Part shown: positions 1-64,000 of the stretch, piece after piece | How positions within the stretch are numbered: position 1 is the stretch's first letter | How the letters are laid out: every line of letters starts with the position of its first letter | IMG/VR virus record: IMGVR_UViG_3300009093_000035 | Span: 124,001-188,000 of that record | DNA: 64,000 nucleotides | Reading direction: 5' to 3' (one strand) | Notes under the pieces: model-generated | The model's database searches: none | Told to the model about the DNA's origin: nothing | Seen by the model: only the letters and a program-made list of their open reading frames with translations | Program-made: the position numbers and the translations under genes

Positions 1-551
1 AGCTTCGTGACGATCAACCCCTGGCCGGCCTGGAAGCCTCCCCGAGAGAGCTTCACCGGTTCCGTCACTGTGAGACGGTCATTGACCGCGAGCTTCGGCG
101 GAAGGGTGTACCCCTCTTCCTTCATCTTGAAGTAGCGCGGGTACGCCTGACGGACGGTTCGCTCGTTCGAAGCAATCATCGAGTCCGAGTAGGTCTTCCC
201 GAAGAGAAGCGGATACCACTCTGGGTGCTCGAAGAAGGGGATCGAGGCCGCCTCGTCCTCCTCGAACCAGACGTATCCGCCGGCCTTCTCTCCGATTCGG
301 TAGGCCGGAGCCGAAAGGACCTTCCGAGCCACGCCGTCCGAGATCCCCATCCCCCCGTGGCTCGCAGTCGAGACCCAACTCACCCCTCGAAGCGAAGGAT
401 GGTCGTACATCGTCTGGACCGTTCCCCACGGAGACTTCGGAGCCTTCGGATCGTTGTAGCTCCAGTTGCGAGTACGGGGAGAAGCCTTCTTGTCCATGAC
501 GCCCGGCTCCTTGTCCCAGTTCGCGAGTTCTTCGTAGGTAGCGATGCTCAT
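1..551 (-). CDS. Hypothetical protein running off the left edge (SPWG...STASHGG...WFEED; DUF7007-like)
   Basis: Not in the ORF track. Manual translation from the ATG at 551 (MSIATYEELANWDKEPGVMDKKASPRT...) is open to position 1 and follows directly after the stop at 554. Confidence 0.7.
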   Translation of the reverse strand, partial: MSIATYEELANWDKEPGVMDKKASPRTRNWSYNDPKAPKSPWGTVQTMYDHPSLRGVSWVSTASHGGMGISDGVARKVLSAPAYRIGEKAGGYVWFEEDEAASIPFFEHPEWYPLLFGKTYSDSMIASNERTVRQAYPRYFKMKEEGYTLPPKLAVNDRLTVTEPVKLSRGGFQAGQGLIVTK

Positions 552-553
552 GA

Positions 554-1807
554 TCAGAGCTTCTTCATGACGTCGGTCCACTCTTCGAGGGACTTCCGGT
601 TCCGACCCACATCGGCCTCCGTAGCGGGCTGGACCACTCCGTTGATCGTGAATCCGGAGCTGCCGTTGGCGTTCGCCTCCAGGAGCTTCTCGTAGAGTTT
701 CACCTTCATCGGGACGAACTTCTTCAAGATCGTCGTGTCCGCTCCGGGGAAGTCCGAGAGGAACTCCGACATCTGAGCCGCCTCGGAATACTCCCCGAGG
801 CCGGTCCACTGAACGTGGCCCTTCTCGTCGAGGTACATCGCTCCGGCGAACTTCAGGTAGGTCGAAGCCTTCGGCTTGTTCCAGCGGCCCGTCTTCGGGT
901 CCATCGTCTGGGAGAGGAAACGGTAGCCCTTCCCGGAGTTGAACTCCAGCCAGAACTTCGCCTGGGTTCGGAGCTTGAACCCGTAGGGGTAGTCGTCGAC
1001 CACATAGGCCGAGTTCGGATCAGTGTGGCCGTAGAGGGGCTTCTTCGTCGAGGCCTTCTTCTCGAACTTCCCGCCCTTGGACTCGATCTTCTTCCGATCC
1101 GCGTCGGTGAGCCGATCCTTCTTGGCCTTGGAGTCCATCATCTCCTGCCACTCGGCTTCGTCTTCGTTCTTCGCCGGTCGCCAGGCGATCACTTCCTTCT
1201 CGGAAGCGGCGTGGTTCGACGGCATCCAGAGATCGTTCTCCTTCGCCGCGAACTCCTCCAGCTTCTGGAGGAACTTCATGTCCGCATCATCGAGAGCCTC
1301 GTAGGCCTCGTCGAGCGTCTTGTACTTCTCGTCGAAGTAGTCCCCCACCATCGCCAAGAACTTCTTCTCCACGTCGGACTCGGCGCCCTTCATGTGGTTC
1401 TTGATCCCCTTGATCATGCTCTGAGTCATGATCCCGCCCGTCTTCGAGAGGAGGGGGAGGAGAAGGGGGCGAAGCTCGGGCTTCTCGTGAGCGAGCCGAA
1501 TCGTAGCTGAACGGAGGTTGGTCATGGCTCGCTTCTCGTTGGGATGTTCTCGGAGATACCGCTCGCGAATAGAGGGATTCTCCCACTGAGGGAAGATGAA
1601 CTCCATCCCCTCCTGCTCGTAGGGAACGCGATTCTTCTTCAGCCAAGCGACGAACAGGTTGGCGGTGCCCCTGGTCCCCCACTCGACTACCGCCCGCGAA
1701 TCGTTCGCCTGGGGATTGCGCGTCGAGTAACTTGAGTTGCCGAACGTGTTCTCATCGTCCGCATCTCTCATCGCTCTGACGAGATCTTCGAATTCGTGGA
1801 AAGCCAT
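554..1807 (-). CDS. Multi-module protein with an internal LRSATIRLAHEKPELR tag; putative head cargo
   Basis: 417 aa. Internal Met at 1525 begins the tag. Modules are separated by KRA/KTG/KKAS motifs. C-terminal domain reads YVVDDYPYGF...WNKPKASTY. Confidence 0.75.
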   Translation of the reverse strand: MAFHEFEDLVRAMRDADDENTFGNSSYSTRNPQANDSRAVVEWGTRGTANLFVAWLKKNRVPYEQEGMEFIFPQWENPSIRERYLREHPNEKRAMTNLRSATIRLAHEKPELRPLLLPLLSKTGGIMTQSMIKGIKNHMKGAESDVEKKFLAMVGDYFDEKYKTLDEAYEALDDADMKFLQKLEEFAAKENDLWMPSNHAASEKEVIAWRPAKNEDEAEWQEMMDSKAKKDRLTDADRKKIESKGGKFEKKASTKKPLYGHTDPNSAYVVDDYPYGFKLRTQAKFWLEFNSGKGYRFLSQTMDPKTGRWNKPKASTYLKFAGAMYLDEKGHVQWTGLGEYSEAAQMSEFLSDFPGADTTILKKFVPMKVKLYEKLLEANANGSSGFTINGVVQPATEADVGRNRKSLEEWTDVMKKL

Positions 1808-1808
1808 C

Positions 1809-2447
1809 TCACTCCACCACGATCACGACGGAAAGATCGCGGACGACGGGGACCGCCCCGTACACCGCGAGCTTCGGCTTCACCTTCTTCAGGAGGGCGC
1901 TGAAATACGCCTCGTGGACTCTCTGGTCGAGGTGGCTGACCTTCTTCTTGTAGGCCCAATCGGTGTACGGGAAAGTGAGGTCGAACCAGTACTGAGCCTG
2001 ACCATCCTCGACCTTGAAGGACGAGTAGGAGGACCTCTTCGGGAGGATCGAGAGAGCCTCCCGAACGATGCGCTTGTCTTCCTCGGGACCGGCCGCGACG
2101 CGACCGAGAGCCTTCTCTCGCCGCTCTTGGGCTTGCTGGGGAGTGAGACCGATCGCCTTCGCTGCCTGACGGATCGCCTCTGACCAGGTCTTCCCGTAGT
2201 AGCCTTCGACCCCGAGCCCGCCCGCCGAACTGGCGCGAGTGACTCCGCGTCGAGACTTCCAGATCGAAGCTGTCCACTCCGGTCCGAGGAGGATCTTCAC
2301 GAGCTTGTCGACGGTTCGAGCCGACTGGCGATCGAGGATCGCCTCTTCGGCCTCAGCAGCAGCCTTCGCCAACAACGGCAGAAGATGCTCCCGAAGCTCG
2401 GGCTTCTCGTGGGCGAGTCGGATCGTGGCTGAGCGGAGGGATGCCAT
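1809..2447 (-). CDS. Hypothetical protein with an N-terminal LRSATIRLAHEKPELR tag; putative head cargo
   Basis: 212 aa, SD-like AGGGAG before the ATG, preceded by CGGT-N7-CTAT. Confidence 0.8.
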   Translation of the reverse strand: MASLRSATIRLAHEKPELREHLLPLLAKAAAEAEEAILDRQSARTVDKLVKILLGPEWTASIWKSRRGVTRASSAGGLGVEGYYGKTWSEAIRQAAKAIGLTPQQAQERREKALGRVAAGPEEDKRIVREALSILPKRSSYSSFKVEDGQAQYWFDLTFPYTDWAYKKKVSHLDQRVHEAYFSALLKKVKPKLAVYGAVPVVRDLSVVIVVE

Positions 2448-2462
2448 CTCCCTGAACCGGAA

Positions 2463-2477
2463 ATAGCTATCCCACCG
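2463..2477 (-). promoter_or_regulatory. Putative late promoter motif CGGT-N7-CTAT
   Basis: 15 nt upstream of the ATG at 2447; same pattern recurs at 7 other gene starts. Confidence 0.55.
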
Positions 2478-3636
2478 ACCGGGCTCGGATCTCGGTGGAA
2501 CTGATGTCCCAAGATCCCGGAAGGCGAGTCCAAACGCTGAGCGCCTCCAAAGACACGAGACCCGACGGGGCCAGCTCTTTCGAGCGCTTCTGGGAGACCT
2601 CGTCGATCGTGAGGAGCTTCCCGTCCACGATCCGGTTGGCGACGTAGAACCGACACCCGAGCTTCGAGAACTCGGTGATCATGTCCAGAACGCCGTCTCG
2701 ACCCTCCCCGTACCACTTCGGATCGAGCATCCGATCCATCGCGTCCGTTCCGATCACGAAACCCGCGCCGGGGTACTTCCGAGCCTTGTCGAGGTAGAGC
2801 GCGTCGTCGTACCCGAAGAGGAGGTCCTTCCCCCGGAACTGAGGGATTCGAGCGAGAGCCTCCGACACCGAGATCGTCTCCTTATGAGGAGGCTTCATCG
2901 TGATGTAGTAGGTCGCCCGGAGACCCGAGACCTTCTCCGCCGCCTCGGCCATCCCGAAGTGGCCAAAGTGAACCGGGTTGAACGCCCCCGGCACCAGAAG
3001 AAGCCCCCTCCCGTCCTTCGGGGCTTCCGTCCGAGTCCCGTCGGCTCGGAAGTAGGGGAGGCTCAGGAAGGGGTGGAGGTCTTGCGTCACGTGGACGGCT
3101 CCGCCCTGATAGATCTCCGCATCCAGGGGCTTCCCGGTGTAGGAGAGCTTCGCGGCAGACATGATCATGTCCATCGCGAGATGTACCACGAACTCCTCGT
3201 CCTTCTGACGAGCTTCGTACCCCACCCCTTTCCGGATGATGACGGAAGTGTGGAAGGCCGGCTCGTCCTTCGTACGGACGGCCACGCATACGCGATGGTC
3301 CCCTCGGTGTTCCCGAGTCCCGGCCACCGAAGCCGTGATCCCGACTCCGATCGGAGCCCCAGCCCGCTTCGAAGAGAGAGCCTTCATGTACGAGACCGAG
3401 GCCATGTCCACCGCAACGGACTCGGCGACGTACTTCTCCGGGCGGTACCCAAGGAACTCCGCGGTCGCGTCCTGATCGTACGGGAAGGACCCTCCGACCA
3501 GCACGGAGGAGATTCCGGGGACCGCCCACAACAGGGCCTGGAGGCTCGCCCCGGCCCCCGTAGCGGCGACGTAGAGCCGCGTAGGAGGTCCCGCGATCAA
3601 CCGCTCGATCGCCTCACGTTCAGCGAGCGTAGGCAC
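2467..3636 (-). CDS. CinA/PncC-like domain fused to NMN/NaMN adenylyltransferase (NadD/NadM-like)
   Basis: N-terminal TGAG..PGISS..PY..GVGITAS resembles the CinA C-terminal fold. C-terminal PGAFNPVHFGH (HxGH) and DISSTEIR are nucleotidyltransferase motifs. Overlaps the end of NAMPT. Confidence 0.8.
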   Translation of the reverse strand: MPTLAEREAIERLIAGPPTRLYVAATGAGASLQALLWAVPGISSVLVGGSFPYDQDATAEFLGYRPEKYVAESVAVDMASVSYMKALSSKRAGAPIGVGITASVAGTREHRGDHRVCVAVRTKDEPAFHTSVIIRKGVGYEARQKDEEFVVHLAMDMIMSAAKLSYTGKPLDAEIYQGGAVHVTQDLHPFLSLPYFRADGTRTEAPKDGRGLLLVPGAFNPVHFGHFGMAEAAEKVSGLRATYYITMKPPHKETISVSEALARIPQFRGKDLLFGYDDALYLDKARKYPGAGFVIGTDAMDRMLDPKWYGEGRDGVLDMITEFSKLGCRFYVANRIVDGKLLTIDEVSQKRSKELAPSGLVSLEALSVWTRLPGSWDISSTEIRARSVG

Positions 3637-5029
3637 GAAGCGGCTCCAGTGCGTTCGCCCGGACGACGTCCAGCATGATGCCGGAGCCGACCTGCTTCCC
3701 GTTCTCGTAGACGACGTGGAGGAGGGATGGGGCGTCCGACGAGCCCTCGGGGACGGTCATCGGCCCCGTCGGTCCCATCACGAGATCGAGACGGCCGCGC
3801 TTCGAGCGCTTCCCCGGATCCGTGACCGGGTCCTTGTAGACGTCGACCCACTTCCCGTCGATCAGACCCGACGAGCACTTGAAGGCGAACTTCTGGGTGT
3901 CGCGATCGACCTTCTGGAGAAGAGCCCCGCCCATCCCGAATCCGACGTTCGAGGCCGAGAACTGCTTCGACTCCGCCTCGTCGAGGATCTCCCCGATCGA
4001 GTTGTAGTTGATCCCGTCGCCCTGGATGATGCCGTAGTAGGCCGGAAGGACCTTGTAGCCCTTCTTGTTCTTCACGAGCGTCAGCTTCTTGTCGAGGAGC
4101 TGGAGGCAGGTACGGACGACCTCCGGCGGAATCCCCGAGTCCGGACGGATCACCATCTTCGCTCCCGAGCGCGCGACGTCGGCATGGAGAAGATCGCCCC
4201 AGAGGTTCTCCACGACGTTGTAGAGGTCGTACGAGTCCGAGACGCAGGCGACGATCGTCCCCGGCTTCGCGAACTGCTTGATCATGTTCCGGTACGCCTC
4301 GACCTCCATCTCCCGCCCCCAGGACGTGATCGTGGAGTGTTCGGAGGCCGGAATCGAGAACGCGGCCATTCCCTCGGGAGTCCCGTAGTAATGGTTCGCG
4401 TAGCGAATCCCCTCGATCGTGTCGGAGCCCTTGAAGTTCACGAGGTGGCTCATCCCGCCGATCCCTGCGCTCTCTCGCGAAGAGACGCCGCGCGAACCGA
4501 AGTCATGTAGCTTGAAGTCGATCTCCCCGAGCGGGTCGTCCGACGACTTCAGGAGGTGACGGAAGATCTCCGCCTTGCAGTGCCAAGAGAGCGTCGAGAC
4601 CGTGATCGGGTACCAGAGACGCATCAGCATCGTCTCCAGCCATCCGACGACCCAGAAGGTCTCCGGGTCGGTGCTCTCGACCGTCACGAGAACGTTGTTC
4701 ACGGGAACGACCGTTCCTTCGCGAACAGCCTTGATCCGAACAGGGAAGTAGCCGAGGTCTCGGATCCGCTCCATCCCCTTCCTCGGGAACGGGACGCCGT
4801 GAAGACGACAGAACGTGTCCATCTCGTCGATGTCGGCCGTCGTGACGAGGGCCTGGAGGTACCGAACGATCAGGTACTGGAGACCGAAGAAGACCGTCCG
4901 ATCGAACATCCCTCCTCGCGACTCCAGATACGAGTACATCCCCGTCATCTTGGGCGGGTACTGGAGGAAGTGGGAGGTCTTGTAGCTGTCGACGTCGCCG
5001 ATCGGATTTTCGCGGAGGGGTTCGCTCAT
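3620..5029 (-). CDS. nadV: Nicotinamide phosphoribosyltransferase (NAMPT)
   Basis: DSYKTSH, LHDFGSRG, SIPASEHS, VSDSYD, IRPDSG, IQGDG, FGMGGALLQ, KDPVTDPGKRSKRG motifs. Confidence 0.96.
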   Translation of the reverse strand: MSEPLRENPIGDVDSYKTSHFLQYPPKMTGMYSYLESRGGMFDRTVFFGLQYLIVRYLQALVTTADIDEMDTFCRLHGVPFPRKGMERIRDLGYFPVRIKAVREGTVVPVNNVLVTVESTDPETFWVVGWLETMLMRLWYPITVSTLSWHCKAEIFRHLLKSSDDPLGEIDFKLHDFGSRGVSSRESAGIGGMSHLVNFKGSDTIEGIRYANHYYGTPEGMAAFSIPASEHSTITSWGREMEVEAYRNMIKQFAKPGTIVACVSDSYDLYNVVENLWGDLLHADVARSGAKMVIRPDSGIPPEVVRTCLQLLDKKLTLVKNKKGYKVLPAYYGIIQGDGINYNSIGEILDEAESKQFSASNVGFGMGGALLQKVDRDTQKFAFKCSSGLIDGKWVDVYKDPVTDPGKRSKRGRLDLVMGPTGPMTVPEGSSDAPSLLHVVYENGKQVGSGIMLDVVRANALEPLRAYAR

Positions 5030-5042
5030 GTTCTTGGTCCTG

Positions 5043-5474
5043 TTACTCTTCGGAGGTCGTGTGGAGGGCGTACCCGTCCGACACGTGGTCGAACAGTCGC
5101 TTGTTGTAGTCGTAGAAGCTGTTGGAAGGGTCGAGGAGATCCTTCCACTCGATCCACTTCACCGAGAGACCCGCTTCCTTCGAGAACGGCTCCCCCTCGA
5201 ACTCCGCGAGGTAGGTGATGGAGTCGTAGGTGACCTCGCCGGGACAGAGTCCGCGGAAGATCTTGCGGAGAGTTGTCACAACGACCCCCGTCTCCTCTTG
5301 GACCTCTCGGACGATGGCGTCCTCCGGACTTTCGCCCGTCTCCACCTTCCCGCCCGGGAGACCCATGTCCTCGGGCTTTCCTCGACGGGACACCCCGAGG
5401 ATGAAGCCGTCCTCACGAACGAGGAGGGCGCAGACTGCGAGCGGAACAGCGGGGAGGATCTGGTGGGTGGTCAT
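5043..5474 (-). CDS. Nudix hydrolase
   Basis: Nudix box GGKVETGESPEDAIVREVQEETG. Likely start is MTTHQ at 5474 rather than 5636. Confidence 0.9.
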   Translation of the reverse strand: MTTHQILPAVPLAVCALLVREDGFILGVSRRGKPEDMGLPGGKVETGESPEDAIVREVQEETGVVVTTLRKIFRGLCPGEVTYDSITYLAEFEGEPFSKEAGLSVKWIEWKDLLDPSNSFYDYNKRLFDHVSDGYALHTTSEE

Positions 5475-5772
5475 TCTGTCCGAGGTAACGACCGAGAGAA
5501 GGGTCGCTACACTCCTTACGCCCACTCGGGGCGAGCGATAACGCTCGATCGAGGCGCCGACGTCGCGGTTGCAAATTTTTCGTAACCTTTCTCGATCGAT
5601 CGACTTCGGAAGGATTTTCGGACACTTCCGAGCCAAAAATCGAATTCCAAAATTCGCTGCTGTAGTAGGCCCGGAATTAGCTAGCGGTAGGGGCTCCTGG
5701 GCTTAGATAGGCCCAGTTCCGGAGTTCCCCCCTGGACCTCTTGGTTAAGACCCTACTCACAAAGGACTATCC

Positions 5773-6057
5773 ATGACCCTCGATTCCGCTCGTGTGTCCC
5801 ACCCCTCGACCAACGACCAGAACGTCTCCACCCCCGCTCCGGTGAAGACGAGACCGCGGTCGAGGGAAGCGAAGACGCTCTCGTACCTGAAGAGGCTCCA
5901 CTCTCTCCAGGCGTCCTCCCACGACGTCGCCCGCTACCTCGATCTTCCGAGCCCCTGGGGCCCGGCTCAGGCGGTCGCTTCTCTGGAGAAGCTGATCCGC
6001 GAGAAGAAGGTGAAGAAGGTGAAGTCGGGCGGAGAGACGAGATACCTCGCTCGCTGA
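5773..6057 (+). CDS. Small basic protein, possible winged-helix DNA binder
   Basis: AAGGA SD; helix-turn-helix-like spacing followed by the wing-like KVKKVKSGGETRY. One of very few plus-strand genes. Confidence 0.55.
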   Translation: MTLDSARVSHPSTNDQNVSTPAPVKTRPRSREAKTLSYLKRLHSLQASSHDVARYLDLPSPWGPAQAVASLEKLIREKKVKKVKSGGETRYLAR

Positions 6058-6076
6058 TCCATTCGTCCGAGGGGGG

Positions 6077-6274
6077 CTACAACCTGAGTCCGGGGATCGC
6101 CCAGTCTAGCCATCTCCGGACAAAGAAGACGGGAACGCATACCTCGTCCCCGTACCCGCCGCCGGGTCCTACGACCAGACACCTCACCCCATACAGGTCT
6201 ATGTACGTCCCGGTCGGGATAGGGATCTCGTGGAGCGTCGTCGCGGCGTACCACCTTGCCGTTTCGTCATCCAT
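6077..6274 (-). CDS. Hypothetical protein
   Basis: 65 aa, overlaps the stop of the upstream minus-strand ORF. Confidence 0.45.
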   Translation of the reverse strand: MDDETARWYAATTLHEIPIPTGTYIDLYGVRCLVVGPGGGYGDEVCVPVFFVRRWLDWAIPGLRL

Positions 6275-6689
6275 CCAAGAACGCCTTCAGCCTCGCGAGG
6301 AAGCCTCGGTCCACTCCCGGCAGGTGTGAGCGGCAAGCTCGTCCGTAAGGTTGAGGCTTCTTCGGTAGAATGGGGGCGTTGTCTTCGGTCTTCGAGAGCT
6401 TCTTCGGCTTCTCTTTTTCGACCGGCGTGTGCCAGGCGATCTCGGCGTCGGCCCCACAGCAACAATGCTGGTCCGCCAAGAAGTCGGGATCCTTCGTGAT
6501 GATCAGAGAGGAAGACCCCTCGCCCGAGCGCCTCTGCTCGACCGTCCCGGTTTCCGGGTACGGTTCCGCCTGACGTCGGGCGAGGTCCTCAGCGTCTTTC
6601 TCCCAGGTCGAGGGATCTCCGAGGCGCGAAAGAGCTTCCTCTCGCGAGATCTTCCTTCCCTCCAGGTTGGGATCGAGCGGCTTCGTCAT
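6267..6689 (-). CDS. Hypothetical protein (CCCG...CRSH possible metal site)
   Basis: 140 aa; GGCGTAA motif 9 nt upstream. Confidence 0.6.
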   Translation of the reverse strand: MTKPLDPNLEGRKISREEALSRLGDPSTWEKDAEDLARRQAEPYPETGTVEQRRSGEGSSSLIITKDPDFLADQHCCCGADAEIAWHTPVEKEKPKKLSKTEDNAPILPKKPQPYGRACRSHLPGVDRGFLARLKAFLDG

Positions 6690-6706
6690 ACGACGAAGTT
6701 ACGCCC

Positions 6707-6913
6707 TCACTGACCTTCGGGCGAAGGAACCGACCGTCCCTCGACGGTCGGACCCGAGACGGCTCCCGTCACCGGATCTCGGTTCAGGAAGAAAGTCGGC
6801 CGACCTTCCATATCGATGAAAGCGATCCAGGTCCGGTCTTCGGGCTCGATCCAGCCCTGCCAACCGCCGACCGCCACAGGATCCGAGTATCTCTTCACGA
6901 TGATGTTGTTCAC
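6707..6913 (-). CDS. Hypothetical protein
   Basis: 68 aa, GGAG SD before the GTG. Confidence 0.6.
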   Translation of the reverse strand: MNNIIVKRYSDPVAVGGWQGWIEPEDRTWIAFIDMEGRPTFFLNRDPVTGAVSGPTVEGRSVPSPEGQ

Positions 6914-7208
6914 GGGGATCTCCTAGTTGTGAGGAAGATCCACGAACATCCATCGTGGGTCGCTCGAACTGTACCCGCCTAGTCGGGCCTCTTCAAGTAG
7001 TAACGCCTGTGAACCCCGACCCCGTCAGAGGCGAGAATCTCCCCGCGCTTCCGAAGCCTCTCCAAGGACTCCGCGCAGAGCTTCCACCCCCAGACGCACT
7101 CCTTCCAGGAAGGTTGCTGGTCGAAGCTCAGGTACGGGTAGCTCTGGAGACACTTCAAGACGGACCGGTCGATGATTCGATCGACGGCTTCCGTCGCCTG
7201 CTCTCGCG

Positions 7209-7421
7209 TCAAGGGACCTCCGGGAAACTTCGGTTGTACAGCTCCAAGGCCTGAGTGAGGAGACGCTGCTTCCAGGACAAGTCGTCCTCGTCGGGAGCCT
7301 CCGCGGCGGCCTCGATCGCGGTCCGATTTGCGACGACCCAATTGAGAACGGCCTGGTACTTCGCCGCCCTCTCGGTCTGAATCAATCGAGCCGCGCGTTG
7401 GGTCCAGTGACGACTGCTCAT
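7209..7421 (-). CDS. Hypothetical protein
   Basis: 70 aa, helical; GGCGTAA upstream. Confidence 0.55.
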   Translation of the reverse strand: MSSRHWTQRAARLIQTERAAKYQAVLNWVVANRTAIEAAAEAPDEDDLSWKQRLLTQALELYNRSFPEVP

Positions 7422-7448
7422 GGCCTAGAAGGCCATTACGCCTTGAGG

Positions 7449-9173
7449 TCAGTAGCCGATCGCAGCGCGACGATTCGTGAAGAACGTCGACTGACCCGAG
7501 GTCGTGAGGTGGAGCCCGTCCCCGGCGAGATCACCGGTCGAGTACATCGACGCCCCGCTGATGATGGTGACGTTGACTCTCCCCACGGAGGCCACGGCGT
7601 TCGTCTGAGCCGTCACGAACTGAGCGAAGGTCTGGCCCAACCCGTTCGTCGAGATGTCCGTACGGGGACCGAGGGTCTGTACGAAGACGTGGGTGAAGTA
7701 GGGCGCGACGAGCGTCAGAAGCTGGGTGAGGGCTGTCTGGTAGTCGGAGACGAGAGCCCACTGAGAGAGGCCGAAGTCATTCGTTCAGATCTGGATCAGA
7801 AGCTCGTTCGTCACGGTCCCATCCGCGAGCGCGATCAACGCGTTCGCCATGGCGGTAACGGACGGGTATCGGATCGTGCTCAGCGTCTTCAGCGAGTAGA
7901 TACCCGCCGTCATCTCAGTCGTACGACCCGGGTAGGCATCGCGCGTGAGCATCGAAACGCCGTCGTTCTGGAAGAAGGCGGGGCTCGGGGATGCGTTCTG
8001 GCCGAGGTTGATCGAGTCGCCGATCTCGATGAGACGACGCGTCGGGGTACCCGGAGGCGCGAAGGTCATCGTGCGAGTCGGAGGAAGCCAGATCTGGGAA
8101 AGGTAGTTGCCCGCGTTCGGCGAAGGCGCTCGGTAGCTCTGGGGGCCGACTTCCAACTCGACCGTCTTCACAGTCCCGCCGGTTCCGAGTGAGATCAGGG
8201 GGTAGGCGATCGTCCCCACGTCCACGACGTTCTTCGATCCGCCGTTGATGCGGTAGGCGATCGTGTACTGGATCGTCGTGGTGACTGCGACGGTGAGAAG
8301 CTGGAACTCCTCGGCGTCGGTCGTGAAGAGAAGACGTGCGTACGAAGACGGGGCCTCGTACAGACCGGGGACCACGGTAGTCGGCTCCGTATCCACGTAG
8401 GGGACGCCGACGAGGAGCTGCTCGGTCGTACCGCTCGCCGCAGCGAGAAGCTGGGAGAGCTGAAGCTCGTCGGCGTCGCTCAGCTCCGCCGGGAACAGGA
8501 CGATGAACCGAACGGTCATCGCCGCGAAGGTTCCGGCCGAAGCGTTCACGCCTCCGAGAGCTACCGGCGTCGAGGGAACCACCAACCCGGCGACGCTCGT
8601 AGAGCCCCCGAGAAGGGACCCGAAGAGATCCGTTCCGTTCAGACGCTGGGGACGTACTGCGTTCACCCCGTTCGCGAACGTGCAGCGAGCGCTGTAGATA
8701 CCCCAGCCATCGCTGTACTTCGCGCTCTGGTACTCGTTGATGTTCGGACCGGTCTTCACCGCGATTGCGCCGACGTGAAGGCTGTTGCGGCAGTAGAGAC
8801 CGATGTAGTCGGTCGTACTACCCGCGTTCACCATGTACGACTCGATACCGCCGCCGGTCGCCTTCCCGACCATCACCATCGTGTAGCCGGCCGCGCTCGC
8901 GAAGAACCCGGTGGACCCCAACATCTTGTTGGCCACCCCGTCGAAGACCATGTTCGACCCGACGAGAGTCGGTCGAGCCGTCGTCCCGGTTCCTGCGGTG
9001 AACGCGGATCCTCCGGTACGAGGCGTCCACGACGTACACCTCTGGCCGGTCTCGAAGACCGTGCCGAACAAGGAGTCGAGTAGGATTCCGGACCGCGCCG
9101 AAACGAAGGCCGTGAGAGGGCCAATCGTGTTCTGAGCGGCCCTACCCGCGGCGAGGCCAGGACGGAACGCCAT
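7449..9173 (-). pseudogene. Lectin-like beta-sandwich plus SGNH/GDSL esterase, interrupted by one in-frame TGA at 7785-7787 (nonsense allele or readthrough)
   Basis: Block I IGDSI, block III IQI*TND and block V DGLH are all in one frame. The frame stays open for 111 codons after the TGA, to the stop at 7449. Confidence 0.75.
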
Positions 9174-9176
9174 CGT

Positions 9177-9617
9177 TCAGCTCACTGGCGTGACGAGGAC
9201 GATCTTGTTCGGGACGTCGATTCGAACGAGCCACGACCCCGCGGCAGCGTTCGCGCTCCCGAAGAGCGTGTAGTCGGAGTTGAGACCACCTGGGGTCGTC
9301 CAACCGGCCGAACCGCCTGAAGTGACGTCGATCGTGATCCCGAAAGCGGCGGTGTTCGTCTTCATAACCGTGAAGGCCATCGAAGACGGAGCCACTCTCG
9401 CGTCGATCTTCCGAGTCGCCGTCGGGGTGAACTGGACGATCGGCTCGTTTGCGTTGAAGATCGCGAGAGCCGAGTAGTCCGCGTCATGAGCCGCAGGCGG
9501 GTTCGCAATCGAAGTCGCGTTCGCCGCGACGTCCGAAGTCCCGAGAGCGCCGATCGCGTCCCGAGCGCTCTGCTGAGTAGCTCCGATAGCCTGGAAGAGT
9601 TTTCGGGGGGATGCCAT
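9177..9617 (-). CDS. Putative virion accessory protein with N-terminal PRKLFQAIGATQQSARDAI module
   Basis: Ala/Thr/Gly-rich and beta-rich; N-terminus shared with 11586..13046; late motif upstream. Confidence 0.7.
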   Translation of the reverse strand: MASPRKLFQAIGATQQSARDAIGALGTSDVAANATSIANPPAAHDADYSALAIFNANEPIVQFTPTATRKIDARVAPSSMAFTVMKTNTAAFGITIDVTSGGSAGWTTPGGLNSDYTLFGSANAAAGSWLVRIDVPNKIVLVTPVS

Positions 9618-9634
9618 ACCCCCTACGGACCCTT

Positions 9635-9648
9635 ATAGGCTAGCCAAC
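9635..9648 (-). promoter_or_regulatory. Putative late promoter motif GTT-N7-CTAT
   Basis: 17 nt upstream of the ATG at 9617. Confidence 0.55.
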
Positions 9649-9651
9649 CTG

Positions 9652-9975
9652 TCAGAGATTGGGATCCGACTTCGTCCGCGCGCGAAGAAGACGCCGCGCC
9701 ATGTGACGAGACAAGGTGTCCCCGATCTGGGCCGTCTTGTCCCCGAACTTGTACGGGGGTGGGTGGCGCTCCATGTCCTGGACGATCTTCTCCATCGTCC
9801 CGAACGGAACCTCGTCTCTCAGGAGCTGCCAGATCAGGGAGGCGACCTGGTCCTCTACCTGCCTCATCGTGACGTTGGCGACTGCGATCGCCACATCTTT
9901 CGCTACTCGGGCCGCCACCGCAGCCCGGATACTTTTCGAACGGGCTTTCCTCGAACGAGTCTTCTTCATGGACAA
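9652..9975 (-). CDS. Hypothetical basic protein
   Basis: 107 aa in the minus-strand gene string. Confidence 0.55.
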   Translation of the reverse strand: MSMKKTRSRKARSKSIRAAVAARVAKDVAIAVANVTMRQVEDQVASLIWQLLRDEVPFGTMEKIVQDMERHPPPYKFGDKTAQIGDTLSRHMARRLLRARTKSDPNL

Positions 9976-9977
9976 CC

Positions 9978-10400
9978 CTACCTCGCGGAAAGAGCTTCCT
10001 GGTAGAGCATCTCGCCCTCCCAGACCTTCGTCTGATTCCGGTTCCAGGAGACGTCGCCCGTCTCTCCGACGCGGAAGACACAGGCCCAGCAGTTCCGGTT
10101 GTTCTTGTCGAAGATGTAACCAGGAGCCTCGACCGCCGAAGCGTGTAGCTCCTGATGGAACTTACCCTCCCAGGTCTTCTCCGCAGGAGCCTTCGAAGCC
10201 CCGAGAAGGAAGCGGTTGTTGAGACCGATGATCCGGGGAAAGTCCCGATCGGCCGTCAGGACTTCGGCTTTCCCGGTGTTCGGATCTACCCAGCGAGCGG
10301 CGCACAAACCGCACTCGCACCGGGTCCACCGTTCCAGGAGCCCGCGGATGTCTCCGCAGCGAGTGCAGTAGAGGAGCTTCAAGGATCTCCCTCTCGCCAC
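9978..10400 (-). CDS. Hypothetical Cys-motif protein
   Basis: CTRC...CECG; 140 aa. Confidence 0.65.
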   Translation of the reverse strand: MARGRSLKLLYCTRCGDIRGLLERWTRCECGLCAARWVDPNTGKAEVLTADRDFPRIIGLNNRFLLGASKAPAEKTWEGKFHQELHASAVEAPGYIFDKNNRNCWACVFRVGETGDVSWNRNQTKVWEGEMLYQEALSAR

Positions 10401-10723
10401 TCCGCCTTCACCCCGGCCTGGAACGAACTCCCCTGAATGTTGAGGTTCGTATGGAGAGGCAGGACGATAGAATCGGTGAAGAAGTAGGTCCCAGGAGCGA
10501 GTTGGACCGTGTCTCCGGAACGAGTGGCCTTCAGAGCCCCGTTCAAGGTACGGAAAGGCCTCTTCAGAGACCCTCGACGACCGGTCGAGTCATCCCCACG
10601 CGGGTCGGCCCAACACGTCTGAGGCCTACGGAGGTAGACCCATAGAGCGTAGAAGGTGTAGAAGACCCCAGCCAGACAGAGCGAGAGAGCGATGAGAAGT
10701 CCGCTCATCGCAGCTGGGACCAA
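10379..10723 (-). CDS. Membrane-anchored protein carrying a beta-helix N-cap motif (DUF1565-like)
   Basis: N-terminal TM helix, then GDDSTG..GSLKRPFRTLNGALKA..GDTVQLAPGTY. Confidence 0.6.
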   Translation of the reverse strand: MVPAAMSGLLIALSLCLAGVFYTFYALWVYLRRPQTCWADPRGDDSTGRRGSLKRPFRTLNGALKATRSGDTVQLAPGTYFFTDSIVLPLHTNLNIQGSSFQAGVKAEWREGDP

Positions 10724-10962
10724 CCGCGAAGGTTGACTCCCCTAGACCAACCCGGAGTCGGGTAGAGACGCGGACGCCCCATGACTCCCTGACGCTTCGA
10801 AGGCGGATTCATCGGGATCACCGGTCCGTGGGCGTTCACCGGCGTCGACCCGCAAGAGCGGCAGGTCGGGGTCGGGGGATAGATCCCATACCAGACCTCC
10901 GGAACGCAGACCTGACCGCCGCAGTTCCCGCACGTGCCTCTCAGATGTACGCCCATGACCAA
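10705..10962 (-). CDS. Small zinc-finger protein
   Basis: CGNC...CRSC. Confidence 0.55.
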   Translation of the reverse strand: MVMGVHLRGTCGNCGGQVCVPEVWYGIYPPTPTCRSCGSTPVNAHGPVIPMNPPSKRQGVMGRPRLYPTPGWSRGVNLRGWSQLR

Positions 10963-11010
10963 CTCGCTTTCTCGGGCCTAGCCCTACCTCGACTTTACGC
11001 CCGAGCACGA

Positions 11011-11280
11011 CTACTCGTCGATCCTCAAGGGGACCTTCGCCGAGACAATCGTCCCCAGAGGCCAGTGCTTCGGGTTCAATCTCAGAGCCTCCCCCGGCTC
11101 GAACCCGGCCTCCTCCTCCAAGTCCCCAGCGGCGCCCTCCCAGCGGCGCTCGCCGGTATCCTCGTCCTCGACGAGAGTGAACTCCCCACCGTTCTCGTAG
11201 GAGACCTTCTTGGGTCCCATCAGATACGGTGCTCCAGGAACTTCACCCTGATCTCCAGCTTCGCTGAACAGTCGGGGCAC
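11011..11280 (-). CDS. Hypothetical acidic protein (start uncertain, possibly near 11220)
   Basis: Minus-strand gene string. Confidence 0.45.
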   Translation of the reverse strand: MPRLFSEAGDQGEVPGAPYLMGPKKVSYENGGEFTLVEDEDTGERRWEGAAGDLEEEAGFEPGEALRLNPKHWPLGTIVSAKVPLRIDE

Positions 11281-11504
11281 GAGACGGTCGCATGAGTGGG
11301 GTCGATCTCGAAAGCCTTCTTCGGCTCGTCGCTCTTCAGGTCAGTCACGTCGATCAAGGACTCAACGCGAACCTTCTTCTGAAAGAAGTTGTGTTCGCCG
11401 TCGAACCAAGCGACGTGGGCGGTACGACAGTCCACTTCCTCGACCGTCATCACGGGTCCGCCGCTCTTCAACTGAACCTGATTGCCAGAAGTGATTTCGC
11501 TCAT
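11220..11504 (-). CDS. YodC/DUF2158-like protein
   Basis: GNQVQLKSGGPVMTV...AWFDG signature; start MSEIT at 11504 with GGAGG SD. Confidence 0.8.
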   Translation of the reverse strand: MSEITSGNQVQLKSGGPVMTVEEVDCRTAHVAWFDGEHNFFQKKVRVESLIDVTDLKSDEPKKAFEIDPTHATVSCPDCSAKLEIRVKFLEHRI

Positions 11505-11554
11505 GAGGAACCTCCGGCGGGACTCTACCTTCCGCCCATCGTAGAAAATCGCCT

Positions 11555-11569
11555 CGCTTGAGTGATTAT
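11555..11569 (+). promoter_or_regulatory. Putative late promoter motif CGCT-N7-TTAT
   Basis: 16 nt upstream of the ATG at 11586. Confidence 0.55.
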
Positions 11570-11585
11570 AGAGTCTCCGAAGGAT

Positions 11586-13046
11586 ATGGTGCCCCCTCGA
11601 AAACTCTTTCAAGCTATCGGCGCCACCCAGCAGAGCGCGCGAGACGCGATCGCCGCCATCGCGGCCTCCGACGTCGGTGGAAGCGCTCCTGGTCCCTGGG
11701 CCTCGGTCCTTTACGTCGACCAGGTTCGAGGAAACAACACCACCGCTCAGCGAGGGAACGAGAATTTCCCGTTCGCGACGATTCAGGCAGCACTCAACGC
11801 GATGCAAACCGACGACACGGTCATGCTCGCACCCCAGCTCTTCACGATCACCGCAACGCTCACGGTGCCGGCGACGGTCGTGCGCGGCAGTATCTGCGGA
11901 GTCGGGCCATCCGGCGATTACGGCAACCCAGCAACGAGCGGTCCACTGACTAAGCTCGTATCTACTACGACCGATCTTTGGAACTTCGGCGCGAATCTCG
12001 GCTTGACACAATGGGTCATGTCAAACTTCTCGATGCGCACAACCCTCGCGGGCTCTTCGTGCATCCTCGCCGACGGATCGTCATACGCAAAGGCGACGTT
12101 CTTCGGTGCCGGCGGCGGCCTGACCTTGCGGAGCATGGTGCTCCGCAGCGCCAACGGCGCAAACGTGATGAACGTGAAGTATGCCGTCGGCGTCCAGCTC
12201 TTCGACGTTTGGAACACGGGCGGGAACTACTTGTTCACTACCGGAGCGGCGGTGACACTCGACCAGTTCCGCGGGACAGGAACGACAGTCACCACGACCA
12301 ACGACTCGTCTGACCCGCTAGCGATAAGCAACCAATACGCACTACAGATCCAGAACGGTACTCACATCGGCACGAGCGCATTCGGCACTGGTGTCGTCAT
12401 CGGCGGACAGACGAGCCTCAATCAGGACGAGACCTCGATCATCGGTGTTCTGAGTGGCTCTTCACTCTCCGTAGTCGGCTCGGGCAAGCCCGCTTGTGTC
12501 TGCGACGGTTGGATCGGCTCGATCGACTTCGCGAGCGCGGGCAAGGAGATCCCCGACACCGCGCTAGTGCTCTCGTTCATCTTCCAGGGCGCGCGCCTTT
12601 ACCAGAACGGTTTCACCACCATTACACCTGGCGTGTTCAAGGCGAAGGTTGGTGGTTCGGCCGTGAACTTCCAGTCAATGAATATTGACTCTACGACCAC
12701 AGTGCCTGGCGCTACAATCACGGCGGACGCAGCGATTCACATCACAGGACGCGGCGCTCGCTGGCCGAACGTCACGCTCGCGACGCCCGGTACAACGGGC
12801 GACATCATCCCGCCGATCCTCGCTGGCGTGATCGACCTCTCGGCTGGCGGTGCCGTGGCGAAGACGTGGGTTCAGCTCGGTATCCCCGGGCTGATCCGTG
12901 TCGGCGCCGCTCCAAACGAAGCGTTCCTCACGCCGAACATCCGCGGGGCTGACGCCGCAATCACCGTGAAGTCAACCACTGGACTCACTTTCGATTCGGC
13001 AGCGGTCGCGAACAACGCCTGCAACTGGCAGGCCATCTGGAACTGA
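11586..13046 (+). CDS. Beta-helix (pectate-lyase-fold) spike/depolymerase-like protein
   Basis: YVDQVRGN..PFATIQAALNA..DTVMLAP beta-helix cap; G/T/S-rich body; AAGGA SD before the ATG at 11586. Confidence 0.75.
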   Translation: MVPPRKLFQAIGATQQSARDAIAAIAASDVGGSAPGPWASVLYVDQVRGNNTTAQRGNENFPFATIQAALNAMQTDDTVMLAPQLFTITATLTVPATVVRGSICGVGPSGDYGNPATSGPLTKLVSTTTDLWNFGANLGLTQWVMSNFSMRTTLAGSSCILADGSSYAKATFFGAGGGLTLRSMVLRSANGANVMNVKYAVGVQLFDVWNTGGNYLFTTGAAVTLDQFRGTGTTVTTTNDSSDPLAISNQYALQIQNGTHIGTSAFGTGVVIGGQTSLNQDETSIIGVLSGSSLSVVGSGKPACVCDGWIGSIDFASAGKEIPDTALVLSFIFQGARLYQNGFTTITPGVFKAKVGGSAVNFQSMNIDSTTTVPGATITADAAIHITGRGARWPNVTLATPGTTGDIIPPILAGVIDLSAGGAVAKTWVQLGIPGLIRVGAAPNEAFLTPNIRGADAAITVKSTTGLTFDSAAVANNACNWQAIWN

Positions 13047-13056
13047 GGAACTCTTC

Positions 13057-13449
13057 CTAGGGCCAGGTCGAGATCGCTCCAGCGTTGATCGCCAAGTGGA
13101 GCACGTTGTCCGCGAGGATCAATAACCACCCCGCTAGCCAGTCGGGCTTATCCTTCTTGTACCCGTGCCAGGCGGCCTCTCCCCACGGATACCGGTACGT
13201 GGCGGGAGCGATCTGGTTCTTCGCCCACACGAGGTACCGAGCGAGTCGGTAGCGGTCGATCAAGGCGTGGGTGATGCAGATCACTGCGAGCGCGATCGGA
13301 GACCGTGTCACGAGTAGGAAGGGGAGCGAGTAGACGACCGCATGCCAGAAGGCGACGAGAAGGCTCTTCGTCTTCTCCGAGGCCATGTGGTCCGTCTGGA
13401 GGAGATAGTCGCCCGTTCCGTGACAGATCAGAACCCAGAGTCCTAGCAT
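13057..13449 (-). CDS. DUF3307-family membrane protein
   Basis: HGTGDYLLQT..MA..K, HAVVY, THALIDR, DNVLH pattern. Confidence 0.85.
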   Translation of the reverse strand: MLGLWVLICHGTGDYLLQTDHMASEKTKSLLVAFWHAVVYSLPFLLVTRSPIALAVICITHALIDRYRLARYLVWAKNQIAPATYRYPWGEAAWHGYKKDKPDWLAGWLLILADNVLHLAINAGAISTWP

Positions 13450-13466
13450 CCACTACGGTACCGAGA

Positions 13467-13889
13467 TCACTCCCACCTCACCCGACCCGGAACAGAAGGG
13501 ACCCAGACCGGAAGGCCGTACGAGAGCCGGTTCTGGTCGACGTGGTAGTTGTTGACCCACTGGTAGATAGGCTTGTCGAGCCCGCCTCTCTCGTACACCT
13601 TCCCCATCGACTTGAACGCCCCTCGGAACAGTCTCTTGAAGACGCCTTCGGCGTCCACCTTGTTCTGCTCTTCTTCCCCAGATACGTTGAAGAGAAGACG
13701 GTTCCGGACGCCTGTCTTCGGGCAGACGAAGTGCCACTCGCCCTCCACCCAATAGTCGCCCTCGGTACATCCGGATGGGCTCACATACCAATGGGTCGCG
13801 ATCGCGTCGAGAGATCCGACCTGGTGGTGGCCGTAACAGGACATGCACCGAATCGTCTTCTGACTCGGGTCCGCCTTCGGGTCGCTCAT
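13467..13889 (-). CDS. Hypothetical protein
   Basis: 140 aa, ATGA overlap with the upstream gene. Confidence 0.65.
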   Translation of the reverse strand: MSDPKADPSQKTIRCMSCYGHHQVGSLDAIATHWYVSPSGCTEGDYWVEGEWHFVCPKTGVRNRLLFNVSGEEEQNKVDAEGVFKRLFRGAFKSMGKVYERGGLDKPIYQWVNNYHVDQNRLSYGLPVWVPSVPGRVRWE

Positions 13890-14197
13890 ACGAGGGAGAC
13901 CTCCTTCGAGGTCTCGAAGGCCTCGTCGAATCCGGCCGAGTCATTCACCACGACCCAGAAGCCGGTTCGAAGGGTCGGACCGTCGGCCTCGCAGTTGTAG
14001 CAGTCCGCCCCGGCCCCGAAGCGTCTCGTATCAGCTCCGGAACACCAGGCGATCAGGGACTCCTTGAAGTGGGAGAACACGATCTTCCCCTCGTGGACGC
14101 ACCACCAGGCGCCGATGTGGATGTCGGCATGGTAGATCGAGGAGCAGTCGTTCGGCCCCCTCCACCACACCTGGACTCCTTCGACGTTCTCGGTCAT
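13886..14197 (-). CDS. Hypothetical protein
   Basis: 103 aa, ATGA overlap. Confidence 0.6.
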   Translation of the reverse strand: MTENVEGVQVWWRGPNDCSSIYHADIHIGAWWCVHEGKIVFSHFKESLIAWCSGADTRRFGAGADCYNCEADGPTLRTGFWVVVNDSAGFDEAFETSKEVSLV

Positions 14198-14457
14198 GCG
14201 CGTCTCCTTCTCCGAGAGATCTCCCGTTCGATCCGCTTCAGGTACTTCTGGTTGCCGTAGTAGACCTCCTCCAGCTCAGAGAGACTGAGCGTCTTCCACA
14301 TCAGGAACTGGAAGACCTTCTCTCGGGTGTCGGCGGGATTCCGCCCGAGACGAAGGAGGTCTCTCGCGATAGTAGCCGGCTCGGTCAACGAGGGATCGTG
14401 AGGAGGGTCGTACCTACGCGGACGAATCGGACGCTCGGTCTTCTTGGGTCTCTCCAT
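14194..14457 (-). CDS. Hypothetical protein
   Basis: 87 aa in the coupled gene string. Confidence 0.55.
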   Translation of the reverse strand: MERPKKTERPIRPRRYDPPHDPSLTEPATIARDLLRLGRNPADTREKVFQFLMWKTLSLSELEEVYYGNQKYLKRIEREISRRRRRA

Positions 14458-14462
14458 CCGAA

Positions 14463-14738
14463 CTACCTCTCACATCCCAGGCTCTCCGGTCGGAACTCGA
14501 CTACGTGAGGACGAACCTCGCACGTATGAGTCGACCAACACACGAAGTAGCCGACCTCGAAGAAGAGCGAAGCAGTCAGAAAGAACAAGACGAGCTTCCA
14601 TCTCTCGAAGGCGATCGCCCACCTCTCCTGGAGCGTGGGAGAGACGGCCCGCGTCGGAGCCCCTTCGAGAACCGAAGTGGTTCGTAGATCTGATTCCCAA
14701 TACTCTCGGTCCATGGCTACCCGTTCCGGAAAGGACAA
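14463..14738 (-). CDS. Hypothetical membrane protein
   Basis: One hydrophobic segment. Confidence 0.5.
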   Translation of the reverse strand: MSFPERVAMDREYWESDLRTTSVLEGAPTRAVSPTLQERWAIAFERWKLVLFFLTASLFFEVGYFVCWSTHTCEVRPHVVEFRPESLGCER

Positions 14739-14989
14739 GAAGGGGGAGGAGCCTCGGACGAGTCGACGGAGAAGCCCCCACCCACGGGATGGTCGCAGCG
14801 GCTCTTAGACGTCCGGTCGGGGTACTGGACTGTATCACAGAAGTAGCACTGGTCGCAAGTCCCCGGGACTACGACGGGGAGCTTACTCGTGTCGATCCCG
14901 AAGTCCTCGGCGGTTTCCCGCGACATCAGGATGAAGTCCCCTCGGAGGCGGTTCTGGTTGAGGAGCTTCCTCAGCTTCACGAAGCTCAT
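14717..14989 (-). CDS. Hypothetical Cys-rich protein
   Basis: CDQCYFC...CDHP...CPF; GGCGTAA 8 nt upstream. Confidence 0.6.
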   Translation of the reverse strand: MSFVKLRKLLNQNRLRGDFILMSRETAEDFGIDTSKLPVVVPGTCDQCYFCDTVQYPDRTSKSRCDHPVGGGFSVDSSEAPPPSCPFRNG

Positions 14990-15004
14990 GGACGACCTTA
15001 CGCC

Positions 15005-15259
15005 TCAGCGACCCCACACGATCGAGCCGATCAATCCCCGCCGGCCGGTGACTTGGTTGTTTCCATGGACCTCGACCGAAGGAGGGACGTTCTCCGACCC
15101 GCCGCCATACGACGAGACGCCCCCGTAACCCCTCATGCTCATCTCGGCCTGGACGTCCTGCATGTAGACGCCTTCCGGGGCGGAGAGGGTGCCTCCCTCT
15201 CGTTCGAGGCGATCGACCAGGTTGGAGGCCTCTTGGACCTGTTGAACTCGGGTCTTCAT
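15005..15259 (-). CDS. Hypothetical protein
   Basis: 84 aa, ATGA-coupled. Confidence 0.5.
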   Translation of the reverse strand: MKTRVQQVQEASNLVDRLEREGGTLSAPEGVYMQDVQAEMSMRGYGGVSSYGGGSENVPPSVEVHGNNQVTGRRGLIGSIVWGR

Positions 15260-15522
15260 GGGGACCTCTCTTCGCCTCGGAGACCGGAGGCGATCAGCTT
15301 CTGATAGGCCAAAACCTCTTCTACGTTCTCGTAAGAGAGATCGAGCCCGTACTCCCCCGGAGGAGCGAAGTCCACGAACTCGGACCCTCGATACATCCGA
15401 TCGAACGAGCGCGACTGCTTCGCATTCTTCAATCGGATCTTCCCGCTTTCGAAGTCGTTGGCCAACTCCCTCAGCAAGGAAACGATCATTTCTTTGGTCT
15501 TCGGTTCGGCGGGATCGCTCAT
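15256..15522 (-). CDS. Hypothetical protein
   Basis: 88 aa. Confidence 0.6.
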   Translation of the reverse strand: MSDPAEPKTKEMIVSLLRELANDFESGKIRLKNAKQSRSFDRMYRGSEFVDFAPPGEYGLDLSYENVEEVLAYQKLIASGLRGEERSP

Positions 15523-15544
15523 AACCTACACTACCGAGGGGCCC

Positions 15545-15892
15545 CTAGTCCGTCCGACGGGCGAACATCTCGGTACACTTTTCCGAGTTGCACCCCTCCG
15601 CCTGGCACCCGAGATTGTGGGCGCTGAAATCGTGATCCTGGCAGGAGTGGCCGCACTCGCAGATCTTGTCCTCGGACTCGGGATGGAACACCGGGATCCC
15701 GCACTTGCAGATCACCTTACTCCAGTCGTAGGGCTCCAAAGGCTTGGGTTGGATCTCCACCTTGATCTCGTACGTCCCCGGTTCGACCCCGGCGCTCTCC
15801 GGAAGAACGAGTACGACTCGACTCGCCACTACCCGAGGAAACTCACCTACGTTCGCTCGTAGCGCCTCGAACAGCTTACGGGACTTCGGCAT
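15545..15892 (-). CDS. Hypothetical Cys/His-rich protein
   Basis: CKCG..CECGHSCQDH..C..C..C. Confidence 0.6.
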   Translation of the reverse strand: MPKSRKLFEALRANVGEFPRVVASRVVLVLPESAGVEPGTYEIKVEIQPKPLEPYDWSKVICKCGIPVFHPESEDKICECGHSCQDHDFSAHNLGCQAEGCNSEKCTEMFARRTD

Positions 15893-16096
15893 GAGAGGGT
15901 TACTCCTCGCGCTCCGACCAGATCACGTAGGGACCCTGTCCGCTCGACTGTAGGACCACCCACCCTAGCCTCGGGGCATGGGCGAGCCCCGTCGGGACGC
16001 CCGACTCCGACTCAGCGCGAGCGAGCGCTACGGCGTCCGGAGGTGCCCCACAGGAGTTCCACCGCTCGGGCGGGACGAGGGACTCTTCGAGGTCGG

Positions 16097-16369
16097 TCAT
16101 GGAACCAGCCTCAATCTCCGCTTCCGGACGTGTCTCGTAGATTCGTCGGGGCCTGAACGACGATTCCAATCCTCTTGAGGAGAGTTCGAGATCGGTCCTC
16201 TGGCTCCGCATCGAAGGCATTCCACCTGACGGTTGCCCACTACGTCATGAGCGAGTCCCAGCTTCATGTCGTCATCCACTTGTCCGCAGAAAGGACAAGC
16301 CGCTAGGGAAAGGGTCTTCAACCGACGAAGAGCCTTCGCTTCCTCCCGAGTAGGGTGACGGTCAGCCAC
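16097..16369 (-). CDS. Lar-like (restriction alleviation) zinc-ribbon protein
   Basis: ACPFCG...VECLRCGARGP...WNRR matches the Lar family pattern. Confidence 0.7.
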   Translation of the reverse strand: MADRHPTREEAKALRRLKTLSLAACPFCGQVDDDMKLGLAHDVVGNRQVECLRCGARGPISNSPQEDWNRRSGPDESTRHVRKRRLRLVP

Positions 16370-16389
16370 GGGAGACCTTTACGCCCGAG

Positions 16390-16704
16390 CTACTGGGCGT
16401 ACTCACCTACGCTCACCAGGGCGAGGCCTACGAGCCCCAAGGCGACCCCGAACCAGCTGAGAGGGGAAAGCCGTTCCCCGAAGAACCAGGCCCCCGCGAG
16501 CGCCCCGAGGACGTACGTCAGGACCCCGTAGACCGCGACCATCTTCGTGAGCGAAGCTCCTCGTTGGCCGAGAAGGACGGCCCAGGCCGCTCCGCAGATC
16601 CCATACACGAAGAACGCGACCCAGGGCCGGGAGGCGCGAGCCGAGACGTCCGCAATCATGTTGAAGAGAACGAGGACGACGACGTAGGCGGGCCAGTACC
16701 TCAT
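16390..16704 (-). CDS. SMR/DMT-superfamily four-TM membrane protein
   Basis: 104 aa, four hydrophobic helices, FFGERLSPLSWFGVALGLVG terminal signature. Confidence 0.8.
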   Translation of the reverse strand: MRYWPAYVVVLVLFNMIADVSARASRPWVAFFVYGICGAAWAVLLGQRGASLTKMVAVYGVLTYVLGALAGAWFFGERLSPLSWFGVALGLVGLALVSVGEYAQ

Positions 16705-16907
16705 TCAGTCCTTCAGAGCGTTCAAGACGCGGGAGATCTGCCACTTCGAGTGATCGGCGTCCGGGTACTCCTGGATCATGTGATCCAACATGAGGCGGAG
16801 CGCTTCCCGTTCTTTCGGATCCGCCCGGCACAGCGCGACCATCGTCTCGTCACTCACCTTCGTGAGAGAGTCCGGAGAGAACTCGGCACTCTTCCGCTTC
16901 ATTCGAG

Positions 16908-17435
16908 TCACCGGGCCGCCGCCCGGAGACAATGCTCTACGAAGTCGGAAGGCGGGCGAACGGCGTGCTTCTCGATGTAGTGGGCGAAGCCCTCGGGCCA
17001 GACGTAGGAGTCGTCGGTGAGGTCGGCCGAACCGTTCCGTACGCCGCACATCCTACAGTCCGACCATCCTCGGTACTGAGAAGCCGTCTTCCCGCCCCGG
17101 ACGTAGCTGAGGACGATCTCCCGTTCCGAGGCGTCCCAAGTCGGGTCTACGCTCGTCTCTACGGCCGGAAGGTCCATCTCCCCCGAGCCCTCGTAGATCC
17201 CCCACGAGGCCGGTACGGGCTTCCAGAAGCCGACCTTCGGTAGGCTCGCGAGTCTCTCGTTCCGCGCTCGGATCTTCGCGATCTCCGCGTCGGCCGGGAG
17301 CGCGTACTGATCCAACCCCCCTCGGGTCATCCTGATCACGCTCGCTTGCCTACCCACCAGAAGCGGGAGGAGAAACGGACGAAGCTCGGGCTTCGAGTGA
17401 GCCAGCCGGATCGTCTTCGATCGGAGATCGGTCAT
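16908..17435 (-). CDS. Tagged protein (LRSKTIRLAHSKPELR) with C-terminal CxxC...WPEG..HY..H domain; putative head cargo
   Basis: N-terminal tag ending in RQAS; late motif upstream. Confidence 0.8.
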   Translation of the reverse strand: MTDLRSKTIRLAHSKPELRPFLLPLLVGRQASVIRMTRGGLDQYALPADAEIAKIRARNERLASLPKVGFWKPVPASWGIYEGSGEMDLPAVETSVDPTWDASEREIVLSYVRGGKTASQYRGWSDCRMCGVRNGSADLTDDSYVWPEGFAHYIEKHAVRPPSDFVEHCLRAAAR

Positions 17436-17451
17436 CTAACCCAGAGAGCCG

Positions 17452-17466
17452 ATAGGAGCCTCAGCG
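17452..17466 (-). promoter_or_regulatory. Putative late promoter motif CGCT-N7-CTAT
   Basis: 16 nt upstream of the ATG at 17435. Confidence 0.55.
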
Positions 17467-17662
17467 GTCGGTATCAAACCGAGTCGGTTCAGCGCCGTCA
17501 AGTAGTCCCGTTCGGACAGTCCAAGCCACTCCTGCAAAGAAATGAACGCGCTGGAAGGCTCGTTGAACCAGTCGTCCACGGCGTCCTCGATCTCCCAGAA
17601 ACGATAGAGGCTGAACGCCCCGGCCTTGTGCACAAGCATTTCGCTACCTCATAGGGAGTGGG

Positions 17663-18847
17663 CTACAGGCCGAGCTTCGTCAACCGCTCTTCCGGAACGC
17701 CTGAAACGTCGAGGATGCCCCATACCGCCGCGGGACGAACACCACCGTCCGGCATGGAGGCGACCGCCCCGAGTCCCCCGAGGAAGCGCATCTGGAACTC
17801 CTGGCCCAGGTAGTCCCACTTGACCGGGACGGCGCTAACCTGCGAAGGAAAGTCGCTTGGATTCGGACCGCTCATGCCGGGACTACGTCGCTCCGGCTTG
17901 GACTCGTTCCTCATTCTCGCGAGCAACGCCGCGAGACGCTCTCCTTCGAGCATCCAGTTGCGCTTGAGGCCCACCTTGTAATCTCGCAGGAAGGGATAGA
18001 AGACCGCGACCCATCCGTTGACGAACGGGCCTCCGCTACCACCCCCCTCGGCGTAGAAGGAGCGCCAGAACTTGACGTCGATCGAGCCCGTCGCGGTCTC
18101 CACGAGCTTCTTGCAGACGCTCTGCAGCGGATCGAGCCACCAGGCGAGGTCTCCGAACTCCCGGAGGTTCTCGACGCGAGTGAGGATCGACTCCCAATCG
18201 CCCACCTCGCCTTCGAGGGTGATCTTCGGGAAGCCGCACATGGTCGTCATCCCGTAGTCGAAGTATTTCGACATCGCATCCATGAGGATGATCTCGCTGC
18301 AAGCCTTCTCCACGACCCCCGTCGTCGAGAAGTCGCACACGAGCAGGTCGCGCTTCTTACCGATGTACCCCTCGATCTGCCGAGAGAAGTCACCGAAGAG
18401 ACGCGTCCAGTCGTTGGAAGGAGACCCCTTCACGAAGTCGTGAGCCTCGACCTCGATGAACTGCTTACCCTCGAACTTCACGAACTGGTCTCGAAGCTCC
18501 TCCGCGTTCATCTTCACGTGCTGTGCGAAGCCGTGGGCGATCGCCATCCAGACGTGATCCGGCGAGAGACTCAGGGGAAGATGCAGGTTGTACGCGGCAC
18601 CGACCGCTCCGATCAGAGCGCTGGACGAAGACCAGCGATGTACGAGGAGATCCGATGCCCCCTCGACCCTCACGGTCGGTCGCTCCAGATCCGGACTCCG
18701 AAGCTCCGTAACTCTTCCGAGTCGGAGCCCGCCTTGAGGACGACCCTGGGTCTCGTACGTCTCCCGGAGCTTCGCCGCGTACGGGACGATCTCCAAGCGA
18801 CTGAGATCGTCCGGTTTCACGTCATCGAGTCGAAAGCTTTGAACCAT
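17663..18847 (-). CDS. DUF4419-family protein
   Basis: LSPDHVWMAI, DFSTT, MSKYFDY..MCGFPKITLEG..DW, GSGGPFVNGW motifs. Confidence 0.85.
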   Translation of the reverse strand: MVQSFRLDDVKPDDLSRLEIVPYAAKLRETYETQGRPQGGLRLGRVTELRSPDLERPTVRVEGASDLLVHRWSSSSALIGAVGAAYNLHLPLSLSPDHVWMAIAHGFAQHVKMNAEELRDQFVKFEGKQFIEVEAHDFVKGSPSNDWTRLFGDFSRQIEGYIGKKRDLLVCDFSTTGVVEKACSEIILMDAMSKYFDYGMTTMCGFPKITLEGEVGDWESILTRVENLREFGDLAWWLDPLQSVCKKLVETATGSIDVKFWRSFYAEGGGSGGPFVNGWVAVFYPFLRDYKVGLKRNWMLEGERLAALLARMRNESKPERRSPGMSGPNPSDFPSQVSAVPVKWDYLGQEFQMRFLGGLGAVASMPDGGVRPAAVWGILDVSGVPEERLTKLGL

Positions 18848-18856
18848 AGCTCAAGC

Positions 18857-19092
18857 CTTACGCCTCAGGGAGCGCCTCTATGTGGAGGTCGATACTCTCC
18901 GTGAGGTAGAGGCATTCCGAGACGTCCCACCCTCGCTCCGCCATGACGCGGTCGGCATGAGCCCGGTCGGATACGACCACGACCTTGATCTGCTCGCCCT
19001 TTCTCCAGACAAGAGCACCTACGCGAGGAGACGTGTTCATGGCGAAGGCTGGGCCTGAGGTCACGAAGGACTTACGCCTCAGGGAGCGCCTC
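18857..19092. repeat. Exact 22-bp direct repeat CTTACGCCTCAGGGAGCGCCTC at 18857-18878 and 19071-19092
   Basis: Read directly from the sequence; brackets ORF 18858..19064. Confidence 0.95.
18858..19064 (-). CDS. Hypothetical protein
   Basis: 68 aa, ends EALPEA*. Confidence 0.55.
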   Translation of the reverse strand: MTSGPAFAMNTSPRVGALVWRKGEQIKVVVVSDRAHADRVMAERGWDVSECLYLTESIDLHIEALPEA

Positions 19093-19329
19093 AGGTCCTA
19101 CAAGGCCCCGCCTCTGGAGGTCCCTCATCCGTTCTGTCATGATTCGGTCGGCCATCCGAGGATCGACCCCGCGCGAGGCGAGGACAAAGAACAGGGAACG
19201 GACCTTCAACATCTCGTCCGACGCCTCGTCCTTACACTTCGCGCAGAACGGGAACCGTCCGTAGACGACGTCCAGTTCCTCAGTCGGAGTCGAACAAGCA
19301 CGGCAGGGGTTCACAGCAGAGAGAACCAT
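19072..19329 (-). CDS. Small zinc-finger protein
   Basis: CRAC...CAKC; likely start 19329, after a GCGTAA motif and downstream of the MCP terminator; also ends EALPEA*. Confidence 0.6.
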   Translation of the reverse strand: MVLSAVNPCRACSTPTEELDVVYGRFPFCAKCKDEASDEMLKVRSLFFVLASRGVDPRMADRIMTERMRDLQRRGLVGPEALPEA

Positions 19330-19366
19330 CTGGGGACGGTAGCCTATTACGCTCCGAGACACGACG

Positions 19367-19403
19367 GAAAGCGAAGAGCCCCGATCCTTTCGGACCGAGG
19401 CTC
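19367..19403 (-). terminator. Probable intrinsic terminator after the major capsid gene
   Basis: GAGCCTCGGTCC-GAAA-GGATCGGGGCTC followed by TTCGCTTT. Confidence 0.7.
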
Positions 19404-19444
19404 CATTCACCATCCGCAGGACGAATCCTACGAATCGCCCACGA

Positions 19445-20323
19445 TCATCGCGTGATCTGAAGACGAGCCAGGCCGCGGGGGTTGTAGGCCCCAATGCCAA
19501 GGTTCTCGAAGACAGAGAAGCCGATCGTGCGCGCCTTCGGGTCGTCCGCCGAGAGGACCGTCAGCTCGGTACGGACCGGGATCCGACCGAACATCTCGGG
19601 CTCGCAGCACACGTACACCGTGCCCACCGGAACGAGGCGGCTCGTGATGACCTGGGCGCCCCAGAGGGTCGCCTGGAGGCCGGTCTTGAGCAGCGTCGCC
19701 TGGGACTCGATGTCCAGGATGTCCCGACCGAACTTGCGGATGTCCTCGTAGTCCCGCGCGTTCATGTACACGCGCGCGACCCGGAGGTCGTGGCGCTCGA
19801 TGAGAGCGAAGGCGTCCGCGAGAACCGCACCGGTGATCGGAGCGACGACGGGGATGTCCGGGTTCAGCCCGCCCGGGAGCGAGTCGAAGCCGTTCACCGC
19901 GATCGCGTCCAGAACCGCGAAGACGCGCTCGTCCTCGGCAGCCTGGATCATCGCACGCGCCAGATCCTGGGCGCGCTCGATCAGATCGAAGCGACGCTCC
20001 TTGATCTGGGTGAGCGGGATCTCCGGGTTCGAGGCGATCTCGAACAGCGGGAAGATCACGCGGCGCGGCTTGGTGATGGCGAGGATGTTCTCGCCTTCCT
20101 CGCCGACCACGTACGCGGTGACGTCCGGGTCCTTGTCGTAGATCGGCAGCGCGCCGTCCGGCAGCTGCTCCACGAGGAAGGTCTTTCGACCGACGCTCAT
20201 GTAGTCGCGGCGCGTACGAAGCGGCTGCGTCATGGACGCAGCGAGCTTGTTGCGACCCGAAGCGGTCTTCAGGTAGTCGCTGATGATCTTCTGCTTGACA
20301 GCGTTGTTGACGTTGATGGTCAT
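19445..20323 (-). CDS. Major capsid protein (HK97 fold, Bxz1-like)
   Basis: LAASMTQPLR..DY..RK; PLFEIASNPEI...IQAAEDERVF resembles the mycobacteriophage Bxz1-type MCP; follows protease and scaffold; strongly biased codons. Confidence 0.9.
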   Translation of the reverse strand: MTINVNNAVKQKIISDYLKTASGRNKLAASMTQPLRTRRDYMSVGRKTFLVEQLPDGALPIYDKDPDVTAYVVGEEGENILAITKPRRVIFPLFEIASNPEIPLTQIKERRFDLIERAQDLARAMIQAAEDERVFAVLDAIAVNGFDSLPGGLNPDIPVVAPITGAVLADAFALIERHDLRVARVYMNARDYEDIRKFGRDILDIESQATLLKTGLQATLWGAQVITSRLVPVGTVYVCCEPEMFGRIPVRTELTVLSADDPKARTIGFSVFENLGIGAYNPRGLARLQITR

Positions 20324-20345
20324 GACTCTGGTTCTCCTGTTTCCG

Positions 20346-21026
20346 TCAGACGCGCTGGTCGTAGACCAACTCGGTCATGACCGAGTCGGGGACCATGAGG
20401 AGAATGCCCAGAGTCCGGGACGCCGTGTGGCCGTTCGCGACTTCGATGGCCAGGCCAGCGACATCGAGCGAAAGGATCGCACCCGCGTTGTCCACCCAGC
20501 GCGGCATCAGGTAGCCGTTCAGGGAGGCGATGAGGTCCTGACCCGGCAGGTAGGCGAGGGGATCGCCAGCTGCGAAGGGCGCGACCGCTCCGAGGAACTG
20601 CGTCTCGTAGAGACGGTTGCCGTAGGAGCCCATGCCGGAGACGTACGGGCCCTTGTTCGACGCTGCCGCCGGAAGGTTCTCGTACGCGTTTCCCGACGCG
20701 TTGTTGATGAAGCAGCCGAGGGGCTGCGTGTTGTACGCGTTCACCGTCGACACGCCCGACACGGCAACGGTCACGGGACCGCCGACGAATGCCGAACCTG
20801 CGTCGGGTCGCGTGAACGCGATCGAGCCGGAGAGTACCCCGAACACTTCAGTGAGTGCTCCGGGCGAAGTGGACACCGTGGAGGGTGTCGTGACGATCGG
20901 CGGGTTGGTCTGACGGAAGGCGTCTGCCGTGAGAACCGCAAGGGAGTTACGAACTCCGATGTAGAGGATTCTCAGAGCCGAGGAGCTTTCCGTCCAACCA
21001 CCGCTCGCCTGTCCAAGCAACGACAT
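20346..21026 (-). CDS. Probable capsid decoration/cement protein
   Basis: Directly upstream of MCP; Ala/Gly/Val-rich beta protein with PLGCFINNA. Confidence 0.6.
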   Translation of the reverse strand: MSLLGQASGGWTESSSALRILYIGVRNSLAVLTADAFRQTNPPIVTTPSTVSTSPGALTEVFGVLSGSIAFTRPDAGSAFVGGPVTVAVSGVSTVNAYNTQPLGCFINNASGNAYENLPAAASNKGPYVSGMGSYGNRLYETQFLGAVAPFAAGDPLAYLPGQDLIASLNGYLMPRWVDNAGAILSLDVAGLAIEVANGHTASRTLGILLMVPDSVMTELVYDQRV

Positions 21027-21398
21027 AGGGTTTCCTAGCCTTTGCTCCCTGTCGGGAGAGTGGTGAGTGGAGGATCAAGGACCCGTTCAGACCAGCCTGT
21101 CCGGGGCGACGGAGCCTCTGGGCGCCGTCAATATAAAGCGCCGTGTATTCGGTCAAAAACGAGATCTTCTGAAGAATTCTGACGCCATTGGGGCGTACAC
21201 CTGGAGAAGACCGATGAGAGAGGCGCTCGAAGGCAGTGACGAGAGGCGACAGGCGAGGATGCTTCTGCTCATCCACGCCGAGCAGGCACGAGCCCTTCAC
21301 CTCTCTTTCGATGGGTGGCTGGAACGCGAACGTCAGGACCTGATAGACGCGGTGTCGACTCAGGACCTGATTTCGATCGGATCAATCATCTGGGGCTA

Positions 21399-21432
21399 GA
21401 AACGAAAAGGGACCGGGCCGAAGCCCAGTCCC
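21399..21432 (-). terminator. Intrinsic terminator after the scaffold gene
   Basis: GGGACTGGGC-TTCG-GCCCGGTCCC followed by TTTTCGTTT. Confidence 0.85.
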
Positions 21433-21458
21433 TCCCCTAGTTCACCGATCGGTTCGGA

Positions 21459-22985
21459 TCAGCCGCCGAAGACCTTCGAGACGTCGGGGGACGTCTCCCA
21501 GAGCTTCGAGAGGTCCGCGATCTCGGCCGAAGCCGTACGCGAGTTCGAGGGAACCGAGCCGAGGGTGCGGGGACCGGTCGACGCGACGCGGGGCTGGGGC
21601 TTGACGGCGGCCTTCTTGGCCTCCTTCTTCGCCTCGTCCTCGTCGGACTTCTTCTCCTCGGCCTCGTCGTCCGCCTTCTTCTTCCCGGCGTAGCGACCAC
21701 CGTAGACGGCGGCCATCTCGTTCTCGCTGAGGCCACCCATCTCCGACGGGTCCATGAGAGCCATGGGGTCCTCGCCGAAGACGTCGTCCATCATCGGGTC
21801 CTCGTCCATGCCCGAGAGCATGTCGTTGACGTTGGCCTTCTTCTCCTCGCCCTCGGCCTCGTCCTCGGACTTCTTCTCTTCCTCGGCGTCGTCGTCGGCC
21901 TTCTTGGCCTCCTTCTTCGCCTCGTCGTCGTCCGAAGCCGTCTCCTCGTCGTCGTCGGCCTTCTTGGCCTCCTTCTTCTCGGAGTCGTCCTTCTTCTCGA
22001 AGGGGGGCGCCTTCTTCCCGCCGAAGGGCTCGTCCTTCTTCGCGGACTTGGCGGCCGAAGCCTTCTTCGACTCCTCCTCCATCATCTCCGCGAGCAGGGC
22101 TTCGTCCTCGTCCTCGTCTTCCGAGGCCTTCTTGTTCTTCCCGAGGTCCGAGCCCTCGTAGTTGTAGTGGGCGGGATCGTTCTGGTTGCCCGACGGAGCA
22201 GCGCGGCGACCCGAGGCCTTCTTCGCCTCCTTCTCGGTCTCCTCGTCCTCGTCCGCCTTCTTGGCTTCCTTCTCGGTCTCCTCTTCCTCTTCCTCGGCGG
22301 CCTTCTTCGCCTTCTTCGCGAAGTGGGCGGCGAGACGGGCGTACTTCGCAGCCTTCTTCGCCGCGACCTCCGCATCGTCCTCGTCTCCGTCCTCGTCGTC
22401 GGCCTTCTTGGCCTCCTTCTTGGACTCCTCTTCCTCTTCCTCGGCCTTCTTCGAAGCCGGGACCACGACGTCCTCGTCATCGACGATCATGTCGTCGGCG
22501 AGGAGATCGTCGGCCGAGCGCTCGGGCGTGAGCGTGTAGTTCGCGTCCTTCCCGCCGAGACGGGCGAGAGCGGCGGCGATCTGACGATCACCGAGCGACA
22601 TGAGGTCGAGGGCCTGGTCCTCGATCGCGTCCACGGACGCGTTCTTCGGAAGCATCGACGTCGCGATGCGGATGCACTTCGCGGCCTTCTGCGTCATCGC
22701 AGCGCGGAGCTGGCGGCTGGCCGCCTTCGACCCGCTCGGGAAGTAGTGGGCCGGATCCGTCGCCGGGTGACCCTGGGGCTCCTGCATGCCGGGGTCGGCC
22801 GGAGCGGGCGTGTTCGGGTAGGGACCCGGGTGCGGATCCTCGGCCCACGACGACGGATCGCCGTTCATGTACTTGTCCGCGTCCGGGTCGGGGCCGGGCC
22901 ACGCGGGGTGGTTGGTGCCTTCGGCGTAGCCCGGGGTAGCCGGGGGTGCAGAAGCCTTGCGATCGGTCGTTCGGCGGCGCGTCAT
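21459..22985 (-). CDS. Probable capsid scaffolding protein
   Basis: Between protease and capsid genes; acidic/Lys low-complexity EAKKADDE repeats. Confidence 0.7.
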   Translation of the reverse strand: MTRRRTTDRKASAPPATPGYAEGTNHPAWPGPDPDADKYMNGDPSSWAEDPHPGPYPNTPAPADPGMQEPQGHPATDPAHYFPSGSKAASRQLRAAMTQKAAKCIRIATSMLPKNASVDAIEDQALDLMSLGDRQIAAALARLGGKDANYTLTPERSADDLLADDMIVDDEDVVVPASKKAEEEEEESKKEAKKADDEDGDEDDAEVAAKKAAKYARLAAHFAKKAKKAAEEEEEETEKEAKKADEDEETEKEAKKASGRRAAPSGNQNDPAHYNYEGSDLGKNKKASEDEDEDEALLAEMMEEESKKASAAKSAKKDEPFGGKKAPPFEKKDDSEKKEAKKADDDEETASDDDEAKKEAKKADDDAEEEKKSEDEAEGEEKKANVNDMLSGMDEDPMMDDVFGEDPMALMDPSEMGGLSENEMAAVYGGRYAGKKKADDEAEEKKSDEDEAKKEAKKAAVKPQPRVASTGPRTLGSVPSNSRTASAEIADLSKLWETSPDVSKVFGG

Positions 22986-24427
22986 GTCAGTCTCTCCTTG
23001 TGGGCACGAGTTTCGGCGGTTCGCCGAGCGGTAGGAAGATCCGCCAACAGGGTTGCCAACCGAACCATCGTGTTGACTTCCTCGTTGGAGGGAGCGTGGC
23101 CGAGAGCTTTCTTCACGGCCTTCAAGAAATGAGCCGGTTCCCGATACAAATCTCGGGCTCCAACCTTTAGCGCAGCCCTATAGATTGAAACGGGAAGCAA
23201 AACGCCGATTTCCCGATTCAGGGTTGCAACACGGTTGATCAGTTCGACGTCCGAGGTAGACGTCGCCACCAGGGTACGGAGCGACGCCACGTAGGCGGCC
23301 CTCTTCCCGGCGAGGCGAGCCTGCTTCACGACGGTGTCATTCGGAGCGTCCGAAGGCGGCAGGACCTGGTCCTCGACCTTCTTCTTCGTCAACTCTTCCT
23401 TCAGCTGGTCCTTCACGCCGTCGAGGACGACCGACTTCAGCTCGTTCTCGATCCCACCCAGCGGGGACTCCGAGGGGCCCTTCTTCGGCGGAGCCATCTC
23501 CTCTTCTGGAGCGGCTTCCTCTTCCTCAGGAGCGTCCTCGAACCCGCCGGTGCGGGCGGCCTTCTTCCGGGCGTTCGGATCCGCGACCGGAGCCGGGGAG
23601 GCGAAGACCTTCTCGGCCGCCTTCTTCTTCCCGCTGTCGATCTCCACGACGTTTCGAGCGACGGCGCCCGTGAACGCGGGGGTCTCTACCCAGGAAGCCT
23701 CGACGAAGGTAACGCCGCCGGTCGGGTCGAGAGACTCGTCCCCACACAGCTCAGCGACCCGGTGCTTCCCACCGTTCTCGTCGTAGAAGACGTTGCCCTT
23801 CTCGTAGCGAATGTGATCGCAGAACTCGGTCTCGTCCGCCGCCCAGTGACCGCACTTTGTGCAGGTCGAGCCGTCGATCGAGCACCCCATCGAGAGAGTC
23901 GAAAGCTCCCCTGAGGCGATCTTCGCGCAGAGGTCTTCGTGCTTCCGGTCGTTCGCGACGAGGATGTCCACGTAGATCGAGTCGCCGACGTCGCGGGCTA
24001 CCGCATCGATGATGCGACCCTTCGAGAGCTTCTCGATCTGGACGTGCTCCACGAAGGAGTGTCCCCCGACGAAGGTCTTGTACGACTTCAGAAGGACCGG
24101 ACGGGCCCAGGAGTCGAGGTTGTTGTTGATGTACTTGTCGCAGGCGCTCTTGATCCGGAAGTTCGTCGTCTTCCGGACGATCTTCTTCCCGTCCTCCGTA
24201 GAGGAACCCAGCTTCGCCTTCGGGACCTTCTCGGTATCCACCGAGGCCACGATCGTAGCATGGGTGAGGAGGAACTTCTTCGGGTCGAAGTCCGACTGAA
24301 GGATCTTCGAGGCCTGGTCGATGATATCTCGCCCGGCCTTGAGCGAACCCGACGCCACCCTCACCCGGTCCCAGTCTCGGACGTGGGGAGTAACGTTGAT
24401 GCTACGGGCGTAGCGAAGGAAAGCCAT
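22982..24427 (-). CDS. Prohead (capsid maturation) protease
   Basis: NNNLDSW..YKTF..FVEH, SMGC (catalytic Ser), CTKCG..CDH zinc insert, FVEASWVETPAF. Confidence 0.85.
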   Translation of the reverse strand: MAFLRYARSINVTPHVRDWDRVRVASGSLKAGRDIIDQASKILQSDFDPKKFLLTHATIVASVDTEKVPKAKLGSSTEDGKKIVRKTTNFRIKSACDKYINNNLDSWARPVLLKSYKTFVGGHSFVEHVQIEKLSKGRIIDAVARDVGDSIYVDILVANDRKHEDLCAKIASGELSTLSMGCSIDGSTCTKCGHWAADETEFCDHIRYEKGNVFYDENGGKHRVAELCGDESLDPTGGVTFVEASWVETPAFTGAVARNVVEIDSGKKKAAEKVFASPAPVADPNARKKAARTGGFEDAPEEEEAAPEEEMAPPKKGPSESPLGGIENELKSVVLDGVKDQLKEELTKKKVEDQVLPPSDAPNDTVVKQARLAGKRAAYVASLRTLVATSTSDVELINRVATLNREIGVLLPVSIYRAALKVGARDLYREPAHFLKAVKKALGHAPSNEEVNTMVRLATLLADLPTARRTAETRAHKERLT

Positions 24428-25036
24428 TCAGGCCCCCTCAGCGCCGATGATGTCGCCTCGGCGGATCATGAAGAGACAGTCCCCACAGCAGTAGAGCTTC
24501 TCGTTCTTCCCGTCCTCGCGCTTGTAGATCACCTTTCGGAGTTCCACACCGTCGCAACGAGGACACGTCGGGACCCCCGAGTCCATCTCTCCCCGGTTCA
24601 TCCGGTACTTGCGGTCCGGAGAATCCCAGTAGAGGGCCTTCTTCACGAAGGCCTCGATCACTCGGTCGGTGCTCGCGTCGCGATACAGCTCGTCGTTCGT
24701 GAGGTCCTCTCGGACGTCCTTCGCGAGCGTATCCGGACCGCCGGAGACCGACACCGTCGGAGTCCCGCCTGGGATCGAGTCAGCCTGGAAGTCGGCGAAG
24801 TTCTCGAACGTGTCGGACTGGTCGATCACCAAGTCTTCCACCGGGTACCGAGTCGAACCGTACCCGAACTGGACATCCACCATGCCGATCGCAGGCCACA
24901 CGGCAATCACCGTCCCCCCTGCAGCGGGATTACCGCCAAGCATGGGGAACACCCTATCGCCCGGTGAGAACACCGAGGCGCGGGCTTGGTAGTCGACGTA
25001 GGTCGCCCTGCGATCGGACAAGGTGGTCTCCTTCAC
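24428..25036 (-). CDS. Head-cluster protein (SH3-like N-terminus, C-terminal zinc ribbon)
   Basis: PGDRV..GTVIAVWPAIGMVDVQF; CPRC...CGDC. Confidence 0.7.
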   Translation of the reverse strand: MKETTLSDRRATYVDYQARASVFSPGDRVFPMLGGNPAAGGTVIAVWPAIGMVDVQFGYGSTRYPVEDLVIDQSDTFENFADFQADSIPGGTPTVSVSGGPDTLAKDVREDLTNDELYRDASTDRVIEAFVKKALYWDSPDRKYRMNRGEMDSGVPTCPRCDGVELRKVIYKREDGKNEKLYCCGDCLFMIRRGDIIGAEGA

Positions 25037-25641
25037 TTCGAGTCGGCGAACAGACCGAAGAGCGAAGCCGTCTTCTTGGCCTCCTCCTCGTCGGAGGCGA
25101 CCTCCTCTTCGTCACCGTCGTCGTCGGCCTTCTTGGCCTCCTTCTTCGGCTCCTCTTCGGACTTCTTCTCGTCCTCTTCCTCGGCAGCCTTCTTCGCGGC
25201 AGCCTTGCGGTTCGCGAGGTCCCACTCCTTCAGCTGCTCGAAGGCGATGACGGCAGCCGTCTTCGCGATCAGCGAGGCGAGCTTCGGGTCGGCGCGATGA
25301 GCCGCCGCGTTCCCCGCGAGGCTTCCGCTCAGCTGCTTCTCGGCGAGCTGGGTGAACTTCGCCTGGGTGAAGTGGCCGTTCATGAACGGGTTGTTCGCGT
25401 CCATGATCATCGGACCGGGGACGCCCTCGCCGATCTGGGCGGGGTTGTAGTAGCCGGCCGTCTTCAGCCCGAAGTTCCGATCGATCGCCGCCGAGAGGAG
25501 ATCGCAGCGGTGCGCGAAATCCGCCGCGACCTTCGCGGGGATCCCGAGCGACACTGCGTGACTCTCGAAGAGAGACGCGATGTTGTCCAGGGAAGCGGTG
25601 ACACGACGAGCACCCATCATCGAAGCCTTACGCACGGTCAT
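25033..25641 (-). CDS. Head-cluster protein with scaffold-like acidic tail
   Basis: GGAGG SD; KKEAKKADDD stretch like the scaffold; several KxA motifs. Confidence 0.75.
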   Translation of the reverse strand: MTVRKASMMGARRVTASLDNIASLFESHAVSLGIPAKVAADFAHRCDLLSAAIDRNFGLKTAGYYNPAQIGEGVPGPMIMDANNPFMNGHFTQAKFTQLAEKQLSGSLAGNAAAHRADPKLASLIAKTAAVIAFEQLKEWDLANRKAAAKKAAEEEDEKKSEEEPKKEAKKADDDGDEEEVASDEEEAKKTASLFGLFADSK

Positions 25642-25737
25642 GAATTCCTCCAGGTGTAGGCTCGTTGAAGGGGTCGGAGCCTTGGTTGGGTGCTACAGTA
25701 CACCCTACCTTCTCGCCCCCGCAATAAGCAAACTATC

Positions 25738-28700
25738 CTACCAATTCCACTCCAGGGACGAAGTCTTGTTGGAAGACCCCGTATCGATGTCCAAATCCAC
25801 CAAGTCCCCGATCGCATCCTGTACCTGGGACTCGTAAGGAGCCTTCTCTTCCGACTCGGACGAATCGCCCGGACCGGAGAAATCGGTGGGCTTCGACCTC
25901 GAAGGAGCCTTCTCCCGACGCATCTCGGTAAGAGGCTCTCTCTCGGAAGCCGCGTCTTCTACAGCTACGTTCGTGAGAAGCTCGGTGAAGACGTCGTGAG
26001 CGTTGCGGACGCGCTCCCGCTGAGACGCCTTCAATCCAGAGAAGGGCCAGACGTAGTCGGCCTCATCCTCAGAGTCTTCCCCGTCGTAGATCTTCCGCCA
26101 AGACGCCGCGAGCTTCCCGCTCGGGTCTACCGCCTCCAGCGCCTTCTCCATCTGCTCCGGTTGAAGCTTCCGGACCATGTCAGAGACGACTTCGGCAGAA
26201 GGCTCGGAACCGGGAACTCCCAACCCGGCCTCAATCATGTCGGAGACGTCTACACCGCTCTCCTTCAAAGACCGAAGCATCGTCCTCGTCCCCGTAGGAA
26301 TCGAAGACTCTGAGTCGTCGTCGCCCTCTAGGGCCGACGAAAGCTCCAAGGCTCGATGGTCGGCGGCGAGGTACCCCATCCGGTTCCGGAGCTGTTCCAG
26401 TTCCTTCTGGTCCGCCTCGCGCTCTTCGGGAGACTGGGGCGCTCCGCTGTTGGAGGAGAGCTTCTCTTCGAGGTCCGAGATCTTGTCCTGAGTATCCGTT
26501 CGAACCCGGGCGAAGGTCTTCTTCGTCTCAGCCCGATCGTCCGGAGACATCCCATCGAACCGCTCGACCGTCTTCGAGGTTCGCTCCTTCACCCCGGCCT
26601 TATCGATCGGAGACGAGGTGTCTCCGATGTAGGTCATCGGGTTACGGGCTGCCTCAGCCGTAGCCGCATGAACGAAGAACTTCGAGAAGCTCGACTGGAG
26701 TTCCTTCTCCACCTGGTCGCGCTTCTCGGTGAGCTGGAGGATCCGATCACCTTGGGTCTTCGCGAAGCTCCGCTTCAACCCCTCGATCTCGTCGTTGAGG
26801 TCTTCGTACTTCGACTTCAGCTTCTCGATCTTCTCTGGGGACGGGGGCTTCTTCGTCGAAGGGGAGTTCCCCGCGGCCATCCTACCGATCGCTTCGTCGC
26901 GATCTGCCGTCAGCTTCTCTACGAACTTCTCGGCGTCCTCGGTCGTCATCTGCTCGGTCAGAGAATCGAGCGTCGACTTCACGAAACGTGAGTCCTCCTT
27001 CGAGAAAGCCGGGGAGTCCTTCACGGACTGGGCCTTCTGATGGATCTCCGAGCGGCGGCGCTTATCCAGCTCCTCCGCCTCGTCCCTCTTGTACTGAGCC
27101 TCTTCCTCAGCGTCCGCGTCCTCTTGCTGCTTCTTCGGGTCGGGAGGCGCCTCCCCGGACTCAGGCTTCGGTTCTGGCTTTGGGGGCTTCGGAGGAAGGC
27201 CCTTCAGATCTCTCTTCCGGGCCTCTTCCTGCTCGCGCTTCTTCTTCCGAAGCTTGTCTTCCTTCGAGCCCTCTTCTTCGAACTCCTTCGCCTTCTCGGC
27301 CCACTCGGCGCGGATCCGCTTCTGTTCCTCGTCCGGGAGACTCTGGAACTTCACGTCTTTGTTGGTCTCTTTGTTGTGGAAGGTCTTCCCCTCCACGGAC
27401 TCCAGGAATTCGTCATCCTCTTCTGAGTCCAAGGCCAACAAGTACCGAGAGGCCACGCGACTCGGGGCCGTCATGAAGTAGGCCATCGCTACTCGAAGGG
27501 CGACCTTCTTGTAGTTCAGGGAGAGATCGTCGTCGGTGGCGTCGAGGTCCTTGTCCCCCGAGTCCACCCGGTGGTTCTGGAGATCTTTCCGAGGGGGCTT
27601 CTTCTTCGGCTCCGGCTTCAGAAGAGCTTCCGTCGCCTCGTCTTCCTTCTCTGCTTCGGTCTTCGTGGCGGACTTCGACTCCTTGAAGGAAGAGAGGATC
27701 GTCCCATCCTTCATGAAGGCGTCTTCGAGACCGGGGACCAGGTAGTCCGAACGAAGGGTCGCCTTCTCGTGGCCGACGATGTCCGCGACCTCTTCGAGGG
27801 CGTCCGCGAACTCCTTCTTCAGGATCTTGTCCCGCTCCTTCCGAGCGCGTGGGAGATCCGGGCCCTCTTTCCGCTGTTCGCGGAGGGCCTTGCACATCTC
27901 CTGATTCGCTCGGAGCCCGCGGATGTCCTTCGCGGTGATGTCGAACTCGCTGAGGTAGTCGTTCACCGCCTCCGGCTTCACCGTGTAGTCGTCCCGGCTG
28001 AGCAGGCAATCGTCGCCCTTCTTCCCCTCAGCCAGCTCCTTCAGGAGCTTCACGACCGGAGCCGACTCGACCACCTTCTCGTGCTTCACGCCGGACTTTC
28101 CGACGTACTTCAGGGTCGCTTTCGACCCAGAGAACGAGATGTGCTTCTTACGCCACCCCGTCACCCCGTAGTGGCCTTCTTCGGCCGACCCCTCATTCCC
28201 TACCCGCTCGCACGTCTCGTCCATCAGAGCGGCGGCGAGGGCGGGGAGAGCTACCTTCGGGTCCTTCGAAGAGATGTCCTTCTTGATCATCTTCCGAAGG
28301 TCGCTGAGGTCCTTCCGAAGACGTTCGATCCGTTCGGCCTTCTCCGAGTGCCGGTTCGCTACCTGGCGATCGCTGTACTCGTAGTGGACATTCCCCTCGT
28401 CGTCCTTCGTCTTGGACTTGTACCGAGCCGCTACGACAACGGCCGAGGCCAGTCTCGCGGAAAGGGGCGGGGGACAATCGACGTCATGACGAGCGACCGT
28501 AACCAGGTGGGGGACGCAAGACCTACCGTTCGACTCGATCCAGTCGGCGAACGTGCGTAGGTGGCCCAGGCGGTCTTCCCAGATCGCCACGCCTCGGATC
28601 GAAGGCTGCTTCGAGAGGATCTTCTTGATCGTCTCCAGCTTGAATCTCTCGGTATCCGTGTCTCCGGGGGACAGGTAGATCTCCTGGAAGTCGAGACCGG

Positions 28701-28974
28701 CCTGGCGAAGGAGCTGACGGATCCGAAGCGAGAACTTCTGGACTCGACCCGTGAGAAGGATCGTCCGAACCTCTACGTTCTCCAACGACTGCTTCGCGCG
28801 CTCGACGACCGATTCGTTCCACCAATCGATCGTGGGCTCCTCCGGCACGCAAGGCGTCGAGAGGGAGTTGAGGTCGCCCCACCACTCCGCCCCTTCTTTC
28901 CACCAGATGGGAGGCTCCGGACTCTTGAAGAGAGTCCCATCGAAGTCGTAGACGTGAAGCTTGATAGGCCTCAT
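25738..28974 (-). CDS. Fusion of HAD phosphatase (Swiss-army-knife RNA-repair type), DNA topoisomerase IB core and a long acidic helical region
   Basis: HAD: YDFDGTLF, LLTGR, K, WEDR. TopIB pentad: ERVGNE, VGKSG, KDIRG, VGHE, RSDYL. Confidence 0.85.
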   Translation of the reverse strand: MRPIKLHVYDFDGTLFKSPEPPIWWKEGAEWWGDLNSLSTPCVPEEPTIDWWNESVVERAKQSLENVEVRTILLTGRVQKFSLRIRQLLRQAGLDFQEIYLSPGDTDTERFKLETIKKILSKQPSIRGVAIWEDRLGHLRTFADWIESNGRSCVPHLVTVARHDVDCPPPLSARLASAVVVAARYKSKTKDDEGNVHYEYSDRQVANRHSEKAERIERLRKDLSDLRKMIKKDISSKDPKVALPALAAALMDETCERVGNEGSAEEGHYGVTGWRKKHISFSGSKATLKYVGKSGVKHEKVVESAPVVKLLKELAEGKKGDDCLLSRDDYTVKPEAVNDYLSEFDITAKDIRGLRANQEMCKALREQRKEGPDLPRARKERDKILKKEFADALEEVADIVGHEKATLRSDYLVPGLEDAFMKDGTILSSFKESKSATKTEAEKEDEATEALLKPEPKKKPPRKDLQNHRVDSGDKDLDATDDDLSLNYKKVALRVAMAYFMTAPSRVASRYLLALDSEEDDEFLESVEGKTFHNKETNKDVKFQSLPDEEQKRIRAEWAEKAKEFEEEGSKEDKLRKKKREQEEARKRDLKGLPPKPPKPEPKPESGEAPPDPKKQQEDADAEEEAQYKRDEAEELDKRRRSEIHQKAQSVKDSPAFSKEDSRFVKSTLDSLTEQMTTEDAEKFVEKLTADRDEAIGRMAAGNSPSTKKPPSPEKIEKLKSKYEDLNDEIEGLKRSFAKTQGDRILQLTEKRDQVEKELQSSFSKFFVHAATAEAARNPMTYIGDTSSPIDKAGVKERTSKTVERFDGMSPDDRAETKKTFARVRTDTQDKISDLEEKLSSNSGAPQSPEEREADQKELEQLRNRMGYLAADHRALELSSALEGDDDSESSIPTGTRTMLRSLKESGVDVSDMIEAGLGVPGSEPSAEVVSDMVRKLQPEQMEKALEAVDPSGKLAASWRKIYDGEDSEDEADYVWPFSGLKASQRERVRNAHDVFTELLTNVAVEDAASEREPLTEMRREKAPSRSKPTDFSGPGDSSESEEKAPYESQVQDAIGDLVDLDIDTGSSNKTSSLEWNW

Positions 28975-28977
28975 TCG

Positions 28978-29442
28978 TCAGCCTTCGTGAGAAGCCGTGT
29001 GGGCCCTCTTCCGAACCAGGGCGAGGTCTGCAACGTGAGAAGCAAGGGAGATCCGACCCTCGGGCGAGGCCAACCGACTCGCCTCGGTCATCTCCCGAAG
29101 GTCGAAACACTCCGGGGCGAAGTCCTTCCGGATGTCCCGAAGCGCCTGGGCGATCTCCCGAGGGTCTTCCTCGTCGATCCACCTCTCCTGAAGGTCGCGA
29201 ACGAAGTCCGCCTTCCCTTCGAGTAGGGACTCCCACTTCTGCTTCGTATCGAGGGAGAGGGCCTCCTCGAAGAGGGCTTCGATCGTGAGGAAGTGCTTCC
29301 GGATACAGTCATGACAGCGCTTCCGCTCGTTGTTGAGGTGATCCTCCAAGAGCGCGCACTGCTTGCAGATCTCCCTCAGGTTGAAGAGGGGGTGCATGAT
29401 CGGAAGAAGGTCTTCCGTGGCGATGATGCGTCGGCGGTTCAA
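28978..29442 (-). CDS. Hypothetical protein (C..CIRKH); start probably the TTG at 29442
   Basis: Late motif CGGT-N7-CTAT at 29472-29486 overlaps the track's start codon. Confidence 0.65.
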   Translation of the reverse strand: MNRRRIIATEDLLPIMHPLFNLREICKQCALLEDHLNNERKRCHDCIRKHFLTIEALFEEALSLDTKQKWESLLEGKADFVRDLQERWIDEEDPREIAQALRDIRKDFAPECFDLREMTEASRLASPEGRISLASHVADLALVRKRAHTASHEG

Positions 29443-29491
29443 GTCCAGATCCGTCCTAAGCCCCGGCGGCCATAGGCTCAGCACCGGGGTG

Positions 29492-31273
29492 TTAGAACCG
29501 ACTCTCTTCCTTATCCGTGGGCTTCGTGTACTTCAGGTTGAGCCTCTTCGCGAGGATCTCGTTGAAGTCGCTGTTCTCGACGAGCTGACGCCCCGCTTCC
29601 CCGTACATCGTTCCGATCAGGTCGTTGAACTTCGAGTCGTTCACCGTGAACATGTCTCGGGTCAACTTCTCCTTCGTCGAGTGGGGGTCGATGTTGAGAA
29701 GTTCGAGGATGATGTCGATGTCGAGGGAGCCCTTCTGGTAGAGGTTGAAGAGCGCGTCGAAGGTGTCGGCGTTGTCTCGAAGCGCGAGACGCGTGAACGA
29801 GAGACCGGGAACGATGATGTTCTCGTTCCCGTCGTCGTCCTCCTCGACGAAGCCCATGCGCTTACACATCGGCTTCAGGAGATTGTTCTCGATCATGTCC
29901 TGAAGGATCTCTCGGAGGAGCATGTACCGAGTGTTGATCACTTCGAGGTTGATTCGGTCGCCGGAGTAGCTCGACTCACCGGAGAGGAGTGACTCGGTCA
30001 CGCCGAGACCCGCGTACATCTGACGATCCGTCATCTCGTACTCGCCCGAGAGTTCGAGGAGGCGCTGCTGGCTCCCCATCTCTTCCCAGTGGAGTTCGAA
30101 GTTCGTGATGATCGAGTAGTCCGGGTCCATGAGGGCCAGGTCGACCTGCTCGCGGATCGCGTCCACGTCGGCGATGCTGGCGTCTTCGGCCCAGATCACC
30201 CGGATCGGGGTCATGTGACGAGAGGCGATAGACGTCTGAGCCTGGCGGAGCTTGTCGCGGTAGACGAGGATCCGAAGGCACCGCTCCAGGAGCGAGTGGC
30301 CGCGGGGCTCGTACTGAGACTTCTTCCGGGCCATGTAGTAGACGAAGGACCCGGCGTCCGGATTCGTGTTCAGGGGGATGTTCTGGCCGCTGCGGATCGA
30401 CTCCACGACCGACGGGGGCATCGACTCCACAACCCGTTGCGCGTGCTCGTCTCCGGAGTCGGCCCTCTGAATCACGTCCTTCGTCTTCGAGTCCGCGATC
30501 AGCTCGATCAGCTTCTCGTCCGTGAAGGGGAAGCCCTCCATGTGGACCTGTTCCGGAGGAAGGACGCGAAGGGCGGTCCAGCCCTTGTAGTTCTTCCGGA
30601 GCCAGCGACTCGTCCTCTCGGCCCAGTCGGATCGACGCCGCTTCTCCTCGACTGGATGGCCGGAAACGTCGATCTCCCGGATCATCTCGAACTCGATGTC
30701 TTCGGGCATGTCCGGGGAGTTGTCCTCCGCGAACACGTAGACCTCGCCCAGAAGGTTGTACTCGTGGACGATCTCGATCAGACGATGGAGGAGCCCGATC
30801 TCCTTCGCCCACTTCGTACAGAAGTTCAGCGAGGCCTCGGCGATGTCCCTGTTCTTCGCCTCGGGCTTCCGGAGACGGATCTTCGAGAGAGGAAGCTCCG
30901 TGTGGAGATCGACAGCCTGGCCTACGAACGGATCCGCCCCATAGAAGAAGCGGTAGTAGTTCCGCTTCTCGTCCGCCGATTGGGGTAGTTCGAGGAAGTC
31001 GGTCGAAAGCTCGGGGCTGTAGAAGTTACCCCCGCTCGCCGACGCGACACCGCCCGTAGCCGGGAAAGCAACCTTGGAGCGGAGGGCGCTCGTGATCACT
31101 CGCTTCGGAGGACCCGTTTCTACGTTCGCCTTCTTCGCGATCCGTCGGACCTCGACCGCCTCCTGAGACTCCCGAGTCGTGCGGCGATTGTCGGCCGCCA
31201 CGACCTTCCCCTTTTTGGGGATCCGTCGGACTTCCAATCCGTCCTGATTCTGGGTCTGCTTACGAGTAGGCAT
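29492..31273 (-). CDS. Portal protein
   Basis: 593 aa downstream of TerL; RFFY..DPFVGQAVDLHTELPLS, RGHSLLERC, GLGV...LSGESSYS. Confidence 0.85.
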   Translation of the reverse strand: MPTRKQTQNQDGLEVRRIPKKGKVVAADNRRTTRESQEAVEVRRIAKKANVETGPPKRVITSALRSKVAFPATGGVASASGGNFYSPELSTDFLELPQSADEKRNYYRFFYGADPFVGQAVDLHTELPLSKIRLRKPEAKNRDIAEASLNFCTKWAKEIGLLHRLIEIVHEYNLLGEVYVFAEDNSPDMPEDIEFEMIREIDVSGHPVEEKRRRSDWAERTSRWLRKNYKGWTALRVLPPEQVHMEGFPFTDEKLIELIADSKTKDVIQRADSGDEHAQRVVESMPPSVVESIRSGQNIPLNTNPDAGSFVYYMARKKSQYEPRGHSLLERCLRILVYRDKLRQAQTSIASRHMTPIRVIWAEDASIADVDAIREQVDLALMDPDYSIITNFELHWEEMGSQQRLLELSGEYEMTDRQMYAGLGVTESLLSGESSYSGDRINLEVINTRYMLLREILQDMIENNLLKPMCKRMGFVEEDDDGNENIIVPGLSFTRLALRDNADTFDALFNLYQKGSLDIDIILELLNIDPHSTKEKLTRDMFTVNDSKFNDLIGTMYGEAGRQLVENSDFNEILAKRLNLKYTKPTDKEESRF

Positions 31274-31281
31274 CTCTGGTC

Positions 31282-31677
31282 TCAGATCTCAGATTCCTCG
31301 TCCTCAGCCATGGGCGAGGGCGGAGGAGGTGGGGGAGGCGGGGGCGGAGGCTGGATCTTCTCCTTGGGAATCTTCTTCTGGGGTGGGATCTTCTTCTCCG
31401 GGGGGATCTTCCTGATCGGGTCAATAGGACCCTTCTCCGAAGAAGACAGGTCCAGACCCCCTCCGACTCTTCCGACGTCGGAGAGAACAGCCAGGACTCT
31501 CCTCAAGTCTTTCCCGACTCGGCGAGCCCGCAGCCTTTCGGTCCGGTCCTCCACCGTTCGATCGAACTCTTCGCAGTCTTGAATAGCCCTCAGGACGAAC
31601 TTCTCGGAGACTACCAGGTGTTCGGCGATCCGACGATCGATGTCGGTTCTAGCCGAACTGATACGGTAGCGACCCAT
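31282..31677 (-). CDS. Hypothetical protein with an 11-proline tract
   Basis: KKIPP repeats followed by P11. Confidence 0.6.
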   Translation of the reverse strand: MGRYRISSARTDIDRRIAEHLVVSEKFVLRAIQDCEEFDRTVEDRTERLRARRVGKDLRRVLAVLSDVGRVGGGLDLSSSEKGPIDPIRKIPPEKKIPPQKKIPKEKIQPPPPPPPPPPPSPMAEDEESEI

Positions 31678-31694
31678 AGACCCCTACTGTACCT

Positions 31695-31949
31695 TCAATC
31701 CCAAGAGGGAGTCTTCGTCAGGTACCCGTTCTTGTAGGCTATCTTGATGATCTTCTTCAGGAGCCGGACCTGGTCGATGTCTCCGTCGAAGACCCCCTCC
31801 CAGCTTCCTTCAGCGCGATCGAAGACCCGAACAATCAGGTCGTACTCCTCCGGAAGATGGACGACCTTGTACATCGCCTCCAGGATCTTCTTGATGATCC
31901 TGTAGTCGGCTCTCACCGGTACCAACGGGTCGTTCTTCGCAGTCTTCAC
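31695..31949 (-). CDS. Hypothetical protein
   Basis: GTGA overlap with the TerL stop. Confidence 0.6.
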   Translation of the reverse strand: MKTAKNDPLVPVRADYRIIKKILEAMYKVVHLPEEYDLIVRVFDRAEGSWEGVFDGDIDQVRLLKKIIKIAYKNGYLTKTPSWD

Positions 31950-33793
31950 CGAATCGGCCTTCCCCTACCCAAAGACACTCCGCGAGGAACCATCCGAGAT
32001 TCGACGCTTCCGCTTCTCAGGAGTCTCCGACGAGAGAGCCCTACGTTAGAGCCGAACCCTGACGAACTACCGAGAGGGAGCCCGGTTCGGGTGAGATGGG
32101 GTTGTTTCAGGAGGCGATTCGAGGCGAGCCACACCATTCGGACGAGAGCGTCCGACATGTCGTCGTGCTTCCCTTCGATGTTTGGGGCTTCGACTGTAGT
32201 GATGTACTTCGAGTGATACCGGGCCTGGAGTTCGAGAAGCTCCTTGATGTAGGCGCAGTGCTCTTCGTGGGCTTCCTTCGGCCAGTCGTAGAGACCTAGC
32301 CGGTTGTCCCACAACATCGACTTGAAGTTCTGGAAGATCTGGGACGTCAACGGCTTCGTCATGACGACCGACTTCAGCTGGGTGAGACCCCGCTTCTTCA
32401 GCGCCTGTTCGAAGGGGATACCAGTCCACTGGTCGAAGATCCCGTCGATCACATAGAACTTGTTACACCACTCCTTCACCCAATCGGCTACGTCGTCGAA
32501 GTCGAGGCGATCCACATCCTCGTACTTCCCTTCACCAGCCTTGATCTGATCGACCATATCGACCAAGATCTTCCCCTTCTCATCGATGTGGCCGAGCGAG
32601 ATCGCCGTCGCGTCTCCCTTGAGCGCCAAGTCGATTCCCATGAAGTAGGGACGACGGGGCATCCCTCGAACCTGGGGTCGGAGAACAGGGTTGATACACT
32701 TCGTGAGGTCGGTCTTGTCTTCGATCCAACCGCGAGTACGGTCCGTGAACTCGCCGCCGTACTCCGTGAAGAAGACCGTGGAGTCCTTCAAGTAGTGCTT
32801 CTCGAACTCCGTCGCCGGAATCGTCGGGTTCACTTCCCAGGTCGGAGCCTGGATACAGAGCATGGTGTCGGAGACCGAGCCTCCGCCCATACCCATCTGG
32901 AAGAGCTTGTAGAACAAGCCCTGACGACCCAAAGGGGACGAGATCAGGATCACGCGGGCTTCGACCGACCCGATAGAGACTCGCGAGTTCGTCGGATCCT
33001 TCGGCGAGAAAGCCGAGGTCGAGGGGACGACGGCGTTGTAGACGGCGTCGGCCGAGGATTGGCCAGCGTCGGTGAAGTGGGCCACCTCGTCGAGGATGAC
33101 AACGATGTTACCGGAACCACGAAGACCCTTCGCGATACAGGACCGGAAGGTGACTCGGATCGAGGCCTTCGCGTTCTTGTTCTCTGAGTAGGGGCCGTAC
33201 TTCTCAACGTCCTTCGGCGACTGGAATCGCGCGTAAGACATCGTGTTGTTCGCCATGTACGGCATGAAGAAGTCGCAGTTACGGAAGTGGCCGGAGACCT
33301 CCTGGTAGAGGATGCCCGCCTGGTCCTTGTCCGTAGCGACCGAGATCAGCTGGATAGCGTTCGAGGGAGGGAGACCGTAGTAGGCCTGGGGGTCACCCTT
33401 CGAAATCAGCTTGTAGGTCTCGTAGGCAGCGATACAGGCCGAGATCGTGGTCTTACCGGAGCGGCGGCCGATCGAAAGGATCATCTCCCGCCGGTCGTGG
33501 CCAGCGGTCACCTCTTTGATCGAGGAGCGACCCTCTTTGAAGAGGTACTCCAGGTACTCCTTCTCCGTGAACTCCAGGAACTTCTGACGGCGCCAGTCGG
33601 AGATCTTGAACTTGACCTTGTCGTCTAGCTCGATCCCGTAATGGGCCTTCAGGATGACCTTTTGGACCGGGAAGAGCTTCATGTTGAGCCCCCAGGGCTC
33701 TTCGATGAACTCGATCGGTCCTACGACCTGTTTCTTCTTGGTAATCGAGGAAACGGCACGAGCGCCCGCGAGGGCTATGTTTCCCAGACTCAA
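31946..33793 (-). CDS. terL: Terminase large subunit
   Basis: Q motif PVQ, Walker A GRRSGKT, Walker B VVILDE, ISSP coupling motif, nuclease GIDLA and HDDMSDA. Confidence 0.95.
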   Translation of the reverse strand: MSLGNIALAGARAVSSITKKKQVVGPIEFIEEPWGLNMKLFPVQKVILKAHYGIELDDKVKFKISDWRRQKFLEFTEKEYLEYLFKEGRSSIKEVTAGHDRREMILSIGRRSGKTTISACIAAYETYKLISKGDPQAYYGLPPSNAIQLISVATDKDQAGILYQEVSGHFRNCDFFMPYMANNTMSYARFQSPKDVEKYGPYSENKNAKASIRVTFRSCIAKGLRGSGNIVVILDEVAHFTDAGQSSADAVYNAVVPSTSAFSPKDPTNSRVSIGSVEARVILISSPLGRQGLFYKLFQMGMGGGSVSDTMLCIQAPTWEVNPTIPATEFEKHYLKDSTVFFTEYGGEFTDRTRGWIEDKTDLTKCINPVLRPQVRGMPRRPYFMGIDLALKGDATAISLGHIDEKGKILVDMVDQIKAGEGKYEDVDRLDFDDVADWVKEWCNKFYVIDGIFDQWTGIPFEQALKKRGLTQLKSVVMTKPLTSQIFQNFKSMLWDNRLGLYDWPKEAHEEHCAYIKELLELQARYHSKYITTVEAPNIEGKHDDMSDALVRMVWLASNRLLKQPHLTRTGLPLGSSSGFGSNVGLSRRRLLRSGSVESRMVPRGVSLGRGRPIR

Positions 33794-33797
33794 GAGA

Positions 33798-34541
33798 TCA
33801 CTCCTTCGTCATCCGCGACTTCGCTTCGGTCTTCCACTCTTCGTCGAGACTGTTCGCGAACTTCGCGAAGGTGCTCTCCTTCAGCTCCTCTCGGACCCCA
33901 GCCAGGTCCATCGCTTTCGCGAAGGTCTCGCCGATGAACTGGAAGAGAGACTTGAAGGCGGGGCTCTCCAGGTCAACGGCCTGGTTCTGGATCTGTTCCT
34001 TCCGCTTGATCCAGGTATCTCCGATCGCCTTCAGCGCGGCCACCCGGCGCATCGAGAGAGTCGACGTCTCTTCCCCCTGACGCTCGGCCTCCATCCGCTC
34101 GAAACGCAGCGAGGCGGCCTCCTCGGCAATCCCTAGCACAACCTGGTTGAGGACGTCCGGGGACTCCGGGGTCGTCTCGGCGGTGAGGACGATCGGATCG
34201 CTACGGAGCGAGGCTTCCTTGATACGAATCAGGTCCCCGGCGCGCTCCGTAGTCGGGGCGAGCGTCTCGTGGAGAGAGCCGATCGCCTTCGGGCGACCGA
34301 TCGGATGTTCCATCCACTGGGGCTGACCGTTCGACTTGAGGTCGAGGGTATCCGTAGGCTTCACCCCATTCGGGACTTCGCGCCAGCGGACCTTCCCCTT
34401 CTCGTCGATCACCTTCACCCGGAGCATCCCGGGCGGGATCGCGAACCCCTTCACGAGGCGAGACACCTCCGGAACCTTCTCGACAACTACGTTGAGAACT
34501 TCGTCGATGATGTCGGGGGTGTTGTTGTCTTGGGCGCCCAT
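33798..34541 (-). CDS. Candidate terminase small subunit
   Basis: Directly upstream of terL; helical; GRPK motif. Mostly a positional call. Confidence 0.5.
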   Translation of the reverse strand: MGAQDNNTPDIIDEVLNVVVEKVPEVSRLVKGFAIPPGMLRVKVIDEKGKVRWREVPNGVKPTDTLDLKSNGQPQWMEHPIGRPKAIGSLHETLAPTTERAGDLIRIKEASLRSDPIVLTAETTPESPDVLNQVVLGIAEEAASLRFERMEAERQGEETSTLSMRRVAALKAIGDTWIKRKEQIQNQAVDLESPAFKSLFQFIGETFAKAMDLAGVREELKESTFAKFANSLDEEWKTEAKSRMTKE

Positions 34542-34588
34542 AGAGGTTCTTGTACTCTACCTCACTTGGAGGCAGACCCCACAGACTC

Positions 34589-35227
34589 TCAGGGAGAAGT
34601 GGGGGGAAGCTCAACCGGCGCAGACTGAGTCTTCACCGTCTTCACGACGAAGAAGGTCTTCCGATAGTTGGGGGACACCGAGAGGAGCGTCGGTCCCGTC
34701 ATGTAGATCTGGAACGGAACCCCGCCCAAGATCGTGGACATGTCGTCCGTGGCCTTGATCGGGAGAGTGCCGTTCGAACTCATGGAGGTGATGTAGACGT
34801 CGCTCGCGACGGCGACTGCCTTGATGTCCTGGTACTGGTTGAGAGCCTTCGCCAGAGACGTAGCAACTGCGGTCGTCGGACCGGCGCCGCTACCATTCCC
34901 GGCTCCGAACTCTTCGGACGCAGTGATGTACTGATCGAAGAGGGCCACCTCTTCGCGAAGGTAGAGAGGGGCTGGAGGAGCGACGGCCGGATCCCAGAAG
35001 TCCGAGTTCACGATCTTGATGGAGGCCGTGAACGAGGCCGCGCTCGGGGCCGGTGGGGTCTGAACGGGTCCGCCCACCCTTCCGTTTCCCTGGGGCGTCG
35101 TGATCATGGAGAGCTTGAACCCTCCGCGCGCGACCTTCGGGTTACCCGACTCCCCGCGACTGGGATCCGAACTCTGAGTCAGAGCCGCTACGAGGATCGT
35201 GAAAGGCTTCGGGTAGCTGGGGTTCAT
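34589..35227 (-). CDS. Putative structural protein
   Basis: Likely start MNPSY at 35227 with GAGGAG SD. Confidence 0.65.
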   Translation of the reverse strand: MNPSYPKPFTILVAALTQSSDPSRGESGNPKVARGGFKLSMITTPQGNGRVGGPVQTPPAPSAASFTASIKIVNSDFWDPAVAPPAPLYLREEVALFDQYITASEEFGAGNGSGAGPTTAVATSLAKALNQYQDIKAVAVASDVYITSMSSNGTLPIKATDDMSTILGGVPFQIYMTGPTLLSVSPNYRKTFFVVKTVKTQSAPVELPPTSP

Positions 35228-35229
35228 GA

Positions 35230-37227
35230 TCACTCCTCGTCGTCGAGGACGAAGCCCTCGAACAAGACCTCTCCGAGATCCTCCGGCGGAGGAACGTTGT
35301 CGTAGGTGATGTCGTCGAGGTTGTCGTTCTGGAGTCGATACTCCTGCTCGTCGAACGAAGCGGCGTAGAGGGACGCCGTGCGGTCGTCCGTGTTCGCCAG
35401 ACGAATCATCTCTTCCTGGTACCGGGCCGCCTGCTTCTCGGGGACCGAGGCGATGATCGTCTTGTTGTACTTCTGGCACGTGTCGTCCACGTTCGAAGCA
35501 CACGACCCGCACCGACTCATGCCGAGAACGGCCTTGATGGCGTTCGCGCGGTGGACGAGAGCCCCCTTATCGCATCCACTCGTCCCCTCGGGGGACGCGT
35601 AGGCGCTCGCTTCGACGTAGAGGTGTCCCGAGAGACCCTCATGCTTCTTCCGAAGCTGGACGAGGGGTTCGCTCGCCTTCTTCAGGAGGTCCGCGGCGAA
35701 GCGAGCCTTCAGGCGCGCGTCGAGGTCCCGGCCCGCCTCCCCTTCCGTCATAGCGACGGAGGCCCAGCGAAGAAGTCGACGGACCTCCATGGGCTGGGAG
35801 AGTTCCGCCTGTTCGGCGGCCGAGATCTTGGAAGCCTGCTTCATCGACTGAGCCGGCTCGTAGACGGGGCCGGTGTAGCCCTTCGTCTGGGAGATGTTCG
35901 CGGTCACGGCCTCGGCCGCCGTTCGATAGAGTTCGAACGGATCCGAGATCCGGGCCTTCATCTCCAGAGCCTTCTTCGTCGTGAGGAGACCGGCGCGGAC
36001 CCAACGGTCGATCCGAGCGTCCGCCTTCTTCCGAAGACCTTCCGCCGCCGTCTTCGTCTTCACGATGACCCGAGCGTTCTGAGCCGCCGCGAGACCTTCC
36101 CGAGCTTCCTTCTCGGAGGCGACGGGGGCGACGTACGTCGGGAACAGAGTCGCCGCGCGAGTCTGTTCCTCCTGGTTCAGGAAGGCCACCTTCAGAGCCT
36201 TCCGAGGATCTCCCGAGGCGAGCTTCCGCCCTGCCGCCGAGAGAACCGATCGGTAGTGACTCGCGGCCTCGTCCCACGGGATCGAGGTGACGACCTTCTT
36301 CCCGAGGTAGTTCTCGTAGGAAGAGAGCTTCGAGCCCGGGGTCGTGAGGAAGTAGCGCGCCGAGGCGCAGCGCTTCCGGATCGCCGAGTCCCACTTCCCC
36401 GAAGTGATCGAGGGGAAAGCCGAGTCTCGAACGAAGACGTTCCCCGAGAGCCCGTGCTCCGCTCGGATCATCCGAACCGCCGAAGCCGTCCGCTGAAGGA
36501 CCGGGTGATCGAGGGTGTGCCCCTTCGCCAGGTACGGGTCGATTGCCGCCTTCACATCCCCAAGGATGGAAGAGAGGTCCGCCCCGAAAGCCGAGCGCCG
36601 CATCGCGTGAGCCACGATGTCCCGGAACTGATCTCCGGGAAGCTCCGAGACGGGAGGGAGAACCGGGCGGGGGTACTCGACGTTCGGGACGAGGTTCTGA
36701 CCGTCCGTACGACGATTCACGCCCCACGCCTGTGCCAACTCCTGGCGCGTCCCAGATTCGGGATCGTCCTCGACCACCGTCTGGTTCAGCTCGTTCCGGT
36801 ACTTCTCGAAGAGGTTGACGCTCTCGGGAAGGCGGGCCGGATCTTGGGTCGCGGACTCCAGCCAGTTCAGGTTGGGGAGCTGACTTCGAGCCGCCCACCC
36901 GGCCTCCTTCGAGACCCCTTCCTCTTCCATGAGATCTCCGAGATCCATGGACTCTTCGTCGGCAGTCGTAGAGAGCATCCCCACATCGAAGTTCGCGGAA
37001 GGCGGGTTCTCGACGCCCGCGAACCCGTCCGGAAGTCCGGACAGACCGCGCGTCGAACGAGGCATGTCGACCCCTAGCTCGCGCTGGGAACGGGGCTGGC
37101 TGGTGGTCTTCTCGGCTGCGTCCACGCCATCTCCGTATTCCGAGTCGAAATCGAAACCATCCATCATGTAGTTGGACCCGAGAGTCGGGACCCACCCGCC
37201 GTCAGGCAACTGTGAAGACTTCGTCAT
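35230..37227 (-). CDS. Large putative head/core protein, rich in (K/R)xA motifs
   Basis: Start MTKSS at 37227 (ATGA overlap); Cys cluster near the C-terminus. Confidence 0.7.
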   Translation of the reverse strand: MTKSSQLPDGGWVPTLGSNYMMDGFDFDSEYGDGVDAAEKTTSQPRSQRELGVDMPRSTRGLSGLPDGFAGVENPPSANFDVGMLSTTADEESMDLGDLMEEEGVSKEAGWAARSQLPNLNWLESATQDPARLPESVNLFEKYRNELNQTVVEDDPESGTRQELAQAWGVNRRTDGQNLVPNVEYPRPVLPPVSELPGDQFRDIVAHAMRRSAFGADLSSILGDVKAAIDPYLAKGHTLDHPVLQRTASAVRMIRAEHGLSGNVFVRDSAFPSITSGKWDSAIRKRCASARYFLTTPGSKLSSYENYLGKKVVTSIPWDEAASHYRSVLSAAGRKLASGDPRKALKVAFLNQEEQTRAATLFPTYVAPVASEKEAREGLAAAQNARVIVKTKTAAEGLRKKADARIDRWVRAGLLTTKKALEMKARISDPFELYRTAAEAVTANISQTKGYTGPVYEPAQSMKQASKISAAEQAELSQPMEVRRLLRWASVAMTEGEAGRDLDARLKARFAADLLKKASEPLVQLRKKHEGLSGHLYVEASAYASPEGTSGCDKGALVHRANAIKAVLGMSRCGSCASNVDDTCQKYNKTIIASVPEKQAARYQEEMIRLANTDDRTASLYAASFDEQEYRLQNDNLDDITYDNVPPPEDLGEVLFEGFVLDDEE

Positions 37228-37823
37228 TCGCGACCTCGCCTCATGGCAGCTCGTACGAACGCCCGCTTCGTGAGTTGGTCGTTCTCCTCGTCCATCTCTT
37301 CTTCTTGTTCTTCGGCCCAACCCTCAGGGTCAGCCTTGATGTCGAGGGCGTCCTCGACGATCTGCTCCACTTCCTCGCGGTCTTCCGGATCTTCCTGACG
37401 CGAGATAGCCGCCCAGTGGGGAGCGCGGATCTCGTCGTAGAGGGTATCCGACAGAGCGGAGAGGGACTCCACGATGTTCATGTAGGCTCGCCGCATCTCG
37501 GCGATCTTCTGGATGTAGCCCTTCCCTCCCAACGACCCGTCGGGGGAGATGTCCGCGGACTTCAACTTCGCGAAGACCGTGTAAGCAGCCATGGCGTACC
37601 CCATGGCCGAGTTCGTTGAGCGAAGAACCTTCGCGAGAGGCTTCGTGTTCTTCGGGTCGAAGGCGAAGTCCTGGGTGATCTTCCGTTCCTGGGGACCAGC
37701 GTCGTTCCACGCCCACTGAGAGGCGTCGTTCGACTTATCCTTGATGAAACGGACCTCGCCCGCCGTGCGCATCATCGCACGCTTCGCTACGCGGGAAGGA
37801 TCGGGCCTACGACTCATGGTCAT
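37224..37823 (-). CDS. Hypothetical late-operon protein
   Basis: 199 aa, ATGA-coupled. Confidence 0.7.
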   Translation of the reverse strand: MTMSRRPDPSRVAKRAMMRTAGEVRFIKDKSNDASQWAWNDAGPQERKITQDFAFDPKNTKPLAKVLRSTNSAMGYAMAAYTVFAKLKSADISPDGSLGGKGYIQKIAEMRRAYMNIVESLSALSDTLYDEIRAPHWAAISRQEDPEDREEVEQIVEDALDIKADPEGWAEEQEEEMDEENDQLTKRAFVRAAMRRGRE

Positions 37824-38353
37824 ACCTTCAGGGGAGAGCCGCTGTCATTGAACAAGCGTTCGATGACGTACCCGTCCCCCTCCTTCCTCATCGACCAGAG
37901 ATCTTTCGTGGCCTTGTGGATGAGGTCGTCTCCGGCCGACTTCATGAAGTCGGAGAGGTCCCCGATACAGGCCACGCGCTTCGAGAACGCCGACTGGACG
38001 GGCTTCGCCGAGCGAAGATGCTCGCGGTGGACCGGGAGGAAGCTCCCTGAGTCCCACTTCACGAACACCAGCCCGTCCATCGCCGTGATGTCCCCGGACG
38101 CGGACCGGACCGTCACCACTTCGCCCTCCGCCCCGGCCTCCGGAGGCTCCGCGTAGGCGAGAAGGGCCCCGAGGTTCCCTCGGAACGAGACCCGCGTACC
38201 GGCCCCTACGGGCAGCGGAAGACCGCTCGCCTCCCGACCCGCGTCGGAAAGGCTTCGGATCGACTCCCCGGGCGTGCGAAGATGGCCCAGATGCTCGTCG
38301 ATAGACGAGGCTTCCGAGTGCATTCCGTTGGTCAGTTCGTCCCAGAAAGACAT
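37820..38353 (-). CDS. Hypothetical late-operon protein
   Basis: SH3-like VFVKWD segment and DLIHKATKDLWSM..YVIERLF domain. Confidence 0.7.
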   Translation of the reverse strand: MSFWDELTNGMHSEASSIDEHLGHLRTPGESIRSLSDAGREASGLPLPVGAGTRVSFRGNLGALLAYAEPPEAGAEGEVVTVRSASGDITAMDGLVFVKWDSGSFLPVHREHLRSAKPVQSAFSKRVACIGDLSDFMKSAGDDLIHKATKDLWSMRKEGDGYVIERLFNDSGSPLKV

Positions 38354-38360
38354 TCAGTCC

Positions 38361-39548
38361 TCACAGCGCCACGACGGTCCAAAGAACCGTCGTGGTTACT
38401 ACACTGCCGAAAGTGATAGTGAATCCAGTGGCCGACTTCCCAGAGATGGTGTAGGAGGTAGAAACCCCCGTATCCAAGAGAACCGAGTAGTTGGCGTCCG
38501 GGCGGGCGACCGTGAAGGTGACCGAGTGGGTAGTAGCGGCCACGAAGGAGACCGAGCCTGACGCGAAGGTCACGTCGATCGTCCCGGTCCCGGCGAGCGT
38601 TCCGGTCTGAGAGTCGGTGACTACGAGCGCCGAGGTACCTCCGGCGGTGAGGTTCCCGACGATCGAGTTCTGGACCGACCCGCCCCGGTTTCCGTTCACG
38701 GTGACGGTCCCGACGTTCGTACATCCGAAGATCTTCAGATTCCCGGCGTTCTGAAGGGTGGACAGCATCGGACCGATGTTCCGACACTTCTCGAAGACGT
38801 ACGCCGAACTCGTGACCACGGGGATCGGTCCGCCCGTGTCGTAGTCGGCCTGAGTAGCAGGGTGCGTACCGCCCGAGACGATGAACGAGGCGCACTGGGA
38901 GATCCCAAGGACCGCCGAGGCGTCGCTCTCATCCGAGGTGCAGTTGTCCATCTGGACGAAGTTCGCGACGGAAGCGCGGCAGGTGTAGCTACCGACGCCC
39001 TTCGCAGCGAGGTTACAGTTCTTCAGGAAGATCCCGCCGAACCCGACCGAGAGCCCGGGACCCCCCGAGATCAACACGCACTCCTTTCCGGCGAAGGCAG
39101 TCGTGATACGCATCCCCTGGATCAGGGTCGTAAGCGGAGTCGTGAGGACCCCGGACGTGATCGTGACCGTCGGGAGGTTGGTGACTCCGGTGATGGTAGC
39201 CTGGCCCATCCCGACGATCGCCACGCCGTCCTTGTTGATGATGATGTTCTCCAGGTAGATACCCGGGAAACACAGGATCACGAAGGGATTCGTCGCGCTC
39301 GCATTCGAGGGGATCGAGTCCAGAGCGGATTGGATCGTCAGGTACTTCGCCCCCGAGCCCGCTCGACCAACAATTCGAACCCCATCGATCGCCGAAAGGC
39401 TGGCGAGGTCCGAAAGGTTGATCCCGGTGGTGATGACCGCGTCTTGGAAACGCAGCGACCCCGTGGGGACATCGCGCGTGATCTTCAGAGTCTGACCGGA
39501 GGACGGTTCGATCTGGAGGGCATCGGACTGGAACGGAGGCTGGGCCAT
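38361..39548 (-). CDS. Beta-helix fibre/spike protein
   Basis: KYLTIQSALD..PGIYLE beta-helix cap; C-terminal VTF..PDANYSV..SATGFTI fibre-tip-like domain. Confidence 0.75.
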   Translation of the reverse strand: MAQPPFQSDALQIEPSSGQTLKITRDVPTGSLRFQDAVITTGINLSDLASLSAIDGVRIVGRAGSGAKYLTIQSALDSIPSNASATNPFVILCFPGIYLENIIINKDGVAIVGMGQATITGVTNLPTVTITSGVLTTPLTTLIQGMRITTAFAGKECVLISGGPGLSVGFGGIFLKNCNLAAKGVGSYTCRASVANFVQMDNCTSDESDASAVLGISQCASFIVSGGTHPATQADYDTGGPIPVVTSSAYVFEKCRNIGPMLSTLQNAGNLKIFGCTNVGTVTVNGNRGGSVQNSIVGNLTAGGTSALVVTDSQTGTLAGTGTIDVTFASGSVSFVAATTHSVTFTVARPDANYSVLLDTGVSTSYTISGKSATGFTITFGSVVTTTVLWTVVAL

Positions 39549-39558
39549 CCTACTCTCC

Positions 39559-39987
39559 TCAGACGAACACGTCGTAACCGACGGTTCCGGTGTAACTCAC
39601 CCCCAGCTCGATCGTGAACCCGGTGGTGGTCTTGTTGGTGATACGCCAGGAGATGAAGTCCGGGAGAGTGACATAGACCCGGTACGTCGTTCCGACGAAC
39701 GGTGTAGAGAACGACACCGCCTGACTCGTCTGAGTCACGAAAGAGAGGTTCCCGTTGACTGCGCTGGTCTGGGCCACTAGGTTCTCCACCTGACTGATCG
39801 CCAACTCGATGTCATTGACGACCGATAGAGGAACTCCGGTCTGGGAGTCGATGATCCGACCCGTCGGCGTCTGGATGTTCTTCAGGGAGATTCTACCAGC
39901 CTGATCTTGGGTGATCGTGAAGTAGTAGAAGACCCCGGCCGAACCCGACCGGTACGTGAAATCGAAGACGGCTCGGTCGAGTGCCAT
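39559..39987 (-). CDS. Virion protein with the same C-terminal fibre-tip-like domain
   Basis: VSFSTPF..TYRV..NKTTTGFTI; start MALDR at 39987. Confidence 0.65.
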   Translation of the reverse strand: MALDRAVFDFTYRSGSAGVFYYFTITQDQAGRISLKNIQTPTGRIIDSQTGVPLSVVNDIELAISQVENLVAQTSAVNGNLSFVTQTSQAVSFSTPFVGTTYRVYVTLPDFISWRITNKTTTGFTIELGVSYTGTVGYDVFV

Positions 39988-39995
39988 TCCCGTTC

Positions 39996-40322
39996 CTACC
40001 AGATGAAGTTCGTCTCGAACCCGCGAGACTCCATCCACGCCGCGAGCTTCCGGAGCCCGTCGCAGTCGGAGGCCCAAACCTCGATCGTGTTCGTCCCGAC
40101 GATCTCTCGAACCCCCAGGTTCTGGATCGAAGCCAGGGAGCCGATCCGGCTCTTCCCGTCCCTCCAGGACCGCAAGGATCCGACGAGAAGCCTCATGTCC
40201 AGCTCGGACTTCCCCGAGCCCGCCATGACGGTGAATCGGAATTCCTCGGTGGAATTCGCTGAAATCCAACGGTCCGCCACCTGACGGGCCATCGCGATCT
40301 TTACTTCAGGCCGTAGTTCCAA
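39996..40322 (-). CDS. Hypothetical protein, first gene of the putative late operon
   Basis: TTG at 40322 with GAGGA SD; CGTT-N7-CTAT at 40352-40366. Confidence 0.6.
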   Translation of the reverse strand: MELRPEVKIAMARQVADRWISANSTEEFRFTVMAGSGKSELDMRLLVGSLRSWRDGKSRIGSLASIQNLGVREIVGTNTIEVWASDCDGLRKLAAWMESRGFETNFIW

Positions 40323-40372
40323 CTCGGGTTCCTCTTCCCAGGAGGGAATGGATAGGTTGGAAAACGCCCAAC

Positions 40373-40984
40373 TCAGTCGATCACGCAGTCGATCCGAGAA
40401 GTCGGAGTCCGACGGCGACGAACTTCCCTCATGATGTTGAGGTTGTCCGCGATCATCTTGAAGATGTCCGAGTAGAAAGCCATCGACTCGTCGGCCGACA
40501 TCTTCTTGATCGAACGAATGAACCGGTGTCGGACGAGCCCCTGCGAAACCTTCAGTCGCTTCGCGCTCTCGCTCTGACACGTCGTCTCGTACATGAACAT
40601 CATGATGTCGATGTCCATGGGGTCTGTCATGAACCGGGAGAGATCCGCTCTCATCTGAACCACATCCACCTTCGGGAGGATCAGAAGGAACTTGATTCGA
40701 TCGATCGCTCGATAGAGACGATAGCAGACTGTGGGTTGACTCACCCCGAAGATCGACGCGATGTCGGTCTGCTTGACATGCTTGAAGAAGTACATGTCCA
40801 TGAAGTCGGCTTCGACGGGAGGGAGGAGGTCGAGCATCCCCTTCACCTTGTCCATCATCTTGACGTCGTCCTCGTCAGGCTCGGTGAACACCGAACCGAA
40901 GTACGAGAGGGAGTCCTCCGTAGAGAACACCGCGTCCGGATCAAACGAGGCGGCTGAGCCCCGAAAATTTTGACTCGTCTTCAT
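40373..40984 (-). CDS. Protein with two tandem sigma70 region-4-like HTH domains
   Basis: LPPVE..KQTDIASIFGVSQPTVCYRLYRA and CQSESAKRLKVSQGLVRHRFIRS. Confidence 0.75.
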   Translation of the reverse strand: MKTSQNFRGSAASFDPDAVFSTEDSLSYFGSVFTEPDEDDVKMMDKVKGMLDLLPPVEADFMDMYFFKHVKQTDIASIFGVSQPTVCYRLYRAIDRIKFLLILPKVDVVQMRADLSRFMTDPMDIDIMMFMYETTCQSESAKRLKVSQGLVRHRFIRSIKKMSADESMAFYSDIFKMIADNLNIMREVRRRRTPTSRIDCVID

Positions 40985-41014
40985 TCGGGGACCTCAAGAG
41001 AGACCCTGTTGGTC

Positions 41015-41623
41015 TCAATCCTCAGGGATATACTCGGGACCTACGGCGACGTCAAGAGGGTCGACTTCGCTGAGAGTATCCTCTCCTGAGTTCTCCGAGA
41101 CGTCTACCAGAAAGACCTTGGGCAACCAAGTCACGACGTCGATAGACCTGAGTGTGATACGAACGGCAGCACGATCTCCGTTCAAATCTACCACTTCGCC
41201 CTCCAGGTGGGTGTAGTTCCCACCTGTGATTTTCACCTTCGCCTCGATCTCGATGTCTGAAGAGACCTGACTCCTCAGCTGGTCCATCATGCCTCGAATC
41301 TTCGAGTCGGGGACCGTCTGGAGCGTTCGAAGATTGTAGGGTCCCGAGGAGGACATGACTCGGCTCACCAGCGCTCCGCGCTCTAGAGCAAAGTACCGGG
41401 TCTCCGTTAGACCGGAGCCTACGAACGCGTAACCCTCGATCAGGCGGACCGAGACTTTTCTCCCGCCCTTCGAGTAACTGGTGTAGGGAACGAAGATCGG
41501 ATGGGACTCGGGGATAGACAGACCGCTACGCAACGCTTCTACGAGCGTTCCGTCGATCGCCTTCTGTTCACCCGCCTTGGTCAGCTCCAGCGCTACCCAA
41601 GTTATCTTGTCCCGAACGTCCAT
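41015..41623 (-). CDS. NusG/RfaH-family transcription elongation factor
   Basis: NGN: W..L, IFVP..RLIEGYAFV. KOW: KVKITGGNYTHLEGEVV. Confidence 0.85.
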   Translation of the reverse strand: MDVRDKITWVALELTKAGEQKAIDGTLVEALRSGLSIPESHPIFVPYTSYSKGGRKVSVRLIEGYAFVGSGLTETRYFALERGALVSRVMSSSGPYNLRTLQTVPDSKIRGMMDQLRSQVSSDIEIEAKVKITGGNYTHLEGEVVDLNGDRAAVRITLRSIDVVTWLPKVFLVDVSENSGEDTLSEVDPLDVAVGPEYIPED

Positions 41624-42932
41624 TCTTCTTTTCGGTCTCCAACTCGTCGAACCTCCCCCTCACAAGCCTGAAGAACTCCAGGGGCTTGATAGAGGAAGAA
41701 GAAGCCACTGGGGTGGGAACAACCTCTCCAGGACTCCTGACCGCTCGGGGGTGGACGTACACATCGTCAACCAACTTCGGTTCCCCGCCGTCAGTCTTTA
41801 CCGTACCTGACTCTGCTTGGATAGGCGAGGGTGTCGGAGCGGGGGCTGAAGAATAGAACCGGGGAGGAGCCACCGCGTCCTCATGTAGCTGGGCGATATC
41901 GCACAACAACATAGAGGCACTGGGACGCAACGGACGCGACGAGAACCGACTCGCGTAGGCGAGTAGACGGCTCCCCTCCTTCCTCCCGATCTCCTGGACC
42001 TTCCCCCGGTCCATGTATGAAGGAATCAAGGCCAGGCCCAACCCGGCTCGATACGCCAGCATCGACGCGTCCGAGAGTCTCTCGTAGAGAGTGGTAGGGT
42101 TCGTGCTACCCAAAAGCTCCGAGACCTTCTGAAGAGCGGAGGGAAGATCCGAGTAGATCGAAGAGAGAATGTCCATCACCATGAGATGGACATCCAGGTG
42201 AAGGTACTGGGCCGCGTTCTCCCGAGTGATCGCGCCGAGCTTCGAGACACCCTCCACCGCCTTCAGGGCGTCTCGGATGTGACACTCAGTCAGCTCACCA
42301 ATCAGCTCCAAGGCCTCCTTCTCGTAGGAGAGTCCTTCCTCCTTACACACCGCCTCCAACCGCAAGGCGATCTGAATCGGCTTCACCGGCTTGATCAAGA
42401 ACGCCGGGGCGCAGCGAGACAGGATCGTCGCCTTCATCCGCTCCGGCTCGGTGGTACAGAAGATACAGACCAAGCTCTTGTTCTGAGAGCCCGGAATTCC
42501 TTCCTCCATCGGCTTCAGGAGTGCGTCGAGCGCGTCCTGGCTGAGTCGGTGGGATTCGTCGAAGAGGTGTATCCGCTGCTTCCCTGAGAAGGAAGCGTAG
42601 GTGATCTCCTCGGTGATTTTCCGAATCGAATCCTTACCGCTGTTGGTGGCCGCGTCTACCTCAACGAAGTTCTCGGAGGTACCACCGATCAGAATCGACT
42701 TGCACGAGATACAGGCGTCGCAGGCCTGGCCATCGACCGGGGCCTCGCACAAAAGAGACCGGGCCAGGATCCGACCCACCGTCGTCTTCCCGGATCCCCA
42801 AGGACCCGCGAAGAGATAGCTCTGGTGGAACCCGGCTCCGGTGCTCACGTACTGCCTCAAGATTGAGACGGTACTCTCTTGTCCGAGAAGATCTTCGTAC
42901 CTCTGGGGACGGTATTTCGTGTCGAGGGCCAA
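41568..42932 (-). CDS. dnaX: DNA polymerase III gamma/tau clamp-loader subunit
   Basis: KYRPQ, GPWGSGKTT, CDACISC, EVDAA, DESH, TILSRC. Confidence 0.93.
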   Translation of the reverse strand: MALDTKYRPQRYEDLLGQESTVSILRQYVSTGAGFHQSYLFAGPWGSGKTTVGRILARSLLCEAPVDGQACDACISCKSILIGGTSENFVEVDAATNSGKDSIRKITEEITYASFSGKQRIHLFDESHRLSQDALDALLKPMEEGIPGSQNKSLVCIFCTTEPERMKATILSRCAPAFLIKPVKPIQIALRLEAVCKEEGLSYEKEALELIGELTECHIRDALKAVEGVSKLGAITRENAAQYLHLDVHLMVMDILSSIYSDLPSALQKVSELLGSTNPTTLYERLSDASMLAYRAGLGLALIPSYMDRGKVQEIGRKEGSRLLAYASRFSSRPLRPSASMLLCDIAQLHEDAVAPPRFYSSAPAPTPSPIQAESGTVKTDGGEPKLVDDVYVHPRAVRSPGEVVPTPVASSSSIKPLEFFRLVRGRFDELETEKKNGRSGQDNLGSAGADQGG

Positions 42933-42935
42933 GTG

Positions 42936-43199
42936 CTATCGCCTTCCGCTCCGAGAGAGCGCAGTGAGAATCACCTCCGGAAAGTCCTCGGGCTCTTCGA
43001 TCCGAACTCGTAGGAGGTCGCCGAGGTACTCTACGGTCACCCCCTCCTCCGTAGCCTGGCCCGAGCCGTAGCTACGGAGGAGGAATTTCGCCGCGTCCGG
43101 ATTCCCCGTCTTCAGGGTCCCGAAGCTCTTCCCGTCCTTACGAAGAACGAAGACGTAATCGGAGTACGGGTCGACGACGATGGGGTCTTCGAACCTCAC
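42936..43199 (-). CDS. Hypothetical protein
   Basis: GTGA-coupled. Confidence 0.55.
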   Translation of the reverse strand: MRFEDPIVVDPYSDYVFVLRKDGKSFGTLKTGNPDAAKFLLRSYGSGQATEEGVTVEYLGDLLRVRIEEPEDFPEVILTALSRSGRR

Positions 43200-43723
43200 C
43201 CTTCCTCGTCCTCCGCCTCGACCTTCTTCTTCCCCTTCGGAGCCTTCTCCCCGGAGCCCGAGACGAGACCGAGCAGCTCCTCGACGTCAGCCGAAGAACC
43301 CTCTTCCTGCTGGGGGCGAGTCCGCCAGTCCCCGTGACGCTTCAGCTCGTCCCAGAAGAAGGCGACGTCCGGAGACGCGATCGAGCACTTCAGCTCCGCC
43401 GTCTCTTCGTCGATCTCGACGCGACAGGCGCAAAGGAGATGGTCGATCAGAGCGCCCTGCTGAGCGTTCGTGAGCGTCGCCCACTCGTCGGCCGCGATCT
43501 CGATGATGAACTTGAAGTTCGTGTCCTTCCGACCAAGGATGTCGAGGATGTGGGGGGCCTTCTTGCTCGTCCCGAGGACGACCTGGCCCCCCCGCTTCGT
43601 CGCCTTCTCCTTGAAGAGAACGGCGATGTCCTTGTCGACCGAGGCGAGGGTCGGGTGGTGGTTGGCGATGTAGTGCTGGACGACCGCCATCACGTCTTTG
43701 CCTGCTTCCCAAACGTCACTCAT
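43196..43723 (-). CDS. Phage metallopeptidase-like protein with a degenerate HExxH
   Basis: FIIEI..DEW..L..ALIDHLLCAC..PDV..F..RHG. Confidence 0.65.
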   Translation of the reverse strand: MSDVWEAGKDVMAVVQHYIANHHPTLASVDKDIAVLFKEKATKRGGQVVLGTSKKAPHILDILGRKDTNFKFIIEIAADEWATLTNAQQGALIDHLLCACRVEIDEETAELKCSIASPDVAFFWDELKRHGDWRTRPQQEEGSSADVEELLGLVSGSGEKAPKGKKKVEAEDEEG

Positions 43724-44448
43724 GCTGCTTCTCCTAGAAAGACACGTCTCATGTTTCGAATCCCGCCAGCGGACCAGACCTCTCCGGGATCTTTGCCTCG
43801 GTACCGGTAGTCGGTAGCTCTCAGACCGGACTTCCGTAGGAGGGTGAGAGCGCCAGGATGTTTCTTTCCTGTCTTCTCATCTTCCCAACCGAGCGTTGCT
43901 TTACGCCCCGTCGCATCGTTGTCGTACACCATATACACTTGGTTCTGAAGAAACCTTGTAAGGAAGTCCAGGTGAGACCGAGAAAGACGCGCGGTCAGCG
44001 TCGCTATCACGACGTCGGTATCCGGGACTATCATCCTCATCGGAAGAAGGTCGAAGATCCCTTCAGTGACCCAGACCGAACCCCCCTCCCACATCTTCCT
44101 CGCTGCCTCAGGGGCGTTCACCATGACCGGATTCCATCTCGCTTCCGGAGTCCGGAACTCTGAGATGGCTTTCTCGGCCATCGACCGGGCCTCAACCCCG
44201 ATCAGGCCTCCGCTCGGCGACAGGAGCGGGTAGACCAATCGACCAGTCCACCGCTCTCCACGATTTCCGTACCGCTCTCGAAAGAGGGGGTCTGGAGCCG
44301 TGGTATTCGCCGGGACCCACTCTACGAATCGGAAGTGCTCGATGGCCTCTGGAGTAGCCCCTCTCCCGAGGAGGTACCCCTCGGCTTCTTCAGACAGAGA
44401 GAGATTCCGGAGATGGTCTGATAGCCAGAGCGCGATCTCCGAGGTCAC
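43720..44448 (-). CDS. DnaG-type primase, catalytic/TOPRIM core only
   Basis: YLLGRG, RLVYP, VTEGIFD, YDND..G, KDPGE; no N-terminal CHC2 zinc finger. Confidence 0.85.
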   Translation of the reverse strand: MTSEIALWLSDHLRNLSLSEEAEGYLLGRGATPEAIEHFRFVEWVPANTTAPDPLFRERYGNRGERWTGRLVYPLLSPSGGLIGVEARSMAEKAISEFRTPEARWNPVMVNAPEAARKMWEGGSVWVTEGIFDLLPMRMIVPDTDVVIATLTARLSRSHLDFLTRFLQNQVYMVYDNDATGRKATLGWEDEKTGKKHPGALTLLRKSGLRATDYRYRGKDPGEVWSAGGIRNMRRVFLGEAA

Positions 44449-45017
44449 CAGCGCCCCAGTACCGCCATTCCCCGACTGGGATTGTGAACCGCCGCCGTCC
44501 AATGACTCTCTCCCATGCTCCCGATCAAACCCAGATAGCTTCGATCTTTCGGGACGACCACCGCTCGTCCCTCGGGGATCCAGGATACCTTGGTTGTAGT
44601 TACTCCCTCAGGTACGTCCAGAGAACCCTTCTCCGAGAGGAGAACCTCGACGTCCGGGATACCGTAGGAACGGACGTAGACCACGGCTTTCTTGATACCC
44701 GTCCGGGTAGCCAGGAACCCGTTCCCCCACTTGCGCTTCCGGCCCTCCGAGGCCACCTCGGAGACGACCTCCTCAAAGAAGGAGACCGAGGGCTTCCCTA
44801 GGCGAACCGCCGCTCGTAGAGCCCCCGAACGGGCCTCCCCTGAGACCCTAGCTCGAAGGGGTTGAGAGCCGGCTCGGACCGACTCGATCCAGATCAGCGT
44901 CTTCGTTCCGCTCACCAGGTAGGGACCAACCTCCATGGAGACGGGAATCTCGACCATGAACGGGGCTCTCTTGTTGGTGAGGGCCGCCATCGGAACCGGT
45001 TGAAGAAGCTCATCCAC
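44445..45017 (-). CDS. Hypothetical protein
   Basis: 190 aa, coupled on both sides. Confidence 0.65.
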   Translation of the reverse strand: MDELLQPVPMAALTNKRAPFMVEIPVSMEVGPYLVSGTKTLIWIESVRAGSQPLRARVSGEARSGALRAAVRLGKPSVSFFEEVVSEVASEGRKRKWGNGFLATRTGIKKAVVYVRSYGIPDVEVLLSEKGSLDVPEGVTTTKVSWIPEGRAVVVPKDRSYLGLIGSMGESHWTAAVHNPSRGMAVLGRW

Positions 45018-45567
45018 GGCGGAAGAACCCCATCAACCAAGCCCACACGATCTGGAAGTAGGTAGGTCGAAATCGGGCGATCTCGAAAGAGGGACCCAGA
45101 GTCGAAAAGTCTTCGAGACCCTCTTTCGACTCCTGTATGACCGGCTCTTCCTTCGGCTCTTCGAGAGTCTCAGTAGGCTCTGAGATCTCCCGGGCCGTCT
45201 CCTCCATGTCGTCCAGAACCCACACGAGAGCCGCCATGTCTGGGTAACGCTCCGCGATCGCCCCGAACTCAGACGTCTTCAAGAACTCGTCGAAGTCCGA
45301 CTTCAACCGTTCCTTCGTATTGAGGCACTGGTACAGGGAGCAGCCCTCGGCTCGATTGTCGAGATTCCCGTCGCAGACCCCGCCGTTCCAGTCGGGCGTA
45401 CCGGCGCCGTGGAGACAGACCCCTACTTGACCAAGGACAGGAAGTTCGATCTTCCCGTTGAACGAGCAGTTCTCCGACTTCCGAGATAGGCCGTTGCGCA
45501 CTTCTCGTTTCAGGTGCCGAAAACGGACCTGGGAGAGCTTGTGCTTGATTCGTCCTTCTGTTTTCAC
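45010..45567 (-). CDS. Hypothetical protein with five spaced Cys
   Basis: 185 aa. Confidence 0.65.
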   Translation of the reverse strand: MKTEGRIKHKLSQVRFRHLKREVRNGLSRKSENCSFNGKIELPVLGQVGVCLHGAGTPDWNGGVCDGNLDNRAEGCSLYQCLNTKERLKSDFDEFLKTSEFGAIAERYPDMAALVWVLDDMEETAREISEPTETLEEPKEEPVIQESKEGLEDFSTLGPSFEIARFRPTYFQIVWAWLMGFFRRG

Positions 45568-45604
45568 GGAGAACCAGTCGGAAAGGGATTGTTGACGCGG
45601 AGGC

Positions 45605-46234
45605 TCATCGGATCTTCACGAAGGACGCCCCGTCCTTCTCTCGACGGATTCGATACGCCGAATCAGCCGCCTCCACCAACAAGGGATTGTGCGTCACGAG
45701 GAGGATGTCCACCCCCGTTCGGGCACAAAGAGTCTTGAGGAAGTTGGCCATGTTCAGAACGTACTTCTCGTCGAACGTTGGAAGGGACTCGTCCAGGAAC
45801 AGAACCGGACGCAACCCTCTCCGGAAGATCAGGGCTAGGCGAAGAAGTACAGACTGTACGGTCGAAACCGCCCCTCCGAATCCTTCTAGGCTATCGCCCT
45901 CGATCGAAGCCCCGTTCTTGATCTGGGAAGTGAGGAGAGAGACGTTGACCTTCCCCCTCAGGAACTCGACCTCGGCTCTCACCTTCAAGTCGAGGTCGTC
46001 GAAGACGGTCCGTACACCCTCGCTCTGGAGCGTCTCGATCGCCTTCACGCCTTCGGTGATCTCCGAGTCGATCAGAGATCGAATCAAGGCGGAGACGAGG
46101 TCAAGTAGCTCGACCCGTTCCCCCAAAGAACGAACCGCGGCTTGGGAGGCCTTCAGAGCTTCCCGAGCCGCGTCCCTACGTCCGAGGATCCGTGAGGTCT
46201 CCTCGACGAGGCTCTTCAGGCGATCTTCTTCCAC
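45605..46234 (-). CDS. SbcC/Rad50 C-terminal half (signature, Walker B, H-loop)
   Basis: FGGA signature variant, LFLDES, LLVTH; real start probably the GTG at 46234. Confidence 0.85.
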   Translation of the reverse strand: MEEDRLKSLVEETSRILGRRDAAREALKASQAAVRSLGERVELLDLVSALIRSLIDSEITEGVKAIETLQSEGVRTVFDDLDLKVRAEVEFLRGKVNVSLLTSQIKNGASIEGDSLEGFGGAVSTVQSVLLRLALIFRRGLRPVLFLDESLPTFDEKYVLNMANFLKTLCARTGVDILLVTHNPLLVEAADSAYRIRREKDGASFVKIR

Positions 46235-47433
46235 GTCACAGTCGTCACGTAGCGATCCGGCCCGCGCTCGTCCTGGACACGGATCCAGCCCCACTTGTCC
46301 CGCTTCGCGATGCCGAAGCGGACCTTGTCTCCGACGCACGCGCCGAGGAGGCGAAGGATGTAGTCGCTGCTGACCGCGAACCCGCTCTCGGGAAGCTCGT
46401 TCTCGATCTCGTCCCTCTGACCCTGGGTCTCGACCGGGAGATCGTAGCTCATGGGCTTCCCGTTCGTCGCCGACTTCATCGTGAAGACGACCTTGCCCGG
46501 ACGGATCTGGAACCGGAGGGTCGTGTCTTCCTGGGCCGCTCCGGAGGAGAGGAACTTCGTCGCGGACTTCACTTCGTCCTTCGCGATCTCCACCCAGTAG
46601 TCGTCCTTCGCCTCCCAATCCACCTTGAAGTCGGGGAAGCGCTTGTCGAACTTCGACTCCCCGAACACGGCGCCGTCGCCGCGCTTGAGGAACATGGCCT
46701 TCTCGCTCTCCCAGATCTCGACCTCGGGCTCGACGGCCGCTTCGGTCTTCCCGTCCGCCGGCTTCCCCTCTTCCGTCTTCTCGGTCGTCTTCTCGGGCTT
46801 CACCTTGAAGGTTCCGAGGAACGAGAGGATCGGAGCCGAGTCCTTCCCGAAGATCCGAAGGGCCGAGTTCTCCAGGCCCCCCATCTTCACGATCGAGACG
46901 GCGACGAGATCGGTCGAGAGAAGGCACCCGTCACGGACCTCCGCGACGCAGAACTGAGGCGTCTTCGCGTCGTCCTCGAAGATGAAGGTCTTCGAGTGGG
47001 CGATCGCAGCCGAGAGACGCTCCGCCGCGATCGAAGCCGTCTTCGTCGCCTTCGTCCCGAGGATGTCGTCCCAGAACGGGAAGCGCTGGGGGTCGAGGCC
47101 CGAGAGGGTGACCTCGCCGCGTCCGGCCCCGACCGTGATCTCTCCGGCGCCGTTGTCCGAGAAGTCGAGGACCGAATCGTCCCTCAGAGCTTCGAGGAGC
47201 ATGTTGACGCGCTTCGCCTCGACGGTGAAGGGCTTCCCCGTCTCTCCCTCGAAGGCGGCCGGCATCGGACACGAGGAGAAGACGCGCCCGTTGTAGGCGA
47301 GGACCTCCACCCGGTTCTCGCTCTTCGCGCGGAAGAGGTAGTGGCAGGAGATGTCTCCGGAACCAGCTGCGACCGTATGGGACACGACTCGGAGCGCGGT
47401 GTCTAGGTCGCGCTTGGCTACTTTGAACTTCAT
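46216..47433 (-). CDS. dnaN: DNA polymerase III beta sliding clamp
   Basis: MKFKV.K.DL..AL, DPQRFP, STD, RFPDF; about 400 aa three-domain layout. Confidence 0.8.
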   Translation of the reverse strand: MKFKVAKRDLDTALRVVSHTVAAGSGDISCHYLFRAKSENRVEVLAYNGRVFSSCPMPAAFEGETGKPFTVEAKRVNMLLEALRDDSVLDFSDNGAGEITVGAGRGEVTLSGLDPQRFPFWDDILGTKATKTASIAAERLSAAIAHSKTFIFEDDAKTPQFCVAEVRDGCLLSTDLVAVSIVKMGGLENSALRIFGKDSAPILSFLGTFKVKPEKTTEKTEEGKPADGKTEAAVEPEVEIWESEKAMFLKRGDGAVFGESKFDKRFPDFKVDWEAKDDYWVEIAKDEVKSATKFLSSGAAQEDTTLRFQIRPGKVVFTMKSATNGKPMSYDLPVETQGQRDEIENELPESGFAVSSDYILRLLGACVGDKVRFGIAKRDKWGWIRVQDERGPDRYVTTVTWKKIA

Positions 47434-47450
47434 CCTCGGATCCTCCTGAT

Positions 47451-47717
47451 TCACATGAAGGGCTTGATCGCCCGTTCCGCCTCGACCAACTGTGACTCCA
47501 ACTCTGACACCGACGTAGCCAGAGCCGATTCCAACTTCTGAATCGTCTCGTCCACCTTGTCCGGATCGATCTTCTTCGCCAGAAGCTCGTTCCGGATCGA
47601 CTCCACGTTCTTCTCGGCCTCTTCCAGGCGACCCAACACCCGGTCCTTCGCCGAGGACAGTTCATCACGGCGCTTGAGAGCCGTTTCGATTCGAGTCTTG
47701 AGATCAGTCGACGACAC
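47451..47717 (-). CDS. Small coiled-coil protein
   Basis: Heptad pattern over the whole length. Confidence 0.7.
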   Translation of the reverse strand: MSSTDLKTRIETALKRRDELSSAKDRVLGRLEEAEKNVESIRNELLAKKIDPDKVDETIQKLESALATSVSELESQLVEAERAIKPFM

Positions 47718-47728
47718 GAGACTCCCCT

Positions 47729-48751
47729 TTACGTCTTTCGAGGGTCTGTATCACCCCCAAATGTGACGAAACCGTTCGATGAGAGAAGGGTGGACTCCAA
47801 AGCATCCTTCGGAGCGCGCGGCTTCCGCGCGTTCTCTTCCTTCCACTTCTGATGGGCCGGACACACCGGCTTGAAGTCGCAGAAGTTACAAGCCTTCGTA
47901 GAAGGGCTGGGGTCGAAGTATTCCTTCAACATGACCTTCCGCGTCTCGACCGAGCGGTGGGCGAGGGTCTTCAGATCGCTCCGGTCGCAGGACACCTCGA
48001 CCAAGCCGCTCCACTCTTCCGGCTTCCCCTCGTAGGGCTTGTTCGGACCGACTTCCTTCGGAGGAACGCCCTCGGGGAACCGGAAGTAGGCAAAGGCCAG
48101 CCGATTGGGAATCACGTTGTAGGCGACGAAGTAGCACAGGGCGTACCACCGAAGCTGATCAGCGTTCGTGTGGCGTCCGGGGCTCATCGAGTTCTTCCCG
48201 TCAACGATCGTCGTACCGTTGTCGTCGCGTCGGATGATGAGGTCGGGGCGACCCGCGATCTTCGTGAACTTGTCCACGTAGCCAGAAAGCTCGACTTCGG
48301 ACTTCGCGTACTGACCGAGAAGGCGATTCCGCCTCATCGTGCGGAGGTAGTTGAGAATCCCTTCGAGACAGATCCGAAGCAGGACCTCCTTCGGGGGAGA
48401 CTTGTCGTGCTTCACCCGAGAGTTCTCGGTCCAGTCCTCGTCCCACTCGATGTAGGTCTTCGAGAGACGTAGGGCGAAATCCTTCTCGACAATCTCCGTC
48501 AAGCGCTGTACCAGCGTCGCGGGCTCGCGCCACAGCTCATCGTTGTAGAGGCGCTCGATCGCCCAGGACAGGACGTTTCCCATCATGGCGTTGTGACCCG
48601 ACATCCGGACCTCAGGGAGAGGCTTCCCCTTCCCGGGCCCTCGGCCGAGATCGATCACACCGAATCCGTGCTTCCACAGGTACTTCTGCGGGCACTCTTC
48701 GTAGGCCTCGATGTGGGACCACCACAAATAACGTTCGGATGACATAGCCAT
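47729..48751 (-). CDS. PD-(D/E)XK exonuclease (RecB/AddB/Cas4-like)
   Basis: WSHIEAYEECP, GRPDLI, IVDGK, QLRWYA, CNFCDFKPVC Fe-S ligands. Confidence 0.88.
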   Translation of the reverse strand: MAMSSERYLWWSHIEAYEECPQKYLWKHGFGVIDLGRGPGKGKPLPEVRMSGHNAMMGNVLSWAIERLYNDELWREPATLVQRLTEIVEKDFALRLSKTYIEWDEDWTENSRVKHDKSPPKEVLLRICLEGILNYLRTMRRNRLLGQYAKSEVELSGYVDKFTKIAGRPDLIIRRDDNGTTIVDGKNSMSPGRHTNADQLRWYALCYFVAYNVIPNRLAFAYFRFPEGVPPKEVGPNKPYEGKPEEWSGLVEVSCDRSDLKTLAHRSVETRKVMLKEYFDPSPSTKACNFCDFKPVCPAHQKWKEENARKPRAPKDALESTLLSSNGFVTFGGDTDPRKT

Positions 48752-48756
48752 GGACG

Positions 48757-49731
48757 CTACCCTCCTGCCTTCTCGACGTAGAGGATGGCTTGCTCTTTCA
48801 CCATCGAGGGGACGTCCAGGTCTCGGATCGCGTCTCGGATTGAGCGGTCATTCCCGTCCGAGAGGATCTTCTGGATGCTATCGACGAAGTCCTCCATCAT
48901 GTTCTCTCGGATCTTCCGAACGTCGCGAGCTTCAAGATCGAACACTTCGGAGTTGGGCGCGTACTCCAGGGGGATCTTCTCGCACGAAACCCCCCTCGCG
49001 TCGAACGAAAGGTGTACCACGGAGGGAATCCGATCCAGGTCATCTTGGGCTAGGGAACCCCGAGTCAGCGAGCCCACGTTCACGATCGTCTTCCCGGCCG
49101 CCGTGTGAGTGATGCCTTGGTCCCGGTGCCAGTGGCCGAACAGAAACACGTCCGGGTCCAGATCATCCAAGTCGGCGTACTTGATCACGTCTTCCGACTC
49201 GAAAAGCGTCCCTCCTGACGGAGAGGCCAGAACGTGAGCCATCGCCACCAAGTAGTCCTCCGAACCCTTCTTGATCCGGGTGAAGCGCTCGAAGTCGTAC
49301 TTCGTTCCGTGGTAAGGAACCCCCACGACCCGAACTCGAATCCCACCCTCTTCGAACAGCCCCTCGTATTCATCGTAGCAACGGCGGAAGGCCTCGGCAC
49401 CGAACAGAACTCCCAGAGGCTGCTGTGGCAGGAACGAGTAGTCCCCGTAGACACAGTCGTGGTTACCCACGTTCCCGTAGACCGGGCAGGGGTACTTCTG
49501 GTGAAGCTCGATTACTCTCCGGACGAGCGAGTGGGAGTTCCGAGTCGGGCTCTTGATGTCGAAGAAGTCCCCTCCATCCAGAACGGCCTTCGCCTTCAGA
49601 CGTCGAGCGATCTCCCCAACCTGGGTGAGCTTACCGATCACCGTCTCCGTCCAGTCATCCTTCCGCGAGCGCGGGGTGTGGTCGGAAAGGTGAACGTCCG
49701 TTCGCCAGATCAAGGAGATCGAAGGGCTCAC
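48757..49731 (-). CDS. sbcD: SbcD/Mre11 metallophosphoesterase nuclease
   Basis: TDVH, GGDFFD, GNHD, H, GHWH, NVGSL. Confidence 0.88.
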   Translation of the reverse strand: MSPSISLIWRTDVHLSDHTPRSRKDDWTETVIGKLTQVGEIARRLKAKAVLDGGDFFDIKSPTRNSHSLVRRVIELHQKYPCPVYGNVGNHDCVYGDYSFLPQQPLGVLFGAEAFRRCYDEYEGLFEEGGIRVRVVGVPYHGTKYDFERFTRIKKGSEDYLVAMAHVLASPSGGTLFESEDVIKYADLDDLDPDVFLFGHWHRDQGITHTAAGKTIVNVGSLTRGSLAQDDLDRIPSVVHLSFDARGVSCEKIPLEYAPNSEVFDLEARDVRKIRENMMEDFVDSIQKILSDGNDRSIRDAIRDLDVPSMVKEQAILYVEKAGG

Positions 49732-49732
49732 C

Positions 49733-50344
49733 TCAGAGGGTTCCCTTCAACGACGGGTAGTTCCGATCGAACCAGGAAACGGCCTCGCGTCCCGACTGGC
49801 TCATGATGATCCCGTTCCGAAGCGAAGAGAACAGGGACTTCAGGGCGACCTTGGCCAAGGCCGAGTCCGCCTCCTGAAGGTGGTAGTCGGCGACGAGGAG
49901 ACTCACGATCTGATCCTCGTTGCCAGAGAGTTCGAAGCTTCCCGTAAGCCAGAAGCTCATCGAGGCCCCTGCCGCGTAGGCGTCGGTCTCGTACTTCACA
50001 CGAGACTCAGTCTCCGTCGCATAGAGCCAGAGGAACTCCGTGCTCGAAGCGTGGAACTGGATCACGTGTTGGATCTCATGGGTGAGGATCTGGATGAACT
50101 CCCGAGGATCTCCGTTGAGGGTCGCGTCGGGCATGTAGACCGTGTCCCCGAGCGTCGTCGTGATCCGAGTCAGGAAGTCCGAGCCGGACGCGAGCCCCCC
50201 GGTTCCGAGCGTACGGGCGAGGTCGAACCCCGTCGCGACGGCCTTCATGACGTCAGAGGTCTCCTTCTGGACGACCTTCGCCCCGAACTTCCCGCACATG
50301 TACGAAGAGAACTCGGCCGCTACCTTCTTCATGTCGACGGTCAT
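49733..50344 (-). CDS. HEXXH zinc metallopeptidase-like protein
   Basis: TTLGDTVY, LTHEIQHVIQF, YETDAY; start MTVDM at 50344. Confidence 0.75.
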   Translation of the reverse strand: MTVDMKKVAAEFSSYMCGKFGAKVVQKETSDVMKAVATGFDLARTLGTGGLASGSDFLTRITTTLGDTVYMPDATLNGDPREFIQILTHEIQHVIQFHASSTEFLWLYATETESRVKYETDAYAAGASMSFWLTGSFELSGNEDQIVSLLVADYHLQEADSALAKVALKSLFSSLRNGIIMSQSGREAVSWFDRNYPSLKGTL

Positions 50345-50592
50345 GGCTGACCTCCCGCGCAGGCCGACTGAGGGACACAAGCGTGGACCCCGTCGGACGT
50401 CATACAACAGACCGCCCCGAGCGAGGCACAGGTCACGTCCCCTACCGGAGACCAACGCTGAGTCCCTGAACAGACCTGGGGGCGATCGTCGATACACGTC
50501 GAGGTACTCGGAGCGCATCCGCTAGGAGCCGGTAGGTGTGGGCAACCGCTGACGACGAGCGTCAGGACGAGACTAGTGAGAATGGGCTTCAT
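50341..50592 (-). CDS. Small cysteine-rich lipoprotein
   Basis: Signal peptide with lipobox VSGC, then eight further Cys. Confidence 0.75.
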   Translation of the reverse strand: MKPILTSLVLTLVVSGCPHLPAPSGCAPSTSTCIDDRPQVCSGTQRWSPVGDVTCASLGAVCCMTSDGVHACVPQSACAGGQP

Positions 50593-51787
50593 GATCCGCT
50601 CCGCAGAAGGGGCATTTTCCGGATTCCCGGAAGAGAGTCTCCACCTCGGAAACCGAGGTACCGTGTTCCTGGCGGAGCGTTTCGAGCTTAGCTGTAAGAG
50701 TCCCTACCGTCGCCTTAGCGGCCTTCCACTTCTCAGCCAGGGTACGGAGCGCCTCGATACGGTCGCGGGCTTCTAGAGCCCCTTTCGGGTCCGGGAGGAC
50801 CATCGCCCTAAACCCCTCTGAGGCTTTCCGGGATAGGTCTCGTTCCGACTTCGCCTTCGCGAGCCGAGACCCGGTTCCGGAGACCCACTCTAGAGCCGCA
50901 CTGGTCTTCTTCGCCCGGGCGACTAGGTCAGGATCTCCGATCGTGATCCCCTTCGCGGGAAGCAGCTTCGACAGCACCTCCTTCGAGGTTACCAGTCGAT
51001 CTCGAAGGCCTGAGACTTCGGAGTACGCCTTCTGTCCGGCCTTGATTCGGTCCGACCCAGAGATCTCGACCTTCCTCACTGGAAGAAGCTTCGAGACTGC
51101 ATCCCTGGACGAGACCCACCGCTCCCTGAGGGCCAGTATCTCCCGATGAGAGCGGCGTCCGCCCTCGATCTTCTCGTTCAAAGGGCCCAACGCCCGAACC
51201 TTCGAGGCGAGGTCGTCCAGCCCGTCGAACTTCTGTAGTTCCAACTCGAACCGAGTCGTGTCCGCCGTCCGAACCTTCAGATCCGAGGCGGCGCTACGAC
51301 GGTCAGACTGAGAGAGACGAAGAGCTTCGTTGAGAACGCCGACCTTATCGATGTTCGCGATCGCTTCCGCGAGAACGCTCCCCGGCTTGTCGAGGAGGAA
51401 GATCTGTCCCACGAACTGGTGGGCGAACTGGGGCCACAAGTCGGCCCCTGTAGCCTCGATCGGATAGACCCCAAGCTTCTTCACGTCCTCGGGAGCCCCG
51501 GATCCGACCCGTTCGAGCGTCGTCCCGTCCAGCTCGTACCGATTCACCTTCGGGCCCTTCTCCCAGGAGAGCTTGTGGCCGTCCGAGAAAGAGAGGTCCA
51601 CTTTCGAGGAGTCCTTCCCGGAACGGACGAAGCTCGTCCCACGAGTGTTCGTGAACGCCCCGAAGATCGCTCGGATCAGCGCCGTCTTCCCTGAGTTGTT
51701 CGGACCGGTGATGATCGTGAGACCATTCACCTCAATCGTCACATCCCCGATAGACTGGAAGTCGCGGACTCGAACCGAAAAAGGCAT
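50573..51787 (-). CDS. SbcC/Rad50 N-terminal half (Walker A, Q-loop, coiled coil, ends at the CPFC hook)
   Basis: RDFQSI, GPNNSGKT, HQ, coiled coil, GKCPFCG then stop. Confidence 0.88.
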   Translation of the reverse strand: MPFSVRVRDFQSIGDVTIEVNGLTIITGPNNSGKTALIRAIFGAFTNTRGTSFVRSGKDSSKVDLSFSDGHKLSWEKGPKVNRYELDGTTLERVGSGAPEDVKKLGVYPIEATGADLWPQFAHQFVGQIFLLDKPGSVLAEAIANIDKVGVLNEALRLSQSDRRSAASDLKVRTADTTRFELELQKFDGLDDLASKVRALGPLNEKIEGGRRSHREILALRERWVSSRDAVSKLLPVRKVEISGSDRIKAGQKAYSEVSGLRDRLVTSKEVLSKLLPAKGITIGDPDLVARAKKTSAALEWVSGTGSRLAKAKSERDLSRKASEGFRAMVLPDPKGALEARDRIEALRTLAEKWKAAKATVGTLTAKLETLRQEHGTSVSEVETLFRESGKCPFCGADHEAHSH

Positions 51788-51846
51788 TGACCACCTCCGC
51801 AAGGGGCCGAGAGGCCCCCGCGTTCGTAGACGCTACGCGAAAGGAA

Positions 51847-53187
51847 TCAGGCCTCTTCGCTCTCTTCCGCAGCCTTCTTCTTCGCTGCCAACTCTTCCTC
51901 GGTCGGGGGAAGAATGTCGTCGAACAGGTTGTCGGTGACGGCGTCGTCCTCGAAGATCTCCGATCCGTCCGGGCCTTCGTCCGCCGATTCCGACGCCTTC
52001 ACGGCGCTCAGCTTCGGGACGAGGAGGCTGAAGAGCGTCTGGAGGGCGCCCTTCCTCTCGGCGATCTGCTTGATCAGCGGATCCATACCCTGGGCACGGA
52101 TCGAGCCGCCCGGAGCGCCCTCCCACTCGTACCACGAACCGCTCTTCCCGATCACCTTGTAGACGATCGCGAGATCGACGACGGATCGGTTGTTGTCGAT
52201 GCCGACGCCGGACTTGAGATAGAACTTCTGCTCGTGGTGGACGGAGTCGCTCACCTTGCACTTGTCGAGCTTCGCGAGAACGACCGTGCCGGTCACCATC
52301 TCCTCGGTCTTCCCGGTGATGGCGTTGAAGGTCTTCGTCTTCTCCTTGTTGAAGACGCGGAGCATCATCCGCACCGCCGAGTAATACTTCCAGGCCTCTC
52401 CGCCCTGGGGCTCGGCGTCCGGTCCGTGGCCCTGGGAGTTGATCTTCTTTCGAAGCTGGGAGATGCCGATCACGCAAGAGTCGCTCTTGCGAATCAGGGT
52501 CTTGAACTTCGGGAGGAACTGGCTCCACTTCTGAGCCACGAGGCCAATCCGTCCCTGGTCGCCTTCGTCCTCGATGTTCCGATGGAACAGGTCGTGGGGA
52601 ACGCCTGCGCCCACCGAGTCGAGGACGATCAGGTCCACTCCGGCGCTCGCCATCTGGACCATGATCTTCAGACCCTCTTCGAGGGTGTTCGGCTGCATCA
52701 GGAGGAACCGCGACTCGTCCTTCACCGGAACTCCGAGAGTCTCGGCCCAACGAGGATCGACCTCGTTCTCCCAGTCGATGTAGACGCACGTCCCGCCCAT
52801 CGCGCAGACGGAGGCCGCCGTAGAGAGCGCGAGGGTGGTCTTACCCGCGCCCGCGTTCCCGTAGATGTTGATGATGCGACCCTTCGGAAGACCCGGGCAG
52901 GGAGCGACTCCCCGAGAGTTGGGACGACCTCCCACGAGGAAGTCCACCACCATCGCCCCCGTCGGGATGTGGGGCATCGAAGCCTTCAGCTGTCCCTCGG
53001 TGAGAGGGACGACGTGATCTTCCTTCAGGATCTTCTTCAGGGCTTCCCGCGCTCCGATCAGCGGGCTGTTCCCCTTCTTGTTCATGATCGGCTTCGCAGC
53101 CGCCTTCTGCTGAACGGTCTTCAGGATCGCCGACGTGTTCGGCGCCTTCTTCTCGACCTTCTCGGACTTCTCGGGGGTGGGACTCAT
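51847..53187 (-). CDS. recA: RecA recombinase
   Basis: IPTG..D, GLPKGRI, GNAGAGKTT, IVLDSVGA, ISQLR, GGEAWKYYSAVR. Confidence 0.95.
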   Translation of the reverse strand: MSPTPEKSEKVEKKAPNTSAILKTVQQKAAAKPIMNKKGNSPLIGAREALKKILKEDHVVPLTEGQLKASMPHIPTGAMVVDFLVGGRPNSRGVAPCPGLPKGRIINIYGNAGAGKTTLALSTAASVCAMGGTCVYIDWENEVDPRWAETLGVPVKDESRFLLMQPNTLEEGLKIMVQMASAGVDLIVLDSVGAGVPHDLFHRNIEDEGDQGRIGLVAQKWSQFLPKFKTLIRKSDSCVIGISQLRKKINSQGHGPDAEPQGGEAWKYYSAVRMMLRVFNKEKTKTFNAITGKTEEMVTGTVVLAKLDKCKVSDSVHHEQKFYLKSGVGIDNNRSVVDLAIVYKVIGKSGSWYEWEGAPGGSIRAQGMDPLIKQIAERKGALQTLFSLLVPKLSAVKASESADEGPDGSEIFEDDAVTDNLFDDILPPTEEELAAKKKAAEESEEA

Positions 53188-53227
53188 AGGCTCTTGTCTC
53201 TTTTCGTTCCGGGGAGTCCGCGAGCCG

Positions 53228-53869
53228 TTAGGAGGCCTTCGACCAGAGGAAGAACCTGTCTTCCTCTCGATACATCAGGCCCTTCTCAACGACTTGTCCG
53301 GCTCTCTTCCCCCGCTTGAAGGTGTGGATCAATAGGAACTGCTTTTGCTCTACAGGTGTGAGGGTCTCCGCGGAGATCTCCCCTTCATAGAGCTTCCAGA
53401 AACGACCAGCGAGGCGCCCGATCAAATAGGCGTCCGCTTCGTTGTGATTCCAGGTCCCCCCTCCCGCATCCGCACGCGCGGCCTGAACCATGTCGCCCTT
53501 CATCATCTTCCAAGACTTCGGTCTCGCTAGCGATTCTCTCGCGTGAGACTTGCCCTGGCCGGGTGAGAAGTAGACGACGTCCTTCTGCTCGATTCGAAGG
53601 GCTTCGTTCGAGTAGAGGAACAGGCCGTACATGCCCTCGGAGAAGAGGTCGTTGAAGATCGGAGACTCGATCCCAACGCGGTCCGGCCGAACTTCCTGAA
53701 TGAGTTTCCGAAGAGACTCCCTCATGAAGATATACCGGTCCACGAAGGTCATGCTCGCCTTCGTAGAGAATCGACCCCTCGCCGGACAGCGCTCCGCTCC
53801 GAGCGCCTCTGTCTCATGGACGGCCCATCCGAAGGCCGTCAGCGAGGGGTCGAGCCCTAGGATCCTCAT
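53228..53869 (-). CDS. RuvC-like Holliday junction resolvase
   Basis: MRILGLDPSL..FGWA, VGIE, NEADA; start 53869. Confidence 0.88.
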   Translation of the reverse strand: MRILGLDPSLTAFGWAVHETEALGAERCPARGRFSTKASMTFVDRYIFMRESLRKLIQEVRPDRVGIESPIFNDLFSEGMYGLFLYSNEALRIEQKDVVYFSPGQGKSHARESLARPKSWKMMKGDMVQAARADAGGGTWNHNEADAYLIGRLAGRFWKLYEGEISAETLTPVEQKQFLLIHTFKRGKRAGQVVEKGLMYREEDRFFLWSKAS

Positions 53870-53870
53870 C

Positions 53871-54608
53871 TCAGGTGAGGATGTCGTCGAGCATGGAGTC
53901 GAACTCCTTGTCCGACTTCGCAGCTCCGCCCGCTCCTCCGCCGCCACCGCCCGGTCCGCCACCCGGACGGCCGCCGCCGTTGCCCGAGCTCATCTTCTCG
54001 CGGATCTGGTCGAGCGTGAGATCCTGGGCCAGCTCACCGGCGAGCTGCGGGATCGCCGCCTTCGTCGCTTCGATGATGAGGTTGGCGCGCGCCGGATCCT
54101 TCTCGTAGAGCTTCCGGAAGAGGTTCTCCCGGCACGGGGAGATCGTGATCTTCTGGTACTGGGCGTCCGTGCAGTGGAGCGTGAGGTCGTGCTGGCCGAG
54201 CGGGAACTCGCCGTGGTTCTGCTCGATGTTCCGGTACTTGTCCGTGGAGAAGATCCACGGCATGACCTGGAACTTGTTCTCCGCGAAGCCGGACTTGTCG
54301 AGCATGCCCTTCGAGTCCGTGGGCCACAGGGCGATCAGCGTCGCGACCTGCATCTTCGACTGCTGACCCGCGAGCTTCACCCACTCCGGACCGTGGTCGA
54401 TGAAGTACCCGACGCCCTGGAGGTAGAGGCGCTTCACGCCGAGGAACTTCGGGGTCTTCGCGTCGAGGTCGGGCTTCCCCTCCTCCATCCCCGGCCAGTA
54501 CACGAACGAGATGCGGTACTTCTCGTCCTGCTTCGCCTTGAAGCGACGGTTCTTCGAACCGAGATTGTCGTCTCCGACTCCGAAACCAAACTCTTCGAAA
54601 CCACTCAT
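53871..54608 (-). CDS. Probable single-stranded DNA-binding protein (gp32-like)
   Basis: Aromatic-rich core, Gly-rich linker, acidic FDSMLDDILT tail; GGAGAG SD; strong codon bias. Confidence 0.6.
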   Translation of the reverse strand: MSGFEEFGFGVGDDNLGSKNRRFKAKQDEKYRISFVYWPGMEEGKPDLDAKTPKFLGVKRLYLQGVGYFIDHGPEWVKLAGQQSKMQVATLIALWPTDSKGMLDKSGFAENKFQVMPWIFSTDKYRNIEQNHGEFPLGQHDLTLHCTDAQYQKITISPCRENLFRKLYEKDPARANLIIEATKAAIPQLAGELAQDLTLDQIREKMSSGNGGGRPGGGPGGGGGGAGGAAKSDKEFDSMLDDILT

Positions 54609-54693
54609 GGCTACTCTCTCCTGTTTGAACGAGGGCTAGTGTCATTCACTGATATGAAGGGACACCCTCTGGACATTCCTCTTTACGCTCTAA

Positions 54694-55557
54694 CTAGGTA
54701 TCAAACCCTGACAAAATGTCATCCAGTGTCTTATCCACCATCGGTTCGACGACAATGGGCTTCGGAAGGTGGTCGCCCAACCCCTCAAGAGCCTTGTCTA
54801 CGTCCGAGTCCGCGTCCACTCCTGAGGGAAGTTCCTGACGAGGCCCCACCTCTTCGAACAGCTCATCTACGCTGTTCGGACCCGGACTCGCTACGACGGT
54901 CTCTGTCTCCACCTCCTCTGCTACAGATGTACCCACAACGGGCTCCGGAGCCGCCTCGATTTCACTCAAAGCGTTATCCAGGAGCGAGTCCACTTCATCC
55001 GGGGTACCGGCGACGTGGCCCGAGGAAGGTCCGGGAACGCGACGGGTATTCCCCCATCGTCCCCCCAACCCGATCTCTTCCTGACAGATCTTGAGCTGAT
55101 CCCGGAGACGGGAAGCGATGTCCTTCAGGTCGTTCCGCTTCGTTCGGATGACGGTGATTACCGCCTCCAGATCTTCCACGGCGAACAGAAGGGCGCTGAT
55201 CCGCTCGCGTTCGACACGAAGTTTGGTGTGAGCGATCGCGAGACGATCCGAGTAGCTCGGGCCAGATCGAACCTCCGGATTGTTCGTCATGAGGTCCTGG
55301 ACCGAAAGCTCGAACATCGCCTCCGAGCGACGGTGCTCGCGCTTGTACCAGTGGAGATCTTGCGAGACCTCCAGGAACATCCTCTCGGTCCTCGACAAGT
55401 ACCCCCTACACTCCGAGGTCTTCGCGTTCAGACGCTTCGGACCCAACTCCAAAGGATCCGAGTCCAGATCCATCTGCATGGATGCCAGATCCTGATAGAA
55501 CTTCGTGATTCGGTCGGGGGAAACGGAAGGGGCGTCGTTCGTCGTTGAGTTGGTCAT
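54694..55557 (-). CDS. Coiled-coil protein, possible UvsY-like recombination mediator
   Basis: Long helical N-terminus, acidic tail, position next to the SSB-like gene. Confidence 0.45.
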   Translation of the reverse strand: MTNSTTNDAPSVSPDRITKFYQDLASMQMDLDSDPLELGPKRLNAKTSECRGYLSRTERMFLEVSQDLHWYKREHRRSEAMFELSVQDLMTNNPEVRSGPSYSDRLAIAHTKLRVERERISALLFAVEDLEAVITVIRTKRNDLKDIASRLRDQLKICQEEIGLGGRWGNTRRVPGPSSGHVAGTPDEVDSLLDNALSEIEAAPEPVVGTSVAEEVETETVVASPGPNSVDELFEEVGPRQELPSGVDADSDVDKALEGLGDHLPKPIVVEPMVDKTLDDILSGFDT

Positions 55558-55907
55558 TTGTCCTGACCCTCCACTTCGTTGATGGCCTCGACGAGGAGTT
55601 TCGCATATCCGGCCTTCGCCGCCGAGATAGCGTCAGCGCCTTGTTCGGGGGAGATGTTACCCCCTGCCACCGCATTTCTAAATGCGGCCAGATCAGCCTC
55701 TCTCGCCAACAAACAGTTGGCCACGACAGCCTCTTTCAAGGTCATCGGTTTTCCACCATCGTCGTCTGTGAGGGAGAACTCAGCCGTGAAGCCCGCCTGA
55801 GAATCCCCCAAGCGACCTTTCACCGAACGAGTAGCGATCACCTTCGTGACTCGGAGACCCGCCTTCACCCTCAGGACTAGTTCCCGGATCTCATCCTTCG
55901 TCGCCAT
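55554..55907 (-). CDS. Hypothetical protein
   Basis: AGGAG SD, coupled. Confidence 0.7.
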   Translation of the reverse strand: MATKDEIRELVLRVKAGLRVTKVIATRSVKGRLGDSQAGFTAEFSLTDDDGGKPMTLKEAVVANCLLAREADLAAFRNAVAGGNISPEQGADAISAAKAGYAKLLVEAINEVEGQDK

Positions 55908-58287
55908 GTGCTCCTGCCAGTAGTCGATCGCAGAGAAGCGTGTTGCGGGCGCTCTCCCTCTCGTTGTTGACCGCTCGAATCAGAGCCGTCCTCGTCCCAG
56001 CGAGAACGACCTTCTTCTTGGCCCGAGTGACGGCCGTGTAGAGAAGGTTCCGCTGGAGCTGATGGGCGAAGGAATCCACCACGGGCATGATGATCACGTC
56101 GTACTCTTGTCCCTGGGACTTGTGTACGGTGATGGCGTACGCCAGTCGCAAGATCAACGGTACCTTCGCGAAAGGAACCTTGATGTGGAGGACCGGCGGA
56201 CCGTGGATCTTGATCTCGACCTCTTTCGCCTTTCGGTCGATCGTGACGACCTTCCCGACGTCTCCGTTGAAGACGCTGAGCTTGTAGTCGTTCCGGACGA
56301 CCATGATCCGGTCGTCCTCGCGGATGATCTCGGATCCGATCTTCATCTCGCGAAGAGACGGCTGCTTCGGGTTGAGTAGCTCCCGAAGGCGAGAGTTCAA
56401 CGTCGTAACTCCCACCGGACCGGAATGCCGAGGGGAAAGGACCTGGAAGGTGGTCGGGGCGAGGCCCGAACGAGAGGCGACCTGTGAGGCGGCGAAGAGC
56501 TTCTCGGCCGCCTTCACGATCAGCTCGGCGACCTGGTCTTCATCCCTCATCTCCATCAGAGCGAAGTCGGTCCCTCTCGGAGCTTCGGGGACCTCGCCGC
56601 GATGGATCGAATGGGCGGCGTGGATGATGGGGGAAGTATCGCTCTGACGGAAGATCTCGGTCAAAGCGACGGTCGGAAAGAGCTTCGAGGCGATCAGGTC
56701 TCGAAGAACGTTCCCGGGCCCCACGGAGGGAAGCTGGGCGGCGTCTCCTACGAAGACCAATCGGGCGTCCTGTCTCGTACAGGTCAAGATCCGATAGAGC
56801 AGGTGCTGATCCACCATCGAGGACTCATCCACGATGACGACCTCGGCGGGGTGGGGGTTGTCGATCGAGTAGCCCCACTCCTCCGCAGCCCCGTCGGTTC
56901 CGGATAGACCGCCCTCGCTGTCCCCCACGATTCCCGCGTAGGTAGAATCGCGGGAAGAGGAGGAGATACCGGCCGACTTGAAGGCTCGGTGGATAGTGGC
57001 AGCCGGAGCCCCCGTAACACTCGCTACGCGCTTCGCGGCGATACCCGTGGGGGCTACGACCAGGAAGGGGATCCCAGCCTCCTGCAGCAAGGTAACCGCC
57101 ATACGGAGGCTGGTGGTTTTACCGGTTCCCGGAAGACCCGAGATTATGGATACCGGCTGACAGACCGCGTTCCTAACGCCGTTGGCCTGCTCCGCCGAAA
57201 GGGAAATGGAGCCCGAAGCCCCGAAGCGCTCCAGAGCGAGATTGACGGCCTCCAGAAGGGTCGAGGCGACCTCGCTCTCCCCCAGGAGGGCCCGGATGTA
57301 GATCGCTTCGATCTCCGGCTTCATCTTCGCGTTCGCCGCGCGTTCCAGGAGGATCTCCGCGGCGTCGTGCTCGATCTTGTACGACCAGGGGTCGTAGATC
57401 GCAGTGAGGCCCTCTCGAACGAAGCGGTCGACGATCAACAAGTCCGCGTCGGCGAGAGTCTTGATAGCTCGGGCGATATCTCGATCTTGGAACTGGGAGT
57501 CGATCGACTTCACCCCGCTCAGCATCTCTCCCGTAGCCGAGTAGAGATGACCGAAACCTCTCCCCGATCGGCAAGAGTAGAGAACAGCCCCCTCGATTCG
57601 AGAGTGGTTCGTCGGGGACGTATCGAGACCAAGACGGATAGCGACCCCGTCAGCATCGTTGAACGTCACCCCATCGATCTGAACCAAGGCCCACGGATTG
57701 ACCGAGAGGACCTCTTGAGCCTTGTCTCCGAAGCGACCCCAGATCTGGCGAATCCTCCCCTGAGGAAGATTGAGGTCGTTCAGGAAGTCCAGAGCGCGGA
57801 AGTGGGCGCGGGCCGCCTGCCATCGACTATGGATGTGGAGAGCGGTGAACTTCGTGAGTCCGGGGATCGCCTCGATCTTCTCCGCGTCCGTGAGAGCCGT
57901 GGCTAGGTCTTCCCCGTAGGCCGCTCGGAGCTTGGCGGCGATCGCCGGGCCCACCCCTTGAGAGACGAGGATCTTCTCGCACGTATCCGCGTCCCAGTCC
58001 TTCTTCATGACCGGAGCGCGGAGAATCCGGAGCTGGCGTCCGTACTGAGGGTGGTTGTCCCACTTCCCCTCGAAGCCGAACCAAGAGCCCACCCCCACCG
58101 ACATCCCGGGGATATCCCCTCGGACCGTTACCACCCCTTCCGAGGCCATGTCCCCGAAGTCTGGTTCCTTCTTTTCCTCGGTTTTGTCGGAGGCAGCCGA
58201 AGCATCCAAGACCATCTTCAGGATGTAGAACGCCTTCGCCTCGTTCTCGAAGATGACGCTGTGTACGCGACCCGAGTAGTAGTTCAT
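55891..58287 (-). CDS. recD2: RecD2-like SF1B helicase
   Basis: HPQYGRQ, NPW, GLPGTGKTT, APTGIAAKR, VDESSM, GDAAQLPSVGPG, AITVHKSQGQEY, LYTAVTRAK. Confidence 0.95.
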   Translation of the reverse strand: MNYYSGRVHSVIFENEAKAFYILKMVLDASAASDKTEEKKEPDFGDMASEGVVTVRGDIPGMSVGVGSWFGFEGKWDNHPQYGRQLRILRAPVMKKDWDADTCEKILVSQGVGPAIAAKLRAAYGEDLATALTDAEKIEAIPGLTKFTALHIHSRWQAARAHFRALDFLNDLNLPQGRIRQIWGRFGDKAQEVLSVNPWALVQIDGVTFNDADGVAIRLGLDTSPTNHSRIEGAVLYSCRSGRGFGHLYSATGEMLSGVKSIDSQFQDRDIARAIKTLADADLLIVDRFVREGLTAIYDPWSYKIEHDAAEILLERAANAKMKPEIEAIYIRALLGESEVASTLLEAVNLALERFGASGSISLSAEQANGVRNAVCQPVSIISGLPGTGKTTSLRMAVTLLQEAGIPFLVVAPTGIAAKRVASVTGAPAATIHRAFKSAGISSSSRDSTYAGIVGDSEGGLSGTDGAAEEWGYSIDNPHPAEVVIVDESSMVDQHLLYRILTCTRQDARLVFVGDAAQLPSVGPGNVLRDLIASKLFPTVALTEIFRQSDTSPIIHAAHSIHRGEVPEAPRGTDFALMEMRDEDQVAELIVKAAEKLFAASQVASRSGLAPTTFQVLSPRHSGPVGVTTLNSRLRELLNPKQPSLREMKIGSEIIREDDRIMVVRNDYKLSVFNGDVGKVVTIDRKAKEVEIKIHGPPVLHIKVPFAKVPLILRLAYAITVHKSQGQEYDVIIMPVVDSFAHQLQRNLLYTAVTRAKKKVVLAGTRTALIRAVNNERESARNTLLCDRLLAGAHGDEG

Positions 58288-58769
58288 CGGCGAGGGTTCT
58301 TGAGCTTGTTCAAGGTTTCGATGAGTCCGATCAGGTCCTTCGAGAGGTCGTCCGGAGAGAGGGGACCCTTCAGATCGAGCTTCGAAGGCATCACGAAGAA
58401 CTTGCATCGGTGACCCACGAGGTATTCGAGAGGAGGGAAGTTCAGTCCGGGGATCTCCCACCAAGAACCCTTCTTCCGAAGGACGCCTGTACCATACATA
58501 CAGAGCAAGCTCTTCCAGGGATCGATGTGGTGTCCGTACCCGCAAACCCCCGAAGATTGAAGGGCGCAAGATCCAAACCCCCAAACATCTCTCTTCCAGG
58601 TAGGTCCCGTAGGCCCCATATCTGGAAGATGAGCGATCAGGGCATACACCTCTTGACCCTCAAACACGGAGAAATCGAGGGTCTCGGCCTGACCGTCTTT
58701 CTCACAAAGCAAGAGGGCCCCGTCCGTGAAGACGAGACCCTCTGACACGATGTTAGGAATCGAACTCAC
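58284..58769 (-). CDS. Hypothetical protein
   Basis: 161 aa, ATGA-coupled to recD2. Confidence 0.6.
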   Translation of the reverse strand: MSSIPNIVSEGLVFTDGALLLCEKDGQAETLDFSVFEGQEVYALIAHLPDMGPTGPTWKRDVWGFGSCALQSSGVCGYGHHIDPWKSLLCMYGTGVLRKKGSWWEIPGLNFPPLEYLVGHRCKFFVMPSKLDLKGPLSPDDLSKDLIGLIETLNKLKNPRR

Positions 58770-58803
58770 GATTCCTTGTTACGCTTCTGAAAGGAAAAGG
58801 GAA

Positions 58804-60732
58804 TCAGATCTCGCAGGCACCGCCTACACAAGCGGCTTCCTGGGCTCCATTCCCCTCGTCCATCGTCTCGTAGAACGAGAGTTCGTTGAAGTGAACCGCG
58901 GGCATCGAGGCCACGGCCTCATTGTACTGATCCTCGGTCAGCTCCACGTACGGAGCGAGCTTGTAGAGGCCGCCGTCGTGGGGAAGGAAAGAGAGACCGG
59001 TGACGGAGTCGAAGTGGTTCCAGAGCCACTCCCCGACCGGACCCCACTCCTCGTCGCGGACGTAGATCGTAGCCGACTGGTTGTGGCCCTTGTCGCCACA
59101 CCAGGTCTCCATGATCTTCAGATAGCGTTCGAGCTGGTCGAGCGCCTTCTCGTCGTGGCGGGTCATCGCCCCTTCCGGAGCGCGGACGGGGAACCGAGCG
59201 ACCCAGACGTCCACGTCCTTGTCTTCGAGGTGCTCCTGGCCGTTCTCCTTGAAGACCGGGACGCCGAAGTCGCGGATCAGGCGGAAGAGCGGATCCTTCG
59301 CCGAGATCCGGACGTGACGGAAGTAGAACTTCGCGTAGCGGGGGTGGAAGCCCGAAGCGCAGTCCACGAACTGAGAGGAGTTCCCCGAGGGCTTCCCGCA
59401 GGTCACCGCTGCCGGACGATTGATCCCGATCTGATCGGCCGCGAGGATCGCCGTCGAACGCGCGATCGCGTTGAGGTAGGTCATCGAGTCCTTGTCCCCG
59501 GAGAGAGCCGGGTTGTCGCACTGACCCGTGATGTCCACTCCGAGAAGACGGTCCTCGTCGCAGAGTTCGGCCCAAGCCGGACGCAGGTACGGGAAGTGGG
59601 TGTAGCTGGACTGGACCGACCCGATCCAGGTCGCGATCCGGATCTTCTCCGCCATCGTCTCGACCGTGTCGTGGGAGCGCATCACCGCCGCCGTGAGGTT
59701 GCAGAACTGACCGCCGCCGCCCTCGCCTGTCCACGGGTCGAGCGCGCGCTTGAAGCGGAGGAGGATCTCCCCACACGGATTCGAGCGGAACTCGCCGCCA
59801 CGCTTCAGGCGCTTCTCGGGACCCGTGATGTAGAACCCGCGCTCCCCCGAGCCCGACTTCGCGAGCGCGTTCCACTCGCGATCGAAGACCTCGCGCGTCG
59901 GCTTCTCTTCGAAGACTGCCGAGTTGTTCGCCATGTAGCGAATCGTCGGGAACTGGCCGAGGCTCCAGTCCTTCGCCTGACGCATCTCCGTGTCGTCCGG
60001 ATCCGAGAACGAGATCAGAGAGGCGCGGCGGAACCCGCCGACCATGACGATCTCCGCGATCATGCACATGATGTCGTGGGCCTCGACGGACTTCAGCCCG
60101 CGGCCGACCGCCCCGCGAATCGTCTCGCGTGAGAAGTCCAGAACGCGCTTCAACGGCTCCGGACCCGAAGCCCGCCCGCCCTTCGTCTTCAGCCGAGCGC
60201 CCTTCGGACGGATCCGATCGTAGTGGAACGTCACGTCGTCACCGCGATGGAAGGCGGTGATGCCGAAGAAGACCGCGTCCGCCCAGCCCTCGGTCGAGTC
60301 CTGGATGACGTAGTCGACGCTGTTCCCTGTCGACTCGGAGATCTTCGGGAGGTTGTCCACGAACGTTCGCTCGACCGAGAATCCGACGCCCGTGCCCTGC
60401 ATCAGGATGTAGAGGGCCTCGGAGAACGCCTTCAGGTTGTCCACCGGAAGGAAGGAGCAGTTGTAGCCGCACGTGTTGTCGCGAGTCATCGCGTCGCCCG
60501 CACACCAGAGCGAACGCATCGACGGCATCACGTCGAGATTCAGGATCGCGTCGTAGGCCTTCTGCTGAAGGTCGTTCGGGACGTTCTTCCCGCGGAAGAT
60601 GAAGTTGACGTAGCGTGACACCGTCTCCGGCCACGACTCCCTACGTCTCTCTTCCTCCAGCCACCTACTGTAGGTGCGCGTGTAGACGAACTCACTCAGT
60701 AGATTCGGGAAAGAGAAACCCGCTTCGAGCAT
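58804..60732 (-). CDS. nrdJ: Class II (adenosylcobalamin) ribonucleotide reductase
   Basis: RTYSR, PSMRSLW, YNCSF, VGGFRRAS, NPCGEI, CNL, KPSG, C-terminal CVGGACEI. Confidence 0.93.
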   Translation of the reverse strand: MLEAGFSFPNLLSEFVYTRTYSRWLEEERRRESWPETVSRYVNFIFRGKNVPNDLQQKAYDAILNLDVMPSMRSLWCAGDAMTRDNTCGYNCSFLPVDNLKAFSEALYILMQGTGVGFSVERTFVDNLPKISESTGNSVDYVIQDSTEGWADAVFFGITAFHRGDDVTFHYDRIRPKGARLKTKGGRASGPEPLKRVLDFSRETIRGAVGRGLKSVEAHDIMCMIAEIVMVGGFRRASLISFSDPDDTEMRQAKDWSLGQFPTIRYMANNSAVFEEKPTREVFDREWNALAKSGSGERGFYITGPEKRLKRGGEFRSNPCGEILLRFKRALDPWTGEGGGGQFCNLTAAVMRSHDTVETMAEKIRIATWIGSVQSSYTHFPYLRPAWAELCDEDRLLGVDITGQCDNPALSGDKDSMTYLNAIARSTAILAADQIGINRPAAVTCGKPSGNSSQFVDCASGFHPRYAKFYFRHVRISAKDPLFRLIRDFGVPVFKENGQEHLEDKDVDVWVARFPVRAPEGAMTRHDEKALDQLERYLKIMETWCGDKGHNQSATIYVRDEEWGPVGEWLWNHFDSVTGLSFLPHDGGLYKLAPYVELTEDQYNEAVASMPAVHFNELSFYETMDEGNGAQEAACVGGACEI

Positions 60733-60758
60733 GTGTCAACCCCGTGGTTTGAAGAACG

Positions 60759-60792
60759 AAAAAAAGGGACGAGTCTGGGGATCCCGTCCTTC
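60759..60792 (-). terminator. Terminator-like hairpin in the nrdJ leader
   Basis: AGGACG-N13-CGTCCC followed by T7, about 26 nt before the nrdJ ATG. Confidence 0.65.
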
Positions 60793-60893
60793 TTGAGAAT
60801 CAAGAGGCAGGTCCTCAGTCTACCAACTCCACACTCATCGAATGGAGGCGAAGTAGGTAAAGACCGAGGCACATTTACCAAGAAACCGAGACA

Positions 60894-61847
60894 TCACCCC
60901 GCCAGCAGATTCAGCAACGCGGACTCTAGGTACGAGAAGGGGGAGATGGAACCCTGGAACACGAGTGTCTGAGATTCCGCTACGACACGAATCAACTTCG
61001 CACACCCGGATACCTTCCACTGAAGAGCGCACGGGAGAATCTTGTTCTCCCAGTACCAGGGATTCGCCCCCACACTTCTCGCCGCCGACTCGGGAGACAT
61101 CTTCAGTTCGGAGAGGTGTGCTGCCTGTAGCCATCGAGTCAGCGCCGGGGTTAGAACCCTACCGCACAACTCGATCGTTGAGTCACCACCGCGAGAATTT
61201 TTGTACTTGGTCATCTCCAACACGAAACGGCGACGATCTCTTGATCCGAGCGCGTCCGCGATCGCGTTCCCGTCCGTCTCGGCGATTGGTGCCATCGTCT
61301 CTCGAAGATGAGCCGCTGTGATCGTCGCGGCGGAGCCCGCGAGTAGACTCGCCTTCTGGACTTCGAAGGAGATCATGCCCAGGTCGATCCCGACTCTCTT
61401 CACCAGGGAGAGCGCGAGGTCGAAGTCCAGAGGGTTCCCTCGGGTCCGAGCTTCACTCACGGCGAAGTTCGCCGCGTACTCGTCCATCTTGTAGAAGGCA
61501 GGGAGGGTGAAGATCTTCGTCTTCGCCTTCGGCACGAGATCGAAGACCGGGCCGGAAGGCTTGTCTTCCTCCGAGACGAGAAGGAAAGTGATCGAGGGGT
61601 CTTCGGACGCGATGTGCTGGGTGAGCGTAGGTAGCGGGAGCTTCTCCGGACTCCTCACCACCACTAGGTTCTGAGAGGTGAACATCACCGACATGGAGAA
61701 CACGGTCTCCAAGGCATCCTTGTCGCCCCCCTCTATCTCGGTGACCGCCCATCCCTCCGAGGCGCGAGTTGAGCTGATCTTCGAGATCAGTCTTCGCCTC
61801 TGGTACTCGTCGGACCCAGCCACCAGCAATACAGGTTCGGCTTTCAC
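60894..61847 (-). CDS. holA: DNA polymerase III delta subunit
   Basis: PVLLVAGSDEY, SVMFTSQNLVVV, LVKRVGIDLGMISFEVQK, IT..HL, YLESALL terminus. Confidence 0.8.
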   Translation of the reverse strand: MKAEPVLLVAGSDEYQRRRLISKISSTRASEGWAVTEIEGGDKDALETVFSMSVMFTSQNLVVVRSPEKLPLPTLTQHIASEDPSITFLLVSEEDKPSGPVFDLVPKAKTKIFTLPAFYKMDEYAANFAVSEARTRGNPLDFDLALSLVKRVGIDLGMISFEVQKASLLAGSAATITAAHLRETMAPIAETDGNAIADALGSRDRRRFVLEMTKYKNSRGGDSTIELCGRVLTPALTRWLQAAHLSELKMSPESAARSVGANPWYWENKILPCALQWKVSGCAKLIRVVAESQTLVFQGSISPFSYLESALLNLLAG

Positions 61848-62476
61848 TAGACCCCCACCAAGAAAGCCGCGAGGACTCGGGCCGGGGTAAGGGCCGTCCG
61901 CCGCGTGTGTAGATCACGTACGGAGCCCCAGAGAGCTAGGAGGTCGTTCCGTAGGTTCGGATCCGAAAGACCCTCCTGGATGGCTTCTACGAGCGCGAGG
62001 AGCACAAACTCCTCGTCCCCCTTCGACTCCTTCAGCTCGGAGACGATCTCGGACCAGTTCTTCCCCAGGTAGGCCTTCAGGAGCCGGTCGGCCTGGGTAC
62101 GGCTAAGCGAGACCCGCTCGTCCACCCCCGGAACGAACGTGTGGAGGGTCCGAGACCGAAGAGTGGGGATCACCCCACCGAAGTCCCACGCCCAGAGGAA
62201 GGGTCGAATCTTCCCCGGTACGAACTCCTCGATCGTCTTGAGAAGGACGTCCCCCACCTCGGGAGTGATCTCGTCCAGAGGACCGACCACTACACCCCAA
62301 GGCTTCTCTCCGATCGGAGTCTGACTCAGAAGAGACACCAACTCTCGGGCGTCCCCCTTCTTCATAGCCTCCCCAGAAGTACCGAAAGGAAGAACTAGCC
62401 CATATTCCTTGGCCTCATTCTTCGCTGCGGCTTCTGACCCCGGGCCGTGATAGAGTGATACGGATCCGATCTCCAT
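61847..62476 (-). CDS. Truncated DNA polymerase III delta-prime-like subunit
   Basis: LYHGPG, DVLLKTIEE, VIPTLRSR. Confidence 0.7.
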   Translation of the reverse strand: MEIGSVSLYHGPGSEAAAKNEAKEYGLVLPFGTSGEAMKKGDARELVSLLSQTPIGEKPWGVVVGPLDEITPEVGDVLLKTIEEFVPGKIRPFLWAWDFGGVIPTLRSRTLHTFVPGVDERVSLSRTQADRLLKAYLGKNWSEIVSELKESKGDEEFVLLALVEAIQEGLSDPNLRNDLLALWGSVRDLHTRRTALTPARVLAAFLVGV

Positions 62477-62495
62477 GAGAACGGAACCTTACGCC

Positions 62496-64000
62496 CTAGA
62501 GCTTACCTTTCGACTCCAACGCCTGGTACACAGTCGGGTAGTTGGTCTTCATCTCCCCTCGACCAATACCACCAAGGTACGAAGCGACCTGCTGAAAGCT
62601 TCTACCGTCCTCGACCATTTCCATGGCCTTGTCTTCCTGGTCTCGACGGAAGGAATCGAGCTTCCCCTTAGCACCGGCTTGCCTCGACGACTCCCAGACC
62701 CTCGTCCCCAGGCCGCTGCTGTTCAGGGTGGCGACCTCGATCTTCACCCCGTTCTTCGAAAGCTTGTAGTTGGCGCGAAACCCGCCGTGTTCCACGTTGG
62801 CGTGGTCCATCTTCCAACCGGCCTTCTCCAAGGCGTCGGTCACGTCGGTGTCGTTCTTCTTCTTCGAGGTCCAGGCCAAGGCCCCCGCGACCGGAGGAGT
62901 GAGACGGATCCCCGCCTTCTTCAGATCCGCTACGAAGGCCGGAACATCGGCCGCCTCCTTCAAGACCGGAAGAAGCGTCGACCGGAGTTCAGGCTTCGAG
63001 TGAGCGAGACGAATCAGTTGGGAGCGGAGGGCCATACGAGGTTGAGTTGATAGGCTTCCTACTTTCGTAGGTTCCCACTTCACCGTCCCGCGAGTCTTCT
63101 CCAAGGCATCCTGATACTCCTGATCGGAGGGTTCCTTCTTGGTCATCCGGGCGGGCTTGAAGGTTTCGAACACGCGGAGGTTCGAGGCTGGGATACGACC
63201 TTCGTAGGCGACCGTCCCCTTCGCTCGAAGGGTCGAGAGCATCTTCTGTTCGAACTTCCGGGCGATCTCGTCCGCGTTCGGCTTACCCCTCCAGTTCCCC
63301 TTGAAGTGAACATCCTGTTGATCGGAGGGCATCTCTGGCATGACGCTACTCAGCCATCCGCCGTTGTCTTCGTCGAGACGAAACTTCGTGAAGTCGTTCA
63401 CCTCGACTTCGAGGACTACGGCGATCGACCTATCGATCGAAGCCGCCCGCGCCGCGTACTTCTCGGCTTCGGAGACCTTCGTGGTCAGATAGACCATGCG
63501 ATCCGAATAGCCCTTGATCACGTCGTTGGAGTAGGCGTCCTCATCAATCCCTGTAGGACTCCCGGGACGCAGACCCTTGATCTTGATCACCTTCCAACGG
63601 ACCGCCGACGTTCCGTGATACATCTTCACGGAACCGAAGCTCTTCGAGGAGACCTCGTCGACCGTGTCGACTTCGCTCGACCCGAGGATCTCTCCGACTG
63701 TCTTGTTCCTCCAGACAGGAGACTTGAAGATCCGGTAATCGCTCTGGACGAACCCGCCCTGTAGGAGCGCCTTCAGAATCTTCCGAACCTTCCGAGGATC
63801 GTCCTCCAGCTCTGTGTCGGCGTGAGGGTACGCGTACGAGCCGTTCCCCTTGATCGCGGGATACCGAGACTGGGTCTTCGACTCAAACGGGCTGAGGTCG
63901 AGCGTTCCCGTGCTCGGGTCTACTCCGATGATCGGAGAGTAGTAGAACTTGTCGTCCTCTCGATACGAGAGACGGGCGCTGACGCCAGTTAGAAAGAGAA
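62496..64000 (-). CDS. Multi-module protein starting beyond the window: ADP-ribosyltransferase-like domain, internal LRSQLIRLAHSKPELR tag, C-terminal module
   Basis: Frame is open from 63998 with no stop. MYHGTS..GLRP..VYLT..AEKYA..VLEV..IP resembles H-type ART/Tpt1-like folds. Internal ATG at 63035 begins the tag. Confidence 0.75.
   Translation of the reverse strand, partial: LFLTGVSARLSYREDDKFYYSPIIGVDPSTGTLDLSPFESKTQSRYPAIKGNGSYAYPHADTELEDDPRKVRKILKALLQGGFVQSDYRIFKSPVWRNKTVGEILGSSEVDTVDEVSSKSFGSVKMYHGTSAVRWKVIKIKGLRPGSPTGIDEDAYSNDVIKGYSDRMVYLTTKVSEAEKYAARAASIDRSIAVVLEVEVNDFTKFRLDEDNGGWLSSVMPEMPSDQQDVHFKGNWRGKPNADEIARKFEQKMLSTLRAKGTVAYEGRIPASNLRVFETFKPARMTKKEPSDQEYQDALEKTRGTVKWEPTKVGSLSTQPRMALRSQLIRLAHSKPELRSTLLPVLKEAADVPAFVADLKKAGIRLTPPVAGALAWTSKKKNDTDVTDALEKAGWKMDHANVEHGGFRANYKLSKNGVKIEVATLNSSGLGTRVWESSRQAGAKGKLDSFRRDQEDKAMEMVEDGRSFQQVASYLGGIGRGEMKTNYPTVYQALESKGKL
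63050..63063 (-). promoter_or_regulatory. Intragenic putative late promoter AGT-N7-CTAT
   Basis: 14 nt upstream of the internal tag ATG at 63035. Confidence 0.45.

What the first reader, a model, noticed from the sequence alone, without database searches (positions are those of the whole stretch)
1436..63035. Portable ~25-aa tag on four unrelated proteins: candidate capsid-loading signal for injected cargo
Seen: the same peptide occurs four times. 1525-1436 MTNLRSATIRLAHEKPELRPLLLPLLSKTG; 2447-2355 MASLRSATIRLAHEKPELREHLLPLLAKAA; 17435-17340 MTDLRSKTIRLAHSKPELRPFLLPLLVGRQAS; 63035-62949 MALRSQLIRLAHSKPELRSTLLPVLKEAA. The copies differ at synonymous positions, so conservation is at protein level, and the sequences after the tag share nothing. 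Every copy starts with Met, even the two inside longer ORFs, and ends in (K/R)-x-(A/G). Three of four lie 14-16 nt behind the motif that also precedes virion genes, although they are far from the head operon. Known precedent: T4 internal proteins carry a short N-terminal capsid-targeting sequence removed by the prohead protease. Inference: this is an amphipathic docking helix that loads diverse effectors into the prohead and is then cleaved, making a promoter+tag cassette that can recruit any gene as virion cargo.
Basis: partly seen in the sequence, partly recalled or inferred. Interest (0 to 1): 0.92.

Follow-up and report, generated by a model that had tools for sequence, protein, structure and literature searches.

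The report
Portable docking peptide of huge soil phages

Summary
The peptide LRSxxIRLAHxKPELRxxLLPLL occurs exactly four times in the window, conserved at protein level, on unrelated passengers. The window belongs to a 248.6-kb rhizosphere phage contig with at least 11 copies.

A profile of 77 copies hits 4,408 protein clusters (50% identity) in metagenomes. No Pfam, NCBIfam or PHROGs model covers it, and no cultured phage carries it. It marks a clade of huge phages with a phage-G-type capsid protein that is 89-98% identical across contigs.

- About 60-75% of copies are N-terminal, but 8% are C-terminal and at least 16% internal.
- Some proteins carry 2-7 copies joined by charged linkers.
- In the window, tags A and D lie inside real coding frames.

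So this is a position-independent docking module, not an N-terminal signal. Capsid loading remains the leading but unproven reading. For it: some passengers are domain types predicted elsewhere to be injected with phage DNA, tagged genes sit inside head operons of relatives, the tag is basic and the scaffold acidic, and both share a KKA linker motif. Against it: tags are not enriched near the capsid gene, and tagged-gene arrays sit beside NAD-salvage genes.

The parts
1436..1525 (-). Tag A. It is internal: residues 95-124 of the 417-aa ORF 554-1807.
   Evidence: Translation; HMM E 1.9e-18. The upstream 94 codons have a coding GC3 pattern in the same frame, and an SD+ATG lies at 1807.
554..1807 (-). 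Passenger ORF A (417 aa). Its C-terminal domain (residues 258-422) is orthologous to tag-proximal domains in two other phages.
   Evidence: With tags masked, blast gives 75% identity to L017 and 61% to L031. No Pfam or PHROG family.
2355..2447 (-). Tag B, a true N-terminus of the 212-aa ORF 1809-2447.
   Evidence: HMM E 2.7e-18. The upstream open frame is non-coding by GC3 and has no start codon.
2463..2466 (-). CTAT motif 15 nt upstream of the tag B ATG.
   Evidence: enrichment across relatives.
16908..17435 (-). Tag C (17340-17435) plus its passenger, 175 aa in all. The C-terminal part gives a weak DUF7919 hit. The ATG abuts the in-frame TAG stop of the 67-aa gene 17436-17639.
   Evidence: HMM E 5e-20; Pfam PF25535 E 3e-6.
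17452..17455 (-). CTAT motif 16 nt upstream of the tag C ATG.
62949..63035 (-). Tag D. It is internal and forms the junction between a conserved ADP-ribosyltransferase-like (ART-like) N-domain and a variable C-domain.
   Evidence: HMM E 1.3e-16. Coding GC3 upstream. Homologues P0152 (N-domain + tag + different C), P0153 (N-domain only, ends just before the tag) and P0154 (no tag).
62496..64000 (-). ORF D. It runs off the window end; the full protein is 512 aa (P0151) on the source contig.
   Evidence: PHROG 13493/11974 hits in the N-domain. Atlas leads to Arr/DarT/PARP at 0.85.
63050..63053 (-). CTAT motif 14 nt upstream of the internal ATG of tag D.
19445..20323 (-). Major capsid protein of phage-G gp27 type; a candidate docking partner (context, not shown to bind).
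   Evidence: PDB 6wkk_A E 5.8e-61. 89-98% identical in 80 IMG/VR contigs. 39% identical to phage G and 49% to Tunturi_5.
21459..22985 (-). Scaffold-like acidic low-complexity protein (508 aa, pI 4.6) with 15 KKA repeats; a candidate docking partner (context).
   Evidence: Translation. Composition, and KKA 15 versus 1.2 +/- 1.0 in shuffles. Sits between protease and capsid gene, syntenic in LR745208.
22982..24427 (-). Prohead protease-domain protein (481 aa); a candidate processing enzyme (context).
   Evidence: phrog_18299 E 5e-16; 40% identical to the Tunturi_5 head maturation protease.

Best explanation
The tag is a self-contained, position-independent docking module of about 26 residues. 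It is basic (mean net charge +3) and forms a helix, a kink at the conserved Pro, then a second helix. Nine conserved hydrophobic residues and three conserved arginines are too few to make a stable fold alone, so it probably folds on a partner. It is joined to passengers by flexible Lys/Gly/Ala/Ser-rich linkers.

It tethers 10-20 accessory proteins per genome to one conserved phage-encoded partner. Some passengers are domain types predicted elsewhere to be injected with phage DNA.

The most likely partner is the interior of the assembling prohead, either the strongly acidic scaffold core or the inner face of the hyper-conserved phage-G-type capsid protein. Tagged proteins would then be encapsidated and delivered with the DNA. 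Multi-tag proteins would bind with higher avidity or act as adaptors. K-x-A/KKA flanks, shared with the scaffold, may be protease sites that free the cargo.

Shown: the module exists, is portable, is independent of position, is restricted to this phage clade, has diverse passengers, and marks a junction where downstream domains are exchanged.
Inferred: that it is a docking peptide.
Speculative: that the partner is the prohead, and that the tag is cleaved.
For: Module and portability:
- 4 copies in the window and at least 11 in the genome.
- 179 distinct copies in IMG/VR loci.
- 4,408 clusters at E<=1e-3 and 891 at E<=1e-10.

Protein-level selection.
Two-helix prediction.

Position independence and linkers:
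- N-terminal, C-terminal, internal and multi-copy arrangements.
- 28% of internal tags have K[KE]A/KKS in the preceding 9 residues, versus 2% of random windows in the same proteins.

Junction of exchange: P0151 and P0152 are 81% identical through the tag and diverge completely after it; P0153 stops just before it. Metagenome contigs of relatives match only nt 17380-17414, with unlike flanks.

Passengers include ART-PolyVal, ParBc_2, RelA_SpoT, GNAT, RNA ligase, pentapeptide and WGR domains. ART, ParB-like, RelA/SpoT and GNAT domains are among those treated for polyvalent proteins, which PMC5512222 predicts to be packaged and injected.

Capsid link:
- 9 of 12 large contigs with this capsid protein carry tags.
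- In LR745208 a tagged gene sits between scaffold and decoration/capsid genes.
- In L037 a tagged gene directly follows the capsid gene, and in L023 tagged genes lie between p665 and p247 next to TerL.
- A 1,780-aa protein with 5 tags is inserted in the operon leading to TerL and portal.
- The scaffold has pI 4.6 with 15 KKA repeats.

Precedents for short shell-binding peptides, including repeated motifs in disordered loading domains of HK97-fold encapsulins: PMC8049743 and 10.1101/2024.04.23.590730.
Against: - There is no direct evidence of binding or encapsidation.
- Tag density within 10 kb of the capsid gene (1 per 30 kb) equals the genome average; the bias to the downstream side may only reflect a variable region.
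- Tags A and B, and the multi-tag proteins P0001 and P0005, sit in arrays next to NAD-salvage genes (NAMPT, NUDIX/NrtR, NAD synthase), not head genes.
- The window's own scaffold and the 1,078-aa polyvalent-like protein in the head operon lack the tag.
- Tunturi_5 shares the capsid lineage (49% identity) but shows no tag in its 47-kb head/tail region. It and phage G (39%) gave no tag match in the tblastn searches with two tags. The tag is therefore not a general feature of this capsid type.
- Expression timing is unknown: the metatranscriptome run showed capsid-gene contigs only.
- Some passengers (RNA ligase, TFIIS-like, zinc ribbons) have no known need to be in a virion.
Confidence: 0.4

Rival explanations
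1. Sticker-and-spacer assembly tag. The tags bind each other or a multivalent partner. Multi-tag charged disordered proteins would act as scaffolds, and single-tag enzymes as clients, of a condensate or viral factory in the infected cell rather than in the capsid.
For: Proteins with 2-7 tags are separated by K/D/E-rich low-complexity linkers and other short recurring motifs, and some proteins consist only of tags. The isolated two-helix unit would expose its hydrophobic face. Tag arrays lie in accessory regions next to NAD-salvage genes.
Against: There is no evidence of self-association. 155 of 166 tagged ORFs in the less biased sample carry a single tag. Nothing known in this clade indicates a compartment.
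Confidence: 0.2
2. Docking to a non-capsid hub. The tag recruits diverse accessory proteins to a phage or host machine such as a chaperone, protease, RNA polymerase, clamp or membrane complex, for example to time their activity or turnover.
For: Position independence, conserved surface arginines, and passengers related to nucleic-acid and nucleotide metabolism. There is no positional enrichment at the capsid gene.
Against: No candidate hub was identified. Restriction to one capsid clade would be explained only by shared ancestry.
Confidence: 0.15
3. Nucleic-acid-binding mini-domain. The basic helix-kink-helix and Lys-rich linkers bind DNA, so passengers ride on the genome, whether or not they are packaged.
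For: Mean net charge +3, invariant R19, near-invariant R5, R at position 10 in most copies (K in a few), and Lys/Gly-rich flanks.
Against: Nine conserved hydrophobic positions and an LLPLL helix are atypical of DNA-contacting helices. The tag resembles no known DNA-binding family in Pfam or NCBIfam.
Confidence: 0.1
4. Strict T4-type capsid targeting sequence: an N-terminal signal removed by the prohead protease.
For: The majority of copies are N-terminal (101-136 of 179). [KR]x[AG] directly follows 39% of tags. A prohead protease is encoded.
Against: There are C-terminal, internal and multi-copy tags. Tags A and D of this window are internal. The tag lacks the short Leu/Ile-x-Glu cleavage motif known for T4 (own knowledge).
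Confidence: 0.05
5. A selfish or neutral recombination cassette with no protein function.
For: The tag marks junctions where downstream sequence is exchanged.
Against: There is strong protein-level constraint with saturated synonymous change and only 8-20 nt identical runs. Conservation spans phages whose protease is only 51% identical.
Confidence: 0.03

Closest known systems
Phage T4 capsid targeting sequence (CTS) of internal proteins and Alt
   Same: A short amphipathic peptide on unrelated proteins that directs them into the prohead for co-injection. An ART-like passenger (tag D protein; a lead only) would parallel Alt. T4 Alt packaging is cited in PMC5512222; CTS details are from own knowledge.
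   Different: The CTS is about 10 residues, strictly N-terminal, and removed at Leu/Ile-x-Glu. This tag is about 26 residues, also occurs C-terminally, internally and repeated, and shows no such cleavage motif. Packaging is untested.
Encapsulin cargo-loading peptides and disordered cargo-loading domains (Families 1 and 2)
   Same: Short conserved motifs on flexible linkers bind the inside of an HK97-fold shell. They can be N- or C-terminal and occur as multiple repeats in long disordered domains (PMC8049743; 10.1101/2024.04.23.590730).
   Different: There is no sequence relationship beyond a trivial RLA(N/H)E resemblance to LARLANEFFS. Encapsulin cargo genes are operonic with the shell gene, whereas tags here are scattered. 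Here the shell is a real virus capsid.
P22-type scaffolding protein coat-binding helix-turn-helix (own knowledge)
   Same: A basic two-helix hairpin of about 30 residues that docks on the inner capsid surface and can carry foreign cargo into procapsids.
   Different: That element is on the scaffolding protein itself. The scaffold-like protein of this window has no tag.
Polyvalent proteins and MuF/portal-fused effectors (Iyer et al. 2017, PMC5512222)
   Same: The passenger repertoire overlaps (ART, ParB-like, RelA/SpoT, GNAT, RNA-repair), there is evidence of modular shuffling, and delivery with the DNA is predicted.
   Different: Their packaging determinant is a large domain (MuF, portal fusion), not a 26-residue peptide. 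Most tagged proteins here are small and single-domain.

Membership tests
T4-type capsid targeting sequence | Strictly N-terminal location | tested here: not met
   15 C-terminal and 28 internal copies without Met among 179; 50 C-terminal and 191 internal among 353 in the multi-copy-biased set; tags A and D are internal.
T4-type capsid targeting sequence | Removal by the prohead protease at a defined site | not testable with these tools
   Only a weak [KR]x[AG] flank (39%). There is no proteomic data and no cultured member.
T4-type capsid targeting sequence | Passenger present in mature virions | not testable with these tools
   No virion proteome exists for any tag-bearing phage.
Encapsulin cargo-loading peptide/domain | Short conserved motif on a flexible linker at a cargo terminus, sometimes repeated | tested here: met
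Encapsulin cargo-loading peptide/domain | Cargo gene adjacent to the HK97-fold shell gene | tested here: not met
   34 tags in 1,017 kb around capsid genes, equal to the genome-average density. Only some relatives have tags inside head operons.
Encapsulin cargo-loading peptide/domain | Binding to the shell interior | not testable with these tools
   No multimer prediction or experiment was available.
P22-type scaffold coat-binding domain | Located at the C-terminus of the scaffolding protein | tested here: not met
   The scaffold-like ORF 21459-22985 has no tag.
Polyvalent proteins (PMC5512222) | 2-15 conflict-related domains in one polypeptide, often with MuF/portal/MPTase | tested here: inconclusive
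   Some passengers carry ART-PolyVal, ParBc_2, RelA_SpoT or GNAT domains, but most tagged ORFs are small and no MuF was found.
Any curated protein family (Pfam-A, NCBIfam, PHROGs) | A model that matches the tag | tested here: not met
   About 200 tagged proteins were scanned. No shared family covers the tag.

The most novel reading that the evidence does not exclude
A large clade of uncultured huge soil phages runs its own protein-sorting system. One 26-residue, position-independent label, exchanged between genes by recombination at the tag, loads about 5% of the proteome (10-20 diverse counter-defence or takeover proteins per genome, plus multi-tag adaptors) into the capsid for co-injection. 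The same K-x-A/KKA grammar is used by the prohead protease to dismantle the scaffold and release the cargo.
Probability: 0.3. Interest if true: 0.85.

Novelty: new variant of a known kind. Interest (0 to 1): 0.62.

Why it matters
If the tag is a capsid- or hub-targeting label, it would give three things:
1. A sequence-only way to list the injected or co-localised proteins of hundreds of uncultured huge phages, thousands of proteins that currently have no annotation.
2. An explanation of how such phages recruit new accessory genes, by swapping modules at the tag.
3. A compact, position-independent peptide for loading foreign proteins into HK97-fold shells.

Even with its function unknown, the tag is a large uncatalogued protein module (at least 4,400 clusters) that deserves a family model.

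Tried and rejected
- Megablast of 20 kb of the window against GenBank phages found nothing.
- There are no tRNAs.
- Literature search for motif strings gave no relevant paper.
- The phage G multi-omics paper holds nothing on such a motif.
- AF2 of the full tag D protein with a 4-sequence alignment was unusable (pLDDT 44), so no fold search was run on it.
- ESM Atlas on multi-tag protein P0005 gave only weak unnamed viral clusters (0.78).
- Sequencing runs: only contig-level data were available. A soil metatranscriptome covers the capsid gene of relatives but not the tag C gene, so there is no timing or transcription-start information.
- The sigma-70 promoter scan of 16-25 kb found none.
- The idea that multi-tag proteins are the head scaffold was rejected. 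Their genes lie next to NUDIX/NAD genes, and the window's scaffold lacks tags.
- The idea that tags cluster at the capsid gene was rejected.
- The scan of cellular genomes used one narrow pattern and cannot be repeated, so absence from bacteria is only provisional.

Full report
OBSERVATION

An HMM built from them recovers only these four in the six-frame translation of the window (E 7e-17 to 3e-20; the next hit has E 0.68).

In the 23-codon core, pairs share 17-21 residues, yet 8-12 of the identical residues use different codons. The longest identical nucleotide runs are 8-20 nt. The constraint is therefore on the protein. With tags masked, the passengers are unrelated to each other.

All four copies begin with ATG. 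CTAT lies 15, 16 and 14 nt before the ATG of B, C and D, and is absent before A.

Third-codon-position GC (GC3) by frame shows a difference between the copies. The stretches upstream of tags A and D are coding in the tag's own frame. The stretch upstream of B is not. So B and C are N-terminal. A sits at residue 95 of a 417-aa ORF, and D sits about 330 residues into a 512-aa protein.

WHAT THE WINDOW IS

All recognisable genes lie on the - strand, GC is about 61%, and there are no tRNAs.

PHROGs, Pfam and PDB searches identify two gene sets:
- A T4-like replication and recombination set: clamp loader, UvsX, Dda-like helicase, SbcCD, and ribonucleotide reductase (RNR).
- A head module: the large terminase TerL, portal, a 1,078-aa HAD_SAK_1 + topoisomerase-IB protein, a prohead protease, and a 508-aa acidic low-complexity scaffold-like protein. 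These are followed by a 226-aa protein and a 292-aa major capsid protein that matches phage G gp27 (PDB 6wkk_A, E 5.8e-61).

The window is part of IMG/VR contig 3300009093_000035 (248,579 bp) from a rhizosphere metagenome.

The only close GenBank relative is the 485-kb uncultured phage LR745208. Against it, TerL is 70% identical, protease 51%, and capsid protein 93%. The nearest cultured phages are Tunturiibacter phage Tunturi_5 (capsid protein 49%) and phage G (39%).

THE TAG BEYOND THE WINDOW

The source genome has at least 11 distinct copies, including four consecutive tagged genes outside the window.

Pattern scans of IMG/VR found the tag in more than 100 further stretches, mostly on contigs of 40-500 kb, with 10-20 copies per large contig.

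A profile of 77 copies, searched against 1.84 billion cluster representatives, gave 4,408 proteins at E<=1e-3 and 891 at E<=1e-10. The members looked up come only from metagenomes and carry no names.

The tag appears to be uncatalogued and phage-restricted:
- No Pfam, NCBIfam or PHROGs model covers it.
- No paper containing the motif was found.
- A scan of 185,579 species genomes, with one narrow pattern, found a single hit on a Myxococcales MAG contig.
- Two different tags used as tblastn queries found only LR745208 among 50,697 phage records.
- The 47-kb head/tail region of Tunturi_5 has none.

The capsid protein is 89-98% identical across the best 80 of 559 IMG/VR matches. Nine of the twelve large contigs in that list carry tags by two narrow DNA patterns. 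The tag is therefore a hallmark of this capsid clade, but not of the wider gp27-type lineage.

ANATOMY

Consensus: x-x-x-L-R-S-x-x-I-R-L-A-H-x-x-P-E-L-R-x-x-L-L-P-L-L-K-x-A. R19 is invariant. L4, R5, I9, L11, A12, P16, L22, L23 and P24 are at least 90% conserved.

AF2 on the 77-sequence alignment predicts helix 3-14, a break at P16, and helix 16-27 (pLDDT 79). Mean net charge is +3.

Position, in 179 distinct copies from IMG/VR loci:

| Position class | Copies |
|---|---|
| Clearly N-terminal | 101 |
| Probably N-terminal | 8 |
| Met-preceded with a long open frame upstream (some, like tag B, are really N-terminal) | 27 |
| Internal without Met | 28 |
| Within 12 residues of the stop | 15 |

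Eleven ORFs in this sample carry 2-3 copies.

In the top 150 global hits, which are biased to multi-copy proteins, 353 tags split into 112 N-terminal, 50 C-terminal and 191 internal, with up to 7 per protein. Some proteins are only tags plus K/D/E-rich linkers and a few other recurring short motifs. One of 63 aa is just two tags.

Flanks of the tag:
- Internal tags are preceded by K-x-A-S.
- 28% of internal tags have K[KE]A/KKS in the preceding nine residues, against 2% of random windows in the same proteins.
- 39% of tags are followed directly by [KR]x[AG].

JUNCTION BEHAVIOUR

The tag D protein has three homologues:
- P0152 shares the N-domain (81% identity) and the tag, then diverges completely.
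- P0153 is the N-domain alone and ends just before the tag position.
- P0154 has the N-domain, no tag, and another C-terminus.

Metagenome contigs of related strains match the window only over nt 17380-17414, inside tag C, with unlike sequence on both sides.

The passenger of protein A reappears, directly behind a tag, downstream of the capsid gene in another phage.

The tag is thus a point at which modules are exchanged.

PASSENGERS AND CONTEXT

Most passengers have no family. Those that do include ART-PolyVal, ParBc_2, DUF2958, RNA ligase, pentapeptide repeats, RelA_SpoT, GNAT, WGR, LRV/HEAT repeats, zinc ribbons, DUF7717 and DUF7919.

ART, ParB-like, RelA/SpoT and GNAT domains are among those that Iyer et al. 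treat for polyvalent proteins, which they predict to be packaged and injected (PMC5512222).

The N-domain of protein D carries conserved H-G-T-S, Y-L-T-T and E-V-E blocks and gives weak Atlas leads to Arr/DarT/PARP. This ART assignment is a lead, not a finding.

Gene context is mixed.
- Next to or inside head and packaging operons:
  - In LR745208, a tagged gene lies between scaffold and p226/capsid gene. The window has a 430-nt gene-less gap at that position.
  - In L037, a tagged gene directly follows the capsid gene.
  - In L023, tagged genes lie between p665 and p247 beside TerL.
  - In L232, a 1,780-aa five-tag protein is inserted in the operon leading to TerL and portal.
- Elsewhere:
  - Tag density around capsid genes (34 in 1,017 kb) equals the genome average.
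  - Tags A and B lie beside a nicotinamide phosphoribosyltransferase gene.
  - Multi-tag proteins P0001 and P0005 sit in tagged-gene arrays beside NUDIX/NrtR, NAD synthase and isochorismatase-like genes.

PROMOTER CLAIM

CTAT occurs within -50 to -5 of 23 of 52 tag ATGs in relatives, against 26 of 170 control ORFs. There is a peak at 14-16 nt, and often no Shine-Dalgarno sequence in between. The motif is also found before Met-preceded internal tags (8 of 14).

This fits a dedicated promoter-like element giving short-leader mRNAs. However, its temporal class is unknown, and none of the identified head genes in the window has it.

INTERPRETATION

The data establish a position-independent, linker-borne, strongly constrained peptide on many unrelated proteins. 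That is the signature of a docking module for a shared, conserved partner.

The prohead interior is the best candidate partner, for these reasons:
- The tag co-occurs with one capsid clade whose capsid protein is unusually conserved.
- Some passengers are domain types predicted elsewhere to be injected with phage DNA.
- Tagged genes are inserted in head operons of relatives.
- The tag is basic while the scaffold is strongly acidic (pI 4.6).
- The scaffold carries 15 KKA repeats (1.2 expected by shuffling), the same motif that precedes internal tags.

Precedents are the T4 CTS, the P22 scaffold hairpin (both from own knowledge), and encapsulin loading peptides and domains, including repeated motifs in disordered domains.

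None of this shows binding or packaging. A cytoplasmic sticker-and-spacer assembly, another hub, or nucleic-acid binding remain open.

The strict T4-like model (N-terminal, then cleaved) is contradicted by the position data.

VERDICT

The feature is real, widespread and uncatalogued. The N-terminal and cleavage claims are not supported as stated. Capsid loading is plausible (about 0.4) but untested.

Noticed in passing
window 19445-20323 (-); loci L047-L126: The 292-aa phage-G-type major capsid protein is 89-98% identical across the best 80 IMG/VR contigs (4 kb to 618 kb), while TerL and portal are about 60-70% and protease about 51% identical in the same relatives. That is unusually strong constraint for a capsid protein.
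   Followed up: partly
window 25738-28974 (-): A 1,078-aa protein between portal and protease combines a HAD domain of 'Swiss Army Knife' RNA-repair proteins, a polynucleotide-kinase-like N-terminus and a eukaryotic-type topoisomerase IB catalytic core. It is a polyvalent-looking protein inside the head operon, and it has no tag.
   Followed up: no
window 3620-5029 (-); L045, L046: A nicotinamide phosphoribosyltransferase gene (about 50-55% identical to annotated phage NAMPTs) lies just upstream of tagged genes B and A. In other contigs, tagged-gene arrays sit beside NUDIX/NrtR, NAD synthase and isochorismatase-like genes, a recurring link to NAD-salvage islands.
   Followed up: partly
window 21459-22985 (-): The scaffold-like protein (pI 4.6, net charge about -47) has 15 KKA motifs, mostly within E-A-K-K-A-D/S repeats, against 1.2 expected from its composition. 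The same K[KE]A motif is enriched just before internal tags. It may be a shared protease site.
   Followed up: partly
window 21027-21458: A 430-nt gene-less gap lies between scaffold and p226. It begins with a terminator-like hairpin (21426-21410). In LR745208 the same position holds a tagged 143-aa gene.
   Followed up: partly
window 17436-17639 / 17435: The 67-aa gene upstream of tag C ends in TAG directly abutting the tag's ATG, in the same frame, and has its own CTAT 11 nt upstream. The layout mimics the N-domain-plus-tag fusions seen in proteins A and D, but with a stop in between.
   Followed up: no
window 63036-64000 (-); P0151-P0154: The N-domain of the tag D protein has conserved YHGTS, VYL(T/S)T and VVLxVxV.DF...LDEDN blocks and gives weak language-model leads to Arr, DarT and PARP families. 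It may be an ADP-ribosyltransferase.
   Followed up: partly
P0001, P0005, P0012, P0081, P0082; L011, L008, L027: Multi-tag proteins carry other recurring short motifs in their charged linkers: GCEKLPEGPMRDNC (13 of 150 representatives match the CEKLP core), FDPSEIG...EPYMKGxFTxxExxEL, GEVPEAFKKQW, and RFEEG. A similar MDPSEMGG occurs in the window's scaffold at about 21755.
   Followed up: partly
window 40373-41623 (-); L232 1649-2873: Homologues of two window genes just upstream of the operon that leads to TerL are annotated with KOW and sigma-70 region 4 domains. They may be phage transcription factors for that operon.
   Followed up: no
window 17663-18847 (-): A 394-aa protein downstream of the capsid gene is a strong match to DUF4419 (E 4e-71), a family of unknown function.
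   Followed up: no

What the first reader, a model, noticed from the sequence alone, without database searches (positions are those of the whole stretch)
2463..63063. Short late-promoter-like motif (C)GNT-N7-YTAT links scattered genes to the virion programme
Seen at 2463-2477, 9635-9648, 11555-11569 (+ strand), 17452-17466, 25724-25737, 29472-29486, 40352-40366 and 63050-63063 (AGT variant). It always points toward a start codon, and five copies are 14-17 nt from the ATG. Downstream genes are structural, fibre-like or tag-bearing. TAT is uncommon in this GC-rich DNA. It does not resemble a sigma70 -35/-10 pair.
Basis: seen in the sequence. Interest (0 to 1): 0.66.

Follow-up and report, generated by a model that had tools for sequence, protein, structure and literature searches.

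The report
Conserved compact promoter-like motif, huge phage
A short two-part DNA signal, CG(G/T)T, seven bases, then CTAT, sits just upstream of some 25-30 genes of an uncultured soil "huge phage" and is kept at the same genes in related phages, so it is most likely a phage-specific promoter of a kind not yet described, although no transcript data exist to prove it.

Summary
The eight strings are all present as described. The window is part of a 248.6-kb IMG/VR phage contig (GC 61%, about 56% complete) of the Bacillus phage G / Tunturi_5 lineage.

The raw count of GNT-N7-YTAT is not above chance: 12 in the window against 12.9±3.4 in shuffles. What is non-random is placement.
- Genome-wide, 27 of 37 hits fall in the 14% of non-coding DNA.
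- The same pattern with any other spacer (0-15) gives only 4-13 non-coding hits.
- 25 of the 27 point at the downstream gene, and 12 of 23 lie 14-19 nt from the start codon.
- The motif is kept upstream of orthologous genes in 5-8 related phages (GC 50-67%) while the flanks diverge.

The refined consensus is C-G-K-T-N7-C-T-A-T. It shows no shared RNA fold and no Rfam match, and it does not fit sigma70, sigma54, T4-late or T7-type consensus. No RNA polymerase, gp55-like factor or sigma54 DNA-binding domain was found in the five clade genomes searched. A sigma70 region 2 turned up in only one, incomplete, relative.

Best reading: a phage-specific promoter class. It is distinct from a second class I found, GTGTAR-N17-GTTAC. 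Four sites lie inside the packaging/head module, so "late" is plausible but unproven; the major capsid gene lacks the motif. A conserved tandem sigma-region-4 protein next to site 7 is a candidate reader, which is speculative.

The parts
2463..2477 (-). Motif copy 1, CGGTGGGATAGCTAT, 15 nt upstream of the ATG of gene 1809-2447. It overlaps the 3' end of the upstream gene.
9635..9648 (-). Motif copy 2, GTTGGCTAGCCTAT, 17 nt upstream of the ATG of gene 9177-9617.
11555..11569 (+). Motif copy 3, CGCTTGAGTGATTAT, 16 nt upstream of the ATG at 11586. This is a + strand gene in a mostly - strand region. It has a paralogous copy, including the upstream region, at genome position 33074.
17452..17466 (-). 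Motif copy 4, CGCTGAGGCTCCTAT, 16 nt upstream of the ATG of gene 16908-17435.
25724..25737 (-). Motif copy 5, GATAGTTTGCTTAT. It lies directly after the stop of the 1078-aa gene and 82 nt upstream of gene 25033-25641. The ortholog's upstream region in relative G003 carries GTTTAGTTCCTTAT; G004 shows the same string, cut at the edge of the display.
29472..29486 (-). Motif copy 6, CGGTGCTGAGCCTAT, between the portal gene and the conserved 154-aa gene. It is kept at the same place in 7 related phage contigs.
40352..40366 (-). Motif copy 7, CGTTTTCCAACCTAT, 20 nt after the tandem sigma-r4 gene and 59 nt upstream of a conserved 98-aa gene my caller missed. It is kept in 4 relatives; a fifth has an AAT variant.
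63050..63063 (-). Motif copy 8, AGTAGGAAGCCTAT (A instead of G). It lies 14 nt upstream of an in-frame ATG at 63035 that begins a tag2 sequence inside a 539-aa open frame. Its status is less certain.
10879..10892 (-). Further exact match, GGTATGGGATCTAT, in a stretch my caller left uncalled, 170 nt from the next called start. Status unknown.
1809..2447 (-). Downstream gene of copy 1, 212 aa, with N-terminal tag2 (LRSxxIRLAHxKPELR...). No family match.
9177..9617 (-). Downstream gene of copy 2, 146 aa, with N-terminal tag1 (MASPRKLFQAIGATQQSARDAI).
11586..13046 (+). Downstream gene of copy 3, 486 aa, with N-terminal tag1.
16908..17435 (-). Downstream gene of copy 4, 175 aa, with N-terminal tag2 and a DUF7919 match.
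28978..29442 (-). Conserved gene after the portal gene (about 154 aa, start codon uncertain), downstream of copy 6.
39996..40292 (-). Conserved 98-aa gene not found by my gene caller. It is the first gene downstream of copy 7 and heads a gene string that has no large gap and runs through TerL and the portal gene.
40373..40984 (-). 203-aa protein with two tandem sigma-70 region-4-like HTH units. It is 78-85% identical in close relatives and present in every clade genome tested. Candidate reader of a phage promoter class (inference only).
41015..41623 (-). NusG/UpxY-like transcription antiterminator paralog, adjacent to the sigma-r4 gene.

Best explanation
The motif is a phage-specific promoter class with consensus 5'-C-G-(G/T)-T-N7-C-T-A-T-3' on the coding strand. 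Its two short half-sites are 11 bp apart centre to centre, about one helical turn. Some 25-30 copies in the 248-kb contig head transcription units.

The motif is compact and lies close to start codons (mode 14-19 nt). I therefore infer that transcription starts a few to about ten nucleotides past TAT and gives very short leaders at about half the sites.

The clade encodes no recognisable RNA polymerase. I therefore infer that host core polymerase reads the motif, directed by a factor still to be identified, either phage-encoded or a host alternative sigma. The conserved tandem sigma-region-4 protein beside site 7 is a candidate.

This class is distinct from a second one in the same genome, GTGTAR-N17-GTTAC. 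That class has classical -35/-10 geometry and clusters among small early-type genes. The class studied here is spread through the rest of the genome, including the packaging/head module, and so probably serves middle or late genes.

Shown: non-random placement, spacer specificity, orientation and cross-genome conservation. Inferred: promoter function, the start site, the reading factor and the timing.
For: - Placement: 27 of 37 hits are intergenic.
- Spacer: N7 gives 27 intergenic hits against a mean of 8.3 for other spacers.
- Base requirements: G0 and T2 are both needed. T2 with CTAT is enriched at N7 even without G0, 12 against 2-5.
- Orientation: 25 of 27 point toward the downstream gene.
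- Distance: there is a mode at 14-19 nt.
- A gene-caller-free test agrees.
- The spacer-specific intergenic excess replicates in relative G004, 16 against 3-11.
- Orthologous conservation with diverged flanks: after the portal gene and before the 154-aa gene in 8 genomes; before the 98-aa gene in 5 genomes, plus one variant; before orthologs of the genes at genome positions 82283, 217660 and 225567, and at site 5.
- The distance to the start codon varies between orthologs (14 against 42 nt; 59 against about 55 nt). This argues against an element tied to the ribosome-binding site.
- A 111-nt divergent intergenic region carries one copy facing each gene, and the motif precedes + strand genes in a genome whose genes lie mostly on the - strand.
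- There is no extended similarity beyond the motif columns, so this is not a repeat family.
- There is no shared RNA fold and no Rfam family.
- Canonical sigma70-like sites are not enriched.
Against: - There are no transcript 5' ends. Only DNA runs from rhizosphere metagenomes hold the sequence.
- No polymerase or sigma factor can be tied to the motif.
- The motif is short, and its raw frequency equals chance. About 8 of the 27 intergenic hits are therefore expected to be background.
- The excess is not visible in relative G003, GC 56%.
- Seven or eight sites precede paralogous tag-bearing genes and are not fully independent.
- The very tight 14-19 nt spacing to ATG would also suit an element acting on translation initiation.
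- The major head gene's upstream region lacks the motif, so this cannot be the only late promoter, if it is late at all.
Confidence: 0.6

Rival explanations
1. The motif is an operator for a phage DNA-binding regulator, for example the tandem-HTH sigma-r4 protein. That protein would activate or repress promoters that overlap the motif or lie nearby. The motif itself would not be what the polymerase holoenzyme recognises.
For: - The two half-sites are one helical turn apart, which suits a protein with two HTH units. Such a protein is encoded 20 nt upstream of site 7 and is conserved across the whole clade.
- The placement, orientation and conservation data fit this reading as well as they fit a promoter.
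Against: - No second, promoter-like conserved element accompanies the motif within ±25 nt.
- The motif is asymmetric and strictly oriented toward the gene.
- At the divergent 111-nt region each gene has its own copy, and no other motif class I scanned for occurs there.
Confidence: 0.16
2. The motif is an RNA-level signal in the 5' leader: a linear binding site for a translational regulator, or a processing site for an endoribonuclease in the manner of T4 RegA or RegB. It would act on polycistronic transcripts.
For: - It is strand-specific and lies very close to start codons; 12 of 23 sites are 14-19 nt upstream.
- Several copies lie between co-directional genes with tiny gaps, or overlap the end of the upstream gene.
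- Start-proximal SD-like G runs sit unusually close to the ATG at these genes.
Against: - The distance to the start codon is not kept between orthologs (14 against 42 nt) and reaches 59-82 nt at conserved sites 5 and 7.
- There is no shared secondary structure and no Rfam hit.
- Copies occur at divergent and strand-switch positions, where a promoter is required and I saw no other recurrent motif.
Confidence: 0.12
3. The apparent motif is a by-product of composition and paralogy. TAT is tolerated only outside genes, and duplicated tag-gene cassettes inflate the count. No function attaches to the pattern.
For: - The raw count equals the shuffle expectation.
- TAT is three-fold depleted and concentrated in non-coding DNA.
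- Seven or eight sites precede paralogous N-terminal tags, and two of them share the whole upstream region.
Against: - The spacer control keeps composition constant and still gives 27 against 8.3, or 22 against 8.3 without the paralogs.
- The upstream G and T are individually required.
- The excess replicates in G004.
- The motif is kept at orthologous sites in up to 8 genomes of GC 50-67% while the flanks are unalignable.
Confidence: 0.04

Closest known systems
Phage T4 late promoters (TATAAATA, read by gp55 with gp33 and the sliding clamp)
   Same: - A short phage-specific element with no -35 partner at 17 bp.
- It lies close to start codons and is scattered through morphogenesis genes.
- This phage also carries clamp-loader genes next to its transcription-factor genes.
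   Different: - The consensus differs. Only TAT is shared, and the positions after TAT are unconserved.
- There is an obligatory upstream half-site, G-N-T, 7 nt away.
- No gp55-like protein was detected in five clade genomes.
Sigma54 -24/-12 promoters (GG-N10-GC)
   Same: A compact bipartite geometry with half-sites about one helical turn apart, and a G-rich upstream half (CGG/CGT).
   Different: - The defining GC at -12 is replaced by an invariant AT.
- The second G is present in only 13 of 27 sites.
- No Sigma54 DNA-binding domain is encoded by the clade.
T7/SP6-type single-subunit polymerase promoters (…CACTATAG)
   Same: An overall footprint of about 15-17 bp with CTAT near the 3' end, upstream of a short leader.
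   Different: - Only 8 of about 15 positions are conserved here, whereas T7-type promoters have a near-invariant block of about 20 bp.
- No PF00940 polymerase was found in the clade, while the T7 positive control was found.
T4 middle promoters (MotA box plus -10, sigma appropriation by AsiA/MotA)
   Same: The concept of a phage DNA-binding protein supplying an upstream contact, at non-standard spacing, to a host polymerase. A conserved phage protein with sigma-region-4-like HTH units is present.
   Different: - The MotA box lies at about -30, with a sigma70-type -10 element.
- Here the upstream half is only 7 nt from CTAT, and no TAnnnT -10 element is conserved.
- I searched for no MotA or AsiA homolog.
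The second promoter class of the same genome, GTGTAR-N17-GTTAC
   Same: - Intergenic, oriented and upstream of start codons.
- Its half-site words are likewise enriched upstream of genes in relatives.
   Different: - It has classical two-hexamer geometry with an exact 17-nt spacer in 19 of 20 copies.
- It clusters at genome positions 100-110 kb and 200-247 kb among small genes, where the CTAT class is rare.

Membership tests
Sigma70-type -35/-10 promoter | Two hexamers separated by 16-18 nt | tested here: not met
   The half-sites are separated by exactly 7 nt. The sigma70 consensus scan finds 1 site in window 1-20000 against 2.0 expected, and none at the motif copies.
Sigma70-type -35/-10 promoter | -10 hexamer TAnnnT with a conserved final T | tested here: not met
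   The three positions after TAT are unconserved (A5-6, C4-10, G7-12, T4-5 of 27).
Sigma54 -24/-12 promoter | Invariant GG and GC dinucleotides 10 nt apart | tested here: not met
   The position equivalent to GC is an invariant AT, and the second G is present in 13 of 27 sites.
Sigma54 -24/-12 promoter | A sigma54 factor available | tested here: inconclusive
   No Sigma54_DBD was found in five clade genomes. The host is unknown, so a host sigma54 cannot be tested.
T4-type late promoter | A single A/T-rich -10 octamer, TATAAATA | tested here: not met
   Only TAT is shared. There is no A-rich extension, and an upstream half-site is required.
T4-type late promoter | A gp55-family late sigma encoded by the phage | tested here: not met
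   phrog_234 and phrog_12791 gave no match at E<=1 in G000-G004, two of which are complete genomes. G000 itself is only about 56% complete.
T7-like single-subunit polymerase promoter | A phage-encoded PF00940 polymerase | tested here: not met
   No match in G000-G004, while T7 used as positive control gave E=1e-109.
T7-like single-subunit polymerase promoter | A contiguous, highly conserved block of about 17-23 bp spanning the start site | tested here: not met
   Information is confined to C-G-K-T and C-T-A-T; the seven spacer positions and both flanks are near background.
phiKZ/AR9-type promoters of phage multisubunit polymerases | Phage-encoded beta/beta' homologs | tested here: not met
   PF00623 and PF00562 gave no match in five clade genomes, while the controls were found in 14 of 14. 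Very divergent homologs could escape Pfam.
Structured cis-regulatory RNA | A shared secondary structure or a known family | tested here: not met
   Twelve sites folded. Z-scores ran from -3.1 to +0.6, and the three that folded well have different folds. Rfam gave 0 matches in the window.
Promoter (generic) | Primary transcript 5' ends just downstream | not testable with these tools
   No RNA run holds the sequence, and the host is uncultured and unknown.

The most novel reading that the evidence does not exclude
Phage G-type huge phages have been reported to lack both a polymerase and sigma factors. In this reading they redirect host core polymerase with a conserved tandem sigma-region-4 protein. 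Its two HTH units read the two half-sites, CGKT and CTAT, one helical turn apart. This would define a new compact promoter architecture at about -22/-10 that yields near-leaderless mRNAs for morphogenesis genes.
Probability: 0.1. Interest if true: 0.75.

Novelty: new variant of a known kind. Interest (0 to 1): 0.45.

Why it matters
Phage-specific promoter classes are a familiar idea. For the phage G lineage of huge phages, however, the comparative literature reports neither a phage polymerase nor sigma factors (PMC7824862). The recent phage G multi-omics paper offers only generic promoter predictions (PMC12484599).

A compact motif conserved across the clade, together with a second class of classical geometry, gives the first concrete handle on the transcription programme of these uncultured phages.
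- It allows operon and timing maps to be drawn from sequence alone.
- It points to a testable candidate specificity factor, the tandem sigma-region-4 protein beside a NusG paralog.
- If transcripts really start a few bases past TAT, half of these genes would have leaders under about 10 nt, which bears on how their translation begins.

Tried and rejected
- De novo EM motif search on all upstream regions drifted to weak compositional and SD-like patterns and did not isolate the motif. I replaced it with anchored profiles, spacer controls and discriminative k-mers.
- Megablast of 12 kb against cultured phages found nothing.
- No RNA-seq was available. Only three rhizosphere DNA runs hold the sequence, so I did not use read laying, which cannot show transcript ends from DNA contigs.
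- Searches for a reading enzyme or factor were all negative: Sigma70_r2 (one ORF, in relative G004 only, with no homolog in G000), T7-like polymerase, beta/beta', gp55 and the sigma54 DNA-binding domain.
- The structure model of the tandem sigma-r4 protein was confident only for residues 100-180. Foldseek gave only weak LuxR/GerE/sigma4 HTH hits, all with E>0.1. It supports 'HTH', nothing more.
- I looked for the motif downstream of the sigma-r4 gene in the low-GC relatives G001, G002 and G005. My peptide anchor did not match, and I dropped the attempt.
- The spacer-specific excess is not detectable in G003, GC 56%, or in the pooled 20-kb portal loci. Background is too high or the sample too small.
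- Testing the GGCGTAAG motif as a variant 3' half of this motif showed no N7-specific partner.
- GGTAGAG enrichment is partly a tRNA D-arm signal.
- I did not use complex prediction, because no protein-protein claim is made.

Full report
**Context**

The window is bases 124,001-188,000 of a single 248,579-bp IMG/VR virus contig. The contig has GC 61.4% and is linear, and CheckV puts it at about 56% complete.
- It has no near-identical cultured relative.
- Its portal protein is 70% identical to that of a 485-kb uncultured phage (LR745208.1). It is 38% identical to that of Tunturiibacter phage Tunturi_5 and 26% to that of Bacillus phage G.
- The DNA is held only by rhizosphere metagenome DNA runs.

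I called genes with a self-trained codon model: 275 genes, 234 of them on the - strand. The caller is crude. It missed several real genes, so its 'intergenic' fraction of 14% is an overestimate, which makes the enrichment figures below conservative.

Landmarks in the window:

| Gene | Window coordinates |
|---|---|
| Large terminase | 31946-33793 |
| Portal | 29492-31273 |
| Protease-like | 22982-24427 |
| Major head protein | 19445-20323 |
| Clamp loader | 41568-42848 |
| NusG/UpxY-like | 41015-41623 |
| 203-aa sigma-region-4 protein | 40373-40984 |
| Helicase | 55891-58287 |
| Ribonucleotide reductase | 58804-60732 |
| Nicotinamide phosphoribosyl transferase | 3620-5029 |

The pattern carries only about 11 bits, and its raw frequency is exactly what chance gives: 12 matches in the window against 12.9±3.4 in shuffles.

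The signal lies elsewhere.
- **Placement.** Genome-wide, 27 of 37 matches fall in the 14% of bases I call intergenic.
- **Spacer.** I kept the pattern and changed only the spacer from 0 to 15. Intergenic hits were then 4-13 (mean 8.3) for every spacer except 7, which gave 27. That is Poisson p=2e-7, or 6e-5 after removing five sites upstream of paralogous genes.
- **No gene calls needed.** 20 of 37 N7 matches are followed within 8-40 nt by an ATG opening at least 80 codons, against 0-8 for other spacers.
- **Unbiased profile.** I aligned every TAT that lies 5-45 nt upstream of a start, with no prior.
- **Base requirements.** Replacing G0 or T2 by any other base drops intergenic hits from 27 to 5-12. 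T2 plus CTAT is enriched at N7 even without G0, 12 against 2-5, and four of those read CGT-N7-CTAT.
- **Refined consensus.** It is C-G-K-T-N7-C-T-A-T. Nothing is conserved in the spacer or the flanks, so this is not a dispersed repeat.
- **Orientation and distance.** 25 of 27 intergenic copies point at the downstream gene. Distances from TAT to the called start are -2, 14, 14, 15×5, 16, 17, 18, 19, 19, 23-34 (8 sites), 74 and 82.

**Conservation**

The portal protein retrieved 25 related IMG/VR loci with GC from 39% to 67%. The sigma-r4 protein retrieved three further contigs.
- **Site 6**, after the portal gene and before a conserved 154-aa gene, reads as follows:

| Genome | Sequence |
|---|---|
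| G000 | GGTGCTGAGCCTAT |
| L014 (G004) | GGTTCGCTTTCTAT |
| L035 (G003) | GGTTCTGTCACTAT |
| L013 | GGTTCGATTCCTAT |
| L016 | GGTTCTAGTCCTAT |
| L018 | GTTCATTTGCCTAT |
| L031/L032 | GGTCGTTTGCCTAT |

  The surrounding sequence is not alignable.
- **Site 7** lies before a conserved 98-aa gene that my caller had missed (window 39996-40292). It reads GTTTTCCAACCTAT, GTTTTCCGCCCTAT, GTTTTACGCCCTAT, GTTTTCCCCCCTAT and GTTAAGTACCCTAT in five genomes. A sixth has AATAGGGCCTTTAT.
- **Site 5** is kept in G003.
- Orthologs of three other motif-headed genes, at genome positions 82283, 217660 and 225567, carry the motif in G004. Their distances to the start codon differ from G000: 42 against 14, 14 against 15, and 14 against 19 nt.
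- The spacer-specific intergenic excess replicates in the 199-kb relative G004, 16 against 3-11. It is not visible in G003, where TAT is commoner.

**What it is**

The element is asymmetric, strand-specific and just upstream of genes, and it is conserved independently of the coding sequence.
- **It sits where promoters must be.** The 111-nt divergent region at genome positions 29625-29735 carries one copy facing each gene, 30 and 15 nt from the two ATGs. Copies also precede + strand genes in a genome whose genes lie mostly on the - strand, at genome positions 29736, 33102 and 135586.
- **Distance varies.** The distance to the start codon differs between orthologs and reaches 59-82 nt at the conserved sites 7 and 5. 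This argues against an element locked to the ribosome-binding site.
- **No structured RNA.** Twelve sites folded as RNA share no structure. Z-scores run from -3.1 to +0.6, and the three that fold well fold differently. Rfam finds nothing in the window.
- **No canonical signals.** Sigma70-like sites and intrinsic terminators are not enriched in window 1-20000.

I therefore read the motif as a promoter class. Rivals are an operator for a DNA-binding regulator, a linear RNA signal, and chance plus paralogy, in that order.

**Which polymerase?**

Pfam and PHROG profile searches covered G000 and four relatives, two of them complete.
- They found no T7-like polymerase (the T7 control was found), no beta or beta' homolog, no gp55-type late sigma and no sigma54 DNA-binding domain.
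- Sigma70 region 2 turned up in only one accessory ORF, in G004.
- This agrees with Iyer et al. 2021 (PMC7824862), who state that group 3 jumbo phages, the phage G type, lack both polymerase subunits and sigma factors.
- The phage G multi-omics paper (PMC12484599) reports only PhagePromoter predictions.

Host polymerase is therefore the likely enzyme. The specificity factor is unknown.

One candidate is the 203-aa protein encoded 20 nt upstream of site 7.
- Residues 34-99 match sigma region 4 (Pfam E=5.5e-8; TIGR02937 E=1.9e-10).
- Residues about 108-163 form a second unit of the same kind. In the AF2 model it has four helices at pLDDT 85-95.
- The protein is 78-85% identical among six relatives. 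It has homologs in all clade genomes tested, including complete low-GC ones, and its look-alike clusters are almost entirely viral.
- Two HTH units could read two half-sites one helical turn apart.

That is inference only. The same protein could equally serve the other promoter class.

**Timing**

A second motif, GTGTAR-N17-GTTAC, has an exact 17-nt spacer in 19 of 20 copies. All 19 copies found by a looser scan are intergenic. It clusters at genome positions 100-110 and 200-247 kb among small genes. The words of its two halves are likewise enriched upstream of genes in G003 and G004.

The CTAT class is largely complementary in distribution. In the window it punctuates the packaging/head module in this order:
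- site 7, then the 98-aa gene, tail-like genes, TerL and portal;
- site 6, then the 154-aa and 1078-aa genes;
- site 5, then the 202-aa gene, protease and onward to the major head gene;
- site 4.

Two downstream genes elsewhere are tail-fibre-like. Eight or nine sites precede genes with one of two conserved N-terminal tags.

This fits a middle or late class. Several points weaken it.
- The 430 nt upstream of the major-head gene cluster follow a terminator-like hairpin and carry none of the motifs I scanned for.
- Some downstream genes look non-structural.
- Most are unannotated, and no expression data exist.

**The eight sites**

| Sites | Assessment |
|---|---|
| 1-4 | Well placed, 15-17 nt from the ATG |
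| 5, 6, 7 | Conserved in relatives |
| 8 | A-for-G variant, 14 nt upstream of an ATG that begins a tag2 sequence at residue 361 of a 539-aa open frame |

At site 8, third-position GC dips just before that ATG. This could be an internal promoter and start, or a gene boundary lost in assembly. It is the least secure of the eight.

**Limits**

- The gene calls are my own and crude.
- The contig is about half a genome, and the host is unknown.
- About eight of the 27 intergenic matches are expected background.
- Nothing here shows a transcript start.

Noticed in passing
window 5485-5512 (-); genome-wide 20 copies, e.g. L010 and L009 regions (genome 221-247 kb, 100-110 kb): A second, much stronger upstream motif, GTGTAR-N17-GTTAC, often extended to GAGTGTAAAG…CTCGTTCGTTACA. 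It has exactly 17 nt between the halves in 19 of 20 copies. All 19 copies found by a looser scan are intergenic, mostly 6-47 nt from start codons of small genes. Related words (CGTGTAA, CCGTTAC) are enriched upstream of genes in relatives G003 and G004. It looks like an early promoter class with -35/-10 geometry but a non-sigma70 consensus.
   Followed up: partly
window e.g. 6699-6704, 14998-15003 (-); genome-wide: GGCGTAAG(G) is the most enriched intergenic word: GCGTAA occurs 30 times upstream against 1.9 expected. It often lies 7-12 nt before ATG in tiny gaps right after the upstream stop codon. It is equally enriched in relative G004 (GCGTAAGG 14 upstream, 0 coding). Its function is unknown. 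It has no N7-spaced GNT partner.
   Followed up: partly
window 9177-9617(-), 11586-13046(+); genome 8437-8538, 33102-, 212165-212242: N-terminal 'tag1', MA(S/P)PRKLFQAIGATQQSARDAI, is shared by 5-6 otherwise different proteins. Four or five of them are preceded by the CTAT motif.
   Followed up: partly
window 1809-2447(-), 16908-17435(-), 62496-63035(-), 1430-1516(-); at least 12 genes genome-wide and several in G003/G004: N-terminal 'tag2', LRSxxIRLAHxKPELRxxLLPLLKEA, is found at the start of at least 12 different proteins. It is also multi-copy in relatives at 47-77% identity. It may be a targeting or docking peptide. Only 4 of the 12 have the motif upstream.
   Followed up: partly
window 62496-64000 and beyond (genome 186496-188115, -): A 539-aa open frame contains a tag2 sequence beginning with Met at residue 361, and third-position GC dips just before it. 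This is either two genes run together or an internal start.
   Followed up: partly
window 40373-42848 (-): A conserved cluster of clamp loader, NusG/UpxY-like antiterminator and tandem sigma-region-4 protein, 66-85% identical in relatives. The sigma-r4 protein belongs to clusters that are almost entirely viral in the ESM Atlas.
   Followed up: partly
window 39996-40292 (-): A conserved 98-aa gene (64% identical in G004, 63% in G003) that simple gene calling missed. Several other 'gaps' in my calls (34542-35229, 45502-46215, 43724-44444) also read as coding.
   Followed up: partly
L008 442-11553 (genome 188.4-199.6 kb, -): An array of 44 tRNA genes covering most amino acids, plus a tmRNA with tag peptide ANDSSYDQLAQAA.
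   Followed up: yes
window about 21400-21445 (-): A GC-rich hairpin followed by a T-run (gggactgggcttcggcccggtccc-ttttcgtttc) lies right after the 508-aa gene. About 380 nt then follow, with none of the motifs I scanned for, before the gene cluster that holds the major head gene.
   Followed up: no
window 3620-5029 (-): A nicotinamide phosphoribosyl transferase gene (phrog_448, E=2e-145), an auxiliary metabolic gene.
   Followed up: no
L038 256-1119 (relative G004): A 288-aa ORF with sigma70 region 2 is present in relative G004 only. It has no homolog in the G000 fragment.
   Followed up: partly

What the first reader, a model, noticed from the sequence alone, without database searches (positions are those of the whole stretch)
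2467..5474. NAD+ rebuilding operon with an atypical CinA-fused adenylyltransferase
Seen: Nudix, NAMPT and CinA-like::HxGH adenylyltransferase in one run. Known: phage NAMPT plus NMN adenylyltransferase (KVP40 NadV/NatV; the NARP2 pathway) regenerates NAD+ and can counter NAD-depleting defences such as Thoeris and SIR2 systems. The CinA/PncC-like domain appears to lack the catalytic Ser of AES(C)TGG (it reads VAATGAG) and the Lys after Y (YDQDAT). Inference: a non-catalytic NMN-binding or channelling domain; the separate Nudix may recycle ADP-ribose. The phage also encodes an ART-like domain that would consume NAD+.
Basis: partly seen in the sequence, partly recalled or inferred. Interest (0 to 1): 0.66.

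Follow-up and report, generated by a model that had tools for sequence, protein, structure and literature searches.

The report
Huge-phage NAD+ salvage operon, PncC-like::NadD-like fusion
A very large soil phage carries three adjacent genes for rebuilding the cofactor NAD+ from nicotinamide, and its last enzyme has a fused copy of a bacterial NMN-deamidase domain that lacks the catalytic lysine and has Thr for the catalytic serine but keeps its nucleotide-binding pocket, an arrangement common in huge phages but not described in the papers searched.

Summary
The three genes are real and lie on the minus strand: Nudix (5043-5474), NAMPT (3620-5029) and a 389-aa fusion (2467-3636). The fusion has an N-terminal CinA/PncC fold (Z 18.9 to 2A9S) and a C-terminal NadD-type adenylyltransferase with HxGH, PPHK and ISSTxxR intact.

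The window belongs to a roughly 470-kb rhizosphere phage. The fusion is not a one-off. It defines a large family (at least 213 clusters at E<=1e-30), found mostly on 150-512 kb viral contigs and rarely in the cellular genomes sampled. NAMPT is present in 20 of 29 fusion-bearing viral records.

Across 246 members the PncC catalytic Lys is never present. The Ser position holds Thr, Ser or Ala. The phosphate-binding Gly/Ser/Tyr/Arg are about 100% conserved, and a new H-R-G-D-H-R motif appears. The N-domain is at least as conserved as the adenylyltransferase domain.

Best reading: a NARP2-like nicotinamide-to-NAD+ route that uses a different adenylyltransferase from KVP40 NatV, joined to a deamidase-dead, ligand-binding PncC derivative. 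What that domain does is inferred, not shown. NadD genes in jumbo phages are already reported; the fused domain is not mentioned in the papers searched. This is a new variant of a known kind.

The parts
5043..5474 (-). Nudix hydrolase, 143 aa, starting at ATG 5474; Nudix box at residues 42-64
   Evidence: PF00293 at E 3.6e-17. Box located. 46% identical to the N-terminal Nudix domain of the triple fusions P0006 and P0008, which also fixes the start codon. 30% identical to the KVP40 NatV Nudix domain, E 9e-10. The closest solved structures are MutT-like.
3620..5029 (-). Nicotinamide phosphoribosyltransferase (NadV/NAMPT type), 469 aa
   Evidence: PF04095 plus PF18127. phrog_448 at 2.3e-145. NF006629 at 568 bits against a cut-off of 405. 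SEHST motif at 229-233. 47-55% identical to NAMPTs of cultured jumbo phages.
2467..3636 (-). 389-aa fusion protein, PncC/CinA-like domain joined to a NadD-type adenylyltransferase; GTG start at 3636, stop at 2467-2469
   Evidence: AF2 model has pLDDT 92.2 and pTM 0.90. Start supported by homologue P0002 and by GGAG at 3644-3647.
3142..3636 (-). N-terminal CinA/PncC-fold domain, residues 1-165. Thr26 sits at the PncC Ser position and Thr58 at the Lys position. Conserved G41, S43, Y53, T101, H110, H114, K136, R143, D146.
   Evidence: VIA-align Z 18.9, rmsd 2.2 A over 153 aa to 2A9S. Foldseek TM 0.71. HMM alignments. Column statistics.
3010..3141 (-). Inter-domain segment, residues 166-209, containing the conserved motif YFRADGTR (195-202)
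   Evidence: P194, F196, G200 and R202 are invariant or nearly so. pLDDT falls to 65-75 only over residues 170-190.
2470..3009 (-). NadD-type nucleotidyltransferase domain, residues 210-389: HFGH 223-226, PPHK 249-252, DPKW 305-308, ISSTEIR 378-384
   Evidence: PDB sequence hits to NadD 3hfj and 2qtr. VIA Z 11.4 to 2h29, against only 6.2 for NadR. HMM alignment to E. coli NadD. These motifs are about 100% conserved in 246 homologues.
3620..3647 (-). NAMPT/fusion junction: 17-nt overlap (3620-3636) and a GGAG ribosome-binding site (3644-3647) inside the NAMPT 3' end
   Evidence: Read directly from the sequence.

Best explanation
The three co-oriented, tightly packed genes form an NAD+ salvage module of a roughly 470-kb rhizosphere phage.

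Proposed steps:
1. NAMPT converts nicotinamide plus PRPP to NMN.
2. The C-terminal NadD-type domain of the fusion adenylylates the mononucleotide with ATP. NMN would give NAD+. The domain may also accept NaMN, giving NaAD.
3. The Nudix enzyme, homologous to the Nudix half of NadM/NatV, hydrolyses an NAD-related dinucleotide. ADP-ribose is the likeliest substrate.

The N-terminal domain descends from the NMN deamidase PncC. It has lost the Ser/Lys chemistry but keeps the pocket that holds the ribose 5-phosphate of a pyridine mononucleotide. That pocket now carries a new set of invariant basic and His residues. Most likely the domain binds NMN or a related nucleotide for the attached adenylyltransferase, either capturing substrate in hosts that have an active PncC or regulating the enzyme.

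Shown by homology: gene identities, folds, motifs, family-wide residue patterns and gene linkage. Inferred: substrates, the role of the N-domain, and the anti-defence function.
For: Gene identities.

Folds: N-domain Z 18.9 to AtCinA 2A9S; C-domain Z 11.4 to NadD. The AF2 model has pLDDT 92.2 and pTM 0.90.

Catalytic motifs of the adenylyltransferase (H223, H226, H251, K252, S379, S380, R384) are about 100% conserved in 246 homologues.

PncC residues, with their roles taken from mutagenesis in PMC5384747 and the TtCinA complex in PMC4246079:
- The Lys equivalent (position 58) is T/Q/L/M/I/V/S and never K, in 246 of 246.
- The Ser equivalent (position 26) is T 213, S 19, A 12. The Ala cases include the close relatives P0004, P0005 and P0009, which are otherwise intact.
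- The phosphate binders G41, S43, Y53 and R143 are conserved in 245-246 of 246, and T101 in 212.

The N-domain is at least as constrained as the C-domain: 45.9% against 43.2% mean pairwise identity, and 26 of 148 against 20 of 180 columns at 90% or more.

Linkage:
- NAMPT lies within 5 kb in 16 of 29 viral loci and somewhere in the record in 20 of 29.
- The Nudix-NAMPT-fusion order is kept in relatives L078 and L079.
- Nudix::CinA-like::NadD-like triple fusions exist, with a Nudix 46% identical to the window's.
- The window's Nudix is 30% identical to the NatV Nudix.

Canonical PncC was found in 41 of 41 sampled genomes of one bacterial phylum, so NMN deamidation by likely hosts is plausible.

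Phage NAMPT plus NMNAT restores NAD+ and overcomes Thoeris, DSR and SIR2-HerA (bioRxiv 10.1101/2024.02.11.579819).
Against: - No biochemistry exists for any member of this family.
- The C-domain belongs to the NadD branch, whose bacterial members usually prefer NaMN (my own knowledge). No specificity determinant could be read from the alignment.
- NadE occurs in 5 of 29 fusion-bearing records. In G001 and G003 it occurs without NAMPT, which fits a deamido route.
- The invariant H110, H114, K136 and D146 could form a new active site rather than a passive pocket.
- The register at the Ser position differs between HMMER and hhalign.
- The NAMPT-fusion co-fold gave no answer.
- Anti-defence is inferred from other phages. 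The module may simply feed phage NAD+ consumers.
Confidence: 0.6

Rival explanations
1. The N-domain is still an NMN amidohydrolase working by a rewired mechanism, for example Thr26 or water activated by K136, H110 or H114. The fusion would then carry out two consecutive steps of the pyridine nucleotide cycle, NMN to NaMN to NaAD, and NadE (phage or host) would finish NAD+.
For: The domain order mirrors the reaction order. The C-domain is NadD-type. NadE is encoded in 5 of 29 fusion-bearing viral records and in 3 of 7 near-complete ones. It lies next to NAMPT in G002 and G005 and is present without NAMPT in G001 and G003. A hydroxyl residue (Thr or Ser) fills the nucleophile position in 232 of 246. 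The oxyanion Gly27 and Thr101 are conserved, and there are invariant His, Lys and Asp residues of unknown role.
Against: The Lys is described as absolutely conserved in active PncC, and K63A and S31A are dead in AtCinA. No member has Lys at that column, and 12 of 246, including otherwise intact close relatives, have Ala at the Ser column. Four DTR-complete genomes have NAMPT plus the fusion and no NadE. N-domain residues do not differ between phages with and without NadE. Deamidating the NMN just made by NAMPT would cost an extra ATP-dependent amidation.
Confidence: 0.15
2. The N-domain has a new function on a different ribose-5-phosphate nucleotide, for example binding or cleaving ADP-ribose, NAD(P) or an ADPR-derived immune signal, or binding pyrophosphate. 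The fusion would then combine NAD+ synthesis with a second counter-defence or regulatory activity.
For: The family has a specific invariant cluster, H110-R111-G112-x-H114-R115 plus K136 and D146, which E. coli PncC lacks at the aligned loop. The extra basic residues suggest a more highly phosphorylated ligand. The CinA fold also hosts the non-deamidase binder HcgF (Z 10.8). The N-domain is under strong constraint.
Against: This is purely inferential. No ligand was modelled, no homologue has a known activity of this kind, and the domain is almost always tied to the adenylyltransferase. That tie argues for a role in the same reaction.
Confidence: 0.13
3. The module is metabolic housekeeping for a huge phage. 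It keeps NAD+ up for phage NAD+-consuming enzymes and long infections, and is not a dedicated counter-defence against NAD+-depleting immunity.
For: Jumbo phages have been reported to carry NAMPT, nadD, nadE, nadR and nadM as independent NAD+ synthesis and utilisation systems (PMC11662467). The operon sits beside a large replication and repair block. KVP40 NARP2 raises NAD+ even without a defence system.
Against: The same enzymatic route was shown to defeat Thoeris, DSR and SIR2-HerA. The two roles are not exclusive.
Confidence: 0.3
4. The N-domain is only a structural or dimerisation scaffold inherited from an ancestral PncC::NadD fusion and binds no ligand.
For: PncC is a dimer with a composite site. 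Pseudoenzyme domains often persist as scaffolds.
Against: The conserved residues are exactly those that hold the ligand phosphate in PncC (G41, S43, Y53, R143 at about 100%), together with new invariant polar residues. A scaffold would not need these. Conservation is at least as high as in the catalytic domain.
Confidence: 0.07

Closest known systems
NARP2 of Vibrio phage KVP40 (NadV NAMPT plus NatV NMNAT-Nudix)
   Same: A NAMPT of the NadV type is encoded with a HxGH adenylyltransferase and a Nudix hydrolase. The window's Nudix is 30% identical to the NatV Nudix domain. The expected chemistry is nicotinamide to NMN to NAD+.
   Different: The adenylyltransferase is NadD-type rather than NadM-type, with no significant pairwise similarity to NatV beyond HxGH (E 0.30). 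The Nudix is a separate gene here, and in relatives it is fused at the N-terminus rather than the C-terminus. There is an extra PncC-like domain that NatV lacks.
Bacterial NMN deamidase PncC/CinA (E. coli PncC, A. tumefaciens 2A9S, T. thermophilus CinA)
   Same: Same fold (Z 18.9, rmsd 2.2 A over 153 aa). The Pfam CinA match is over the gathering score. The phosphate-binding Gly/Ser/Tyr/Arg and the Thr105 equivalent are conserved.
   Different: The catalytic Lys is absent in every member. The catalytic Ser is replaced by Thr, and in the family by Ser or Ala as well. The conserved Glu of the AES motif is lost. A new HRGxHR loop appears. TIGR00199 scores 15.1 bits against a cut-off of 68.9. The domain is fused to an adenylyltransferase rather than to a MocF/COG1058 domain.
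Bacterial NadD (NaMN adenylyltransferase) and the nadD genes reported in jumbo phages (PMC11662467)
   Same: HxGH, PPH(K/R), the stacking Trp and the ISxTxxR motif all align with E. coli NadD. The best structural matches are NadD and eukaryotic NMNATs. NAMPT-plus-nadD and pncB-nadD-nadE clusters in jumbo phages are already described.
   Different: Only 17-22% identity to solved NadDs. The protein falls below all NCBIfam NadD cut-offs (29.9 bits against 112.45). It carries a roughly 200-aa N-terminal PncC-like domain plus linker, which that paper does not mention (0 occurrences of CinA or PncC).
Inactive PncC paralogues (E. coli YdeJ and YfaY) and HcgF
   Same: These are CinA-fold proteins without NMN deamidase activity (PMC3855486). 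HcgF is a CinA-fold binder of a pyridinol nucleotide and matches the model at Z 10.8.
   Different: Different conserved residues. None is fused to an adenylyltransferase, and none is linked to phage NAD+ salvage.

Membership tests
NARP2 (phage NAMPT plus NMNAT NAD+ reconstitution pathway) | NAMPT of the NadV/Nampt clade, not paired with an Adps (Prs-like) gene | tested here: met
   PF04095 plus PF18127 and NF006629 at 568 bits against 405. No PF13793 Prs/Adps-like gene in the 248-kb record, which is only 56% complete.
NARP2 (phage NAMPT plus NMNAT NAD+ reconstitution pathway) | Nmnat homologous to KVP40 NatV, as the pathway was defined by MMseqs2 search with NatV | tested here: not met
   BLASTP of the fusion against NatV gives E 0.30, with only the HxGH segment aligned. 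The enzyme is NadD-type. It is analogous, not orthologous.
NARP2 (phage NAMPT plus NMNAT NAD+ reconstitution pathway) | Produces NAD+ from nicotinamide, PRPP and ATP and rescues phage from NAD+-depleting defence | not testable with these tools
   Needs enzyme assays and infection assays.
PncC/CinA NMN deamidase | CinA fold and a Pfam PF02464 match | tested here: met
   37.3 bits against a cut-off of 23.5. Z 18.9 to 2A9S.
PncC/CinA NMN deamidase | Catalytic Ser (At S31, Ec S29) | tested here: not met
   Thr26 by two HMMER alignments, or a deletion by hhalign. Family column: T 213, S 19, A 12.
PncC/CinA NMN deamidase | Catalytic Lys (At K63, Ec K61) | tested here: not met
   Thr58 here. 0 of 246 members have Lys.
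PncC/CinA NMN deamidase | Phosphate and ribose binding residues (At G46, S48, Y58, T105, R145) | tested here: met
   G41, S43, Y53 and R143 are conserved in 245-246 of 246, and T101 in 212 of 246. Equivalence in the second half of the domain rests on hhalign and motif alignment only.
PncC/CinA NMN deamidase | NCBIfam PncC_domain (TIGR00199) score over its cut-off | tested here: not met
   15.1 bits against 68.9.
NadD / NMNAT nucleotidyltransferase (HIGH superfamily) | HxGH and SxxxxR (ISSTxxR) ATP-binding motifs on a Rossmann-like fold | tested here: met
   HFGH at 223-226 and ISSTEIR at 378-384. Invariant in 246 homologues. Z 11.4 to NadD 2h29.
NadD / NMNAT nucleotidyltransferase (HIGH superfamily) | NCBIfam NadD equivalog score over its cut-off | tested here: not met
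   TIGR00482 scores 29.9 bits against 112.45. This is a divergent branch.
NadD / NMNAT nucleotidyltransferase (HIGH superfamily) | Substrate preference, NMN against NaMN | tested here: inconclusive
   W308 aligns with the stacking Trp117 of E. coli NadD, but the neighbouring specificity position varies (G, C or Y). Linkage to NAMPT argues for NMN. NadE in some genomes argues that NaMN is also used.
Nudix hydrolase, ADP-ribose pyrophosphatase type as in NadM-Nudix | Nudix box GX5EX7REUXEEXGU | tested here: met
   Residues 42-64. PF00293 at E 3.6e-17.
Nudix hydrolase, ADP-ribose pyrophosphatase type as in NadM-Nudix | Specific relationship to ADPR pyrophosphatase Nudix domains | tested here: inconclusive
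   30% identity to the NatV Nudix domain, E 9e-10, and weak hits to NadM-Nudix NCBIfam models. However, the best PDB and NCBIfam matches are MutT-like.

The most novel reading that the evidence does not exclude
The PncC-derived domain is a pseudoenzyme that huge phages have repurposed as an NMN trap. It would capture the NMN made by NAMPT or released by NAD+-dependent ligase, shield it from the host's own PncC deamidase, and hand it to the fused adenylyltransferase. This would make a third, structurally distinct class of phage NAD+-reconstitution enzyme. A bolder version, which the evidence also does not exclude, is that its new His/Arg/Lys/Asp pocket binds or destroys an ADPR-derived immune signal, so one protein would both silence the signal and rebuild NAD+.
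Probability: 0.3. Interest if true: 0.7.

Novelty: new variant of a known kind. Interest (0 to 1): 0.55.

Why it matters
NAD+ depletion is a common end-point of bacterial immunity (Thoeris, DSR, SIR2-HerA and others). Phage NAD+ reconstitution (NARP1-3) is a recently recognised general escape route.

This locus shows that huge environmental phages use a different adenylyltransferase from the experimentally studied KVP40 (NadM-type) and NARP3 (NadR-type) enzymes. It is permanently joined to a deamidase-derived domain whose catalytic residues are gone but whose ligand pocket is under strong selection.

The NatV-seeded search that defined NARP2 would probably miss this family, so the prevalence of phage NAD+ rebuilding is probably underestimated.

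The domain is also a clean test case for how a pseudoenzyme can be used for substrate capture or regulation in a virus-host metabolic conflict, and a possible source of NMN-binding parts for engineering.

Tried and rejected
- Co-folding NAMPT with the fusion to test channelling returned 'no answer' (score 0.00). This is not evidence either way.
- PHROGs has no family for the fusion at E<=0.01.
- The sigma-70 promoter and terminator scan of 1700-6300 found nothing above shuffled controls.
- The ART-like domain was not found with PF03496 in the phage record, nor in the 20 largest window ORFs. This was not exhaustive.
- Reading NMN or NaMN preference from an HMM alignment to E. coli NadD was uninformative.
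- The cyanobacterial NMNAT-C (PMC13036487) was checked as a possible CinA-like NMNAT. Its HxGH is at residues 16-19, so it is not this architecture.
- I recalled that yeast POF1 and plant homologues might share the CinA-like plus NMNAT architecture. I could not test this, because no sequence was available through the tools. It remains an untested lead.
- hhalign in global mode disagreed with HMMER on the Ser register. I prefer the ungapped register because the spacing from the end of strand 1 to the PG-S motif is identical (15 residues) in both proteins.
- The 495-aa gene upstream of triple fusion P0008 is not a NAMPT.
- Read laying was not used. Only DNA contig runs hold the stretch.


Full report
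**What is there**

The window is GC-rich (about 61%). It is part of an IMG/VR virus record of 248,579 bp that CheckV rates 56% complete. The same fusion protein lies on a 472,929-bp ENA contig. The stretch occurs in three rhizosphere metagenome runs. Around it lies a huge-phage replication and repair block: RecA, a RecD2-like helicase, a clamp loader, class II RNR, SbcCD-like genes and a topoisomerase IB fusion.

At 2467-5474, three minus-strand ORFs have the high GC3 of real genes:

| Gene | Coordinates | Length | Key evidence |
|---|---|---|---|
| Nudix | 5043-5474 | 143 aa | PF00293 at E 3.6e-17; start at ATG 5474 |
| NAMPT | 3620-5029 | 469 aa | PF04095 and PF18127; NF006629 at 568 bits against a cut-off of 405; phrog_448 |
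| Fusion | 2467-3636 | 389 aa | Pfam CinA over residues 18-128; CTP_transf_like over 214-386 |

NAMPT and the fusion overlap by 17 nt, and a GGAG sits 7 nt upstream of the fusion's GTG start. The next gene follows after 19 nt.

**The fusion protein**

An AlphaFold2 model built on 35 homologues is confident (pLDDT 92.2, pTM 0.90).

- Residues 1-165 superpose on the A. tumefaciens NMN deamidase 2A9S at Z 18.9 (rmsd 2.2 A over 153 residues). They also match T. thermophilus and S. mutans CinA at Z 17.4 (Foldseek).
- Residues 210-389 match bacterial NadD and eukaryotic NMNATs at Z 11.0-11.4. NadR scores only 6.2, and no NadM appears in the top 50.
- By sequence the C-domain hits only NadD structures. 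It aligns with E. coli NadD at the HxGH, PPH(K/R), Trp117 and ISxTxxR blocks.
- It has no significant similarity to KVP40 NatV beyond HxGH (E 0.30).

So the adenylyltransferase belongs to a different branch from the phage enzymes studied so far. The surveys I read list only NadM-Nudix and NadR for phages (PMC9503650; NARP3 in PMC13464706).

**Is the CinA-like domain a deamidase?**

Mutagenesis of AtCinA shows that S31A, K63A, Y58A and R145A are inactive. G46, S48, Y58 and R145 hold the phosphate, and T105 and G106 shape the amide site (PMC5384747). In TtCinA the Lys is described as absolutely conserved (PMC4246079).

Two HMMER alignments of the family profile, one to 2A9S and one to E. coli PncC, run ungapped through the first half of the domain. 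They give the following pairs:

| PncC residue (At/Ec) | Role | Window residue |
|---|---|---|
| S31/S29 | catalytic Ser | Thr26 |
| C32/C30 | oxyanion backbone | Gly27 |
| G46/G44 | phosphate | Gly41 |
| S48/S46 | phosphate | Ser43 |
| Y58/Y56 | phosphate | Tyr53 |
| K63/K61 | catalytic Lys | Thr58 |

A profile-profile alignment against 31 genuine PncC domains (probability 95%) agrees on every pair except the first. It adds T101 with S103(Ec) and R143 with R142(Ec).

I prefer the ungapped register. The distance from the end of strand 1 to the PG-S motif is 15 residues in both proteins. On either register there is no Ser in this protein.

Across 246 full-length family members:
- The Lys column is T 138, Q 46, L 22, M 12, I 8, V 7, S 7, and never Lys.
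- The Ser column is T 213, S 19, A 12. The Ala cases include the close and otherwise intact relatives P0004, P0005 and P0009.
- G27, G41, S43, Y53 and R143 are conserved in 245-246 of 246.
- A family-specific set is almost invariant: W37, H110, R111, H114, R115, K136 and D146.

The N-domain is at least as conserved as the catalytic C-domain. Mean pairwise identity is 45.9% against 43.2%, and 26 of 148 against 20 of 180 columns are at least 90% conserved.

The pattern is therefore: binding residues kept, canonical catalytic dyad gone, new polar residues fixed. That points to a functional domain that is not a PncC-type deamidase. It does not prove the domain is non-catalytic.

**How common, and where**

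- The word-indexed search found more than 400 homologues. The best 120 are nearly all 340-420 aa and cover about 95% of the query.
- An exhaustive profile search with the N-domain alone found 2,517 clusters at 50% identity with E<=1e-3, and 213 with E<=1e-30. The top 150 are almost all fusion-length, with the domain at the N-terminus.
- In IMG/VR, 29 full-length loci were recovered, mostly on contigs of 150-512 kb. Four of these are complete genomes with terminal repeats.
- INPHARED holds only two hits, both uncultured huge phages.
- PHROGs has no matching family.
- A pattern scan of 185,579 species genomes gave only two fusion-like hits, both in MAGs.
- A profile search of 802 genomes from two phyla gave one hit, a stand-alone 186-aa homologue.

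The fusion is thus typical of huge phages, not an oddity of this genome.

**Pathway context**

- NAMPT lies within 5 kb of the fusion in 16 of 29 viral loci. It is present in 20 of 29 records and in 5 of 7 near-complete ones.
- The Nudix-NAMPT-fusion order recurs in relatives L079 and L078, the latter with one inserted gene.
- Two relatives encode Nudix::CinA-like::NadD-like triple fusions. Their Nudix is 46% identical to the window's, a Rosetta-stone link that also fixes the Nudix start.
- The window's Nudix is 30% identical to the NatV Nudix domain (E 9e-10). Its closest solved structures are MutT-like, so its substrate remains open.
- NadE (PF02540) occurs in 5 of 29 records. It sits directly after NAMPT in G002 and G005, and it occurs without NAMPT in G001 and G003. 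Four complete genomes have NAMPT plus the fusion and no NadE.
- N-domain residues do not differ between phages with and without NadE.

This suggests the adenylyltransferase can serve both amidated and deamidated routes. It keeps alive the rival in which the N-domain still deamidates NMN.

**Comparison with the literature**

NARP2 (KVP40 NadV plus NatV) rebuilds NAD+ and defeats Thoeris, DSR and SIR2-HerA. It was catalogued by searching with NatV (bioRxiv 10.1101/2024.02.11.579819), a search that would probably miss this NadD-type family.

A 2024 metagenomic study already reports NAMPT, nadD, nadE and pncB clusters in jumbo phages across ecosystems. It never mentions CinA or PncC (PMC11662467).

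So NAD+ salvage with a NadD-like gene in huge phages is known at annotation level. The following appear undescribed in the papers I could search:
- the obligate PncC-derived domain;
- the family-wide loss of its catalytic Lys, with the Ser position variable;
- the new conserved HRGxHR motif;
- the Nudix triple fusions.

**Verdict**

- The NAD+ rebuilding module is well supported by homology and linkage.
- The claim that the domain is non-catalytic and binds NMN is the best-supported reading but is not shown.
- Channelling is untested; the co-fold gave no answer.
- The ART-like domain was not found.

I rate this a new variant of a known kind, with moderate interest.

Noticed in passing
window 1809-2447 (-) and 554-1807 (-): The two ORFs immediately downstream of the fusion (212 and 417 aa) share a near-identical segment, LRSATIRLAHEKPELR..LLPLL. 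Neither has a Pfam or PHROG match. A 418-aa gene holds the same position in relative L078.
   Followed up: partly
window 25738-28974 (-): A 1078-aa protein combines an N-terminal HAD_SAK_1 domain (of the 'Swiss Army Knife' RNA-repair type) with a eukaryotic-type topoisomerase IB catalytic core. About 670 C-terminal residues have no annotation.
   Followed up: no
window 17663-18847 (-): A strong DUF4419 match (240 bits) in a 394-aa phage protein of unknown role.
   Followed up: no
G002:C1:90453-92505 and G005:C1:95224-97283; also G001 and G003: Related huge phages encode an NAD synthetase (NadE) directly after NAMPT. Two near-complete genomes have the fusion plus NadE but no NAMPT. This suggests the family's adenylyltransferase also serves a deamido (NaAD) route.
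   Followed up: partly
homologues P0021, P0042, P0091 (C-terminus); P0002 (linker): Some family members carry a C-terminal PF09720 'Unstab_antitox' segment. P0002 has a roughly 30-aa CxxC...CxxC insert between the two domains.
   Followed up: no
L076 (G144:C1:4139501-4139935): A stand-alone 186-aa bacterial homologue of the N-domain, with H110 replaced by Lys. It lies between a beta-keto acid cleavage enzyme gene and a metallophosphoesterase gene, so a cellular branch of this Lys-less CinA-like subfamily exists.
   Followed up: partly
window 5475-5772: A roughly 300-bp non-coding gap upstream of the Nudix gene, facing a divergent small ORF (5773-6057, +). It has no sigma-70-like promoter. This is probably the operon's own, phage-specific promoter region.
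   Followed up: partly
L077 (Myxococcus phage Mx1, OR576727.2 122081-131412): The cultured phage with the closest NAMPT (55% identity) has separate small genes nearby, annotated as phosphopantetheine adenylyltransferase, cytidylyltransferase and NMN adenylyltransferase. It has no CinA-like fusion.
   Followed up: no
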